From Chiloscyllium plagiosum (Eukaryota): DNA of 64,000 nt. The DNA is taken from NCBI RefSeq assembly GCF_004010195.1, contig NC_057749.1, forward strand, positions 13,944,974 through 14,008,973. Direction: 5' to 3'. The position numbers and the translations under genes were made by a program. The number at the start of each line of letters is the position of its first letter. The stretch's first letter is position 1. Of the stretch, positions 1 through 64,000 are shown in pieces. The notes under the pieces were generated by a model, which was not told the DNA's origin, did no database searches, and worked only from the letters and a program-made list of their open reading frames with translations.

Positions 1-455
1 GTATTCCCAACACCCCTACCCCAAGTCCCTCCTCCCTACCTTTTATCTTAGCCTGCTTGGCACACCCTCCTCATTCCTGAAGAAGGGCTTATGCCCGAAA
101 CATCGATTCTCCTGCTCCTTTGATACTGCCTGACCTGCTGCGTTTTTCCAGCAACACCTCTTTAAACAATCCAATGAGTCAAGAGTGTGGTGCTGGAAAA
201 GCACAGCAGGTCAGGCAGCATCTGAGAAGCAGGAGAATCAACATTTCAGACTGCCTGACCTGCTGCGTTTTTCCAGCAACACCTCTTTAAACAATCCAAT
301 GAGTCAAGAGTGTGGTGCTGGAAAAGCACAGCAGGTCAGGCAGCATCTGAGAAGCAGGAGAATCAACATTTCAGACATAAGCCCTTCATCAGGTATGAGG
401 CTCATTTTCCAGCACCAAACTCTGATGTCCAGCATCTGCAGTCCTCACTTTCTCC
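1..455. mobile_element. Penelope-like pseudo-LTR copies (family A) with decayed hammerhead cores; includes a 125-bp tandem duplication
   Basis: CTGAAGAAGGGCTTATGCCCGAAACATC at 77-104 (+); decayed inverted core at about 361-392 (-); TSD-like TAAACAATCCAATGA at 163-177, 288-302 and 456-470; 125-249 repeated at 250-374. Confidence 0.75.
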
Positions 456-1118
456 TAAACAATCCAATGACTCTGCCAATGTTATCAATGAACAAATTTT
501 GACATTGATCTGCTGAGGAAGCTCCTTGAGCAAAACTTAAATACATCATTCCATCCTGTTCTCTATTATCTGTGGATCAGGAGCTTTTTTCACAGCAGAC
601 TTTTGCATTATTTATTTGTCAACTGCTAAGCAAATTAATTTTATTTAGGTTTGCAGTCAAACTGAGGGTTATCATTTTGCAAATGAGACACCAAACACTG
701 CACATCAAGTACTGCACTGCACTCAACACCAAGGGCATTCCTTACTGCATTGTTTTTGCTTCATTTCACAAACCACCTTTCACGACTCTGGGATATCCCA
801 AACTTTACTGCAGGCACGGGGATACATTTGAAGTGTAGTCACGGTGGTAAGATAGATAACATTAGTTTGCTCACAGCAAAGTTCCATGAACAACAATGCG
901 ATAATGAACATGTAGTCTGATTTAGTGACGTCTGTTTTTGGAGAACTGCAGACAACAACCTCTACTCTTCAGAAAATAGTATGAGCTAAAATTCTACACC
1001 ACTTCCCTGCATTACTGGAATAATGCACTCAAGTGTTAACCTAGACTTTGCATTGATGCATCGGAGAAGGGACTTACCAGGCTAACGCTGCCATCGGAAC
1101 CAGAGGTTTATCATATCA

Positions 1119-1450
1119 GGGGAGGTGGAGAATAGAATTAATGTCACTTGATCACAGGCTAATATTCTGGTGGAATGGATTTGAATTCCACCATGGCAGA
1201 TGTTGAAATAAAATAGAAAGCTAGCCGAATGGCAATCATACAACCAACTTCAATTGTTGTAAATCCTCTTCTGGGTCATTAATGCCCTTTAGGGAAGGAA
1301 ATCTGCCATCGTTATCTGATCTGGCCTAAGTGTGACTCTGGACCCATAATTATGTGGTTGACAGTTAACTGTCCTCTGGAACATTAGGTATGATAATAAA
1401 GCCTGGCCAAGTCTTGCAACATCCATATCCCATGAACAAATATTTAAAAA
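1119..1450 (+). mobile_element. Decayed tRNA-derived SINE with L2-like tail
   Basis: Same body (ggcagatgttg..., tttagggaaggaaatctgccatc, atgtggttgac) as copies at about 20595-20895 and 59790-60130. Confidence 0.5.
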
Positions 1451-1984
1451 TCTAAATCTCCTTTATTAGTCTGTGAGTCCTGACTGTAGACATCACCAGG
1501 TTACATAATGAAGGGTGTCTGAAAAGAATAATGGATGTACTGAACTGCAGAACCACCACATCTCAGAGAGATTATTAACATAACGTTGCATCTATCATAA
1601 TACATTATTCAAATCACTTGTTGATAAGGGTACCTCCAAATAACATCTCATCTGAAAGTTAGTATCTGTAAGCAACACCCCCAGTACCATACTGGAGTAT
1701 TACCTTAGACTGGAATTTCATTAAAATTCACACACAGGCACAGTGGAATTTAAACTTTCATTCCTGGATTACTGGTCCAGGCCTCATGATTACTGTCAGT
1801 CACATAATTACAGCCTATCAAACCTCTACCTAATGAACACTGCTGATGCATTCAATCATGTAGGTGACAACGTGCATTTTTACAACATAGTGAGATAATA
1901 AAATGATAAAAAGAACTTCACTAGGAAATAGCATAAATCTGAAACCCAACCAACAATACAGAAAACTTTCAATAGAATTTTTCA

Positions 1985-2505
1985 CAGAGAGTCATACAGC
2001 CCTTCAGTCCAACTTGTCCGCACTGACCAGATATCCCAATCTGATAGAGTCACATGTGATCCAGCATGTGGCCCATATCCCACTGTAACCTTCCGACTCA
2101 TATACCCTTCCAGATACCTTTTAAATGTTGTAATTGTATCTGTCTCCACCACTTTCTCTAGCAGCTCATTCCATTCATGCTTCACACTCTGCGTGAAAAT
2201 ATTACCCCTCAGCTCCTTTCAAATCTTTCGCTCTCACCCTCAACCAATATCCCTTAGTTTTAGACTCACCCACCCTAGAAAAAAAGACCTTGGCTATTCA
2301 CCCTATCCATGCTCATGCTTTTATAAACCTCTATAAGGTCACCCCTCATCTTCCGACGCTCCAGAGAAAAAAGCCTCAGCCTATTCAGCCTCACCCAATA
2401 ACCCAAACACTCCAGTTCTGGCAACATCCTTGTAAATCTTTTCTGCACCCTTTCAGGTTTAACAAAATCCTTCTGAAAGAAGGGTGGCCAGAATTATATG
2501 CAGTA
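1985..2505 (-). mobile_element. CR1/HER1-type LINE 3' fragment
   Basis: Minus-strand translation 'WNELLEKVVETDTITTFKRYL' is the CR1 ORF2 C-terminus; typical tail (agagtcatacagc on +). Confidence 0.85.
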
Positions 2506-2850
2506 ATGTTGTGATTCTGTTCGCCGAGCTGGAAGTTTTTGTTGCAAACGTTTCGTCCCCTGGCTAGGCGACATCATCAGTGCTTGGGAGCCTCCTGCGA
2601 AGCGCTTCTTTGATGTTTCCTCCGGTGTTTATAGTGGTCTGTCCCTGCCACTTCCGGTTAGACAACCGGAAGCGGCAGGGACAGACCACTATAAACACTG
2701 TAGGAAACATCAAAGAAGCGCTTCGCAGGAGGCTCCCAAGCACTGATGGTGTCGCCGAGCCAGGGGATGAAACGTTTGCAACAAAAACTTCCAGCTCGGC
2801 GAACAGAACCACAACAACGAGCACCCGAGCTACAAATCTTCGCACAAACT
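2506..2850. mobile_element. Palindromic Penelope-like mini-insertion (family D) with two hammerhead motifs
   Basis: Inverted arms 2507-2659 and 2664-2816; 34-nt unpaired tail 2817-2850; 12-bp TSD TTATATGCAGTA at 2494-2505 and 2851-2862. Confidence 0.85.
2544..2583 (-). ncRNA. Minimal hammerhead ribozyme motif (family D)
   Basis: Minus strand reads GCA CUGAUGA U GUC-G-CCU AGCC AGG-G-GAC GAA ACGU U UGC: intact core, stem II, palindromic ACGU stem III, GCA/UGC stem I. Confidence 0.7.
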
Positions 2851-3254
2851 TTATATGCAGTATTTTTTAAATGAGGAACAAAGAAACAAAAGCGGATTTT
2901 TCCATCAACCTATCCAGACAACTAATGCGTAATGGTGAAAGGTTTTGTCATCAAAATGATGCAAAAGGATTAGAGAATGGAAGTGTAAGAGAGACACAGA
3001 TATGAGATTTGATCAATATCTGGATGAGGCTAGAGATACCATGTTGAGCAGAGCTATGGAGGCTTTGAAAAATACAATTAAATCTATGCTGATTGGGCAA
3101 CTCAACTGGGCTATATTGGTGCGCATGGAATTGACCATCAATCTTCACCATGAAGATTGGAACTTGAAGACCAGTCACTTGATCAAAATACCAATGTAGA
3201 AGAACAGGTTACTCTGGATCTACAATACATCTCCTTAGATATAAAGCATGGACA

Positions 3255-3815
3255 AATTCAGCAAGATCTGAATAACATACAGGTTTTGGCAGACAAATGA
3301 CAGGTAAATTCATTTCACACAAGAGCCAAGTAATGAGTAATGATTTTGACATTCAATGGCATTACCATCAGTGAATCTCTCACTTTCAACATCCTGGCAT
3401 TTATCATTGACCAGAAACTGATGTGGGCGTGTCATACAAGAACCGCGGCTACAAGAACAGGTCAGAGGCCAGGAATTGCACAGCTAGTAACAGGCGTCCC
3501 AAAACCTGTCTACTGTCGAAAAGGAACAAGCCAGGAGTATAATGAAATAGTCGCCACTTTAATGAATGATGGCAGTTCCAAAACACTCAAGAAGTTTCAC
3601 AGCCAAGACAAAACAGTCTGCTTGATTGGCTCCATAAATATTCATTCCTTCCACTGCACTTAGCACACAGTGCTCTATCTATTTACAAAATGCACTGCAA
3701 AAATTCTCTAAAGTTCCTTAGACAGCACCTTAGAAACCATGACCACTATAATCTAGAAGGAAGGGCAGCAGATACATAGAATACCAGCATGTTGCAAGTG
3801 CCTATCCAAGCCACC
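3255..3815 (+). mobile_element. Decayed L2/CR1-group LINE 3' fragment
   Basis: RT C-terminal-like remnants (LTFNGITI..IDQKL.W); same family at 18405-18980 and 49990-50500. Confidence 0.6.
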
Positions 3816-3819
3816 AACA

Positions 3820-5045
3820 TAGAGTCAGAAAGTCAGATAGTAAGAAAACAGACCTTTTGGTCCAACCAGTCCAGGTCGACCATAATCCCAAATTAAATTA
3901 CTCCCACCTGCCTTGCGTTTGGCCCATATCCTTATTCATGTACTTATCGAAGTGTCTTTCATTATCACCTGGAAGTTCATTCCACACACGAACCACTGTG
4001 TAAAAAAGATGCCTCATGTCTTTTTCAAATCTCTCGCCTCTCACGTTAAAAATGTGCCCCCGAGTCTTGAAATATCCCACTGCAGGGAAAAGACATCTGC
4101 CATTCACCTTCTCCATATCCCTCATGATTTTATAAACCTCTACAAGGTTCTCTCTCAATCTCCTACACTCCAGTGGAAAATTTCTCAGCCTACCCAGCCT
4201 ATCCTTATAACTCAAATTCTCCATTCCTGGCAATATCCTGGTAAATCTTTTGAACCCTCTCCAGGTTAATAATATTCTTCCTATAACAGGGAGACCAGAA
4301 CTGTACACAGTCCTCCAGAAAAGGCTTCACCAATGTCCTGTCTTAGCTCAACATTACATCCCAACTCCAATACTCAAAAGGTCTGAGCAATGAAGGCAAG
4401 TATGCGCAATGCCTTAACCACCCTGTGTTGCAAACTTTAAAGAATTATACCCCTCAACCCTTCAGTCTCTCTATTCTACATCACCACCCAAGGCCCCACT
4501 TTTAAGTGTATGTGTTGCTTTTGTTTGATTTTCTAAAAGCAGTTCACATTTATCAAATTAAATTCCATTGCCACTCTTGAGCCCATTGACCCAACTGATC
4601 AAGATCTCTTTGTAATCTTACAAAACTTTCTCTACTGTTCATAATACACCAATTTTGGTGTCATCCACAAACTTACTAACCATGCTTTCTATACAGGTCA
4701 TTCTGCTATAAACCATGTTTCGTCAGTGCAAATTAGCGTTAATGCGACTGACAAATTGTGGATGTTATTTGGAAAACGTGAACTTTCTACTTAACAGGGC
4801 TAGCAATTTTCCATTAGCAATTTTTTTACAGTACAATTTACAATTGTGGTTTTCCATCACACTATTTTCTATAGCAAAAGTTGGAGAGGAACACAACTGT
4901 CTCGTTATAGCAGAACGACCTGTATTCTCATGTCTCCTATCGTTAAGCCAAATTTGTATCCAGTTGGCAAGCTCACCCTGAATCCCATATGATCTAGCTT
5001 AATTAATTAGTCTACCAGCCAAAACCTTGTCAAAGGCTTCACTAA
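3820..5045 (-). mobile_element. CR1 LINE fragment interrupted by a MITE
   Basis: ORF 3898..4308(-) RFTRILPG..RRLRENLVEVYKIM..TRGH..WNELP; ADDTK-like motif (ttggtgtcatccacaaac) near 4655. Confidence 0.85.
4694..4922. mobile_element. Tc1/mariner-superfamily MITE (pogo/Tigger-like ends)
   Basis: TIRs CAGGTCATTCTGCTATAA and TTATAGCAGAACGACCTG (17/18 match), flanked by TA at 4692-93 and 4923-24; host CR1 sequence continues on both sides. Confidence 0.8.
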
Positions 5046-5529
5046 TGACTATTCACCAACCTGACTTATAAATATATCTCCAACCTTTCAGTGTTACTAT
5101 ATCAAAATCCTGGAAATTCCACTCCACAATGAGATTGTGGATTTGCCTACAGAGCATGGACTGCAGCATTTTAAGAAGGCAGCTCGCCATCAACTTCTCA
5201 GGAGAAACTGGGGATGTGCAATAAATACTGATCCAGCCAGTGACCTCCACATTCCTACAAATGAGCATCAAATAAAATGAAGCTAATCATCTGGCTATTG
5301 CCATACTGATATTTATGGGGCTTGCTATGCGTAAATTGACTATCACATTTGCTACATTATAACATGCCTTACACTTCAAAAATACTTTGCTGCTTCTTTG
5401 CAATGTTGTGAGATTAAAGAAGATGTTATTTACGTTTTTTTTATACCAAAGGTATTTCATTATTTACCATCAAGTTGTGCATTATCTGATAAAGACTGGT
5501 GATGATAACTCTACCTCCAAATTCTAGCC

Positions 5530-5930
5530 ACCCATGCTTGGAGGAAGAACATCTCATCTTCCACCTTCGGACCCTCTAACCACATTGCATCAATGTCGAT
5601 TTCACCAGTTTCCTGACCTCCCCTCCCTCCACCTTATCCCAGACCCAATCCTCCAAATCGACACTGCTCTCTTGAACTGTCCTACCTGTCCATCTTCCTT
5701 CCCACCTATCTGCTCCAACCTCTATTCTGACCTTTCACCATCACGCCCCACCTTCATCTACTGATTGCAATGCCAGTTACCTTACACCCCCCACATTCCT
5801 GATGAACAGCTTATGCTCGAAACGTCGACTCTCCTGCTCCTCGGATGCTACCTGACCAGCTGTGCTTTTCCAGCACCACACTTTTTCACTCTGATCTCCA
5901 TCATCTGCAGACCTGACTTTCTCTTAGTTG
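5530..5930 (+). mobile_element. 3' end of a Penelope-like element: GIY-YIG C-terminal remnant plus family-A pLTR with hammerhead
   Basis: About 5538-5615 translates LEEEHLIFHLRTL*PHCINVDF (PLE endonuclease C-terminal motif); core CTGATGAACAGCTTATGCTCGAAACGTC at 5799-5826. Confidence 0.75.
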
Positions 5931-6719
5931 ATTATAACTCATCAACAACCTCAGGTTGCAAAGTGCCATACATATGGCTTGTTCAGAGGTGGAATTAACA
6001 GAAAATGACATGAAACATAGTGGTGATGGTGAATGAATATTTTTAGATTAGGGAACACTTCTGCAGGCCACCCAAAGTACAGTTTCCAGTCCAATGCTCT
6101 GTGCAAATTTAAAAACAATTCAGGTTTCTGTGTAGACAGTAACATTAAAAAAATTATGAAACTTGGTAAAACTTTAGCTACTGATTAGTATAATTCTAGG
6201 CTTCAATACAACATAAGCTAGATTAAATGAGTAGAAACACAACACAAATTTTTGGTGGACAGATGAAGAGGGACAGCCAATACAGAAAAGTAGTATGCAA
6301 GAAATGGCACAATTGTGAAAAGTATCAATGACCAAAGAGATGCATACATCTTTAAATGTGACACAGCAATTGGTAAATTGAAAACAAGATCAGTTACTTG
6401 GAGTTATAAACAGGGGAAATGAACATGAAGAAACCAATCTTGGATTTTCAACATCACTGGTGAGATTTTAACTGGAATATTTTGGAGACAACACTGCAGG
6501 GACGATGACCAAAACATTATCAAGGGTAAAGACTTTCAATTGAGAAACTGGAAAAATTAGGAATGTTTTCTTGGGAATGGATGAATTTACGTGGCCTAAT
6601 AGCAGTTTTCAAGATGATAAAATATTCTAATACAGTAAGCAAAGACTAATTACTACTGCAAGAAAGTAGGTCTAAAACCATGTTTTAATATAATTGACAA
6701 GTGAACTAAAGTGGAGAAG

Positions 6720-7324
6720 ATTAAAAATCACAACACCAGGTTACATACCAACAGTTTTATTTGAAAGTACAAACTTTCACAGCACTGCTCCTTCGTCAGG
6801 TATCTAGTGGGGCAGGATACAGGGGACACAGAATTTAAAAGTAAAAAAGATCAAAAAGTCATACAACTGATGCAATGTACCAAATCTAGATGGCTGTAAA
6901 GTCTTTAATCACTTAAGAGACTCCAGGTTGGGATACAGACAGAGCTTAACCTCGCACCTTTACTGCATTATCTGAGCTGAGATAACACTTAATATACTGA
7001 TAAAATCTTAAGTTATCTCAGGGCAGTTGACGTGAAAGAAATTCTGAGAGTTACATACTAATCAATCAAAACCTGCATCCTTACTCTTAGTGATTAAAGA
7101 CTTAACAGCCATCTAAGTTTGTCTAATACATTGCATCAGTTGTATGACACCTTGATCTTTTACTTAGAAATACTGTGCCCTATGTATTCTGCCCACTAGC
7201 TACCTGTTGAAGGAGAAGCACTCCAAAAGCCCGTGCTTTCAAATAAACCTGTTGGACTATTACCTGGTATTGAGAGATTTTTCAACTTTGTCCACCCGAG
7301 TCCAACATCGGCACCTCCACATCA
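6720..7324. mobile_element. Older inverted-repeat Penelope-like insertion (family B)
   Basis: Left arm (aatcacaacaccagg...gctccttcgtcaggta...catacaactgatgcaatgt) is the reverse complement of the right arm (acattgcatcagttgtatg...acctgttgaaggag...ctggtattgagagattttt); hammerhead cores decayed. Confidence 0.7.
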
Positions 7325-7557
7325 AGTGAAGAGGAGATCTGTTGGGAGCTAAAGGGGGTTAGCTGCTAATGTGGTGAAAGTTGATAAAATAAACATTCGT
7401 CTTTTGAAATGATGAGAATGGGGAACTATAGGGCTAAGAATAAAATAGTAGGAACATGTAGTGATGTTCTCCCAACGATGCAGCATAGGTACGATGGGCT
7501 GAATGGTCTCTTTTGAGCTATTTGCTAATTAACGTGTTCAAGGTCGATATTATACAT

Positions 7558-7812
7558 GATTAGATTAGATTACTTACAGTGTGGAAACAGGCCCTTCGGC
7601 CCAACAAGTCCACACTGACCCGCCGAAGCGCAACCCACCCATACCCCTACATTTACCCCTTTAACCTAACACTACAGGCAATTTTAGCGTGGCCAATTCA
7701 CCTGACCCGCACATCTTTGTGACTGTGGGAGGAAACCGGAGCACCCGGAGGAAACCCACGCAGACACGGGGAGAATGTGCAAACTCCACACAGTCAGTCG
7801 CCTGAGTCGGGA
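7558..7812 (-). mobile_element. HE1/V-SINE, 5'-truncated
   Basis: V-domain (gtgtggagtttgcacattctccccgtgtctgcgtgggtttcctccgggtgctccggtttcc) and CR1-type tail on the minus strand. Confidence 0.85.
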
Positions 7813-7927
7813 AGCAGGTGAGACCTATGGTTTCTGAGGAGAAAGTGAGGACTGCAGATGCTGGAGATCAGAGCTGAAAATGCGTTGCTGGAAAAGCGCA
7901 GCAGGTGAGACCTATGGTTTCTCTGAG

Positions 7928-8181
7928 GAGAAAGTGAGGACTGCAGATGCTGGAGATCAGAGCTGAAAATGTGTTGCTGGAAAAGCGCAGCAGGTCAGGC
8001 AGCATCCAGGGAACAGGAGAATCGACGTTTCGGGCATAAGCCCTTCTTCAGGAACGAGGAGGGTGTGCCATGCAGGCTGAGATAAAAGGTAGGGAGGAGG
8101 GACTTGGGGGAGGGGTGTTGGAAATGCGATAGGTTCCTGAAGAAGGGCTTATGCCCGAAACGTCGATTCTCCTGTTCCTTG
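7928..8181. mobile_element. Young family-A PLE insertion with two intact, inverted hammerhead cores
   Basis: 15-bp TSD TATGGTTTCTCTGAG at 7913-7927 and 8182-8196; CTGAAGAAGGGCTTATGCCCGAAACGTC on - (8024-8051) and + (8137-8164). Confidence 0.85.
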
Positions 8182-8269
8182 TATGGTTTCTCTGAGTCTA
8201 CTCATCTGGTAGAATGAGACTAGATGGACATACATGTCTTTTTTGTTGGGGGGCATTCCTATTGTTTCT

Positions 8270-9150
8270 CCGCGAAAGGGTGGATTCAGCAGAAAGGGTG
8301 ATGAGTAGTAAGCATCAGCATTGATTCCCACGGTCACCGAGACGGAGGAGGGTCGCCGATCCGGCAAAAGTACAGCAACGCAACGGTACCCCTCGCCCCT
8401 TCCATCCCTCCTCCCCTCCCCTCCCCCCCGCACCTTGGAACTGCCGCTCCCTGCCGGGCTCTTGCCTTTGCCCCCGTACGAGGATCCCGAGCTGCCGCTG
8501 CCCGATCGTTCCCGCTCGTCGCCGGCAGGCCCCATCTTTGGCCCCGGCCTGTCCCGGGACTCGACGCCGGCTCCAGGCTGCCGTTGCCCGCTCCGCTCGC
8601 GACTATCGCCGCCGCCCAAAAAGGCCGGCGCAAACTCCCTTCGCCTGCTCCTCGACTCTTTGGACATTTCCCCCTCCCCTGCCTCCCCGCTTTCAAATAG
8701 ATCACATCGATTTCTTTTTATTGATGGGTATTAAATTTTTTGCGGTGGGAACGAACGTTCCTCGGCGGAGACAGAGAAAACCGCCTCGGTCGATAACAAC
8801 AGAATAGCGGGCGCCTCACTGACAGGAGCGCAACCAAGCTGCACCGGAAGTGCTATCTCTCTCTAATCGACAGCGACATAAACCAATAATATTTTAGAAT
8901 GCGGAGCATAACCCCTGCTTATCTCTGAAGACGTGTCCCGCCCACTGCCATCGGGCGGGGCTTAAGGCGCGCAGCAAGTTCGGTTGCAGCGTTGCGGGAT
9001 GGTAATGCCCCTAGCGGCTGAATCTGCTCTCTGATTGGTCGTGGCGGGCACGCCTTCCCGTCAGCCGCCAGGGAACTCTCATTCGAACTGGAGGCGGGAA
9101 AAGGATGAGGTGGAGCGAGATGATAAGGTGCGAAGTGTAGAAACCATAGC
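8270..9150. promoter_or_regulatory. CpG island promoter
   Basis: CpG-dense; ETS CCGGAAGT near 8845, CCAAT boxes near 8883 (+) and 9033 (-), GC boxes near 8938 and 8953. Confidence 0.8.
8434..8667 (-). CDS. First coding exon (78 aa, G/S/R-rich, phase 0) of a divergent gene, probably SCAPER by synteny
   Basis: ATG with G at -3 inside a CpG island; open frame MSKESRSRRREFAPAF...GSGSSK ending at an AAG|GTGCGG donor followed by G-runs. Identity inferred only from the SCAPER-RCN2-PSTPIP1 gene order; no downstream exon seen in 1-8433. Confidence 0.55.
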
Positions 9151-9217
9151 GTGTCAATAGCTTTTCTTTTCCAAGGGCAAATTCACAATGCAACAATAAA
9201 ATAAAGAAAAGACACAA

Positions 9218-9305
9218 CCACCTGATAAAGGAGCAGCGCTCCAAAAGCTCGTGCTTCCAAATAAATCTGTTGGACTATAACCTGGTGTTGTGTGATTTTT
9301 CACTT
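9218..9305 (+). mobile_element. Family-B PLE pLTR fragment, mutated hammerhead core
   Basis: cacctgataaaggagcagcgctccaaaagctc...ctggtgttgtgtgattttt matches 44418-44508. Confidence 0.7.
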
Positions 9306-9334
9306 AAAACAATAAACTCCAAATGATGAAGCTC

Positions 9335-9515
9335 TGAAACAGAAATCACTGCAGAAACTCAGCAGGTCTTGCAACATCTGTGGAGAGAGAACAAGAGTTA
9401 CTGTTTCAAGTCCAGTGACCCTTTTTTCAGAACAGAAGTTGAAGCTTAATATCGTTTTCTCTGCACAGATGCTGTCAGACGTGTCAAGTTTCTCGAGCAA
9501 TTTCTGTCTTTGTGT
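9335..9515. mobile_element. Decayed family-C PLE inverted-repeat insertion
   Basis: cagaaactcagcaggtct...tccagtgaccctttttt-cag followed by an inverted arm (cagatgctgtcagac...gcaatttctg). Confidence 0.6.
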
Positions 9516-9800
9516 CAATAACCTTTCCTCACAAGGGCAAAACAACACTGGAGCAATAAAATAAAACAAAGTACTGCAGATGCTAGAAATCTAAAACATA
9601 AACATTCTTTAAGATGTGTAAAGCCCAGAATTGTACACAATATTCAAGGCCCATCTTTTAACCATGGAATGCACCACACCAGGGTGAAATGGAGGCATTA
9701 TTTCCATGTAAAAGTTATCATTATCAAGACTATATTTCAGCACATCATGCTTTGTAGCTACTAGTACGCATATAAACTTTGCTGTTGTGCAGATATTAAT

Positions 9801-10317
9801 CATAGAATCCCCACAGTGTAGAAACAGGCCCTCCGGCCCAACAAGTACACACCGACCCTCCAAAGAGTAACCCACCCAAACCCATTCCCTTATCTTATTA
9901 TCCCATATTTACCCCTGACTAATATACCTAACCTACACATTTCTGAACACTATGGGCAATTTATCATAGCCAATTCACCCAACCTGCACATCAATTAGAT
10001 TAGATTCCCTACAGTGTGGAAACAGACCATTCAGCCCATAAACTCAACATCGACCCTCTGAAGAGTAAATCACCCAAACATATTCTCCTACCCTACATTT
10101 ACCCCTGACTAATGCACCTAATACTATGGGAAATTTAGCATGGCCAATTCACCTGATGTGCACATCTTTGGACTGTAGGAAACTGGAGTACCCGGAGGAA
10201 ACCACGCAGACATAGGGAGAATGTGCAAACTCCACAGAGTCACACGAGGTGGGAATCAAACCTGGGTCCCTGGTGCTGTAAGGTAGCAGTGCTAACCACT
10301 GAGCCACCATGCCGCTC
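9801..10317 (-). mobile_element. Two tandem HE1/V-SINE copies (tail fragment 9801-9992, near-full copy 9993-10317)
   Basis: tRNA head (ggcatggtggctcagtggttagcactgct on -), V-domain and duplicated tail. Confidence 0.8.
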
Positions 10318-10759
10318 CTATGATACTGACAAATATTTTTTAGATTGATTTGAGGGCTATTGATGCTATTTTTAGGGAGCATAGATTTAAAGTGATTCGT
10401 AGAAACATTAGAGGAGCGATGAGGAAATATTTTTCAAGCAGCGAGCAATAGGGTACTAGAAAGGGTAATAGAAGCAGAAACTCTCAACCTATTTAAAAGC
10501 TCTCTGCACATGCACCTCAAACTACATAGTCTGTAGTGCTATAGATGATTGCAGGAAAGTGGCTGTGAGCTGAACAGACATGATGGACCAAGTAGTCTCT
10601 TTCTGTGCCATAATTGTTCTATGTTAAACATCTTCAATACTTCCAAACTGGTTAAAATTTATAGGTTATATCAATAAATTGAATGATGAATGAAATAAAA
10701 GTGTTGCAATCTAGAAATTGTTGAAACACAACCACTGATTTTTGTTTTTAACTTCTTTA

Positions 10760-11215
10760 TAGAGTCATAAAGTCATACAGCACGGAAACATTTCGTCCAA
10801 CTCACCCACGCCGATCTGACCTAGTCCCATTTGCCAGCATTTGGCCTATATCCTTCTAAACCCTTCCTATTTATATACTCATCAGACTCCTTTTAAATAT
10901 TGTAGTTGTACATGCCTTTATCACTTCTTATGGCAGCTTGTACCATACATACACCACTCTTTGCATGAAAAGTTGCCCTTCAGATCCTTTTAAATCTTTC
11001 CCTTCTCACCTTAAACCTTTGTCCTTCAGTTTTGGACTCCCGCACTATAGGAAGATGACCTTGGCTATTCACCATATCCATGACCCTCATGATTTTATAA
11101 ACTGTCATCCAGTCACTCGTCAGACTCTGATGCTTCAGGAAGAAAAGCCCTAGCCTATTCAGCCTCTCCCTATAGCCCAAACCTTCCCATTCTAGTTACA
11201 TCATTGTAAATCTTT
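10760..11215 (-). mobile_element. CR1 LINE 3' fragment
   Basis: ORF 10980..11180(-) YRERLNRLGLF..VYKIM. Confidence 0.8.
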
Positions 11216-11819
11216 ACTTTATTCAACATTGATGATGTGGATTTCTCAATGCAATAAACTGTGTTAAAGTACTAATGGTGGATGTAGCCCACAAATAAAC
11301 ATAGATAAACAAACACACAACACAGAAAAGGGCATAAAAATAGTACAAAGCTTTGGCAGGTCTGCTTTTTCTTGCTCCTACCAAAGACTTGTAAGGAACA
11401 TGTTTGAATTATGTTCTCAGAGTTGAACTTCAAATGGTTGCAATGTGGATTCAATGTTTACAAAAGGCCTGGTCACAGCTGAAAAAAAAACAAAATTAAT
11501 TAAGACTACAATTATAACATAAGTATTTTAAATTTCTCACCAATAATATGACAACTAACATTGGGAGTTAACTCAAAAATAACTTGTTAGCGGGACATAA
11601 ATTATACAGTTAACTATCTGTTTCTCTCCTGTGAAGGGCCCTTTCTGTAAAGAAATTTGGAAGTCAAGTGAGTGAAAATTGAAATAAAGCTAGTTCAGTA
11701 TCCATACCTCATTAATTTCAACATTGTCCAAACATTTATACATTTGTTAGAAATGAATGATATTGAAGGAGATGATGTCTTCATATACATGTATGATCCA
11801 GGTTGAATAGTACATTTAG

Positions 11820-12433
11820 ATTTTATTGTTATGTGTACTCAAGTACAGAAGTACAGGAATATGGCGAAAAATGTATAATGTTGCCACGCACAGTGCCAGC
11901 TTAGGTACAAAGGTAGCTAGGTACAAAAAACGTAAGTACAAAGTAGTAAGAGAACAGAGTTAAAAAGTTGGCATTACCTTCATAGAATAAGTTGAAAATA
12001 CAAGAAATAAAATACTAGTTAATACTAAAGTCCTAAACCAGACAAATAAAGGAATTAAGATCTCAGCTTCCTGTACTCGACCCCACTGCTGCAGATATCG
12101 GTGGACCTCCCTCACTGCTCACTCTGCTTGTATTGGGCTGCAATGCCATCGTTGCTGCTGAAGCTGCTGCCTCCCCAACCTCACCGTGGTGTCTCCACAA
12201 CATGCCTTGCAGGACCCACTTGCATGCCGAAACACCGCCATGACCTGCCGAGAGACATATGCTGTTGTGAGACCGGGCTGAGACACCATCATGTGCTATC
12301 AACAGACCGGGCCAGACACCACCACAGGGGCCACTGAGGCTGGGAAGAAACACCAAGAGAGAAAGATTAGAAAAGAGAAAGGAACGAGAGAGCAGATGAG
12401 CTCCTGATGAAATGTCCTACTCAGACACCATCT
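11820..12433 (-). mobile_element. Probable non-autonomous retroposon remnant (Rex1/Babar-like ends)
   Basis: Minus strand begins aagatggtgtctgagtaggac and ends ...gtacacataacaataaa; GC-richer core. Family assignment is tentative. Confidence 0.35.
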
Positions 12434-13237
12434 TTCTTTTCAGTACAGGGTATTATTGAGGGTTTGACACACGTTTCTTCAATTCCACTTTGTTTTTTTA
12501 AGCTTTTCCTTTTAGTTAAGCGATTACTTTCATCTTTTTCTGTAGTCATTTTTATGAAGCAAGCATGACTGGAGTACTTTTAACAGTACAAAATGATGTC
12601 AAACTGATAACAATTCTACCTATCATTATTTAAATCTATTAATAGTTTGTATTCTCTATGGCTAATTTTCAACAAACTATAATTTTTACTTTGTACTTAA
12701 AAAATAGTTGTTTGTAGTTAACCTGCTGCCCTCTTATGGATTGGCAATGAAATTTAAAATCATCTAAACAGTAGTTTTAGCATTTGCAAAGATTTTTGTA
12801 TTGAACAAAAATAAATCAAAAAGTAAGATACTGCAGATGCTGGAAACTTAAAGTACAAAGCAGAAGTACTGGGGATAGTCTGCAGCTCTGAACAACTCCG
12901 TGAGAGAGTCAAATGGAATTAATATGTTGGGATGACTACTTTTCATCAGGACAGGAATATACAGTTTATAAGGAGGAACAAATCAAAGGAAAATCACCAA
13001 GGAGAGGAAAAGTAATTTTCTGTGACTAGACAAAAAGTATGATTACATGAAAGAAGTAGTTTATATCATTTAATCACACAATTTACAAAATATAGGATTT
13101 GATTCATGAATGGTTTATTTGTAAATAGTGATTTTTCTCAATCCTCAAAGACTCCTTAAATTAACTGTGTAGCACTCTTTAATTTGATATTGAATCTATT
13201 GAATCTGAAAGAACAAAACAATCACAAACTATTAATG

Positions 13238-13470
13238 AAAACAGAAATTGCTGGAGAAACTCAGCATGTCTGGCAGCAATCTGGAGAGAAAGCAGAATTA
13301 ACGTTTTGGGTCCAGTAGTCCTTCCAAAAGCCTAACCCTGACTCTTCAAAAAGGGTCACTGAATCAGAAATATTAACTCTGCTTTCTCTCCACAGATGCT
13401 ACCAAATCTACCGGTTTCTCCAGCAATTTCTGTTTGTTTTAGATTTCCAGCATCCACAGTTTTTTGTTTT
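13238..13470. mobile_element. Family-C PLE palindromic insertion, decayed
   Basis: aaacagaaattgctggagaaac ... gtttctccagcaatttctgttt inverted arms with decayed cores (gggtcactgaatcagaaatattaac). Confidence 0.65.
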
Positions 13471-14302
13471 ACTTTAATAACAACATATTGCTTTTATTTA
13501 ACAATTATTTCAGTCATCTTGTTAAAAAAAAGAAAAATACACCCCATTAATACATCAATATGTAATGTCTTCTACTTTTTAAAAATACTACAATACTATG
13601 CTTTTGAAAGGTACTTTGTCGACTGTAAGGTCTGTATGGATTTCCTGCATCTTGAAAGCCACTACTTAAATGCAATTCCTTTTATATTTTAAGGATGGCA
13701 GTTGTGTAATTAAGGAAATGGTCATACTGAAATACAAAAGTGTCAAGTGCCACGATATATACTGTGCACTGCCTGGCCCAGGAATGTTTGCTGCTGTAAC
13801 ATTAGTACTGCAGTGATCGCTGAGTAGGACTCTTAATTCTCTGCATGCAGGTTGAGGACTCATGTCCCACTCTATAGATTTGAGTACAAAAATGAGCTGT
13901 TAGTAGCATTGTAGTTAGTATATTTAGTATAGTTAGTATATTACACTGAAACCAAAACCCACCTGCCTCCTCTGCAGGGTAGAAAAGAATTGAGAATGTG
14001 GGAGCAACCCTTAGTGTCCCAGCCAACTCCCCCATTAACATCACAAAAACAGATTGTTTCACTATATTGTTTGTACAGCTTGGTGTGTGTAAATTTGCTG
14101 CCATGTTTTCTACAATAGAAATTAATAGTGTCCAAAAATAATAAAAACAGAACATTTTGGGAGAAACTTTGCAGATCTAGCTGCTTCTGTCGAGAAACAG
14201 AGTTAATATTTCCATTCTGACTTTTCACTCCAAAGAAGAATATAGGAACAATGAACAGGTGTAGTCCATATGGCCCTGTTCATCTGTTCCACCATTCAAT
14301 GA

Positions 14303-14511
14303 TGTGTAGGTGCTGGTGTTAAACTGGGGTGGACAAAAGTCAAAGAGCACACAACACCAGGTTATAGGCCAACAGGTGTATTTGAAACAGCAAGCTTTCG
14401 GAGACCCACTCAGACAGCTAGTAGTCCTTTAGGAAGCAGCAGCGTACCCAAAAGCATCCAGTTTCAAATAAAGCTGTTGGACCATACACTGTTGTGTGAT
14501 TTTTGACTTTG
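14303..14511. mobile_element. Family-B PLE palindromic insertion, decayed
   Basis: 12-bp TSD ACCATTCAATGA at 14291-14302 and 14512-14523; inverted arms with a roughly 32-nt left tail. Confidence 0.7.
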
Positions 14512-14869
14512 ACCATTCAATGAGATCATAGCTGATTTGTGGCCTAACTCCATATACCAGCCTTTGGCTCATATCCCTTAATACGTTACTCAACAAAACA
14601 AAATCCCGATTCTAAATAAGAGTTATGTTGGACTTGAAATATTAATTCTCTCTTCTCAGATACTGCCAGACCTGAGGATTTTCTCCACCTCTATGTTTTT
14701 TATTGTAAAATGTTTTTAGGAGAATTGGGATTATGGTATCTCTGGAGTAGATAAACAACACATCATGATGCCCGTTATCCAAAGACCCTGCACTCAGAAC
14801 AACTAAGAATACAAATATAATTTTTTTCTTGACATTTTGAGTCACTGACATTTTACGTTGACCACAACC

Positions 14870-15090
14870 TCTATTGTTGCCTCCAGCGGTTGCGCCCCCT
14901 GCGGGGCTCCAGAAGGTAACGGCGGCGGAAGTGAGGCCGGAAGCTCATGGTCGGGAACCTGACAACCGTCGGTTGGCAGCGAGGAGGCTGAGGGAGGGTG
15001 AGATGATAAGTGGGTGGCTGTGGTGATTAACACATTCTCGATTTGAGGAAGGTGGACGGAGGCTGTGCTGCTGAGGTTAACAGTGAGACG
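14870..15090 (+). promoter_or_regulatory. Small CpG island; likely RCN2 promoter and non-coding exon 1 (donor after 14997)
   Basis: CpG cluster with tandem ETS sites (GCGGAAGT, CCGGAAG) and AGG|GTGAGA donor; the RCN2 ATG exon has its own acceptor at 17843. Confidence 0.6.
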
Positions 15091-17876
15091 GATATTCCCT
15101 TGGGGAGACTAAGGAGTTTGCTCTTAAGCAGCAACCAGTACACCCCCGACCCCACATTCATTAAGAGAAATACCAAGCAGCTTTTGCTTTTTAAAAGTGT
15201 GGATTTCGCCATTAAGTTGTAAAGTTTGTTCACTTTCCCTGCCAAAATATGCCAATTTTTCCTGTTAACATATGCCAGCTGTTCCCTGCTAAAATTTGTC
15301 AATTTTCCTGGTAACACTTTCAAGTATTCCATGTTAAAATTTGTGCGCCTCAAAGAAATCAACTTTTAAAATACTTATAACAAACGTTATTTTTCTCTCT
15401 TCCTGTATAAAACCTGTTCTTTTAAAAATGCTATTGCTTTTTTGAAAATTCTTAAAATGCCATTTCGTTTCAGATCTAGTTTTCAGGATCTGGTTCCTGT
15501 TACAGAACTGGTTGATAACTATTGTAACTGATGGTTGATATTCAAGCTCTGCAGGTATAGTATAAAGCATATCTTACACACCATAAAGTCTTTAATTAAA
15601 TTAAGAATGTTAAATGTATCAACCATCTTTACCTGATGGGAATAAAAATTATTTGTGCTTAACGGGTGTACTGCAAACTGGAAAATTCTGCCTTATTACA
15701 GTTGTCAGTAAATTTTGTTTGGGGTTAAACAGTCAGGAATTGGAAGATGACTCTCAAACTTTTTTTGTGACATTTATCATCACTTCAAGAAGAGCATTTA
15801 AAAGAAGCATTTAAATTGTCTCAGTGCTTCACCTAATGTATTACGTAAATGGAATATGTCTTGAAATGAGAATACATAGATTAGAGGCAAGGTTTGGAGA
15901 AGTCTCTGTCACGCTTCAAGTATTGTACATGCATGTGTCACAGTTTTACATTTTTTTAAAGTTCTGTTTCCTTAGTATTTGACAAGACTAGTTGGTTTAG
16001 TTGAGAGGAATTCAAAATTTACAAGCAGATGCTATTTTAGAGAACCATCTCTCACGGCTTGTCTCCAGCCTTGAGATGTTTCTACTTAAACAATTAAAAT
16101 TATAGTTTTAGAAGGGCACATCTGGTTGTGCATAGTTCTGTCCAAGTTAAAATTATGTTCTCCACTTAGTGTAAGCAGTCTTGTGGGAAAATTGTTGAAT
16201 TTTTGCAGTATTTCCAAGTAAAGAAAACTTATTCTGTTGACACCTACTAATAAATGATTGTGGCTATTTCTTTTGTCCAAGCAGAGTTAGAGAATTAATA
16301 TGATGTGAAAGGGAATATAAATCTAAGATGAATTCATGGATCATGTGCTATAAATTATTAATTGTTGCTTGTCACTACTCAACTACTGTACATCCAAATT
16401 TTGTCTATTAAATATCTTCAGCATATACACTGTCTGTCTCATTAATAATTTGTCCCTTAAGGCACATTGATAAACAATAGCTATGCATTGAGAAACAATT
16501 CTGATATTGGTGCAGCTTATTCAAGTTATGTTTGATCACTCTTAACCAGAGAGAAATCCCATATTCGATTATACATAAAAGAGATCATTTACCCCAGACA
16601 GTTGAAGATAACAACTAATAATAATTAAGCTCGTTGTGAGGAGCAAAATTGTGCAAAAGCAAGAAAACAAAAGTCTGAAATAAATGAACAAACACCATCT
16701 GTTCTCCAAAAGTTTGAAATTCTTGGCCTGTCTCTTCAGTGACTCTGAAAACTGTGACACATGAATTCTCTGATGTTCTTAAAGTAATTCTGTAAAATAT
16801 GAAACTCTGGAGCATAGGGATTAAATTAAATTATGTACCTTTGCTTTAGTACATAATGTGTATAAAATTTGAAATGGGTATCCTTTCCACATAATGTGTC
16901 ATGCTCTAAAATACTTCCTTCAGTTAAAAAAAAAATGGAAAGAATAGCAGATATAACTAATCCAAACATTAATTGTCTGTACAAACAGGATTTCCCAAAT
17001 TAGGTCTGGGTTCTAAGTAAGTTCCGTATGTTACCTTCATATACCAATGACTTCCTAGCGATCAACATATTGTATCTGGTGCATATTTCACTTTGCCTGT
17101 CAGTGCTTGATCTAAATCAGAGATGTTCTTAATTGTAACAGCAGTGGTTTTTACTTCAAGCATCCTAGTCATTAAATCAAGCAACAAATTAATGTCAAAT
17201 ACTGTAGGAATTCTTATAATTTGAAACTGACTGGCCCTGACAGTTCGTTTCGCCTACTAGATTTGTGCAGGAGCAAACCAGAGAAGTTTGCATTTTTATG
17301 TTTGACTTTCATTCTTTGGAAGAGGACCTAATCTTTTCTCTTTGCCTAGATGACTGTTCACTTGAGTGTGAATCCTTTAAGTTGCATTTTCAAACATTGT
17401 TGTGAAAGAATAACACTTCACACCCTTTGTGCTTGTTGATGATGCAAAGGCTTTTGTAACTAATATCTTGCTTTTATTAACTTATTTTGTTTGGTTACTG
17501 CTTCAAAGTACTTTGAACCAAGTGGTATGTTTAGTTTTATTTGTAATGTTGGGTTGCTGAGCATTTGTTTTGAACATTGCATATATTTTCTTAATTCCTG
17601 CAGCCCATGCTTAATGCCACTTCAGACTGGATTATTGTCTTTGTAGTTTTGACTTTAAAATATCCCTGAAAGCAGGTTGTTGTCCTGTCCTTACGGCAAC
17701 TGACGGTGTGAAGTTCCGGAAGATGTAACTTTGGAAATGAGAGAAGTGTACATAAAAAGGAAAATTGGTTTCTGAAGTAATTTTGCAGAAATGAATTTTT
17801 AAAAAGTTGTGTGAAATTTCATGAGCCTTTAATTTTTCTGCAGCCACTTTTGACATTGAAACGTGCCCAACAAAAA

Positions 17877-18026
17877 ATGCTGTTCCAAGTGTTGGTGAGC
17901 TGTACTTTTATTGTGATGTGTTCCACACACGTTCATCATAAACATGAGCCGATTTCATCTGAGGACCACTATATGGATGGTGGACACAACTCTGAGTACG
18001 ATCGCGAAGTCTTATTTGGAGGAGAG
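17877..18026 (+). CDS. RCN2: Reticulocalbin-2 coding exon 1 (signal peptide, His-rich segment)
   Basis: MLFQVLVSCTFIVMCSTHVHHKHEPISSEDHYMDGGHNSEYDREVLFGGE; GAG|GTAGGA donor; acceptor ttttctgcag ending 17843. Confidence 0.9.
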
Positions 18027-18404
18027 GTAGGAAATTCCATGCAACTATGTTTATTCATTAGAATGCAAAGGGAGAAAGTTCTGAAGTAAACTATTAAAAA
18101 TGTGAGTGCCTTGTTAAATATATATAGATTTTAAAAATATTGTTAAGAATATTTCCCTGCATCTTTTATAATACTTTTCTGTTTCATTACTCTTCTGAAT
18201 TACAGTTCTATAAATGCAAAAATAAATTAGAAGATTACTGGCCTGGGCTGTTGCAGTCAGCAGTGAAGTGAATATTCCCTGCTGATCTTGAAGAAGGCTA
18301 CCCACTGATAGTTGCTAGATCACCAGACCCTGTGAAAGGGCCCCCTCGCTCAACTGGAATTCAAATCTGGTCAAGGGGGTGTTCTGCTGTGCAATGACAG
18401 TGAA

Positions 18405-18980
18405 TGTCAGCAATCACATTTAAATGTCAGAGGCTAGGAATACTGTGGCGAGTAACTCACCTGCTGACTCCCCAGTGCCAATCCACCATTTACAAGGCAC
18501 AAGTCTGGAGTGTGTTGGAATTCATCCGACTTGTCTGGATGAGTGCAGCATCAACAATGCTCAAGCTTGACACCATCCAAGACAAAGCAGTCCACTTGAC
18601 TAGGATCCATTCCTTCCACAACTGATGCTCTGTAGCAGCAGTGTATACTACCTACATGATACATTGCAGAAATTCACCAAAGATCCTTAGACAGTATCTT
18701 CCAAGCAGATGACCATTTCCATTGAGATGGTAAAGGGCAGCAGATACACAGGGACGTCACCACCTGCAGGCTCCCCTCCAAGTCGCAGACCATCTGACTT
18801 GGAAGTTAATTGCCATTCCTTTATTATCCTTTAAATTCCTGGAATTCCCTCTCAAAGAATATTATGGGTTTACCTACAGCACATAGACTGCAGCAGTTAA
18901 AGAAGATCAACAGTGATAGAGATTGGCAACTAGGCCCAGCCAGTGATATCCAAATCCCAAAAGCAAATATAAAAAAAACC
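18405..18980 (+). mobile_element. L2/CR1-group LINE 3' fragment
   Basis: ORF 18404 'QRLGILWRVTHLLTPQ..TIYKAQVWSVLE..WMSA..LDTIQDKA' is an RT C-terminal remnant. Confidence 0.7.
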
Positions 18981-19826
18981 TGATTCAGATCTCATCTATA
19001 ATCTTTCATTAAATATCTGATTTTTTTTGTCTGTAACCAGAATGGATATAGGTGTGGTACATTTTTAAGTGCAATATAACAAATAACCACATGTGGTTAG
19101 CATGTATTAGTGTGTTAATTATAGTACAAATCTCGCCACAGCCAACCTCAACATCACAATGCAAAAACTCAGTCCTGTTTGATTTCAAAAGCTGAGTAGA
19201 ATTATGTACGTTATAACTTTTCCAGGAGATCTTTACAGAACACTAGGAATGTTAGGGAACCCTACCCAATTCAACCTATACGTATTTCCCACTTTCACAT
19301 GATGTGATTGTGATTGATTCAAAATGTCATCAAAAGTGGCATGGTAAGTATGACAGATAGGAATGTACAATTAGTACAGTGTTGATAGTATTGTCTCCAT
19401 TTCTGCAAAGAAAAACTGAAAATTAGTCTAGTTAAAAATTCAATTATGTTGTTTATCAAATACTGGTCATAATAATCACCAATCCCACAAGGCTACCCAA
19501 AATAACTTTCTCTGGTGTTAAAACTAACAAAGAATTGCTCCAATGTATAGTTTAGAGATTTTTTTCCCCAATTTTCAGGTCTGTGCCAAAACAGTTTCCT
19601 TACATGTTTAAGTTTTATTTTTCATACCCAGTAGCAGGTGGTACTGATGACCAATCTAATTTCAGCCTCAATCTGATGAAAACTGTATATGTCTTGTATG
19701 AAAGTGTAGGTTACCTACATGGGCATCAGATGGGACTTTGTTCTTATTTGCCTTTATAGATGAAGGATTAGAGAACATTGAGCCAACATCACATGTACAT
19801 TTATGTGAACGTTGTGTATTTCTCAG

Positions 19827-19932
19827 AAAGAAGTTGGGGAGCTTGCTAAACTGAGCCCTGAGGAACAACAATCTCGGCTCAAATCCCTCATCAAGAAGAT
19901 GGATGTGGATGCAGATGGCTTTGTAAGCAAAG
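19827..19932 (+). CDS. RCN2: RCN2 coding exon 2 (106 nt, EF-hand 1)
   Basis: tctcag|KEVGELAKLSPEEQQSRLKSLIKKMDVDADGFVSK-G|gtgaga. Confidence 0.93.
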
Positions 19933-20594
19933 GTGAGAAGCAGTTTAGGTATTTGTTTTCCAATGTGCCAAAATGACTGACCTTGACCTAATGTTCTGTG
20001 CAGAATTCAGCTCACGTTTAAATCAGTATCTTGCTGCAATTATTTCTTACTTTTCGGTTACATCACAATTCACTTGAAATTATTTTGTGGTCGCCTGGAA
20101 TTATTGCTGGCCTCTTCACATGATATTTCCTAGCACTGGTCAGAACAAACCAGTGATTCTGCTTTCGCATTCTTGCACATAGTGTTGTTTTGAGAATCAC
20201 AAATCACAGCTGAATTTTAGTTAAAATTTAATTGGAAGTTAAAATTTAAGCAAGTATGCTCAAACCTTGTTTCATTATACATTTAACGTTTTCTTACCTT
20301 GCTTGTACTTTATAGAACTGAGAGTCTAGTATGTTATAATTATACATAAATGATAATTATATCAGGTGCAACACTAGCTTTATAAAATATACCCAAGCAC
20401 AAGAGCACTTTCATTGTTGTGAGATGCTGAACAAATCATTAAAAAATGATAAATGACTTATTCTAAAGTGAAAAGACAGCTAGCTTATAAGCCAGCAAAA
20501 AGGAAATTTTTACAGGAGTTTGTCATTTATAAATATATTTAATCTTTGTAAACTGACAACATGTTGGAAATAGGAAAGCTGCACCATATTCAGA

Positions 20595-20895
20595 GGGGAG
20601 GTGATAGCCTAATGGACCCAAGTAATGTATTAGGGACCTGAGTTCGAATTCTGCCACGGCAGATGTTGGAATTTGAATTCAGTCAACGAAAAATCTGGAA
20701 TTAAGGGTCTAACGATTTGTTGTCAGTTGTTGGAAAAACCCTACTGGTTGGCTCATGTTCTTTAGGGACGGTAACTGCCATCCTTACTTGGTGTGGCTTC
20801 CATGTGACACCAGTCCCATAGCAATGTGGTTGACTCATTCAGAGATGAGCAATAAATGCTGGTTTAGCCAGTGACACCCTCACCGCATGAATTAG
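20595..20895 (+). mobile_element. tRNA-derived SINE ending about 33 bp upstream of an RCN2 acceptor
   Basis: B-box-like gagttcgaattctgcc; body shared with 1119-1450; tail gagcaataaatgctgg. Confidence 0.65.
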
Positions 20896-20928
20896 TTTTT
20901 TTTTTAAACTCACACTTGTTTGTCACAG

Positions 20929-21125
20929 GTGAGCTCAGTGGATGGATCCAACAGTCCTTTAAACATTATGCTACAGAGGAGAGCAAAGAACAGTTTCCAG
21001 AACATGACCTGGATGGTAATGGAGTTGTTACATGGGAAGAGTACAACATTCATAGTTATGACCGAATGCTGGATTATGATGAAAATACTCCGCTGGCTGA
21101 TGAAGAGGAGGAATCTCTCAGACAG
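20929..21125 (+). CDS. RCN2: RCN2 coding exon 3 (197 nt, EF-hand 2)
   Basis: cacag|(G)ELSGWIQQSFKHYATEESKEQFPEHDLDGNGVVTWEEYNIHSYDRMLDYDENTPLADEEEESLRQ|gtgaga. Confidence 0.95.
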
Positions 21126-22202
21126 GTGAGAAGGAAACTTCTTTGAGTCAGGGAATTATACTCATACATATATTTTTGAAAAATGGATCCGCGCTTGAAG
21201 ATAATTTTAAATTGCCAATGAAGGACAAAAATAAATTCCTGTCTTTTCCTAGATTTTCAGTACGTACAGTTTTTGGTTTTTTAAATCCTGGGTACTGAAA
21301 CTCAGTGCATATTTTTTCCTTTTATTTTTTAATGCAAGGGTTATTCACAAACATTTTATCAAGAGTCATCACAATCCTGTACAGTGTATTTCTTTCAGAC
21401 TGTTCTCAACACTGTTTCGATAGTTTATTTTAAGAGAAGTGTTGCTTCCGGACAGAAAATTGTGTGCCATGCCTATTTTGCAAATTTGTTACACTCAGGT
21501 GGCACTCCATTGCATTCCTGAAGGATGTGATAAGTCATTTAGATAAGATTGTTAAATATAACCTGCTTGGCTAAGATGCTACTGAAGGAACAGGAAGTTC
21601 TTTTAGGATTGTGGTCAACACTTCTCCCTCAACCACAAACATTTTGATCAATTCATTCGTTGGATATTGGTGTCTCCGGCTGGGCTAGTATTTGTTGTTC
21701 TTAAAAAGGTGATGAATTTCAGCTAGGACAACATTGTCTGAGGATGGAGGACTAGAAACAGTCAGAATCAACCCATTACCACTGGTTCAATGACTTTTCT
21801 ATATCAACATTATGCGAAGCCAAGAACTGTCTGTATAAGGCTTGAGGTTAAGTTTACAATACGTTGCGCAGGTTTTTTAGTGCAACATGCCTAAAATTGA
21901 CCAAATTAGACCAAGGACTTTCAAATACAGGTATGTCCAGTGCATATAGAGTTCCTGAGGCCTTTTGGGGTTTGAAAACATCACATTAGAAGGCAGTTTT
22001 ACCCACTAAGTTAGTCAAGCCCTCAGATGACTTTATCAAAGTTGGCTGTTATTTCCAATCGTTTAAAATGAGATTACTTGAAGATGGTGGCAAAACACTC
22101 TTGGTTAAAATACTCCTTCCTGTACTAAACCCATTTTAGTTGTAACAAAGTGCTTCAGCTAATGCTATTATTAAGAAATAATTTTTGAAAGCAAGGAGAA
22201 AA

Positions 22203-22965
22203 GGGTAGCATGGTGGGTAAGTGGTTAGCACGACTGCCTCATAGCGCCAAGGACCTGGGTTCAATTCCAGTCTTGGGTGACTGTCTGTGTGGAGTTTGCA
22301 CATTCTCTCAGTGTCTGTGTGGTTTCCACCCACAATCCAAAAGATGTGGGAGGTTCACTAGAATGGTCCCAGGAATGAAAAGCTGAGCATATGAGGAAAG
22401 TTTGAGGACTCTGGGTCGATGGAGGGGGAGTCTAATTGAAACTTACAGAATACTGAATGGCCCGAACAGAGTAGCTGTTGGGAAGATGGTAGAGTGACTA
22501 GGACCTGAGGGCACAACCTTAGAGTAAAGAGAAGACCTTATAGAACATAGATAAGGAGAAACCTCTTCAGCCAGAGAGTGGTGAATCTATGGAATTCATT
22601 GCCAGGTTATTGGGTCTATTAAAACTGAGATAGACAGGTTCTTAAGGATCAAGGGTTGCAGGGAGAAAGCAGGAGAATGGGTTGGAAAACATATCAGCCA
22701 TGATTGAATGGAGGAGCAGACTCGATCAGCTGAATCGCCTAATTTCTGCTTCTTTGTCTTCTGGTCTTATATGTACATTAGGTGGATTGGCTATGCTAAA
22801 TTGCCCATGGTGACCAGGGATGTGCAGATTTGGTAGATTAGACATGGGACATGTGTGATGTTACAGGGACAGGATAGGGCGGTGAGTCTGCGTGGATACT
22901 CTTCGGAGGGTTGGTGTCGGCTTAATGGGCTGAATGGCCTGTTTCCACACTGTAGGGATTCTATT
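22203..22965 (+). mobile_element. HE1/V-SINE split by a CR1 3' fragment (about 22351-22772)
   Basis: SINE head and V-domain to aaagatgtg; CR1 tail to tggtcttat; SINE resumes at ttaggtggattggctatgctaaattgccc. Confidence 0.75.
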
Positions 22966-22994
22966 CTTAAACAAAAAAGCAATTGAAATTCTAA

Positions 22995-23970
22995 CATAGA
23001 GTCATAGAGATGTACAGTATGGAAACAGACCCTTTGGTCTAGCTCGTCCATGCCGACCAGATATCCCAACCCAATCTTAGTCCCACCTGCTAGCACCCGG
23101 CCCATATCCCTCCAAACCCTTCCTACTCATGTACCCATCCAGATGCCACTTAAATGGTGCAATTGTACCAGCCTTCACCACTTCCTCTGGCAGCTCATTC
23201 CATACACAAGCCATCCTTTGTGTGAACAAGTTGCCCCTTAGGTCTCTTTTATATCTTTCCCCTCTCACCCTAAACCTATGCCCTCTAGTTCTAGATTCCC
23301 CGACCCCAGGGAAAAGACTTTGCCTATTTATCCTATCCATGCCCCTCATAATTTTGTAAACCTCTATAAGATCACCCCTCAGCCTCCGACGCTCCAGGGA
23401 AAATAGTCCCAGCCTGTTCAGCCTCTCCCTATAGCTCAAATCCTCCAACCCTCCCAACATCCTTGTAAATCTTTTCTGAACCCTTTCAAGTTTCATAACA
23501 TCTTTCCGATAGGAAGGAGACCAGAATTGCACATAATATTCCAACAGTGGCCTAACCAATATCCTGCACAACTGCAATATGACCTCCCAACTCCTGTACT
23601 CAATATTCTGACCAATAAAGGAAAGCATACCAAATGCCTCCTTCACTATCCTATCTACCTGCGATTCCACTTTCAAGGAGCTATGAACCTGCACTCCAAG
23701 GTCTCTTTGTTCAGCAGCACTCCCTAGGACCTTACCATTAAATATATAAGTCCTGCTAAATTAATGCACCTCGCATTAAACTCCATCTGCCACTTCTTGG
23801 CCCATTGGCCCATCTGGTCAAGATCCTGTTGTAATCTGAGGTAACCCTCTTCACTGTCCGCTACACCTCCAATTTTAGGGTCATCTGCACACTTACTAAC
23901 TGTACCTCTTATGGTAGCATCCAAATCATTTATGTAAATGACAAAAAGTGGAGGACCCAGCACCGATCCA
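22995..23970 (-). mobile_element. CR1/HER1 LINE 3' part (RT C-terminus)
   Basis: ORFs 23077..23694 and 23724..24032(-): GSVLGP.LF.IYINDL..K.ADD.K, LVRPLLEY.VQFWSP. Confidence 0.92.
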
Positions 23971-24304
23971 AGTTTGAAGAAGCTTTTATATTTAATAATA
24001 CAAACAAACAGGCGTGTGAACCAGAACTTCACTTCAGAAAATTAGTGCGCTTTGATCTGAGTTGAGGATTGCTCAGACAGCTGAAATTCTATCCCTTAAG
24101 CTTTCATGCTGTTTAGAAAATTCCATCCATAACTATTTTCCTTGCAGAACCCATATGGCTTCATAGATAAAAATGTGATTTCTTGTGTATCACAGACAGC
24201 AGAATTTTATTAGCTTTTCAAAATGTTGACAACGAAGATAAAAAAAAACTCCAAGAAATAAGAGAAAAATAGTGTCTAATTTTTGTACTATTTCAGCACT
24301 TTGC

Positions 24305-25095
24305 TGGCTGAAAGTTTAATTTAGATAAATGTGAGGTGCTGCATTTTAGAAAGGCAAATCAGACAGGACTTAATACACTTTATAGTAAGGTCTTGGGGAG
24401 TGTAACTGAACAAAGGGACCTTGATGTGCAGGTTCAGTGTTCCTTGAAACTATAGTGACACATTGACAACATAATGAAGGTGTTTGGTGTGCTTGCCTTT
24501 ATTGGTCAGTGCATTGAGTGTAGGAGTTGGGAGGTCATGTTGAAGCCAAACAAGATATTGGTTAGGTCACTTTTGGAATACTGCATTCAGTTCTGGTCTC
24601 CCTGCTATAGGAAGACTGTTTTGAAACTTGTAAGGGTTCAGAAAAGATTTACAAGGATGTTATCAAAGTTGAAGGGTTTGAGCTAGAAGGAGAGGCTGAA
24701 TAGGCTGGACTATTTTCCCTGAAGCGTTGGAGGCTGAGGAGTGACCTTATCGAGGTTTATGAAATCACGAGGGATATAGGGTGAATCAACAAGGTCTTTT
24801 CCCCAGGGTAGGGGAGTTCAAAACTAGAGGGCACAGGTTTAAGGGGAGAGGGGAAAGACTTAAAAGGGACCTAAGAGGCAATTTTTTCATGTAGAGGGTG
24901 GTGTGTGTATGGAATGCCAGAAGAAGTGGTGGAGGTTGGTACAATAACAACATTTAAAAGGCATCTGGCTGGGTATATGAATAGGAAGGGATGTGGGCCA
25001 AATGCTGGCAAATGGGACTGGATTAATTTATGATATCTGGTTGGCATGGACAAGTTGAGCCAAAAAGTCTGTTTACATGGTGTACAGCTATAATG
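24305..25095 (+). mobile_element. CR1/HER1 LINE 3' fragment
   Basis: ORF 24474 LVRSLLEYCIQFWSP..RVQKRFTRM. Confidence 0.9.
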
Positions 25096-25829
25096 TCTTT
25101 ATAACTTAGCTAATGTAGATGTGGAATCCACCATCAAAATGATCTAGGTTGTGTGACTGTCACATACATTGCTTTTTTTTAAACTGAGCCACTGGATTGC
25201 TGAAATGTATGGAATGTGGGTGTCATTATACATGGCATTAAAGACTTCCATCTTGTGTGATAATGCACTGGAACATCAAAGTGCTTGACAAGGAATAAAA
25301 AAAGATAGATCTGTGGCCATGTTGGATTTATAATCGACCTGATCGGGCTGTTTAGGGCAAGGCTTAAACTCTCATACAAAAATTAGCGCCTCAGCCTGTG
25401 TAGCACCTTCTCAATACTGCACTGGAGTGTCAGTCTGGTTGACATATGAATTGGATTTGATCCCACAGCCATTAGATGAAAACAGTACCACCGAGCCAAG
25501 GCTGACAGCAATAGTCCTGAATCTACGTGTCCCAGTTACTGATTAGTCACAATACAAATAAACTTTCACTTTGAACCTCTGTTAATCTTGAAGGTTTTTA
25601 GAATACTGATCAATCTTTATATCCTGATTGAAAACTTGGTAGTTCTTCTCTTTTCTCATAATTTTGATTTCTTCTTTCTCTTTGTCCTAGTTTCAATGAT
25701 TTTAAGAGAATTCTGCTCTGTCATCCAGCTTGGCTTAGACAGTTTTGTATGAAACATCGTTTAATTTCAATTTCATTGTTTTGGAAAGAAACACTGTCAT
25801 AGGGCATCCTTTGACACGTGGAATTGCGA

Positions 25830-28800
25830 TGTTGTTGCTATCCGACGTGGTCGAGGAAGTGGCAGGACTGACAAGTCCACATTCCAGGGTATAGGATCTT
25901 CAAACAGGATAGGAGAGGGTGTCAAAGAGGAGCTGGTATTGCATTAGTAATGAAAGAGTTAGTTGCTACAGTAAGAAAAGATGATATCTTGATAAGATCT
26001 TCCAATAAGGGTTTAAGGGGAAAGGTTGGTATAAAAAGGGGGTAGTCATACTACTGGCTGTGTATTGTAGGCCCCAAAAGTTAATGGAAAGTAGAGGAGC
26101 AGCTATGTAGACAATTCACTGCTGTGTGTAAAAACCACAATAGTACAATTATATTAGGGGATTTCAACTTCCAAAACATCAATTGGGATAGTCATTGTGT
26201 AAAGGGATTAAAGGGGACAGATTTCTTGAAATGTATTCAGCTTTTTCTGTCAACATTTAGAAGCTCCAGTGCAGTTCAGGATCTAATTATGGGCATCAGA
26301 GTTGGGCAGGTTATTGAGGTGGCAGCAAGAAAGCATTTTAGTGATAGCCACAAAAACGCCATATGTTTTAACATGGACTGCAGTGGTTCACCATAACCAA
26401 GGGCAACTAGGATGGGCAATAAATGCTGGCAAGCCAGTGACGCCCACATCCTGCATGGACAAAATAGTTAGTTTGCGAGAAAGTGCTTTGAATTACGGGT
26501 AGATTTTACTAAAATAAGGCAAGTGTGGTCAGACTGTGAACAGCACATTCTCAGTAAATCTAGTTTGGTGGAAGTTCAAAACTGAATTGTGATCAACATG
26601 TTTGCTTTTGGGTGATCAACCAGCCTGGAGAATCTTGAATGTCAATGAATATTCAGGACTGGATAAGAAGGAAAAGAGAGGCTTTTAACAGGTGCACTCA
26701 GAGCAAATCAGTGGAGGTCCAAGTGGAATACAGAAAGTTCAGGAGGAAACTTCTTTTTAAAAAAGCAATCAAAAGGGCAAAGGGGGTGGGGGTATGAAAA
26801 AATACTGGTGTGTGAGATTAGGCAGAATCCCAAGATATTCCAGAAGTATATCAGGGGAAAAGGAAAACCAGGAAAAGTATAGGTCCCATTGAGAACTGGA
26901 AGGGGCTACCTGTGCATGGAGCCAAAGAACTTTGATAAGGTGTTAAAATGAGTATTTTACATATGTCTTTATTTTGGAGAAGAAAGTTGGAGGCACAGAA
27001 TTTGGGAAAAGGGACTGTGAGGTTCTTGAGCAGTTTGACATGGGGAGTAAGGAGGTATTGGAGATTTTGGCAGTCTTAAGAATGGACAAATACTCTTCAA
27101 CGAAACTATATATTTTTTAAGAAGTCTAGCTATGAAGAGAGGTTGAGTAGGTTAGGTTTATTTTCACTAGAAAAAAGGAGATTGTGAGGGGATCTGACTG
27201 AGGTTTACAAAATCATGAAAGGTATAGACAGGGTGGATAGAGACGAGCTATCTCCCAGGATGAAGGATTCGCTAACGAGAGGTCATGCTTTCAAAGTGAG
27301 AGATGGAAAGTTTAAGGGGGATACACGCGGTAAATACTTCACACAGACAGTGGTGGGCATTTGGAACGCGTTGCCAGCAGAGGTGGTAGAGGCAGACACG
27401 GTAGATTCATTTAAGATGCGTCTGGACAGATGCATGAGTAGATGGGGAGCAGAGGGATACAGATGCTTAGGAACTAACCAACAGTTTGAGACAGTACATT
27501 TGGATCGGCTCAGGCTTGGAGGGCCAAAAGGCCTGTTCCTGGGCTGTAAATTCTCTTTGTTCTCTTTGTTCTTTGAATACCCAGGTCCAGATGAGTTGTG
27601 TCCCAGGCTGCTGTGGGAGGAAATTACAGGGGCTCTGAACCAAATTTTTAATTCCTCTGGCCTCTGGAGAGGTCCCAGAGCACTGGAGGATGGCTAATGT
27701 GGTTCCACTTTTCAAAAAGGGTAACAGAGGTAAACGAGGAAATTACAGACCATCGAGCCTCTCCATCAGTGACAAGGAACCCAGTGAGAAAATTCTGAAT
27801 TAATCTCACTTGGAGAGGTCAGTTTGATTAGAGATAGTCAGCATGACTTTGTCTGAGGGATGTCATATCTAACAAACTTAATTGAATTTTTCAAAGTGAC
27901 GGGGTGTGTACATGAGGTTAGTGTAGTTGATGTCGTTTATTTGGACAAGGTTCTGCATGGAGATTGATTAAAAAAGGTAAAAATACATGAGATCCAGTGT
28001 AACTTAGCAAATTGGATTCAAAACTGATTTCATGGTAGGAGACAGAAGGTGATGAGCAAGGTGAGGGCCCATGGTGTTCAAGGTGAGCTACTGGTATGGA
28101 TTGAGGATTGGCTGTCTGACAGAAGGCAGAGAGTTGGGATAAAAGGTTCTTTTTCGGAATGGCAGCCGGTGACAAGCGGTGTCCCGCAGGGTTCAGTGTT
28201 GGGGCCGCAGCTGTTCACATTATATATAAATGATCCAGATGAAGGGACTGGGGGCATTTTAGCAAAATTTGCCTATGATACACAGTTAGGTGGACAGGCA
28301 GGTAGTACTGAGGAAGTGGGGAGGCTGCAGAAGGATCTAGACAGTTTGGAGGAGTAGTCCAGGAAATGGCTAATGGAATTCAATGTGAGCAAATGCGAGG
28401 TCTTGCACTTTGGAAAAAAGAATAGAAGCATGGATTACTTTCTAAACAGTGAGAAAATTCGTAAAGCCAAAGTACAGAGGGATCTGGGAGTGCTAATTGA
28501 AGATTCTCTAAAGGTAAACATGCAGGTTGAGCCCGTGATTAAGAAAGCGAATGCAATGTTATCAATTATCTCAAGAGGGTTGGAATACAAAAGCACCGTT
28601 GTGCTACTGAGACTTTATAAAGCTCTGGTTAGGCCCCACTTGGAGTACTGTGTCCAGTTTTGGTCCCCACACCTCAGGAAGGACATACTGGAACTGGAGC
28701 GTGTCCAGCGGAGATTCACGAGTGCAGTGGAGGCTGGGACGCTAAATGTCTTCAAGGCAGAAATTGATAAATTCTTGATGTCACAAGGAATTAAGGGCTA

Positions 28801-29915
28801 CGGGGAGAATGCGGGTAAGTGGAGTTGAAATGCCCATCAGCCATGATTGAATGGCGGAGTGGACTCGATGGGCCGAATGGCCTTACTTCCGCTCCTATGT
28901 CTTATGGTCTTACGATAAAAAGCTGTTTATGTGAGCAGAGGCCGGTGTCCAGTGGCCTACCACAGGGATCAGTGCTGGGTTCCTCTTTGTCTGTGGTTTT
29001 CATAAATGGTGCAGAAGAAAATGTGGCTGGGGGGAGAATGATAAGTCAGTGTGTGGATGACACAAAAATTGACCAGGTGGTTGACAGTGAGGGAGAAGGC
29101 CTTTTGTTGCAGGAGAGTGTAACCGGATTGGTCAGATGGGCAGCTCAGTGGCAGATGGAATTTAATCCTGAAGAGTGTGAGGTGATACAAATTGGAAGAA
29201 GTAACAAGATAAGGGAGCACTTAATAAATAACAGAACACTGCGAAGCTTAGGAGCAGAGGGATCTTTGGGTTCTTGTCCATAGATCTCTGAAAGCAGCAG
29301 GACAGGTCAGTAGGTTAGTTAGAAAGGACACTTGCCTTTATCAGTTGTGGCATTGATTATAAAAGCAGGAGCTTCTGTTGGAGTTGTACAAAACTTTGGT
29401 TAGGCCAGAACTGGAGTAACTGTAAAAGTTATGATTGCACTGAAGGGGGTGCACAGGAGATTTACCAGGATGTTGCAGTTTGGCTATGATGAGAAGCTGG
29501 ATAAGCTTGGGTTGTTTTCTTCAGAGCATAGAAGGTTGATAGGGTTTCTCTTTGAAATATATAAGATTGAGGAGCATGGACAGGGTGAATAGAAATCAGA
29601 TGTTCCCTTTAGTTAAAGGGTCAATAACAAGAGGGCATAATTTTAAGGTGAAAGGCAGAAGGTTTAGGGGGAGAAATGATCAAAAACAAATTTTCACCCA
29701 GGGGATGTTTGGAATCTGGAATGTATTGCCTGGGAGGGTATTTGAGGCAAGAAACCTCCACTTTTTAAAAAGTAATTGGATGAATACTTGAAATCTTGTT
29801 ACATTCAAGGCTATGAGTCAAGTGTTGAAAATGGGATTACTGTAGATTTAGAGAAGTTTTTGGCAGTGCAGGCTCAATGGGCTGAAAGGCCTCTTCTGTA
29901 CTGTATGACTCTAAA
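25830..29915 (+). mobile_element. Old CR1 ORF2 (APE to RT) containing two nested younger CR1 fragments (about 27125-27575 and 28050-28912)
   Basis: IILGDFNF..INW (APE), PGPD, SGLPQGSVLG, DDTK in the host element; the inserts carry their own tails (ttctctttg repeats; tcttatggtctta) and [11 protein letters not shown]. Confidence 0.85.
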
Positions 29916-30292
29916 TGCTCCCAGGTTACCTTTTCTATCTGTAGCACACTATTCAAAGTCTGTCTATCTCCCATTTTCATTCTTATCACTTTGTGCCTTC
30001 AATCTGAGAATCTCATTACTTAATTTTCACAAAAGCTGTAACATTAAAACAAAAAGCTGTAACACTATGTAAAACATTTAGATTTTCCTGCGCTGAACAA
30101 GGTGTGCAGAGTCTGGAGTGGGACTTTAATTCACACCTGCCTTGCTCAGGGGCAAGATGCTACGTCTGCACCAGGGCTTCCATCTACTTGAGGATAAAAA
30201 TAAACATTACAGAAGTCTTTGTGGGACTTGTGGTACCCTGATTGTCTGGGTACTTTAAAAACAAATCCTCAAATAACTAATGGTTCATTTAT

Positions 30293-30470
30293 CAAAATAG
30301 AAATTGCTGGGGGAAAGAGACTCAGCAGGTCTGACAGCATCTGTGGAGAGAAATCAGAGTTCACATTTCAGGTCCAATGACCCTTCTTCAGAACTTAAGG
30401 GTACTGCCAGACCAGTTGAGTTTTTGCCAGCAATTTCTGATTTCCAGCATCCCGCAGTTCTTTTGGTTCA
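30293..30470. mobile_element. Family-C PLE insertion with decayed minus-strand hammerhead
   Basis: Minus strand ctgaagaagggtcattggacctgaaatgtgaac; inverted arm ccagcaatttct. Confidence 0.6.
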
Positions 30471-30570
30471 TTTATCAAGTTTGTCATCAAAGCAATATTT
30501 AATTCAAACCTACTGAATCAAGGTGAAACAGAAAACAAATTGCTTTAACTTTCTTGACATCTGTCTCTAG

Positions 30571-30684
30571 ATTTTTTTGAAAGATAAAAAACGATTTGAG
30601 AATGCAAACATTGATGGGTTACCAGGACTGACTCTTACAGAATTTGTAGCATTTGAACACCCAGAAGAAGCTGACTATATGAAG
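30571..30684 (+). CDS. RCN2: RCN2 coding exon 4 (114 nt)
   Basis: ctctag|[38 protein letters not shown]|gtgagc. Confidence 0.95.
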
Positions 30685-30958
30685 GTGAGCTACAGTGTGC
30701 TGTTTTTTGCATAATTTGAATAATAATTACCACTTCCATGTGAATAGAATTTTTTTTTAATGCTCGTCAAGAAGACTAGTCTCTGAAACCTTTCCATTTC
30801 TGCATTCTGGTGAAACTTTGTTTCAGAGACTCACTATACTCCGTAACAGTGAGTCTGGATAACTAAGGAGGCAAATTAGCCAGTTAAAAATCCTTCCCCT
30901 TTGCCTTGTAGCTTCTGCAGGAGTAAAGTTTCATGGGCATTGACATCTCCCCAAGAAT

Positions 30959-31280
30959 TGGGCAGCACATTGGCTCAGTAGTTAGCACTGCTGCCTCACA
31001 GCACCAGGGACCTAGGTTCAATTCCAACCTGGGCAACTGTCTGTGTGGAGTTTGCACATTCTCCTCATGTCTGCATGCTCCAGTTTCTTCTCACAGTCCA
31101 AAGATATGCAGATTAGGTGGATTGGCCATGGTAAATTGTCCGTAGTGTCCAGGGATGTGTGGGCTTGGTGGTTGGCCATAGGAAGTGCAGGGCTGCATGG
31201 ATAGGATGGTTCTGGGTGGGATGCTCTTTGGAGGGTTGGTGTGGACTTGATGGGCTGAATGGTCTGCTTCAACACAGTTG
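30959..31280 (+). mobile_element. HE1/V-SINE
   Basis: tRNA head ggctcagtagttagcactgctgcctcacagc, V-domain, tail. Confidence 0.85.
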
Positions 31281-31377
31281 AAATTCACTAGATCCCTACA
31301 GTCGGTGACACCTTAACTGAAAATGATGGCATGTTCACCTAATATCAATGCAGCTGTTTTAAATTTTTGAATTGCAG

Positions 31378-31474
31378 GAGTATGTCATACAGGATGCTTT
31401 AGATGAACATGATCGTGACAAAGATGGGTTCATCAGCTTAGAGGAATTCCTTGGTGACTACAGAAAAGACCCAG
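31378..31474 (+). CDS. RCN2: RCN2 coding exon 5 (97 nt, EF-hand 4)
   Basis: ttgcag|[33 protein letters not shown]|gttagt. Confidence 0.95.
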
Positions 31475-32198
31475 GTTAGTTAGACTAATATTATAATATT
31501 TCAGTGAAATAAAATTAGTGGTCAATATCTTGATTATTTCCTTTGATTTTTAGCCTTTTAAAACACAGTTGAGGATTCATAATTTTCTATTTATAATTCC
31601 ATTTTCTTTTCCACTTTGGTATGGGTATACCCTGAAACCTGGATCCTTTCATGATAGTGCAGTTTGCTTTTTATAACTGAGTGTTATGTAGAAGACAAAT
31701 CTGAACCTATAATTGCCTGAAATTATTAATTCCTAATTTCTGAAATGATGCTGCGGAAAAGCATAGAGTGAAGCCAGTCCTTACCTTGTTGGGAGGAAGA
31801 AAGGAAAATCAGACAACAAATACCAGTGCCTCTGCCACTTCAGAAATTAGGAAGGTGACACTGAAACTACAACCTGTTCCCCCAACTGAGTGGGTGATTG
31901 AGCCATCTGTTTGACTGTCAAAAATATTAATCATCATCAATTTTAGAAAGTGTATAAATCAGCTCCTCAGCTTCTTATGTGTCTGATTATTGTACCGAGT
32001 CAAGTATGCAAGTAAAACTTGGTGCATATAATTAATTTGCACATGCTCTTTTTCCTAGGCCACCGCTGATCTAACCAAAAACTAAATATGAGCAATTCAC
32101 AGTAATGTGATCCTTCAATTCTGCAATACCATTGCTGGTTGGTAGTTATCAAATGTGAATATTTTTTAGCTAAGAATGTTTCCACCTCTTGAAAACAG

Positions 32199-32341
32199 GT
32201 GCTGAGGAAGATCCAGAATGGGTAACTGTGGAACGTGATCGATTTGAAAATGATTACGACAAAGACAAGGATGGAAAACTTAATCAAGAGGAACTCCTAT
32301 TGTGGATTATTCCCAATAATCAGGATATTGCACATGATGAG
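32199..32341 (+). CDS. RCN2: RCN2 coding exon 6 (143 nt, EF-hand 5)
   Basis: aacag|(G)[47 protein letters not shown]|gtaaag. Confidence 0.95.
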
Positions 32342-32454
32342 GTAAAGTTTTTTTTTTAATTATTAACTCTGTGGTAATAGTAGCACTATCTTTGGAAAGT
32401 TGATAAATTTTTACATGTTAAAAATAAATTCATGTTTGTGTAGATTTAAGTCTC

Positions 32455-33560
32455 ACGTCTGTCGTCTGCAAGGTGTTAGAAAGGATTCTGAGGGATAGGA
32501 TTTATGACCATCTGGAAGAGCATGGCTTGATTAAATGCAGTCAACACGCCTTTGTGAGGGGCAGGTCATGCCTCACAAACCTTATCGAGTTCTTTGAGGA
32601 TGTGACTAGAAAAGTTGATGAGGGTCGAGCTGTGGATGTGGTGTAAATGGACTCTAGCAAGGCATTTGATAAGGTTCCCCATGGTAGGCTCATTCAGAAG
32701 GACAGGAGGAATGGGATACAGGGGAACGTAGCTGTAGCGGGACATTGACAGGATGCAGAGATGGGCTGAGAGGTGTCAGATGGAGTTCAACCTGGATAAA
32801 TGCGAGGTGATGCGTTTTGGAAGGTCGAATTTGAAAGCTGAGTACAGTATTAAGGATAGGATTCTTGGCAGTGTGGAGGAATAGAGGGATCTTGGTGTGC
32901 AGGTACATGGATCCCTTAAAATGGCCACCCAAGTGGACAGGGTTGTTAAGAAAGCATATGGCGTTTTGGCTTTCATTAACAGGGGTATTGAGTTTAAGAG
33001 TCGTGAGATCTTGTTGCAGCTCTATAAAACTTTGGTTAGACCGCACTTGGAATACTGCGTCCAGTTCTGGTCGCCCTATTATAAGAAAGATGTGGATGCT
33101 TTGGAGCGGGTTCAGAGGGTTTACCAGGATGCTGCCTGGACTGGAGGGCTTATCTTATAAGGAGAGATTGACTGACCTCGGACTTTTTTCATTGGAGAAA
33201 AGGAGGAGAAGAGGGGACCTAATTGAGGTATACAAGGTAATGAGAGGCATAGATAGAGTCGATAGCCAGAGACTATTTCCCAGGGCAGAAATGACTAACA
33301 CGAGGGGTTATAGTTTTAAGCTGGTTGGGGGAAAGTATAGAGGGGATGTCTGAGGCGGGTTCTTTACACACAGAGTTGTGAGAGCATGGAATGCGTTGCC
33401 AGCAGCAGTTGTGGAGGCAGGGTCATTGGGGACATTTAAGAGACTCCTCGACATACATATGGTCACAGAAATTTGAGGGTGCATACATGAGGATCAGTGG
33501 TCGGCACAACATCGTGGGCTGAAGGGCCTGTTCTGTGCTGTACTGTTCTATGTTCTAATC
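32455..33560 (+). mobile_element. Relatively young CR1 fragment with internal deletion near 32735
   Basis: QHAFVRGRSCLTNL..D.SKAFDKVPH, then a jump to RDIDRM..WQMEFN; LVRPHLEYCVQFWSP; many CpGs retained. Confidence 0.9.
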
Positions 33561-34001
33561 CACTGCCCTGTTGGTGTGCTGGCAATACAGAAACGAGCAT
33601 TGTCAGTTACCATCAGACATTGTTGGAAGAATATTGTGAAAAGCTGCCATACTTGACCTGGATGCCTCAGATGGCAGTGTGTTCTGTTACCCAAACCAAT
33701 ACTGAGAGAGCATGAAGAACTTAGAGGACGATTTTTTTTCCTGCAAAGAAAGATAGTAACAATATTAGGAAAAAATACTTGTTTTGAAATGATACTGACT
33801 TCGGAACACTGTTTGAATGTGAAGAATTGAAAACCTCATGTTGAGAGTTGTACTCAAGTAAAATAGTACTTTCGAACCATTGCCTCGAGGGAGGGAAGTG
33901 CTACCATATGGTTTGTGTATTTGAGGTTTTATCGCCAATCTCTTTGCTGCTTTTGTGGTGTGATTTTAAAAAACATACAGATTTGAGGGAGAGAAGAAAT
34001 T

Positions 34002-34503
34002 ATAGAGTCATAGAGATGTACAGCACGGAAACAGACCCTTCAGTCCAACTCATCCATGCTGACCAGATATCCCAACCTAATCTAGTCCCACTTGCCAGCA
34101 CCCAGCCCATATCCCTCCAAACCCTTCTTATTCATATACCTATCCAGATGCCTTTTAAATGTTGCAAATATACTAGCCTCCACCATTTTCTCTCATAGCT
34201 CATTCCATACACATACCACACTAAGTGTGAAAAGGTTGCCCCTTAAGTCTTTTTTATATCTTTCCCCTCTCATCCTAAACCTATGCACTCTAGTTCTGGA
34301 TTCCCCCACCCCAGGGAAATGACCTTGTCTATTTATCCTATCCATGCCCCTCATGATTTTATAAACCTCTATAAGGTTACCCCTCAGCCTCCGATACTCT
34401 AAGGAAAACAGCCCCAGCCTATTCAACCTCTCCCTAAAGCTCAAATCCTCCAACCCTGGCAACATCCTTGTAAACCTTTTCAGAACCCTTTCAAGTTTCA
34501 CAG
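34002..34503 (-). mobile_element. CR1/HER1 3' fragment
   Basis: ORF 34193..34510(-) KLERVLKRFTRMLPG..WNEL. Confidence 0.9.
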
Positions 34504-34915
34504 TATCCAAATGAGGGCAGTTATGCCATTTTGTCCAAACGTCTCCCTGCTATGTTGGATCGCTCATACATACTAATTGGAAGAGCAGGATGTTGGTCTG
34601 TTTTCTGGCCATTTTATTTTAGTCTGGAGGCTTCTATTGTTTAAGCCATTGGGTGGCCGCCTTACTGAAATGAAAAGAATGCATATAAGAACTGGAAATT
34701 AGGATAGTCACAGTTTGGCAACTGAGATTAGAATTAAAATCCATTGTTGGGCAGTGCTGGAGGAGGCTTTGTCCTGCATCTGTGCCACACTTGATGCTCT
34801 CGATTTCTATGGGGAAGTGTTCAAGGGCTGGGTAAGGAGACTTCTGCAGAAATGCATGCAGGTGTTTTACTTCAGCTATCAAAGATTAACATTGGGAGTT
34901 TTTGTTCTCTGATAG

Positions 34916-35068
34916 GCTGATCATCTCGTCAAAGAAATTGATACAAATGGAGATGAGAAACTTACAGAAGCGGAAATACTTGTGAGTCAGGATCTCTTCC
35001 TCAACAGTGAAGCAACAGACTATGGAAGCCAACTGCATGATGAAAAGTTTTACCATGATGAACTTTAA
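34916..35068 (+). CDS. RCN2: RCN2 last coding exon (EF-hand 6, HDEL-stop)
   Basis: gatag|[50 protein letters not shown]. All exon phases are compatible; total CDS 960 nt (319 aa). Confidence 0.96.
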
Positions 35069-37290
35069 TGGCAGATGTTCTGATTGGATTTTGTTTCAAT
35101 CAACAACTAAACTTCTTAGACTACTTTCAAGTATATTCACTGGCCAACAAATGCTGACCAATAACTGGTATTAGTAGAATGGAATAGAACAGTCCGATAG
35201 ACTTTTAACCAAAGTAGTATTGTTATGAAAACATCCAATCATAATTTTCTACCTACTTTACAGATAAGTTGGTCCACTGTAATCTGTCTTGTGCTCTCAC
35301 AGACTGACAATTCCTGAGGTAATTATAGTCACCACTACATTATAGAATTTTGAGGCCAGTTTAAAAATGTGCACAATGTATTTCTACCACTTTTTGAAAT
35401 CCGCCTAACCATAGAAAATGTATGACACAGAAAGGTGCCATTTGGCACATGCTGGCTAAAGACCTATTTAGCTTTATCCTTTTTTTCAGTTCATGGTGCT
35501 AGCCTTGCAGAATATAGCAAAAAAAGGCATCCACCAGGAGTTTCAAAAGTGATAAGGGTTTCTGCTTCCCTATCCTTTTAGACAATGAATTCCCAGATCC
35601 CATTACCTGATGGATGGAAAAAATGTATCTTTATTCTTTTAGTATTTTCTTAATCCATTCTCCCCACTCTTCTCAATTTTGCAAACCAAATTTTTTTTGT
35701 AAAACGTGGTCAGTCAGTTTTCAGTTGAATAAGACAATGGATTGAACCTTAGTAAACTCCGTAATGGACCTCTTTTCTTCTGATTAGCTATCAGTTTTAA
35801 ATCACAGAAGAAATCAACAGTGAGGTTACTGTTGCTGTGTTCTTTGTCTAATCCTAATTGTGTATGCATGTTAATGTATATTTACAATTCTGTGACATGA
35901 AAATTGAAGATACTCCCTTACAAACAAGAAACTTCTTTCCATACATTACATTTATGATATGGATTTTTAAAGTTCTTGATTTGGCACATAATCCACAGCT
36001 TCATTTAGCAAAGCAAGGAAATTAGAGGATATCTTGTACAATGCAGTGGAAGGTAATCTTCTCCCATTCAAACTGAAGCACAAAGTGGCAATTCAGCCTT
36101 ACCCTACATATAACGACAATGACCTGATCAAGGGAATGCTTGAAGCTGAAGCTCACTGTCGAGACATTGGGATGTGTCGCAGTCCTCAGCAACATTGTAA
36201 CTCACCTTGATGAACACATAATTTAAAAAGAAAAGTCTTTATTAAAATCCAAAAAACATAAGCTGCCTTTTAGACTTAAAGCTATACACTAAACTTGGTC
36301 TTGAGCTATGTAGCCTAGACCATGCTCCCATCAGGTGGAATTTCTTTTAGTTGTAACTTCCGACTCATTGTTTGGAGGAAAAACACTATTTACATAAATA
36401 TTATATAGTTGATAATTTCCATGTTTTAATTGTTTAAAGTTAAATCAACAAAAAAAGTTTATAACAAATGTTGCTGTTGATTTTGCTCTGCTTTGTAATT
36501 TAGCAATTGAGGTAGTTGTACAAAGGAATCTCCTATGACAATCTACTGACGTCCATTGTTGGAACATTTTTTTGAGTTAAAGCATCTGGTTGGTAGCAAC
36601 TTCATTTCATTCTGGCTTTCTGTGAATAAGTTATATAAGTAAGCTAGGTATTAACAATTATTGAAACCAGAACTTGATGTATGATTGTAAAATTTCAGCC
36701 TCTCTTCCACCTGACCCTCAGTCTCTGAACTAAAATCTACTAAGTGCTGCTGCTGTAATTGTTCCAGAACCTAAATTACTACATATGGTTTCACAAGTCT
36801 GAAAACTGTATAGACCTGTCGGCATACGAAGTCCATGTGAATAAACCTGAAAATTGTATTAACTATTTGGATTCCTACAGTTAACTGATTTCTTAGCAAT
36901 GCTTGACCCATGTGTGGAACTAACAACTTATTATCCTTCCTCACGGTCATTAGTACTCCTGAAAGTATCAGATAGATATTCTGATCATCGGGCCTTAAAC
37001 TAGAGTTACTGTTCTTTTGCTGTACAGAACTAATTAAAATATACACCACTTGCTCTGCTACATTTATAGAATAAATCGGTACCAACCTGTTATTGAATTT
37101 GTCACTCAATCTCAGAATTTATCATTGGGGAATTCATATATAAGAGAACCTGATGTGTCAGCACTAAATGCTCCACAATGATTTGACTTTGGGCAGGTAT
37201 ATTAATTGAAACTAATCAACTTGAGAGCACAATAGAATCTGCAATTGCAGAAATTAATATAAATAAACATGGTTTATTCTATCATTTAAA
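35069..37290 (+). other. Probable RCN2 3' UTR
   Basis: AT-rich with few recognisable repeats; AATAAA at 36840, 37070 and 37262. The true end cannot be determined. Confidence 0.35.
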
Positions 37291-38571
37291 AAATAGGAAG
37301 TGTTGGTGGTACACGGTGGACTAGTTAATGTTCAGGCAGAGATTCCTAATAGTGGCTACCTGGTGTGTACTCCTTGCATTTTTCTGTCTTCTAGATTTCT
37401 GGCATTTGCAATTTCTCGTCTGACTTTTCAAGCTACGAGGGTTTCCATTTTGATCAAGATGAATTCCAAGAAAATAACCAGTTAATATTAATTTTAAAAA
37501 GGAAATATTCCAAACATACCTTTTATATAGTGGTCAGTTAACATGGACTTGTATGGAAAGCTCAGCTGACAAAACAATACAGTTAAGACTTACTGTTAAA
37601 CTAAAGTCTGATATTGAACCTAGGACATTGATGCTTTGCAAAAATCTAGGAAAGGTCAGTGCCAAACTCTATTTGCTGTTGAAGAAGCTATAGAATAATG
37701 AGAAGGACAGGTCACTGTACAGAGAATCTTTTTACTCAACTTTGAAAACATCAGTGCTTTATTACAGATCTGTTTGTTTAGCTGTTACTTAATGTGATCT
37801 TTGAAGCAATTAATACCTCAAGTTCTTTCATTTAATATCATAAGGCTAAGGAGACTTATCCCTTACAATGTTGTTCATACAGTTTCTGTTCCTGTTGAGC
37901 TTTCTATCTTATGATCGGTGGTAAACTGTTCCAGTTGTAACTAAAATGGCAATCAGATTTTTACTTAAGCCATTAACACTAAACTCTTAACTTTAAGATT
38001 AAACTTTTGATGAACATTGAAATAAAATCTTGTGATGTTTCAATTGGTTGTTTTTGGGGTTTTTTCATTACACACCTGGCATTGCCATTTCAATTTTGTG
38101 ACATCGCATATTCCTTTGGTTGTAATTCTATCTTCCTCGAAACTACAGAGCAAAAACGTTCTGGTTTATTTCCGATTTCCCACTTTTTTTCTATATCCTC
38201 CTTGTTTTTCTTCAAAGAGCAAAGGTTGACTGAACGCTGATAATATTCAAATTAATCCAGAGAAAGAAAGGAAAATCTGGGTTATAGAATAAAAGATGGA
38301 TTTCAATATATCAAAATGTGAAGAAACAAATATGTACATAATGATTGAGTCTCCATTTTCCAAAGGAAAGAAGTTAGTTATCGACCATTTGGAAGTATAC
38401 ACCCTGAAATTTATTAGCTAGATTAAAAAATGCATCATTCACTAATAATATCTTATGATAACTCTTTAGCACTATTTTACATTTTAATTTTGATTAGGAG
38501 AGTTCAGAATTGAACAGTCAGGATGATTCTCTGTTTTTGTTCTCAAAGTAGAGTTATTTCTCAAGTGAAGT

Positions 38572-38790
38572 GAAAATGAGGACTGCAGATGCTGGAGATC
38601 AGAGTCAAGGTTAGAGTAGTGCTGGAAAAGCACAGCAGGTCAAACAGTATCAGAGGAGCAGGAAAATCGATGTTTCGGGCAAAAGCCCTTCATCAGAAAT
38701 GAGAGCTCTCGTTCCTGATGAAGTCAATTTTCCCGTTCCTTGGATGCTGCCTGACCTACTGTGCTTTTCCAGCATCATTCTAATCTTAAC
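38572..38790. mobile_element. Family-A PLE palindromic insertion
   Basis: Minus core CTGATGAAGGGCTTTTGCCCGAAACATC (about 38669-38696); plus core with stem II deleted (ctgatgaa-gtcaat). Confidence 0.75.
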
Positions 38791-40174
38791 TTCACTTGAG
38801 AAATCAGTGTCATTTTCACCACATGCAACCCTTGAGAACAAAATTCTGAATCTTTGAGCATAAGACCAGAAGATAATAGGAGCAGAATTAGGCCATTTGG
38901 TATCATTCTCCTCCCTTTTACTCATAACCCTGTAACTACTTAAGATTGCAAGGAGCAGGGGATTGTGCCATTTAAAGAACTATAGATATTCAGCTCAGCT
39001 CAAACAAGTTATTGCATTTGGAAAGGAATGATATATAACATTGGATAGAACATTTCTAGTTGGGGAAAAATGGTGACAGTTGGTTAAAATGAGTGAAATG
39101 TAATGGTTCCTGATTTGCAGTAAGGATTGATAAGGTCATGTGCAACATGGAAAGACAGGTACACTGGAATGTGGCTCATAACATCCTGTTCAGCAAAGCC
39201 AAAGTGTACCTTTCATGGCACATACATAATTAATTTCTTGGTGTGTTCACTCAATGTGCTGAGAATATTTTGAGTCATATTCTGCCTACAAATCCATTTT
39301 TGGATTGAGGGGCAAAGGCCAAAACAGAGACGATTCGTATAGTACTGATGCCTCAAAACTGGGTGGCAAATTGGAAGGAACCAATTACAGATTCATAGAG
39401 TGCCTAAAATGCTAATGAGTAGGACTGCTTGATATCCATTGATATTTGATCCTGCTGCTACTCATTAAAACAGATTCATAATCCAAAACTATTCAATCAC
39501 TACAACTCGGACAACGCAGTTTATAAAAATGTATTTTGGCAAATTTGATTTTAGCATTGGTAACTAAAAGTGAATTCCAAAGTGTTCTGAGATAATGGAT
39601 ATGGAATAGTTAATTTGTGAGCTAAATTGAAATCTGTGCCCACTGAGATATAACACTGAGTGAAGCATTGAGCAGACAGTCTCCTACTGTGTACATGTCT
39701 TACCTATCTCTTTAGTAATAGCTAACGTGCCTAAGATCTAATGTAATCGATATATCATTTACTGAGATGTAATAAACTGCATCCTGTTATTCAAGACAAG
39801 ATCCTGCTGCTGAGACCAATTTGTGGTCAATCCACAACAGACTACAGAACAGCACAGGAAGGAGGGTTTGTGTTGGCACTATACCCCATCCACAATTGGT
39901 TGGTGCCCAGGCATATACTATACCATATTGGCTTTCTGTTTACTGTTATAACACAGAAGTCTAGAACCTTTGATTTACATTTTCCTGGATAGAAGGAAAC
40001 AAAGGTTGAGATTTCCTGTTTTTTATCTACAAGCTCTGATTTTTTTCTGCATACAAATATCCTGCTGTTGAGATAATCACAGGATAGTGACTATTGAATA
40101 TATAATCCTGGATTAATTGTTTTGACCAAATCCCTAAACAGGAAATTGCATTTAACAAGAAAAAGAACTGCAGA

Positions 40175-41222
40175 TAGAGTCAGACAGCACGGACACAGTC
40201 CTTTCAGATCAACTAATTTATGATGACCAAATTTCCCAAACTGCATTTAGCTTATTTCCCTTAAACCCTCATATTCGTGCTGCCATCCAATTGTCTTTCA
40301 AATGTTGTAACTGTGCCTGCATCTACCACTTCGTCTGGAAGTTCATTCCACATACGAATCATCTTATGTGTGGAAAATTTGCCCCGAGGATCCTTTTAAA
40401 TCCTTCTCCTCTCACCTTAAAAATATGTCCCCTAATTTTGAACTTCAACACCCTACAGAAAATACCTTTGCTATTTATCTATGCCTCTCATGAGTTTATA
40501 AACCTCCATAATGTTACCTCTCAACCTCCTCCTATGCTTCAGAGAAAAATGCCCCAGCCTATCCAGCCTCTTCTTACAACTCAAACTCTTCAGCCCTGGT
40601 AATATCCTCATAAATCTTTTCTGCACCTTCTCCAGTTTAATACTATCCTTCCATAGCAGGGCAAACAGAACCAAACACCTGTACAACTTCAACATGACAT
40701 CCCAACTGTTATACTCAATGGTCTGAACAATAAAGGCAAGTGTGCCAAACACTTCCTTTACTACCCTGTCTACCTTTCAAAGATATATGTACCTGAACCC
40801 CTAGGTCACTGAAAAGACTCCTCAGGGCCCTAACATCAACTGTTTAAATTCTGCCCTTGTTCGTCTTTAAAAAAAAATCTCTCACATTTATCTAAATTAA
40901 ACTCCATTTGATATTCCTTAGATCATTGGCCCAATTTGGTCAAGATCCTATTATAATCTTAGATAACCTACTTTATTACCAATTTTGGTGTTATCTGCAA
41001 ACTTACTATCCATATTTCCCATATTCTCATTTAAACTGTATATAAATATGACAAATAGCAGTAGATCCAGCACAGATCATGTGGAACACTGCTGGTCACA
41101 GGCCTCCAGTCTGAAAAACAACCCTCCACTGCCACCCTCTGCTACTGTCAATCCAATTTTGTATCCAATTAGTAAGCTCTCTCTGAATCCCATGTGATCT
41201 AACTTTAGTAACCTTGTCAAAG
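40175..41222 (-). mobile_element. CR1 LINE fragment
   Basis: ORF 40471..40752(-) KLEKVQKRF..RRLRGN..VYK; FADNTK-like motif near 40985-41000. Confidence 0.85.
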
Positions 41223-41800
41223 GATGCTGGAAATCTGAAACAAAAACAAAAATTAATGGAAAAACTCAGCAGGTCTGAGACAATCTGTGGAGAGAGGAAC
41301 AGGGTTAACATTTTGAATCCAGAGTCCTTTCTTCAGAACTGATTGCAACAGGGTATAAGTAGGTATATTGTATATGCTGAAGTTAGCATGGGGGGAATGG
41401 AGAGGAAGAAACTATAGATGGAGATGGACCCTAGAGAGAAAGTACTGTAGTTGGGCAGACAAAGGAATGTGTAAAAGTCTGCCTAGGAGAACAAATAGCT
41501 GCTAACAAGAACAATAGTGGCTGACAATGGATTGTGTGTGGTAGCAGCCCTGGTGATGACAAAGCCTGGTGTGTGGGGGTTGGGTTAAGGACATGGAAGA
41601 AAATGTTCAAGCCCTAAAATTGTTTAAATAGATATTAAGTCCAGAAGGCTATAGGGTTCCCTAGCAGGAAATGAGGAGCTGTTCTTCCAGTTTGCGCTGA
41701 GATTTCATGGAGCAAGGTAGCAAGCCTGAGACCAGAGGCCAGGCTCTGACCTTTGGCCAGAGAACACAGTGTTGAGGGGGCAGACAACTGGCAGCTCAAG
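41223..41800 (-). mobile_element. 3' end of a Penelope-like element: GIY-YIG C-terminus plus family-C pLTR
   Basis: Minus strand about 41800-41620 translates LELPVVCPLN..SQRKLEEQLLI..GTL*PSGLNI; decayed core ctgaagaaaggactctggattcaaaatgtt near 41307-41336. Confidence 0.7.
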
Positions 41801-42559
41801 GTAGTTTTGCATTATGCAAATTGCATATGTCCCATGGAACAAATAATCAAGGTTGGCTGAATTTTTTTTTGTCTTTTTCAATTATACGTACTAGGTGGTG
41901 TTCAGTAATGTTGACCACAGGTAGTCTGAGCTCCGGTATGTAATCATAACATTTAGCTGTTAACATCAGTTGCTCTTTTAGGCTACTGCTCAGAAATACA
42001 CATTGGGAAAGTGATCTAATTAGAATTGGAAGTTAATTAGTGAATTGTTGTTCCTGCAAGTAACTGCTGCTTATTATCAAAAATTAAGAGGAAAAGCAAA
42101 AACTAGTCACTGGATTTTTAAAGTCTTGTTCATGCATTTAAAAACTTAATATAAAAATGAAGTAGGTAATATATATATGAATGTTTCAAAATAATTTTGA
42201 AACCAAAGAGCATAATGCTGTAAATGTTGAAGATTTTAAATAAGAATGATCACTTTTCTTCAAAATCCACAGAACAGAGATTCTACTTTAAATTGGAAGC
42301 GTGGAGGTGCTATTAATTGTACTTGGCAGACACATTAGGCATATGTGTGACTCATCTTCCTGTAAACCCCTGTATGATATCATTGAACAATCTGTACTAT
42401 GATCACATAATGCTTTACTTACAGACCCTAACTATTGATGATTTCTTTTCTGTGAATTGCTTCCTGAGACTTGTGTTAAACTACTGTGTGTTTATAGCTA
42501 ATTGCCTTTTTATTAATTGCATGTATGCATATGTAGGGAAAATACACTTAGAGGAAGCA

Positions 42560-43545
42560 ACAAAGGTTTACCAGACTGATTCCTGGAATGAGGAATTTGT
42601 CCAATGAGAAGAGGTTAAGTGGTTGGCCTATATTATTTAGAATTTCAAAGAGTGAGGTGTAACAAAGTTTGAAGGAACTTCACAGGGAAGATGCTGGGAG
42701 GATGTTTCCCCAAAGTGGGATGAGGAAAGCGATGTTTCATACTAGCAGAATAAGTAGCTGGGAATTTAGGACTAAAATGGGGAAGAATTTCTTCACAGTG
42801 ATTCTCTGAGCCTCCACTGGTATAAAGAATGATGTGGAAATGCCGGTGTTGGACTGGGGTGGACAAAGTCAAAAATCACAAGACAACAGGTTACAGTCCA
42901 ACAGATTTATTTCAAATCACAAGCTTTAGGAGCGCTGTTTCTTCATCAGTTGAAATGGAGGGAGGCACATAGGCACAGGATATTTAGGCAGATAGATAAT
43001 GGCAAGATAATTCCAGGTAGTTAAGAATATCAACAGATAAGTACAAATAATGTGAGTACAGTGTCGACAGGCTGAGTAATAAGTCTTTGCAGGTAATCAA
43101 GACAGTCAAGGGATTAATGCAAACAGTGTGAGTAAACTGTCGACAGCTGAATAACAAGTGAAGGGATGACCTATGAACCAATTAATTAAGGCAGAGAAAT
43201 AATTACAAATAATTGAAAATAAAATGGTGCTAGAGACAGACCAATTGACTGGAATAACATGAGTATCACAGTCGCATGACGAGGGTCTAACAAAAGTAAG
43301 AAGTTATCAAAAACTACAAATTAATTCAAGCAGACAAATAATCACGTAACAATAAAGAATGTCAGTTTTAAAATATACTCTATTAAGAGACAGACAGATT
43401 TTTGGGTACGAACAGAGTTAAGGGAGATGGGGATTATGCGAGATGGTAATATTGAGGTAGAAAATCAGCTATGATTTTATTGCACACCAAGAAGGGTCCA
43501 AAGTCTGAATGATCTATTCTTACTTCTGTTTCTTAGACTCTTGTA
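42560..43545. mobile_element. Old CR1 (+) interrupted by a family-B PLE fragment (-, about 42830-43330)
   Basis: CR1 tail motifs on both sides; gatgtggaaatgccggtgttggactggggtggacaaag...ttcttcatcag matches family B. Confidence 0.6.
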
Positions 43546-44281
43546 TTTCAATGGGATGAACAACACAAGAGAGTGTTGTATGTACTCTCCCAATCTGGAA
43601 GCCATACTTTGACAGTGTGATGGTAGTGCTAGTTTCTTCAAGGCAGTGTGCATTTACATTGGATGATTCACTACCATATGATTCATCCTTATGTAGCATA
43701 ACGGCCTATATTATTGGATTAATAATTCAGAAAAGAAATCCCACCTGCATTTACTGTTTATCTTAACTTCATTTTTTCTAATTTATTCATACGACCTATA
43801 ATGCAGGAATATTTATTTCTTTACTTTTCTAATTCTTTCTGTTTCCTAAGAATTTGATTTTAAGCATCTGTACCTATGTACTTTTGTACCTAAGATGTTG
43901 CTGTACTCATTTGAGCTGCATGGTGGAAAGAAATCCTCTAAATCTATGCAAATATTCAGCTGAACCTCATTTTGCCCCTGCCTGCCCTCTGGGGGAATTG
44001 AACAATTTTCTTTGTGTGAATAATAAACTGTGCCAATGTGACTCTTTGGATGAGCCGTGATGTAAATGTAAATGCAGTGCGTAAAATAAAGAATTATTTT
44101 ATAATGCTAACGGGCAGAACCATAGGCTGAAGAATTGTAACTCTTAATTTAGTATAATGCCAGGTACTTCGACTCAATTACTTGTAATACTAGGATTGGT
44201 TAGCTCAGTTGGCTGAACAACTGAGTTGGGTTTGGGATGCAGATTATGACATGCATGGGACTCAATTCCTGCACAAATTGA

Positions 44282-44506
44282 TGATTCGGAGATGCCAGTG
44301 TTGGACTGGGGTGTACAAAGTTAAAAATCACACAACACCAGGTTATAGTCCAACAGGTTTAATTAGAAGCACACTAGCTTTCGGAGCGACGCTCCTTCAT
44401 CAGGTGATTGTGACAATCACCTGATGAAGGAGCGTCGCTCCGAAAGCTAGTGTGCTTCCAATTAAACCTGTTGGACTATAACCTGGTGTTGTGTGATTTT
44501 TAACTT
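44282..44506. mobile_element. Young, near-perfect palindromic family-B PLE mini-insertion
   Basis: 96-bp arms 44316-44411 and 44413-44508 (one mismatch, 1-nt spacer); 34-nt tail 44282-44315; 12-bp TSD TGCACAAATTGA at 44270-44281 and 44507-44518. Confidence 0.9.
44418..44452 (+). ncRNA. Minimal hammerhead ribozyme motif (family B); identical mirror copy on - at 44372-44406
   Basis: CAC CUGAUGA A GGAGC GUC GCUCC GAA AGCU A GUG: 5-bp stem II, palindromic AGCU stem III, CAC/GUG stem I. Confidence 0.75.
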
Positions 44507-44986
44507 TGCACAAATTGAGGTTACTATGAAGGACTCTCCTTCTCAACCTCTCCCCTCACCTTAGTGACCCTCAGGTTAAACTATCCCCAGTCAGCTAATG
44601 AGAGAGCAGCCCTGTGGTCTCGTAAGACTGTGGTGACTTTGCCTTTAATAACAAACACTGGTTTAGGGAATGAAAAGTATTAGTGAAATTGGTTCATCTT
44701 TGGTTAGCAAAATTACAATTGAACAAGGAGTTCCATTTAAGAAAATCCTTCATTCTTTCATGGATAGGCAGCATTTACTGCCCATCTGTAATTGTGGTTG
44801 AACTGAATGGATTACCAGCCATTTTAGAAGGCAATAAAGAGGCAGCCACTTTACAGTGGATGTTAAGCAATATGTAGCTAGACCAAGCAAGGACAACAGA
44901 TTTTCCTTAAACACATTCGTGAATCAGATGTCATTTTATTGCAATTGTGATTGTCTCAGTGATGGTGCCTCTGAAAATAAAAAGGT

Positions 44987-45301
44987 GGGTGGCACGGTGG
45001 CACAGTGGTTAGCACTGCTGCCTCACAGCGCCCGAGACCCGGGTTCAATTCCCACCTCAGGCGACTGACTGTGTGGAGTTTGAATGTTCTCCCCGTGTCT
45101 GTGTGGGTTTCCTCCGGGTGCTCTGGTTTCCTCCCACCGTCCAAAAAGATGTGCAGGTTAGGTGAATTGGCCATGCTAAAATTGCCCATAGTGTTAGATA
45201 AGGGGTAATGTAGGGGTATGGGTGGGTTGCACTTAGGCGGGTCGGTGTGGACTTGCTGGGCCGAAGGGGCTGTTTCCACACTGTAATGTAATCTAATCTA
45301 A
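44987..45301 (+). mobile_element. Full-length HE1/V-SINE
   Basis: tRNA A/B boxes (tggcacagtggtt; ggttcaattccc), V-domain, (aatct)n tail. Confidence 0.9.
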
Positions 45302-45996
45302 CTTCCAATTAAACTTAAATTCCACCAGCTGTGAAGGTGAGATTAGCCTGAGTTTCTGGGTTGCTAGGCCAATGACTTTACCACTACACTGCCGTCTCCC
45401 CTGAAAATAAAGTGGACTTAGAATGTTTGCCTCATTGGATACAGACTACTGAGAAATATATTACAGTAGCAGAGATGAGAAAATTAATACTACCATAGCA
45501 TGTCAGTCTGAAAGGCAGAGGGGAGCAATGAGTATTTGTCACAAGCTAGTAACGTATAAAGATATTTAAATATGACAGAAGTACTTGTAATATTTGATAT
45601 TCTAATCAAAATCATTGGTAAAGGTATGCATAGATCACTCATGATTATTTTATGAGTGTTCAAGTAAATCTTGGATTGCTCTGTAAGACGAAAACTGGAT
45701 TGTCTTCGAAAATAATTTGATATAAGTCCACGTAAGTTGAGAACAAAGATCGATGATAACGGAATGGCAATATATTCATTTTCCACAAGAGGGCAGTTTT
45801 CAGCATAGACTATAGAAGCAACTCATCAGATAGGTTTAACATTCAGAACTGATCACTCTATCTTATTCTCTGTATACATGCTTCCTGACCATGTATTTGT
45901 TTTATTTCTGTCCTGTATTTTTAGAAATGTTCAGTATTTGTCAAATGCAAAGTAACAACAAGAAGGGTCAATTACCTTTAAACATTAACTATTTTA

Positions 45997-47668
45997 GAAT
46001 CATACAGCATGGAAACAGACCCTTAAGTTCAACTCTTCTGCGCTGACCAGATATCCTAACCTGACCACGTACCATTTGCCAGCATTTGGCCCCTATTCCT
46101 CTAAACCCTCCCTGTTCATAAACCCATCTAGAAACCTTTTAAAATGCTGTAATTGTATCAATCTCCATCACTTCCTCGGACAGCTTGATCCATACATGCA
46201 CCATCCTCTGTATGAAAAAAGATACCCCTCGGGTCCTTTTTAAATCTTTCCTCCCTCACTTTAAATCTAAGCCCTCCAGTTTTGGACTCCCCCCATCCTA
46301 GGAAAAAGCTTTTCCCTATTGTTCAAACCCTTCAATCCTGGCAACATCCTTGTAAATCTTTTCTGTACCCTTAGGGCTTTAACAATTAATGGTAGAGCTT
46401 TGGGCAGTGTTTTAGAACAGAAGAACTGAGGGGTGAAAGTACAGAATTCTTAGAAGTGTGTGTCATATATACACAGGGTGGTTAAAAAGGTATTCAGTAC
46501 ACTTACCTTCATTGTTCAGTCCTTAGAGTGTAGGAGTTGGGATGTCATGTTGAAGTTGAACAGGATATTGGTGAGGCCTCTTCTGGAATATGGTGTCCAG
46601 TTCTGGTTGCCCAGTTACAGGAAGGTTATTATTAAGCTGGAGGGAGAGATTTACCAGAATGTTGCCAGGTATGGAAGGCTTGAATTATAAAGAAAGGCTG
46701 GAAGGGCTCCTTTTTCACAGGAGCGTAGAAAGTTGAGAGGTGACCTCATAGAAGTTTATAAAATAATGAGGGGTATAGACAATGTTAGTTGTCTTCTCCC
46801 TAGGATGGGGCGGAGGTGGTTTCAAGACTAGGGGGCACATTTTTAAGGTGAGAGGAGAGAGATTTAAAAAAGGCGAGGGCCAAATTTTTTACACAGTGGG
46901 TAGTTTGCGCGTGGAAAGAACTTCATAAGGAAGTGGTGGATGTGGATACAATTACAACATTTAAAAGGACATTTGGATAAGTAAATGAACAGGAAAGATT
47001 TGGAGGGATTTGGGCCAGGAGCAGACAGATGGGACTAGTTTAGTTTGGGATTATGCTGGTGTTTTAAAAAATTCTCAAGGTCAAGGACCAGGCTCGCAGG
47101 AAAGTAGTCTGACACAGAACAAACAGCCAAGAGGCGAGTCTGCTAGAATATAAGTGTTTTATTCCCCGCAGCGTCGCCACAACCAGGTCTCGTACTTACA
47201 ACGGGTCTGGTTTATACTCACTCTACGTGTTACCGGAACTGGGAGCCGTCAGTTCTCGTAGAGCGGTTGCCAACAACCCACGCTCGGCGGTTAAACGCAA
47301 CCCCGGAGCAGACTCTACCGAACTGGAGACTTTTCCAGCTGATATACTCTTTTCGAGATCTAAACATTCATGTGAACAGCAGAGCAAGGCTGAAAAACAC
47401 ATTCCATTCTGGTCACATACAGATAAGAAGATTCACACGGGAAGGTGTGTAATAAGATTCACACGGGACTAAGCGACACCTTCCATTTTCGGTTAGATTC
47501 ACACATGTATTGGGACACAATTTTAACCCCTTCACCACATTCCACTGCTTGGCCCAATACATGTGTTACATTATGATTCACACATGTATTGGGACATAAT
47601 TTTACACCACAGCTGGGTATGGACTGGTTGGATCGAAGGGTCTGTTTCTGTGTTGGATGACTATGATT
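45997..47668. mobile_element. Two CR1 3' fragments back to back (- 45997-46372; + 46373-47668, split by an LTR)
   Basis: Tails point outward; ORF 46460 LVRPLLEYGVQFWLP; 3' UTR resumes after 47611. Confidence 0.8.
47060..47611 (-). mobile_element. Young solo LTR (552 bp)
   Basis: TGT...ACA ends, 5-bp TSD GCTGG (47055-59 and 47612-16), minus-strand AATAAA near 47158-47163, TATA-like near 47345, repeats in the U3 part, CpG-rich. Confidence 0.8.
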
Positions 47669-48045
47669 CTACATCGTTGGTATCAATGTGAACAATGACC
47701 TCCTGCTGGGTATTCACTCCTTTCAGATTCTTCTGCACCCAATCCCAGAAATCCTTGATCTTGGCAATAGGGAAGCAACACACCATCCTGATGTCTTGCT
47801 GACAGCCACAAAATCATCTGTCTGTGCCCCAGACTAAACAGTTACCAATCGCAAACGATTGTTTGGAACCTGAGATACCCCTCATTCCAGTGGAGCCACT
47901 CATGATACCAGAAACCTGGCAGTCAGTGCTATACCCCCCTGACAGGCCATCGCCCACTACAGAATAGCATACTTGCTAGAGATGGGGGTAGCCATAGGAG
48001 ACTCCTGCACTATGTGGCTACCTCTCCCATCATTCCTAGTGGTCA
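47668..48045 (-). mobile_element. CR1 ORF1 (SGNH esterase) fragment
   Basis: Minus translation QQEVIVHIDTNDV, similar to 52990-53030. Confidence 0.7.
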
Positions 48046-48102
48046 GGAGTAGCACTCCTGGAATATCCACTTTACACCTGCTTAAAACAACTCGCAAAGT
48101 TA

Positions 48103-49202
48103 GAGTCAGAGATATACTGCACAGAAACATACACTTCAATTCACCTTGTCCATGCCAACCATATCCTATATAAATCTAGTCCCATTTGCCAGCATTTGGC
48201 CCATATCCCTCTAAACCCTTCCTATTCATACACCCCTCCAGATGCCTTTTAAGTGTTGTAATTGCACCAGCCTCCACCACTTCCTGTGGCAGCTCATTCC
48301 ATACACGTACCACCCTCATGTGAAAAAGTTGCCCCTTTTATCTTTCCCCTCTCATCTTAAACCTCTAGTTTAGGACTCCCCCACCCTGAGGATATGTACT
48401 CACCCTCATGATTTTATAAACCTGCATAAGGTCACCCCTCAGCCTCCGACACTCCAGGGAAAGTAGCCCCAGCCTATTCAGGCTCTCCCTATAGCTCAAA
48501 TCCCCCAACCCCGGTGTGGGGATGCTGCTCCTTTAACAAGGTTGTGTTGTCTTGTATTTTTTAAACCAAAAGTGTTTTAAGACACAGGTTCCGGATTATC
48601 TGGCTTGAACTACCTGAAGAAGCTTTTAAGTTAATAAAAACACTTGTACAATGAAAGGGGTGTGGCCAATTCTCCCAGCTCAGCTTCTCTCTGGTTTGGT
48701 TTGGGTTTTAGCAGTCTGGTTGTTCAGAGAAAGCAGTCAAGTCAGTTTTGAGGCTGCTGGTCAAAGACACAACTACACGGAAGAAGGTGTTCCATGCTGA
48801 CATCTCTCCTGTAAGACCCTTGGATGGATTTTACCTTTTTTGCCAAGGGGTGTTCATGGGGATTGTTGCAAATAGTTGGAACAGCATAATTAAATTGGGA
48901 TAATCTGTGGGGTTTTTGGATAGGTTAAGTTATTCTATATTCTGTTCACTTCTGTTTGTGTTTCATTTGGTAATCTTGCAAATAAATTCTGTTTTGTTTA
49001 AAACTAAGTGGTGGGCAAGTTGCATCACTCCTGGAATATCCACTCTACACCTGCTTAAAACTACTCACAAAGTTAGGGTCTAGGCTACTTTCTTAAAATG
49101 CTTTGAGGGGGTCTGGCCTGGTCCATAACACCTGCAACATGCTCGTAAATCTTTTCTGAACCAGTACATATTTTACAACATCCTTCCTATAGGAGGGAGA
49201 CA
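48103..49202 (-). mobile_element. CR1 3' fragment split by a solo LTR
   Basis: CR1 sequence ...tcccccaacc| resumes as |gcaacatgctcgtaaatc after 49130. Confidence 0.8.
48515..49130 (+). mobile_element. Solo LTR (616 bp), Gypsy/ERV-like
   Basis: TG...CA termini, imperfect 4-bp TSD CCGG/CCTG, AATAAA near 48981. Confidence 0.65.
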
Positions 49203-52029
49203 AGTGATGCCAGATCTGCTGAGTTTGTTCAGCAATTTCTGTTTTGTTTGAGGGCCCACATATTTGGATTATTACTTATTAGTGAAATGGAAGTATAATT
49301 GTAAAAGTTAGATAAATAAATGATTAAATTTGCCCGTTTTTCCTCCTGTCACCTTTTGTTTTCTGTATAGCATTCTGGATACCAGAGTGGATAGTAATGA
49401 CATTGGGATGGGAAGGGGAAGATGGGCCTTAAATTATAATGCAAAGTTCACCAAACTGTGATTGTTCCCATTGCAGATCGATTGCAAGGCAAAGATCGTG
49501 TAACTTGTTACAGAGTGTGCTTGTTTGGGAGTCCCTCAGAACAATGATGGCACTTGCTCATGGCAAGATCCTGATGGAGTATTTTAAGATGTGGAGGTTG
49601 TTGTGCTGTAGCCACCATACATAGTTCTGGTCAACCAGGAAACTCTCCTACTCTTACCACTTGCCAAGAAATGTACTGGTAGGATTTGTAGGCTGACAAC
49701 CAATCTGTTTGGCCCCGTTACAGTCTGTGTGCCTCAAGATCTCCTCATAGCAAAGTGAACTTGTCATAATTGGTGAACAGGTTCACTATATTGTTCTTTT
49801 AAAATCACACTAAGAACTTGCAATAATTTGGCACCTTATCACATCCCCAGGAAGACCTATGGTACTATCAAAACAATTGCTTTACTCTAAATGTAGTTTA
49901 GATTAAATGCAATAATTGTTAAATAGACAAATATAAAAGACACTTTCATACATAGCAAGTTACCACAAACTAATGAGAGAAAAGCCAGTTGAACTTCACT
50001 TGCCTGGATAGTTTGCATCTCCAACAACACTGGAGAAGCTTAATGGCATTGAGAAAAAGCAGTCCACTAGATTGGCCCTCAATTCACCACCTCAAATATT
50101 AATATCCCACCATTTCCGCATAGTGGCAGCAGTGTGTACGATCTACAGCGACATCTCATCAAGGCTCCTTAGACGTCATCTTTCAACCCCTACAACCTCT
50201 ATCACTGAGAATGGCAAAGGTAGAAGAAACATGCAAACACCATAACCTGCAAGTTTTTCCCCTTACTCCCCAAAGCCACACATCATCCTGACTAGGAACT
50301 ATGTAGACCTTAGATCACTGTCACTGGGCCCGAATCATGCATCTCTCCCCGTAACAAAACTGTGGGTGTACCGATGCACCATGGACTGCTAAGGTTCAAG
50401 AAGGCAGCCCACCACCATTTTCTCAAGGGCATTTAGAGATGGGCAATAATTGTTGATCCAACCAGCGATGCCCATGTCCTGTGAACAAATAAAAAAAACT
50501 ATTGATGACTAAAGAGTAGAACGTCCTTTGAATAAACTCACTGGATCATCCATGCCCACATGATAGTGACCTTAACATTTCATCTCAATAAGTACACCTT
50601 GAATCAATCAACACTTACTTAGTGCTGTACTGGAGTGACAGCCTCAATTATGCTCTCAAATCCCAGAGTGCAGCTTGAAATCAGTAATGGGAGTACTGCA
50701 CCAACCAAGTAAAATGACCTCAAATTAAAAAGTAATTCTGCCTACAGAATATTAGGAGACAAGCCGACACCAGGAAGATTTTTCATTGGATTATCCTGGC
50801 AAGGTACAGAATTAAAACCTGGAGTAATTAGTTCCAGAAGTGACTGGTTCAGAACATGTATGAAAATGTGTCTTCAGATATGGAACTTGTCTGTAGCATT
50901 CTTCTCCTCTGCACCTTGCGGCTCCCAGCTGCAAGAAAATAAATTGCTATATTTGTTAATTTAATACAGACTAGGCTCAGAAACACAATATCCTGGCTGC
51001 AGAATGCTAAAGATGCAAGCTGTGCAACATGAAAGCAAAGTTTTCCTTTCTGTACTGACTTTTTTTTAAATCATTATGGTGCTTGTCAATAATTAAACTA
51101 TGACTCTTACGAACAATGGATAGTTTTGTAGGAGTGATGTTGTATGTGTTGGCCTGCAGGCCAGACTTCCTGCTTAACAACAGAAAATCAAGAGGTGCTG
51201 CATGTTTAACCTCAATTCATTACAAATCACTTCCAGTTCTAAAATGAGCAGCTCTGCAATTCTGCTTTTTTTTTCGCAAAACACTTCTGCAACAGTTAAC
51301 CAGAACAGCTTGTACTCAGAGTGGGTGTGAAAAGGAGACAAGGCCTACAACAATTAAAACCTTGTGGAAACTTTTAATCAAGGTGTGTGGGTGACATTGA
51401 AAAGGTTTTATTTATTATCAGTCCTCAGTTGTCCTGAAACGGTATTGGGTCTTGTTCTTGAATCATAGCAGTTGTTCTCTGATGCTGCAGCCACAGCTGT
51501 GTTAGTTGTTACCATCTACTAGGGTCTGACTGGGCTATCTGAGACAAGGTGAAACTTGGGAACAGATGATGGTTCCACATAAATTAAGAGGTAATTGAAT
51601 GAGCACTTGACTGGGGGATGTATCAGGACATGTAATCAGTGGTGTTGGAGTTTGTGGCTTCTGCATAGGAATACAACTCTGACAGGAAGAATATATGCTT
51701 GAATTGTTGTCTAACCAGCAAGTAATCTCTGATACTTAACATTTGGAAATAAATTTCTGCAAGTTGTCCCAGCAATAATGAAGGAACCACACTAAATGTC
51801 CAAAATTAAATGGTGTTAAACTGTTTTGGGAACTTGAAGAAGGGTTTCTAATAGCACTTTAGCTCTGGTCGTTCTCAAAAGTAGGAAGACTATTGTCTGC
51901 AACTGGCTGCCAAAGCTCAAGTGAGCTTTTTAAATCAACAACTTGTGGTGCAGGGACATTGCAACCCTGAGCAGCCATTGCTCCCACGACCTAGAGTTCC
52001 TCACCATCAAACTTTGGAAAAAGAACAGA

Positions 52030-54701
52030 CAAAGGAAGCACATGGTGAGGACAGTGCAGGAGAGAAACTGCACAATTACTGCCTTTACTGTTTTGAATTC
52101 ATGTATCACTGGATATCAGAGTGCATCTGGGAAAATTAACAAACAGTGAAATTCACAACTAATCTTGGAGGAACCTGTTTGGATGAAGTTCACAGCACAG
52201 AATCAAATAAGTTAATCGTTGTTTTAAGTGTGTCCAATAGAAAGGCTGCAGTAGTGAATAGAGTGGGTTCTTTCTTGATTATATGTTTTTGGAGATATGT
52301 CACTTGATTAAACTTAAAATATAAGCCATAACTATTAATTTAACCTGGGACAGTGTTTTGTAGAGGAATAAGACATTGTTATTTTCTGGGTCTGTAGATT
52401 GTGAAGGAGCAAAAATGGCCTTTAGTAGAGTGATATATACTTCTTGTCAGATGTGGGAGTTTAAAGGGAGTATAAGGGTTACTGCGGATTATATCTGTCA
52501 TAAATCATGTTGGATGCAAATCCTATCAGATCAAATGGATCGGTTGGAGAGACAGTTAGAAGCGATGAGGAATTTGCAACAGCAACAATATGTGATGGAT
52601 GGCAGTTATAGGAAAGGGGGGGAAGTCTCAGGTAGTCACATAGACGGGTTAACTCCAGGAAGGGTAAGAGGGGTAGGCACCTAGTGCAGGAGTCTTTTGT
52701 GGACATACTCATTTCAAACAGGTATGCTGTTTTGGAAAATGTAGGGGGTGATGGATTCTCAGGGGAACATAGCGAGAACAGCCAAGTTTCTGGTATTGAG
52801 ACTGGCTCTAATGCAACGAGGGGTACATCGGCTTCCAAGACACCAATTGTGTTAGGGGATTCTGTAGTCCAAGGTACAGACAGACATTTCTGTGGCCAGC
52901 AGTGAAAAAGCAGAATGGTGTGTTGCTTCCCTGGTGTCAGGATCAAGAATATCTAAGAGAGGTGCAGAATGTTCTCACGGGGGGAAGAGGGGCCAGCAAG
53001 AGGTCATTGTCCACATTGGAACCAACGACATTGGAAGGGAAAAGGTTGAGATTCTGAAGGGAGATTACAGAGAGTTAGGCAGAAATTTAAAAAGGAGGTC
53101 CTCGAGCGTAGTAATATCTGCATTACTCCCAGTGCTACGAGCTAGTGAGTGCAGGAAGAGGAGGATAGAGCAGATGAATGCATGGCTGAGGAGCTAGTGT
53201 ATGGGAGAAGGATTAACATTTTTGGATCATTGGAATCTCTTTTGGGGTAGAAGTGACCTGTACAAGGACGGACGGATTGCACCTAAGTTGGAAGGGGACT
53301 AATACACTGGCAGGGAAATTTTCCAGAGCTGCTCGGGAGGATTTAAACTAGTAAGGTGAGGGGGTGGGACCCAGGGAGATAGTGAGGAAAGAGATCAAAT
53401 TGAGACGGGTACAGTTGAGAACGGAAGTGAGTCAAACAGTCAGGGAAGGCAGGGACAAGATAGAACTAATAAATTAAACTGCATTTATTTCAATGCAAGG
53501 GTACTAACAGGGAAGGCAAATGAACTCAGGACTGGGATATCATAGCAATTACAGAAACATGGCTCAAGGATGAGCAGGACTGGCAGCTTAATGTTCCAGG
53601 ATACAAATGCTACAGGAAGGATAGAAAGGGAGGCAAGAGAGGAGGGGAAGTGGCATTTTTGATAAGGGATAGCATTATAGCTGTGCTGAGGGAGGATATT
53701 CCNNNNNNNNNNNNNNNNNNNNNNNNNNNNNNNNNNNNNNNNNNNNNNNNNNNNNNNNNNNNNNNNNNNNNNNNNNNNNNNNNNNNNNNNNNNNNNNNNN
53801 NNNNNNNNNNNNNNNNNNNNNNNNNNNNNNNNNNNNNNNNNNNNNNNNNNNNNNNNNNNNNNNNNNNNNNNNNNNNNNNNNNNNNNNNNNNNNNNNNNNN
53901 NNNNNNNNNNNNNNNNNNNNNNNNNNNNNNNNNNNNNNNNNNNNNNNNNNNNNNNNNNNNNNNNNNNNNNNNNNNNNNNNNNNNNNNNNNNNNNNNNNNN
54001 NNNNNNNNNNNNNNNNNNNNNNNNNNNNNNNNNNNNNNNNNNNNNNNNNNNNNNNNNNNNNNNNNNNNNNNNNNNNNNNNNNNNNNNNNNNNNNNNNNNN
54101 NNNNNNNNNNNNNNNNNNNNNNNNNNNNNNNNNNNNNNNNNNNNNNNNNNNNNNNNNNNNNNNNNNNNNNNNNNNNNNNNNNNNNNNNNNNNNNNNNNNN
54201 NNNNNNNNNNNNNNNNNNNNNNNNNNNNNNNNNNNNNNNNNNNNNNNNNNNNNNNNNNNNNNNNNNNNNNNNNNNNNNNNNNNNNNNNNNNNNNNNNNNN
54301 NNNNNNNNNNNNNNNNNNNNNNNNNNNNNNNNNNNNNNNNNNNNNNNNNNNNNNNNNNNNNNNNNNNNNNNNNNNNNNNNNNNNNNNNNNNNNNNNNNNN
54401 NNNNNNNNNNNNNNNNNNNNNNNNNNNNNNNNNNNNNNNNNNNNNNNNNNNNNNNNNNNNNNNNNNNNGACAAAAGGAACCTAGGGAGAGAATAGGGCCC
54501 CTCAAAGATCAGCAAGGTGGCCTTTGTGTGGAGCCACAGAAAATGGGGGAGATAATAAATGAGTATTTTGCATCAGTATTTACTGTGGAAAAGGATATGG
54601 AAGATATAGACTGTAAGGAAATAGATGGTGACATCTTGCAAAATGTCCATATTACAGAGGAGTAAGTGCTGGATGTCTTGAAACGGGTAAAGGTGGATAA
54701 A
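52030..54701 (+). mobile_element. 5' portion of a CR1 LINE: 5' UTR, disrupted ORF1 (zinc finger, coiled coil, SGNH esterase) and start of ORF2 (APE)
   Basis: ATG 52415 MAFSRVIYTSCQMWE..YICHKSC; IVLGDSVVQ; HIGTND; DGLH; ORF2 CIYFNAR..DIIAITETWL; frameshifts and stops; gap 53703-54468. The 5' boundary is approximate. Confidence 0.85.
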
Positions 54702-54973
54702 TTATTACAGTCTCTGCTGGTTTTACCATCATCGCTCAGCTCTTCAGAAGGTTATAATGGGCAACAGTTTACTCTTTTGCAACAGAGTGAACACGAGGTT
54801 TTCTTAAACTTAATTTGATCACAATTACATTGTGAGTGATGAACAACCTCTAAGTTATACTGTACCGATGGTCGCAATCCCATGAAAGGAATCTCACATC
54901 AAAGTTTCATGTAAACAGGCAAAGGGGATTCTCTATATGCAAGCCAGACACAAAAGCACAAAGTCATGATAAA

Positions 54974-55149
54974 GCTGAAAATGTGTTGCTGGAAAAGCGC
55001 AGCAGGTCAGGCAGCATCCAAGGAACNNNNNNNNNNNNNNNNNNNNNNNNNNNNNNNNNNNNNNNNNNNNNNNNNNNNNNNNNNNNNNNNNNNNNCAGCA
55101 ACACATTTTCAGCTCTGATCTCCAGCATCTGCAGTCCTCACTTTCTCCT
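54974..55149. mobile_element. Family-A palindromic PLE insertion with an assembly gap at its centre
   Basis: Inverted arms either side of Ns 55027-55095; TSD CAAAGTCA(T/C)GATAAA at 54959-54973 and 55150-55164. Confidence 0.8.
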
Positions 55150-55674
55150 CAAAGTCACGATAAACCCTTATAAACACTGTTTCAGCATCAACTAGAATAT
55201 CCAATCCTGGGCACTGGACCTCCAGAGGACATGAAAACTTGAGAGAGAGTCTCAAAATAAATCTTATAAGAATGATTCCAGGGATGAGGGACATGGTCAG
55301 ATTGACAAAGCTGATGGCTCTTCTTAGAAAAAGAAAACTAAGGAGAGATTTCATTGAGCTGTTCAAAATCACTACACAGAGTAGATAGGGAGAAGCTGCT
55401 TCCATTGGGAGAAGAGACAATAATCAGGCGGGATTCATTTTGGGTGATCAGGTAAAGAAGGTCAATAAGATGGCCGGGGGGGAATATTGTTTTGCAGCCA
55501 ATGTTTAGGATCTCAATACTGTCTCCCACTGTCAGTATTCAGCACAGCAGTCTCTGCTGGTTCGACCATCATAGCCCTGAGAGGATGCCGGGAGCACACT
55601 CCGTCATGGCTTTCCAAAGGGCATTTCCTTTGCAATAGAACCTGGAGGATAAAATCTGAAGGGGAAATATTTAT

Positions 55675-56820
55675 AGGTCATAGAGATGTACAGCACGGAA
55701 ACAAACCCTTCCGTCCAACTCGTCCATGCCGACCAGACATCCCAACCCAATCTAGTCCCACCTGCCAGCACCCAGCCCATATCCCTCCAAACCCTTCCTA
55801 TTCATATACCCATCCAAATGCCTCTTAAATGTTGCAATTGTACCAGCCTCCACCACATCCTCTGGCAGCTCATTCCATACACATACTACCCTCTGCGTGA
55901 AAAAGTTGCCCCTTTGGTCTCTTTTATATCCTTCTCCTCTCACCCTTCACCCATGCCCTCTCGTTCTGGACTCCCCAACCCAGGGAAAAGACTTTGGCTA
56001 TTTATCCTATCCATGTCTCTCATAATTTTGTAAACCTCTATATGGTCACCCCTCAGCCTCCGACGCTCCAGGGAAAACAGCCCCAGCCTGTTCAGCCTCT
56101 CCCCTGGCAAATCCTCCAACCCTGGCAACATCCTTGTAATTCTTTTCTGAACCCTTTCAAGTTTCACAACATCTTTCCGATAGGAAGGAGACCAGAATTG
56201 CATACAATATTCCAACAGCGGCCTAACCAATGTCCTGTACAACCGCAACATGACCTCCCAAGTCCTGTACTCAATACTCTGACCAATAAAGGAAAGCATA
56301 CCAAACTCCTTCTTCACTATCCTATCTACCTGCGACTCCACTTTCAAGGAGCTACAAACCTGCAACACTCCCTAGGATCTTACCATTAAATGTATACGTC
56401 CTGCTAAGATTTGCTTTCCCAAAATGCAGCGCCTTGCATTTATCGGAATTAAACTCCATCTGCTACTTCACAGCCCATTGGCCCATCTGGTCCAGATCCT
56501 GTTGTAATCTGAGGTAACCTTCTTCGCTGTCTACTACACCTCCAATTTTGGTGTCATCTGCAAACTTACTAACTGTACCTCTTATGCTCGCATCCAAATC
56601 ATTTATGTAAATGACAAAAAGTAGAGGAACCAGCACCGATCCTTGTGGCACTCCACTGGTCACAGGCCTCCAGCCTGAAAAACAAACCTCCCACACCATC
56701 CTCTTTCTTCGACCTTTGAGACAGTTCTGTATCCAAATGGCTAGTTCTCCCTTTATTCCACGAGATCTAACCTTGCGAATCAGTCTCCCTTGGGGAACCT
56801 TGTCGAACCCTTACTGAAGT
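55675..56820 (-). mobile_element. CR1/HER1 LINE RT region
   Basis: ORF 56463..56699(-) [21 protein letters not shown]; ORF 55940..56368. Confidence 0.92.
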
Positions 56821-57639
56821 CTGGGTGGAGAGTGGCTGAATCACTCAGACAGAGAGCCAACATGGACATGAAAGGCTGAATGGCCTCCAGTGCTGATATG
56901 AAGTTAAGACTGCTTTGGCATGGGGTATCAGGAAGTGTTTCACTGATTTTAAATGATCAAAGCAAAACTGGGCATTCCAGGGTGGAGATTGCAATAACTC
57001 TAGGAATCTTTAAGAGACTGTTGGCAAGGGCACTAAACTCAATGTTGGCAAGAAGCCAGATGTCACTTGTGTGTTATACACTCAGATGCCAAGTCAACTT
57101 TAAAACTGAGGAGATGAGCTGGGTTGCAACACGTGATCTTAATTTGTCTCAAAATACTGACGAATGTTGTGGTTCCCTGTGTGTCCCTACCTCTGAATCA
57201 TAAGGTCTCAGTTCTGGAAATTAGTCACAACAGGTCCAAGCAAGTCGGTTTCAAAGTGTCCCTGCCTGGGTTCCAAATCCCATCTGCTCCAGAAATGTAT
57301 CATCTGAGTAAGGTTTTAAAATACACGGTTGCAGGAATTCAGATGGCTAAGAAAATAAACCACTTTGGAACTATGAATCCAGCCTTCATTGCAGCAGCCT
57401 ATACAGTACATCACCAACTTACAACTCCAGAATTGTCTCTACCCGAGCTCCATTTATCTTCGAGAACCCTCCCTCTGTGCTGCAGGAAGCAATGATCTCG
57501 GTAATGATTCTCAGCTCCGTTCACAGCTGTTTTCACCTCACCTCCTCTTAGACACTTGCCTTATATACCAAAATAAATTTGTTACAGCATATATTTTGCA
57601 TCCTGCACTCCAAGAATCTCGAAATAAATTGCTTCACGC

Positions 57640-57944
57640 TGTGCGTTGTCGGTTTCTGAACTCTCTGGAGTGTTACTGAAATACTTCACGTGCTAATTGC
57701 GGTTACCTCTGACATCACTTGAGTGAACAAAAACCCTCTTCCTTGTTCTCTCTTCGGGTCGGTTGTTGCTAAGAAGAGCGTTCGAGCAGGGAAATCGAAT
57801 CTCGCTAGAGGTTGTAATTTTAGGACAAAATAAAAGAGGGAAAAAAATCTGAGCTGAAGATCTCATCATTGCAGCAGCACTGACCAGAGAGGGTCACATC
57901 AGCTTCATCAGAGAGTTTCATATTTCTTTTCGTTCGTGTTCTTA
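57640..57944 (+). promoter_or_regulatory. Probable PSTPIP1 promoter and 5' UTR
   Basis: Local CpG enrichment, RUNX-like TGCGGT near 57698, TGACATCA near 57710, ETS core CTTCCT near 57738, directly upstream of the ATG. Confidence 0.45.
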
Positions 57945-57977
57945 ATGACTCGACTGCGCTTTAAGGACGCTTTCTGG
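57945..57977 (+). CDS. PSTPIP1: First coding exon of proline-serine-threonine phosphatase-interacting protein 1 (F-BAR)
   Basis: MTRLRFKDAFW|GTGAGT matches the PSTPIP1 N-terminus (..LQFKDAFW), phase-0 consensus donor, downstream of RCN2 as in other vertebrates. Confidence 0.85.
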
Positions 57978-60900
57978 GTGAGTAGCTTTCACGTTAAGTG
58001 AGGCTCTTTGTGTACAAGTTAACAAGGGACCAATTTTAGATCAGTTATTTTATTCCTTTAAATTTTGTTTCAGACAAAATCAAAACGTTCTAACTTGTAA
58101 CGTGAGGTAATTTGGGCGTGTTAACATCGGGATTGGGTGGACTCTCGTTCACGAGTTTAGTAATAGCCAATATTTAATATCTCTCAAAGGTTCAGTTCAC
58201 ACTTGCACCGTTAAACAAAGTATCATCATTTCTGTTTCACTGAATCACTTTTTTAATTTGCGTAACTAGTTTCTGAGATCACAACCTTGTATTGTTAATG
58301 TTGCAAACTGTTATTGGCACACTCTCTGGGTAATCAATAGCCAAGGTCAGTTGATTCCGAGTGAAACTGAACCCTTGGGTTAGTGAATTGTAAACTTCAC
58401 TCTGGCTCTCACTACGCGTTTAGAAATATCACTTGCTCACCTGTGCATCGAGTATAACTCTCTGCATGTGCCGACTGAGTCTCCTGGGAGCAGTTATGTC
58501 GTGTGACTCCAATTTGGGCACGTGGGTAATCAGAAGTGTTGGTCCTTTTGCATAAATGCAGCTCACTCCTCACCTCCCAGTATTGGTCAATGGTGACTGT
58601 GTGAGAGAGAATGCATGTAGTCACTAAATGGTGGGAGCCTTTTTTTTGTCTTTTAATCGCTCAAGAGAAATGTGGGTGTTTTGGTGGTTAGGCCAGCATG
58701 TATTACCCACCCCTACCTGCCCTGGAGAATGTAGTAGTAAAGAGCTGCCTTGAACCACTACTGTCCTTGGGATGTGGGGACGCTCATGGTGCAGTTAGGA
58801 AGAGAGTTCCAGGAATTCTGACCCAGTGACCGTGAAGGAGCAATGGTTATAGTTCTGAGTCAGATGGTGTGTGGCTTAGAGGTGAACTTGCTTTAAAGAT
58901 GAGATGCTGCTGAGCCACACATACAATTTAACCTCATGGAATGGTCAGTACAAGCCAAGGTTTTGAGGCTGCCAAGTGTGTGTGTAAAATATTGTTGCAT
59001 TCAACTGAGCAAAGCTTATTCCAGAGCCCTGACCTTTAACATCGAGGTGGACGAGGGCAGCAGATTCCAAGGGAACACCACCCCCTACAAGCTCCCCTCT
59101 AAGCTATCCACCTGGCTTGGAAATATATCACTGTTCCTTCACTGTCACTGGGCCAAAAACCTGGATCTCCCTTCCTGAGAGCACTAGGGGTGTCCTTGCA
59201 TCAAATGGACATTAGTGATTCAAGAAGGCAGTTCACCTTCACCTTCTCCAGGGCAATTAGAGATGGGCAATAAATGCTGGCCAGCAACACTCTTTCCAAG
59301 AGTGGATTTAAAATAAACACCCTCTTCATACTCTTTCTAAAAAAAAATAGAGGATGCTGATCAAACAAAAAAAAAATTGTGATCAAGATTAGCACTGATA
59401 TGAATTGGGTTCTGTTTTGCACTGATACTGACGGATGTTAAAATTGAACTGTAGAGAGAGACTTCTTTTTGTGTAAAGAGTTTCACTGTGCTGTGCTCCC
59501 ATGTCTGATCAGATTCTAATCCTGGATTCGGGCTATGTTTACACTAGAACCTTGCTGTACCAACACCACATTTTGGGTTCACTGGAACCATAAAAGGGTG
59601 AGGCAAATATTTAAAATCCACCTAAATATGCAGGGTTTTTTTTTAAGGACAAAGATGTGAACCATTTGGAACACTTATTCTGTAGTGTTTTTATTATTCA
59701 GATACTTCACTTGATCGCCTGTCAGCAGTCTGTTCACTGTGGTGTTAGGTTTATCAAGGAAATTGTCACAATGCCATCTTCTCCCTCAAGTTAATGTTGC
59801 TGGGCCTGGAATCCAGATGCTCAGAAGATGCCCTGGGGTTGGAGTTCAAATACCAGCACAGTAGCTGCTGGACATTTTAAAATCACTAAATATAGCTGGA
59901 TGTAAAGTTGATCACCAATAATGGGGACCTTGAAACTGTCATTGATCATTGTAAAGATCGAATGGGTTTACTCATGCCTTTGAGGGAAGGCAATTATCCT
60001 TACCTGGCTGCCCTAAATACAATTCCAGACCTGCAGCAATTTGGTTGACTTTTCACTGCCCTTTGGAATTACCCTAAATATCCGGTTGGCTCAAGGGAAA
60101 TTGGGGCCAAAAATGCCAGTAATATCCACTTTCAAACAGTTAAATTGTAGCAGAACCTCTCCACTTGTATATTCTATGCCTTACTAGTAAAGTATTCCAC
60201 ATGCATTTTTAACCATCGATCCACCTACCTTAAAGGATCTACGAGCACCTAACTACGTCTTCTACGCTTCACAGAATCCTTTTCTGATTGTCTATTTCTT
60301 GCTTTGTCTGCCTCCTTCCACAATTACCTCACCATTGATTTCCATTTCTTCTGCCCAATTGACTCCTATCGATAACGTCTTGCAGTATATTACTTTCCGT
60401 TTACTATCAACCAATGTGCCCAATTTTTTTTGTACCATCTATGAATGTTTTAACCATGTCACCTATGATTTAGCCCTTCCAAACTTGCATTGTCCTTCTA
60501 TGTGGTAAAAATCGCATGAGGCATGGGACCACCACAATTTGCAAGTTTCCTTTTAAAGACACGTAACATATTTTTTGACTTGGAACTCTATTACTGCACC
60601 TTCGCTGTCATTGGGCCAATATCTTGGAACACCTTTCTTAACAGCACCATAGATATACCTACAATCCATTTAGTACAGCTGTTCAAAAAGATGACTCCCC
60701 AAAACCTCCAGGAAATTAGGGATGGTTAATAAGTGCTGTCTGGTCAACGATGCACACATCTTGTGAATTAATTTAAAAAGGATCTTGATCATTTTGTGTA
60801 GCAAACCCAGTCCTGAGGCCTGCATAACCCAACTGGAAACAGCCTTCCTGTGACTAAAACACCTTTGCTTTCTGCTGCAGTGCCAACTTTCGAATCCAAC

Positions 60901-61403
60901 ATGTTGTTTTCCTTTCTTTCCATCATTTTTCCTTCTTTCCATCATTAGGTACCTTTTTCAAAAGCTTTCATAAAATTTATACTACATAAGATGCACAACC
61001 CCCATTGACTCTCTTTGTTACCACCATTTTTAAACAAAAAATTGGTAAAAGTCTTCAGACCCCACCTTTCTTTCTCAAATCCATGCTTGATTGATTTATG
61101 CTTTGTCTAAATGGCTATCAATACTGTCCCTCAGGACTTTTTCCAGTAGCATACCCAACGCTGAGATGAGATTGCTTGCTTGTAATTACTCAGTCTGTCC
61201 CTATTTTTTTAAACCATAGCCTTCCAAGACCCTCTCTATAGTTAGAGAGGATTAGAAAATGATGGTCAGAGTCTCAGCTATTTCTTCCGTTATTTCTCTT
61301 AATAGTTACCATCATCCTGGCCTTGGAAATTCAAAGATGCAAAACCCTTTAGTGTCTTCCATCATGTTTATCCCAACCAATATATACATTGACCTTTTTT
61401 TAA

Positions 61404-61530
61404 ATATGATTGGAGGTACCAGTGTTGGACTGGGGTGTACAAAATCAAAAATCATGCAACACCAGGTTATAGTCCAACAGGTTTATTTGAAAGCACTAAC
61501 TTTCGGAGCACTGCTCCTTCATCAAGTAGT
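61404..61530 (-). mobile_element. Family-B PLE pLTR, single arm, mutated core
   Basis: Minus strand ttgatgaaggagcagtgctccgaaagttag. Confidence 0.7.
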
Positions 61531-61985
61531 GTGTGAATTGTGCCACCACACTCCTTGCTTTATGAAGACAAGCACAAAAGGACAGCATTTTGTTCTCCTC
61601 CAGAACTAGACTGGGTGGTGGGGGCTTCATTAATCAGTCAGGATGAAGGTTCTATTGTATCCCTAAACCATGCCCCCTGCCGCCCTCCCCCTCTGATTTA
61701 GTGCAGGGTAGATGGGCTTAAAGTTCACCTTGTCTGGAAACCATTTGAGACCCTTAAGGACCTCATACCACCATTTCTGGTATTCCATCAGCAGTGGGCA
61801 GAGGGACAATACCATACAGGCAAACCAGTGAAGACCCCTAAACAGAAATCTACCCACATACAGGTACTCCCTGTCTGGTACCAATGACCCTACCCCTTCC
61901 TCTTGAGGTTCCATTGCTAATTCCTCTTCTCTCTGAACCTCCTCAAATACTGCTCCTTGAGGTTTCCAGAATTAGGGGGCATAGT

Positions 61986-62288
61986 ATTACATTACTTACA
62001 GTGTGGAAACAGGCCCTTTGACCCAACAAGTCCACACCGTCCTGCCGAAGAGCAACCCACCCAGACCCATTCCCCTACATTTACCCCTTAACCTAACACT
62101 ACGGGCAATTTAGCATGGCCAATTCACCTCGCCTGCACATTTTTTGAACTGTGGGAGGAAACCGGAGCACCCGGAGGAACCCACGCAGACACGGGGAGGA
62201 TGTGCAAACTCCACACAGTCAGTCACCTGAGGCAGGAATTGAACCCAGGTCTCTGGCGCTGTGAGGCAGCAGTGTTAACCACTGTGCC
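61986..62288 (-). mobile_element. HE1/V-SINE
   Basis: tRNA head, V-domain and tail on the minus strand. Confidence 0.88.
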
Positions 62289-62516
62289 AGATTGTTCAGG
62301 AGGGTTGTTAGGAAGCCCTTCTGCACACAGAGGGTGGTAGATGTTTGGAATTATTTGTCAAAGAGCAGTCGATGCTGTATCAGTGATAATTTTAAATTTG
62401 AGATTTTTTTTCTGTAAAGTAAAGGTATTAAGAGATATGGGCCAAAGGATATGAAGTTAGGCTACAGATCAGCCATGATCTAATTGACTGATGGAACAGG
62501 CTTGAAGGGCTGAATG

Positions 62517-62718
62517 TTGAAACTTTATTGCTGGAACAGCACAGCAGGTCAGGCAGCATCCAGGGAACAGGAGATTCGACGTTTCGGGCACAGGCCCTTC
62601 TTCAGGAAAGCCCGAAACGTCGAATCTCCTGTTCCCTGGATGCTGCCTGACCTGCTGTGCTGTTCCAGCAATAAAGTTTCAACTTTGATCTCCAGCATCT
62701 GCAGACCTCACTTTCTCT
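62517..62718. mobile_element. Young family-A palindromic PLE mini-insertion
   Basis: Perfect arms 62516-62589 and 62610-62683; tail of about 35 nt; 15-bp TSD TTGAAGGGCTGAATG at 62502-62516 and 62719-62733. Confidence 0.9.
62575..62608 (-). ncRNA. Minimal hammerhead ribozyme motif (family A)
   Basis: UUC CUGAAGA A GGGC CUGU GCCC GAA ACGU C GAA: intact core, GUC cleavage triplet, UUC/GAA stem I. Confidence 0.75.
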
Positions 62719-62749
62719 TTGAAGGGCTGAATGGCCTACTCCTGTTCCT

Positions 62750-62872
62750 AGGAGAAAGTGATGACTGAAGATGCTGGCAATCAGAGTTGAGAGTGTGGTG
62801 CTGGAAAAGTATGGCAGGTCAGGCAGCATCCGAGGGGCAGGAGAATCGATGTTTCAGGCATAAGCCCTTCAT
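62750..62872 (-). mobile_element. Older family-A pLTR fragment
   Basis: aggagaaagtgatgactg...gatgtttcaggcataagcccttcat. Confidence 0.7.
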
Positions 62873-64000
62873 AAAGGACATTCGTGGGAGATCTGCTAGC
62901 CCTGGTTGGCTAGAGATCTCAGGAATGGGGTATCCACTCACTCACTAAGGAGTTGGAAGCCCTGGTGGCAAGTTTCTGCTGCATGTTAGGCATTTGCTTC
63001 CATGGGGGTCCACTGGTTTTTGTGTCAGAGGTCAGGACCACTGCAGCCTCTATTACGTTCTTTCCAAAATATTTGTTAAGAACCATGCTCATGTTTTCGT
63101 CCCCTCAAATTACTATGTTTCCTTTCTCCAATAGGCACTATTCCCATAGTTATCTTATTGCATTTTTTCCTTTTTATAATTTCATCTCAGCTGTCTGCCC
63201 TTCACTGGAATTTCTGCAATCTTGAGTTCTCTGGACCTGACAGAAGCTCCCCTTTTATTGCCTTATTAACTTTGAATGAAATTCTGAAGTCTCTCTATCT
63301 ATCTTCTCGTTTTGAACTCTGTATCTTGTCCTTAAGTGCCTCCCACTGCAATGACACTGCAAGTACCTTCAAGTTACTCTTTTTCCAGTCTGCTTTTGCT
63401 AAATCATGTATCTACTTGATAAAATTGGCTTACACACAATTTAATTTTCTTTTGAATTGCTAGTCCATCTTATCCATTTCAACAGTAAATCATGACGATG
63501 AGAGCTGTTTAATCGACACATGCCATCTGCCCAACTTTGCATCCTAAAACAAGGCCAGAAAATGTTCTATCTCTTATTGGACTTGCAATATATGTGTTAG
63601 CTTAAAAGAAAATCACCTGAATGCATTTTAAGAATTCTGGCCTCTTATTTTTGTGTTAATTTTATCTGATTAGTATTAAGGGTAATTGAACCCCTTACTT
63701 TAAATCAATTTTTCCTTTCTTAAAACATGCCATTTATCAATTGCAGATTCCCACCTTTTATCGGATTAGATAAAAGGCTTGCATCTTTTGCACCCAGATC
63801 AAGAGATCCTCATGAAGGGATACAAAGGAAATTTGAGTTTTCAGCCTTAGGAAAGTGAGATTTCCTTTGTAAATAATATTAGTGAACCAAGATGTGTTTT
63901 TTTTTAAAAAGGCAGTTTGGTAATTTCATAATCCTCATTACTTTAACCTGTGTTTCTTACAAATCTATTAAGTGAATTTAAAATTGCAGGATTTTATGTC

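What the first reader, a model, noticed from the sequence alone, without database searches (positions are those of the whole stretch)
1..62872. Four distinct families of hammerhead-ribozyme-bearing Penelope-like mini-elements pervade the locus
Seen: about 20 short repeats fall into four families with unrelated flanking sequence but one shared architecture, CUGA(A/U)GA, one extra base, stem II, GAA, a 4-nt palindrome, then H. A: CUGAAGA A GGGC-UUAU-GCCC GAA ACGU C. B: CUGAUGA A GGAGC-GUC-GCUCC GAA AGCU A. C (decayed copies only): CUGAAGA A GGGUC..GACC(C/U) GAAA. D: CUGAUGA U GUC..GAC GAA ACGU U. Stems I and II differ in sequence between families but keep their pairing. Families A and C are physically joined to GIY-YIG C-terminal remnants (5538-5615, 41620-41800). 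Known: Penelope-like elements carry minimal hammerheads with a palindromic stem III, proposed to act as dimers (Cervera and de la Pena 2014). Inference: this shark genome hosts a dense, multi-family population of largely ORF-less ribozyme retroelements, some of them recently mobile; this extent in chondrichthyans may be undescribed.
Basis: partly seen in the sequence, partly recalled or inferred. Interest (0 to 1): 0.8.

Follow-up and report, generated by a model that had tools for sequence, protein, structure and literature searches.

The report
Penelope retroelement hammerheads crowd shark genome
The small self-cutting-RNA motifs in this stretch are real but of a known kind, the tail ends of Penelope-like jumping genes; what stands out is their very large number in this shark-like genome and signs that most copies were made from RNA the ribozyme had not cut.

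Summary
Observation confirmed; the kind is known. The repeats are 3' ends (pLTRs) of Penelope-like retrotransposons carrying minimal type-I hammerheads (Cervera & de la Peña 2014). A and B belong to Neptune-type elements and D to a Poseidon-type element (RT plus GIY-YIG parents found). C is an old relative of A, not unrelated. Six of 35 window fragments keep an intact core, mostly as inverted pairs that fold into inert hairpins. This scan reported the same kind before in this and other genomes.

Added here:
(1) 207,396 intact-core motifs genome-wide (control 566); about 40,000-240,000 by the published descriptor, against 4,000-9,000 reported for coelacanth and Xenopus.
(2) 5' junctions of young copies pile up just upstream of the core (A 34 of 89, B 27 of 75), not at the cut site (1 of 89, 0 of 75), so templates were uncleaved RNA.
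(3) In one RNA run, family B transcripts are polyadenylated 29 nt past the uncut hammerhead.
(4) In D, the ORF's start and stop codons both lie inside the hammerhead.

Short copies look like run-off by-products of autonomous elements, not independent mini-elements. Cleavage and present-day mobility are unshown.

The parts
2506..2850 (.). Family D (Poseidon-type) insertion: two head-to-head pLTR arms, tail on the right arm only, 12-bp TSD at 2494-2505 / 2851-2862
   Evidence: arms 139 of 147 identical
2544..2583 (-). Intact D hammerhead (3-bp stem I, core from 2580, stem II 3 bp + G.G + 2 bp, ACGU, GUU site). In full-length D the ORF start AUG (A9-U9.1-G10.1) and stop UAG (loop II) lie here
2740..2779 (+). 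D hammerhead with broken core (A9 to G)
5541..5654 (+). GIY-YIG endonuclease C-terminal remnant of an old family-A (Neptune-type) copy
   Evidence: tblastn E 6.5e-7; relatives
5796..5923 (+). Old family-A hammerhead (closing pair of stem II lost) and tail
6717..7322 (.). Old family-B inverted pair (cores 6799- and 7205+, both decayed), 8-bp TSD
7836..8185 (.). Young family-A inverted pair with TSD
8020..8055 (-). Intact-core A1 hammerhead (stem I only 2 bp then U.U; GUC site)
8133..8168 (+). Intact-core A1 hammerhead; copy begins about 3 nt upstream of the core
3..456 (.). Cluster of family-A ends (cores 77+ and 392-, palindrome broken in both)
9214..9305 (+). Decayed family-B end with AAUAAA
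9341..9483 (.). Decayed family-C pair (core 9430-)
13238..13429 (.). Decayed family-C inverted pair
14302..14511 (.). Decayed family-B inverted pair
14629..14687 (+). Decayed family-C end
30301..30400 (-). Family-C copy with core and 5-bp stem II, palindrome and H17 broken
38572..38777 (.). Family-A inverted pair (core 38696-, palindrome broken)
41236..41345 (-). Decayed family-C hammerhead and tail
41616..41732 (-). Endonuclease C-terminal remnant upstream of the family-C copy, similar to family A's
   Evidence: E 0.031, 41% over 39 aa; weak
42832..42953 (-). Decayed family-B end
44282..44506 (.). Young family-B (Neptune-type) insertion: near-perfect head-to-head hairpin, 12-bp TSD at 44270-44281 / 44507-44518
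   Evidence: fold (stem II probability 0.00 in context)
44418..44452 (+). Intact B hammerhead (3-bp stem I, 5-bp stem II, AGCU, CUA site); passes the published descriptor
44372..44406 (-). Intact B hammerhead, mirror arm
44460..44494 (+). Family-B poly(A) signal (AUUAAA), poly(A) site about 12-15 nt after it, GU-rich downstream element
   Evidence: sequence; site used in family-B RNAs in run X21 laid on L143; use at this window locus not shown
54973..55150 (.). Family-A inverted pair around a 69-nt assembly gap
61410..61527 (-). Older family-B end (U3 core, palindrome broken)
62513..62717 (.). Young A2 inverted pair; intact hammerhead core at 62605- (passes the published descriptor, locked in hairpin)
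62750..62872 (-). Old family-A end, core lost

Best explanation
These are the 3' ends (pseudo-LTRs) of three or four lineages of endonuclease-bearing Penelope-like retrotransposons, each with a minimal type-I hammerhead: Neptune-type A (with old relative C), Neptune-type B and Poseidon-type D. SHOWN: parentage, inverted-pair/TSD/tail anatomy, about 200,000 intact-core motifs, a sharp 5' boundary just upstream of the core, and use of the family-B poly(A) site. INFERRED mechanism: transcription of a master element starts at an initiator a few bases upstream of the hammerhead in the upstream pLTR. The element's RT starts internally 80-125 nt downstream of the core (the 'tail' sites). When it starts on the 5' pLTR it runs off the RNA 5' end and leaves an 85-130-nt copy holding the whole, uncut hammerhead. 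When it starts on a downstream pLTR it makes longer 5'-truncated copies reaching into the endonuclease gene. Priming at both nicked target strands joins two cDNAs head to head, giving inverted pairs. After insertion nearly all copies are inert: a lone minimal hammerhead needs a same-sense partner to build stem III, most have only an antisense partner and fold into long hairpins, and they decay. Any cleavage role is confined to tandem masters and probably needs the element's protein, as in the anole element.
For: Parents: A 649-aa RT+EN frame (L092; RVT_1 E 2.5e-6, GIY-YIG E 3e-4, both just under Pfam cut-offs); B 620-aa frame (L153); D pLTR-ORF-pLTR units of 2.44-2.50 kb (L085, L099, L101; RVT_1 E 2e-11). 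CX4CxxC linker in A and B, absent in D. Geometry in 20 fixed-position 10-kb stretches: 43 of 67 ends have a head-to-head partner within 1.5 kb, 7 a same-strand partner, 23 neither; 3' ends cluster near +75-92 and +114-130. Tail-anchored young copies: A 34 of 89 junctions at -6..-1, 3 at -43..-7 (two at N gaps), 1 at the cut site; B 27 of 75 at -11..-1, 0 at -23..-12, 0 at the cut site (p 5e-22 and 5e-10 against uniform). Same variants in short and long A copies. Hairpin context abolishes stem II (p 0.00 for 44421+ and 62605-). Run X21: 738+106 reads carry poly(A) 29-32 nt past the B cut site and depth runs through the motif; no pile-up of ends. Literature: unprocessed RNA is the main insertion substrate, RT starts 111-118 nt into the ORF, both strands are nicked and extended, hammerhead is protein-assisted (PMC11167929); promoter with Inr in the pLTR (PMC2377424 passages).
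Against: No transcription start was mapped; the initiator match (BBCA+1BW) is a recalled consensus. The 5' peak also sits on ATT/AAT, the cut motif of the anole endonuclease. The B peak is broad (12 more junctions at 0..+4). Junction calls are ambiguous by 2-3 nt, inverted arms are not independent, and samples come from the first 3-14 Mb of one contig. No tandem full-length A or B element was recovered, so the 5' pLTR of A/B masters is not seen. The RNA evidence is one sample whose species may differ from G000, from a 3'-end poly(A) library that cannot see 5' cleavage products or a 29-nt 3' product, so the cleaved fraction is unmeasured.
Confidence: 0.78

Rival explanations
1. Same identity, but the fixed 5' boundary is made by the element's own endonuclease cutting the cDNA or integration intermediate at an ATT motif in its pLTR, not by run-off at a transcription start.
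For: The anole PAc endonuclease prefers 5'-ATT-3' near its own ORF-pLTR junction. A has ATT at -4..-2 and many B copies have AAT at -6..-4.
Against: B variants without AAT (CCAC/CTAC upstream) still start in the same zone. The A peak and the modal B position (-8) coincide with the +1 A of initiator-like hexamers (consensus recalled).
Confidence: 0.3
2. The short units are self-propagating non-autonomous elements (SINE- or retrozyme-like) with their own promoter and RT site, amplified from short masters.
For: Reproducible 5' and 3' boundaries; 67 of 89 young A ends are short. A unit starting at its own initiator could be re-transcribed. A preprint derives vertebrate retrozymes from pLTRs.
Against: No private variants among the two sites compared. 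No hammerhead tandem arrays in the window and only 7 of 67 ends have a same-strand neighbour. Inverted pairs have variable junctions and individual TSDs.
Confidence: 0.15
3. The motifs act on host RNAs: sense copies in long introns or 3' UTRs dimerise through shared ACGU/AGCU palindromes and cut pre-mRNAs, and B copies remove their own poly(A) tail as the Clec2 hammerhead does.
For: About 58 intact cores per Mb. A, C and D share the ACGU palindrome. The B cut site lies just upstream of a used poly(A) site. Clec2 precedent (PMC6765202 passage).
Against: The intermolecular helix is 4 bp (-1.7 to -2.5 kcal/mol). Published activity is low even for dimers, and 8 of 9 Xenopus dimers did not cut. Copies show CpG-type decay of the palindrome. 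Abundant uncut B RNAs exist.
Confidence: 0.07

Closest known systems
Minimal hammerheads (min-HHR) in pLTRs of metazoan Penelope-like elements (Cervera & de la Peña 2014, PMC4209133; main-text parts 1-2 of 4 and the whole supplement text read)
   Same: Core CUGANGA, extra base before stem II, G10.1-C11.1, palindromic 15.2-16.2, short stem I; several families per genome; mostly solo 5'-truncated copies; close pairs on opposite strands.
   Different: No chondrichthyan among the species in their Fig. S3. Their highest vertebrate counts are about 4,000 (coelacanth) and 9,000 (Xenopus). The dominant A1 subfamily (2-bp stem I) and D (split stem II) fall outside their descriptor.
Poseidon_Ac (PAc) of the green anole (Frangieh et al. 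2024, PMC11167929; parts 1-2 of 4 and term searches read)
   Same: Family D: ORF starts at the beginning of stem II, cut site about 26 nt downstream of the AUG; tail ends; uncut RNA used as template.
   Different: In D the stop codon also lies in the hammerhead (loop II, 24 of 25 copies), so the ORF is 11 nt longer than the repeat unit; the main text does not mention this. D's closest named non-shark relatives are flatworm elements.
Neptune clade PLEs (linker definition in Craig et al. 2021, PMC8557442; passages read)
   Same: A and B have the CX2-5CxxC linker, C-terminal GIY-YIG, inverted 5'-truncated copies and tails.
   Different: B has a used poly(A) site between the hammerhead and the tail. 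I found no description of this in two searches.
Non-LTR retrozymes (Li, Clavereau, Pollet 2026 preprint 10.64898/2026.07.22.740005; parts 1-3 of 5 read, supplements closed)
   Same: ORF-less, hammerhead-bearing, pLTR-derived; reported in one chondrichthyan.
   Different: They are defined as tandem arrays with at least two complete hammerheads; these copies are solo or inverted.

Membership tests
EN+ Penelope-like elements | Single ORF with RT and C-terminal GIY-YIG upstream of the repeat | tested here: met
   A L092, B L153/L156, D L099; for C only the EN C-terminus was seen
EN+ Penelope-like elements | Direct (tandem) pLTRs flanking the ORF | tested here: met
   D: L085, L099, L101; not recovered for A, B or C
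EN+ Penelope-like elements | Inverted 5'-truncated pLTR, optional tail, TSD | tested here: met
EN+ Penelope-like elements | RT groups with PLE/telomerase RTs in a tree | not tested
   no named reference set at hand; only Pfam and similarity hits
Neptune clade (A, B) | CX2-5CxxC linker between RT and EN | tested here: met
Neptune clade (C) | CX2-5CxxC linker | tested here: inconclusive
   no long C copy fetched; assigned by tail and EN similarity to A
Neptune versus Nematis | RT phylogeny | not tested
   both clades share the linker; Neptune preferred because the preprint found only Neptune and Poseidon in the vertebrates it sampled
Penelope/Poseidon clade (D) | No Zn-finger linker; ORF start inside the hammerhead as in PAc | tested here: met
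min-HHR (Cervera 2014) | Core CUGANGA, extra base, GAAANNUH, G10.1-Y11.1, palindrome | tested here: met
min-HHR (Cervera 2014) | Stem I >=3 bp in families B, C, D and subfamily A2 | tested here: met
min-HHR (Cervera 2014) | Stem I >=3 bp in the dominant subfamily A1 | tested here: not met
   2 bp then U.U then A-U
min-HHR (Cervera 2014) | Uninterrupted stem II 3-7 bp with loop <=10 nt in D1/D2 | tested here: not met
   3 bp + purine mismatch + 2 bp; an older D variant listed has 6 contiguous pairs
min-HHR (Cervera 2014) | Compensatory changes between families | tested here: met
   stem I closing pair C-G (A, B), U-A (C), A-U (D); second stem II pair G-C (A, B, C), U-A (D)
min-HHR (Cervera 2014) | Self-cleavage as a dimer | not testable with these tools
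Rfam hammerhead families | Covariance-model match | tested here: not met
   no hammerhead model among 15 matches at E<=5
Non-LTR retrozyme | Tandem array of >=2 units each with a complete hammerhead | tested here: not met
   none in the window; 7 of 67 sampled ends have a same-strand neighbour

The most novel reading that the evidence does not exclude
Shark Neptune elements organise the pLTR like a retroviral R-U5. Transcription starts 4-8 nt before the hammerhead, family B polyadenylates about 60 nt later, and RT starts further downstream (+85/+118), at sites that a polyadenylated 3' end lacks. The first product would be a strong-stop-like cDNA copied from the 5' pLTR. It either integrates directly (the hundreds of thousands of short copies) or jumps through the shared hammerhead-containing R region to the RNA 3' end to regenerate a pLTR, a step for which no mechanism has been known. 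As a by-product, tens of thousands of B copies would seed the genome with working poly(A) sites, each preceded by a latent self-cleaving motif.
Probability: 0.2. Interest if true: 0.72.

Novelty: new member of a known kind. Interest (0 to 1): 0.4.

Why it matters
The kind of element and ribozyme has been in print since 2014, so the finding as stated is an expected extension to sharks. Its value is as a very large natural sample for an open question: what the hammerhead does in Penelope-like elements and how pLTRs and inverted ends arise. The junction record says that integrated short copies came from uncut RNA, matching an in vitro result for one lizard element, and it points to a testable transcription start and poly(A) site around the ribozyme. 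The count suggests one of the densest hammerhead-motif loads reported for a vertebrate, though most copies are probably inert.

Tried and rejected
Rfam scan: no hammerhead model matched; top hits were miRNA models on the inverted B pair, rejected as hairpin artefacts.

Pairs of A cores 2.4-3.8 kb apart as candidate full-length elements: unrelated insertions or assembly gaps. Long 'open frames' in the search tables that I fetched often ran through N gaps. No 5' pLTR joined to an A or B ORF was found in 30 A loci or 16 B loci.

BLAST-derived 5' ends of old copies were dropped as evidence for the boundary, because subfamily divergence mimics it (the 5799 copy really extends to about 5540); one search uses young tail-anchored copies instead. 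Splicing at the polypyrimidine tract upstream of A as the cause of the boundary was rejected because 5' flanks are heterogeneous. RT stalling at the fold was considered unlikely because RT meets the stems from the 3' side.

Internal oligo-dT priming as the cause of the B poly(A) reads was rejected: there is no A-run downstream, and no such loose end appears among the rows shown for contig runs X1 and X15 (1,098 rows were not shown). No RNA holder was listed by the run search; X22 laid no reads. The absence of end pile-ups at cut sites is not counted as evidence against cleavage.

Lünse et al. 2017 is not held, so I know it only through reviews; it, the preprint's supplements, Dfam and Repbase could hold shark counts I could not see. 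Horizontal transfer of D from flatworms was not tested.


Full report
1. Observation. The motifs are in the window as described. A strict scan gives six copies with core, stem II, palindrome and H intact (A 8137+, 8051-, 62605-; B 44421+, 44403-; D 2580-), against a mean of 0.01 in 100 Markov simulations. BLAST finds 35 end fragments (A 16, B 9, C 8, D 2). The endonuclease remnants are at 5541-5654 (E 6.5e-7) and 41616-41732 (E 0.03). The C consensus from decayed copies occurs exactly 22 times in the genome. A and C share a homologous 3' tail, so they are not unrelated. Rfam has no matching hammerhead model.

2. Parents. Walking upstream in G000 (3.56 Gb) gave RT plus GIY-YIG frames for A (L092, 649 aa), B (L153, 620 aa; 3' UTR of about 750 nt with microsatellites) and D (L085, L099, L101: pLTR-ORF-pLTR, 2.44-2.50 kb units). 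Pfam: RVT_1 for A (E 2.5e-6, under cut-off) and D (E 2e-11); GIY-YIG for A (E 3e-4, under cut-off). A and B carry the CX4CxxC linker that marks Neptune/Nematis; D lacks it (definition from PMC8557442 passages). A and B proteins are about 30% identical to each other, and about 26% to D. D's best named hits are Chiloscyllium punctatum proteins (87-89%), then flatworm and unnamed proteins (39-55%), with a Stegostoma protein at 60%; only 120 of 1,341 hits were listed. That supports a shark host, by inference. No complete uninterrupted ORF was among the loci fetched; each protein search scored only 150 candidates and I fetched a subset.

3. Abundance. Exact or near-exact patterns: A 28,912, B 12,920, D 4,414, C 22; controls 0. 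A generic core pattern without pairing gives 207,396 against 566 for the reversed control, about 58 per Mb. Twenty fixed-position 10-kb stretches (194,416 bases) held 73 end fragments and 16 generic matches where 11.3 were expected, so the window is ordinary to slightly rich. With the published descriptor, 6 hits in 194 kb extrapolate to about 110,000 (95% interval 40,000-240,000; 0 in 4 Mb of simulated sequence). Cervera & de la Peña report about 4,000 for coelacanth and 9,000 for Xenopus. The dominant A1 subfamily and D1/D2 fail that descriptor (2-bp stem I; split stem II).

4. Anatomy of the copies. Of 67 sampled ends, 43 have a head-to-head partner within 1.5 kb, 7 a same-strand partner and 23 neither; in the window 22, 11 and 7 of 31. 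3' ends fall in two clusters (about +75-92 and +114-130 from C3), the known PLE tail. In context the inverted pairs at 44.4 and 62.6 kb fold into long hairpins with stem II probability 0.00; the palindromic stem III duplex is only -1.7 to -2.5 kcal/mol.

5. Where copies begin. I anchored on 35-nt tails downstream of the cut site (62,467 A and 20,192 B exact matches) and mapped 5' junctions in 89 A and 75 B ends from the start of contig C1; these are part of the first 100 listed places of each search. A: 22 extend past -44, 3 end at -43..-7 (two at gaps), 34 at -6..-1, 30 at 0..+38, of which 1 is at the cut site (+28). B: 17 extend past -115, 5 at -71..-24, 0 at -23..-12, 27 at -11..-1, 12 at 0..+4, 14 at +8..+37, none at +29 (two at +31). 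Against a uniform spread p is 5e-22 and 5e-10; there is no excess at the A cut site (p 0.9). Arms of one insertion are not independent and junctions are uncertain by 2-3 nt. A template cut at +28 could not donate the 5' half of the ribozyme, so these short copies came from uncut RNA. The peak lies on initiator-like hexamers (consensus recalled, not from a call) and also on ATT/AAT. Short and long A copies share variants, which argues against a separate non-autonomous lineage, on two sites only.

6. RNA. Reads were laid on L143:8030-9560, which holds one B and one A end. In X21 (single-cell poly(A) reads, about 2% of the run, 12.96 million records; organism coded, possibly not the species of G000), 738 and 106 reads carry poly-T loose ends at 8121 and 8118. 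On the element's sense strand that is a poly(A) tail 12-15 nt after AUUAAA, before a GU-rich tract, and 29-32 nt past the predicted cut (8150/8149). Depth across the B motif is 1,015 sense against 113 antisense, with at least three sequence variants. A shows little strand bias (430 vs 308). 66 of 79 B tails keep AUUAAA or AAUAAA. No pile-up of ends was listed, which this library type could hardly show. X22 laid nothing. So uncut, polyadenylated B RNAs exist in one sample; how many loci make them and what fraction is cut is unknown.

7. Family D. The first in-frame AUG of the ORF is A9-U9.1-G10.1 of the hammerhead (L085, L099), and related proteins begin with the same M-x-x-R-x-x-x-KRL stretch, as described for the anole element. 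The stop codon lies in loop II of the 3' hammerhead in 24 of 25 copies. The ORF thus overlaps itself by 11 nt across the unit (L085 unit 2,503 nt), and a cleaved linear monomer has no complete ORF (inference).

8. Mechanism. Shown: items 1-7. Inferred: start just upstream of the ribozyme, internal RT initiation at the tail sites, run-off copies from the 5' pLTR, longer copies from downstream pLTRs, twin priming for inverted pairs, inertness after insertion. Rivals: endonuclease-defined boundary (0.3), self-propagating short elements (0.15), action on host RNA (0.07). A circular template (Cervera's proposal) is compatible with long copies but gives no 5' end at -4/-8.

9. What is known. PMC4209133 (parts 1-2 of 4 and the supplement text) describes the motif, multiple families, solo copies and opposite-strand pairs; no cartilaginous fish is in its alignment. 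PMC11167929 (parts 1-2 of 4 and term searches) shows internal RT starts, uncut substrate and protein-assisted cleavage. The 2026 preprint (parts 1-3 of 5; supplements closed) finds retrozymes in one chondrichthyan. Passages only: PMC6155905, PMC6765202, PMC8557442, PMC2377424, PMC3846280, PMC4350176, PMC8455134 (Penelope listed in whale shark), PMC7761336. Searches for shark plus hammerhead plus Penelope, for a PLE poly(A) signal and for strong-stop or strand transfer in PLEs listed no paper on these points; I read only listings for most hits, the library omits most subscription papers, and Lünse et al. 2017 was not held. Earlier notes of this scan report the same kind in this and other genomes; two word searches found no note on the poly(A) site or the 5' peak.

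10. Verdict. Real, new members of a known kind, interest 0.4. The identity is ordinary; the scale, the junction record and the poly(A) site make the open question of PLE hammerhead function easier to test.

Noticed in passing
window 17930-35070 (+): Exons of a reticulocalbin-like gene (EF-hand loops, C-terminal HDEL; name RCN2 recalled). None of the six intact hammerheads lies within this span.
   Followed up: partly
window 8300-9100: GC-rich, CpG-island-like stretch that may be a bidirectional promoter. A minus-strand gene (SCAPER by recalled synteny, untested) would have the intact A 8051- and D 2580- motifs in sense, 5.5 kb apart, both with ACGU palindromes.
   Followed up: no
L099:1017-2990 (-): Family D protein is closest to flatworm elements outside sharks (Dicrocoelium 50%, Clonorchis 53%, Opisthorchis 52%), and its hammerhead closely resembles the Clonorchis motifs in Cervera's Fig. 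S3. Ancient horizontal transfer is possible but untested.
   Followed up: partly
G000:C1:944837, 1228685, 1752197: An older D-like hammerhead variant with a fully paired 6-bp stem II, showing compensatory change relative to D1/D2 (listing).
   Followed up: no
L092:1623-1762 (-); window 62610-62717: Subfamily A2 has a 3-4-bp stem I and an AAUAAA in its tail, unlike the dominant A1.
   Followed up: no
window 53703-54468 and 55027-55095; L045, L046, L048, L050, L054: Assembly gaps often sit between inverted pLTR arms, so long and full-length copies are probably under-assembled.
   Followed up: no
genome-wide sample L127-L146: 43 of 67 ends are in head-to-head pairs, implying a very large pool of potential double-stranded RNA hairpins (editing or small-RNA substrates).
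   Followed up: no
window 7560-7810, 44985-45300 and others: Abundant tRNA-derived SINE-like and CR1/L2-like repeats typical of sharks (family names recalled, not tested).
   Followed up: no
window 125-376 and 7813-7995: Exact or near-exact local tandem duplications (125 and 89 nt) overlapping family-A tails; could be real or assembly artefacts.
   Followed up: no
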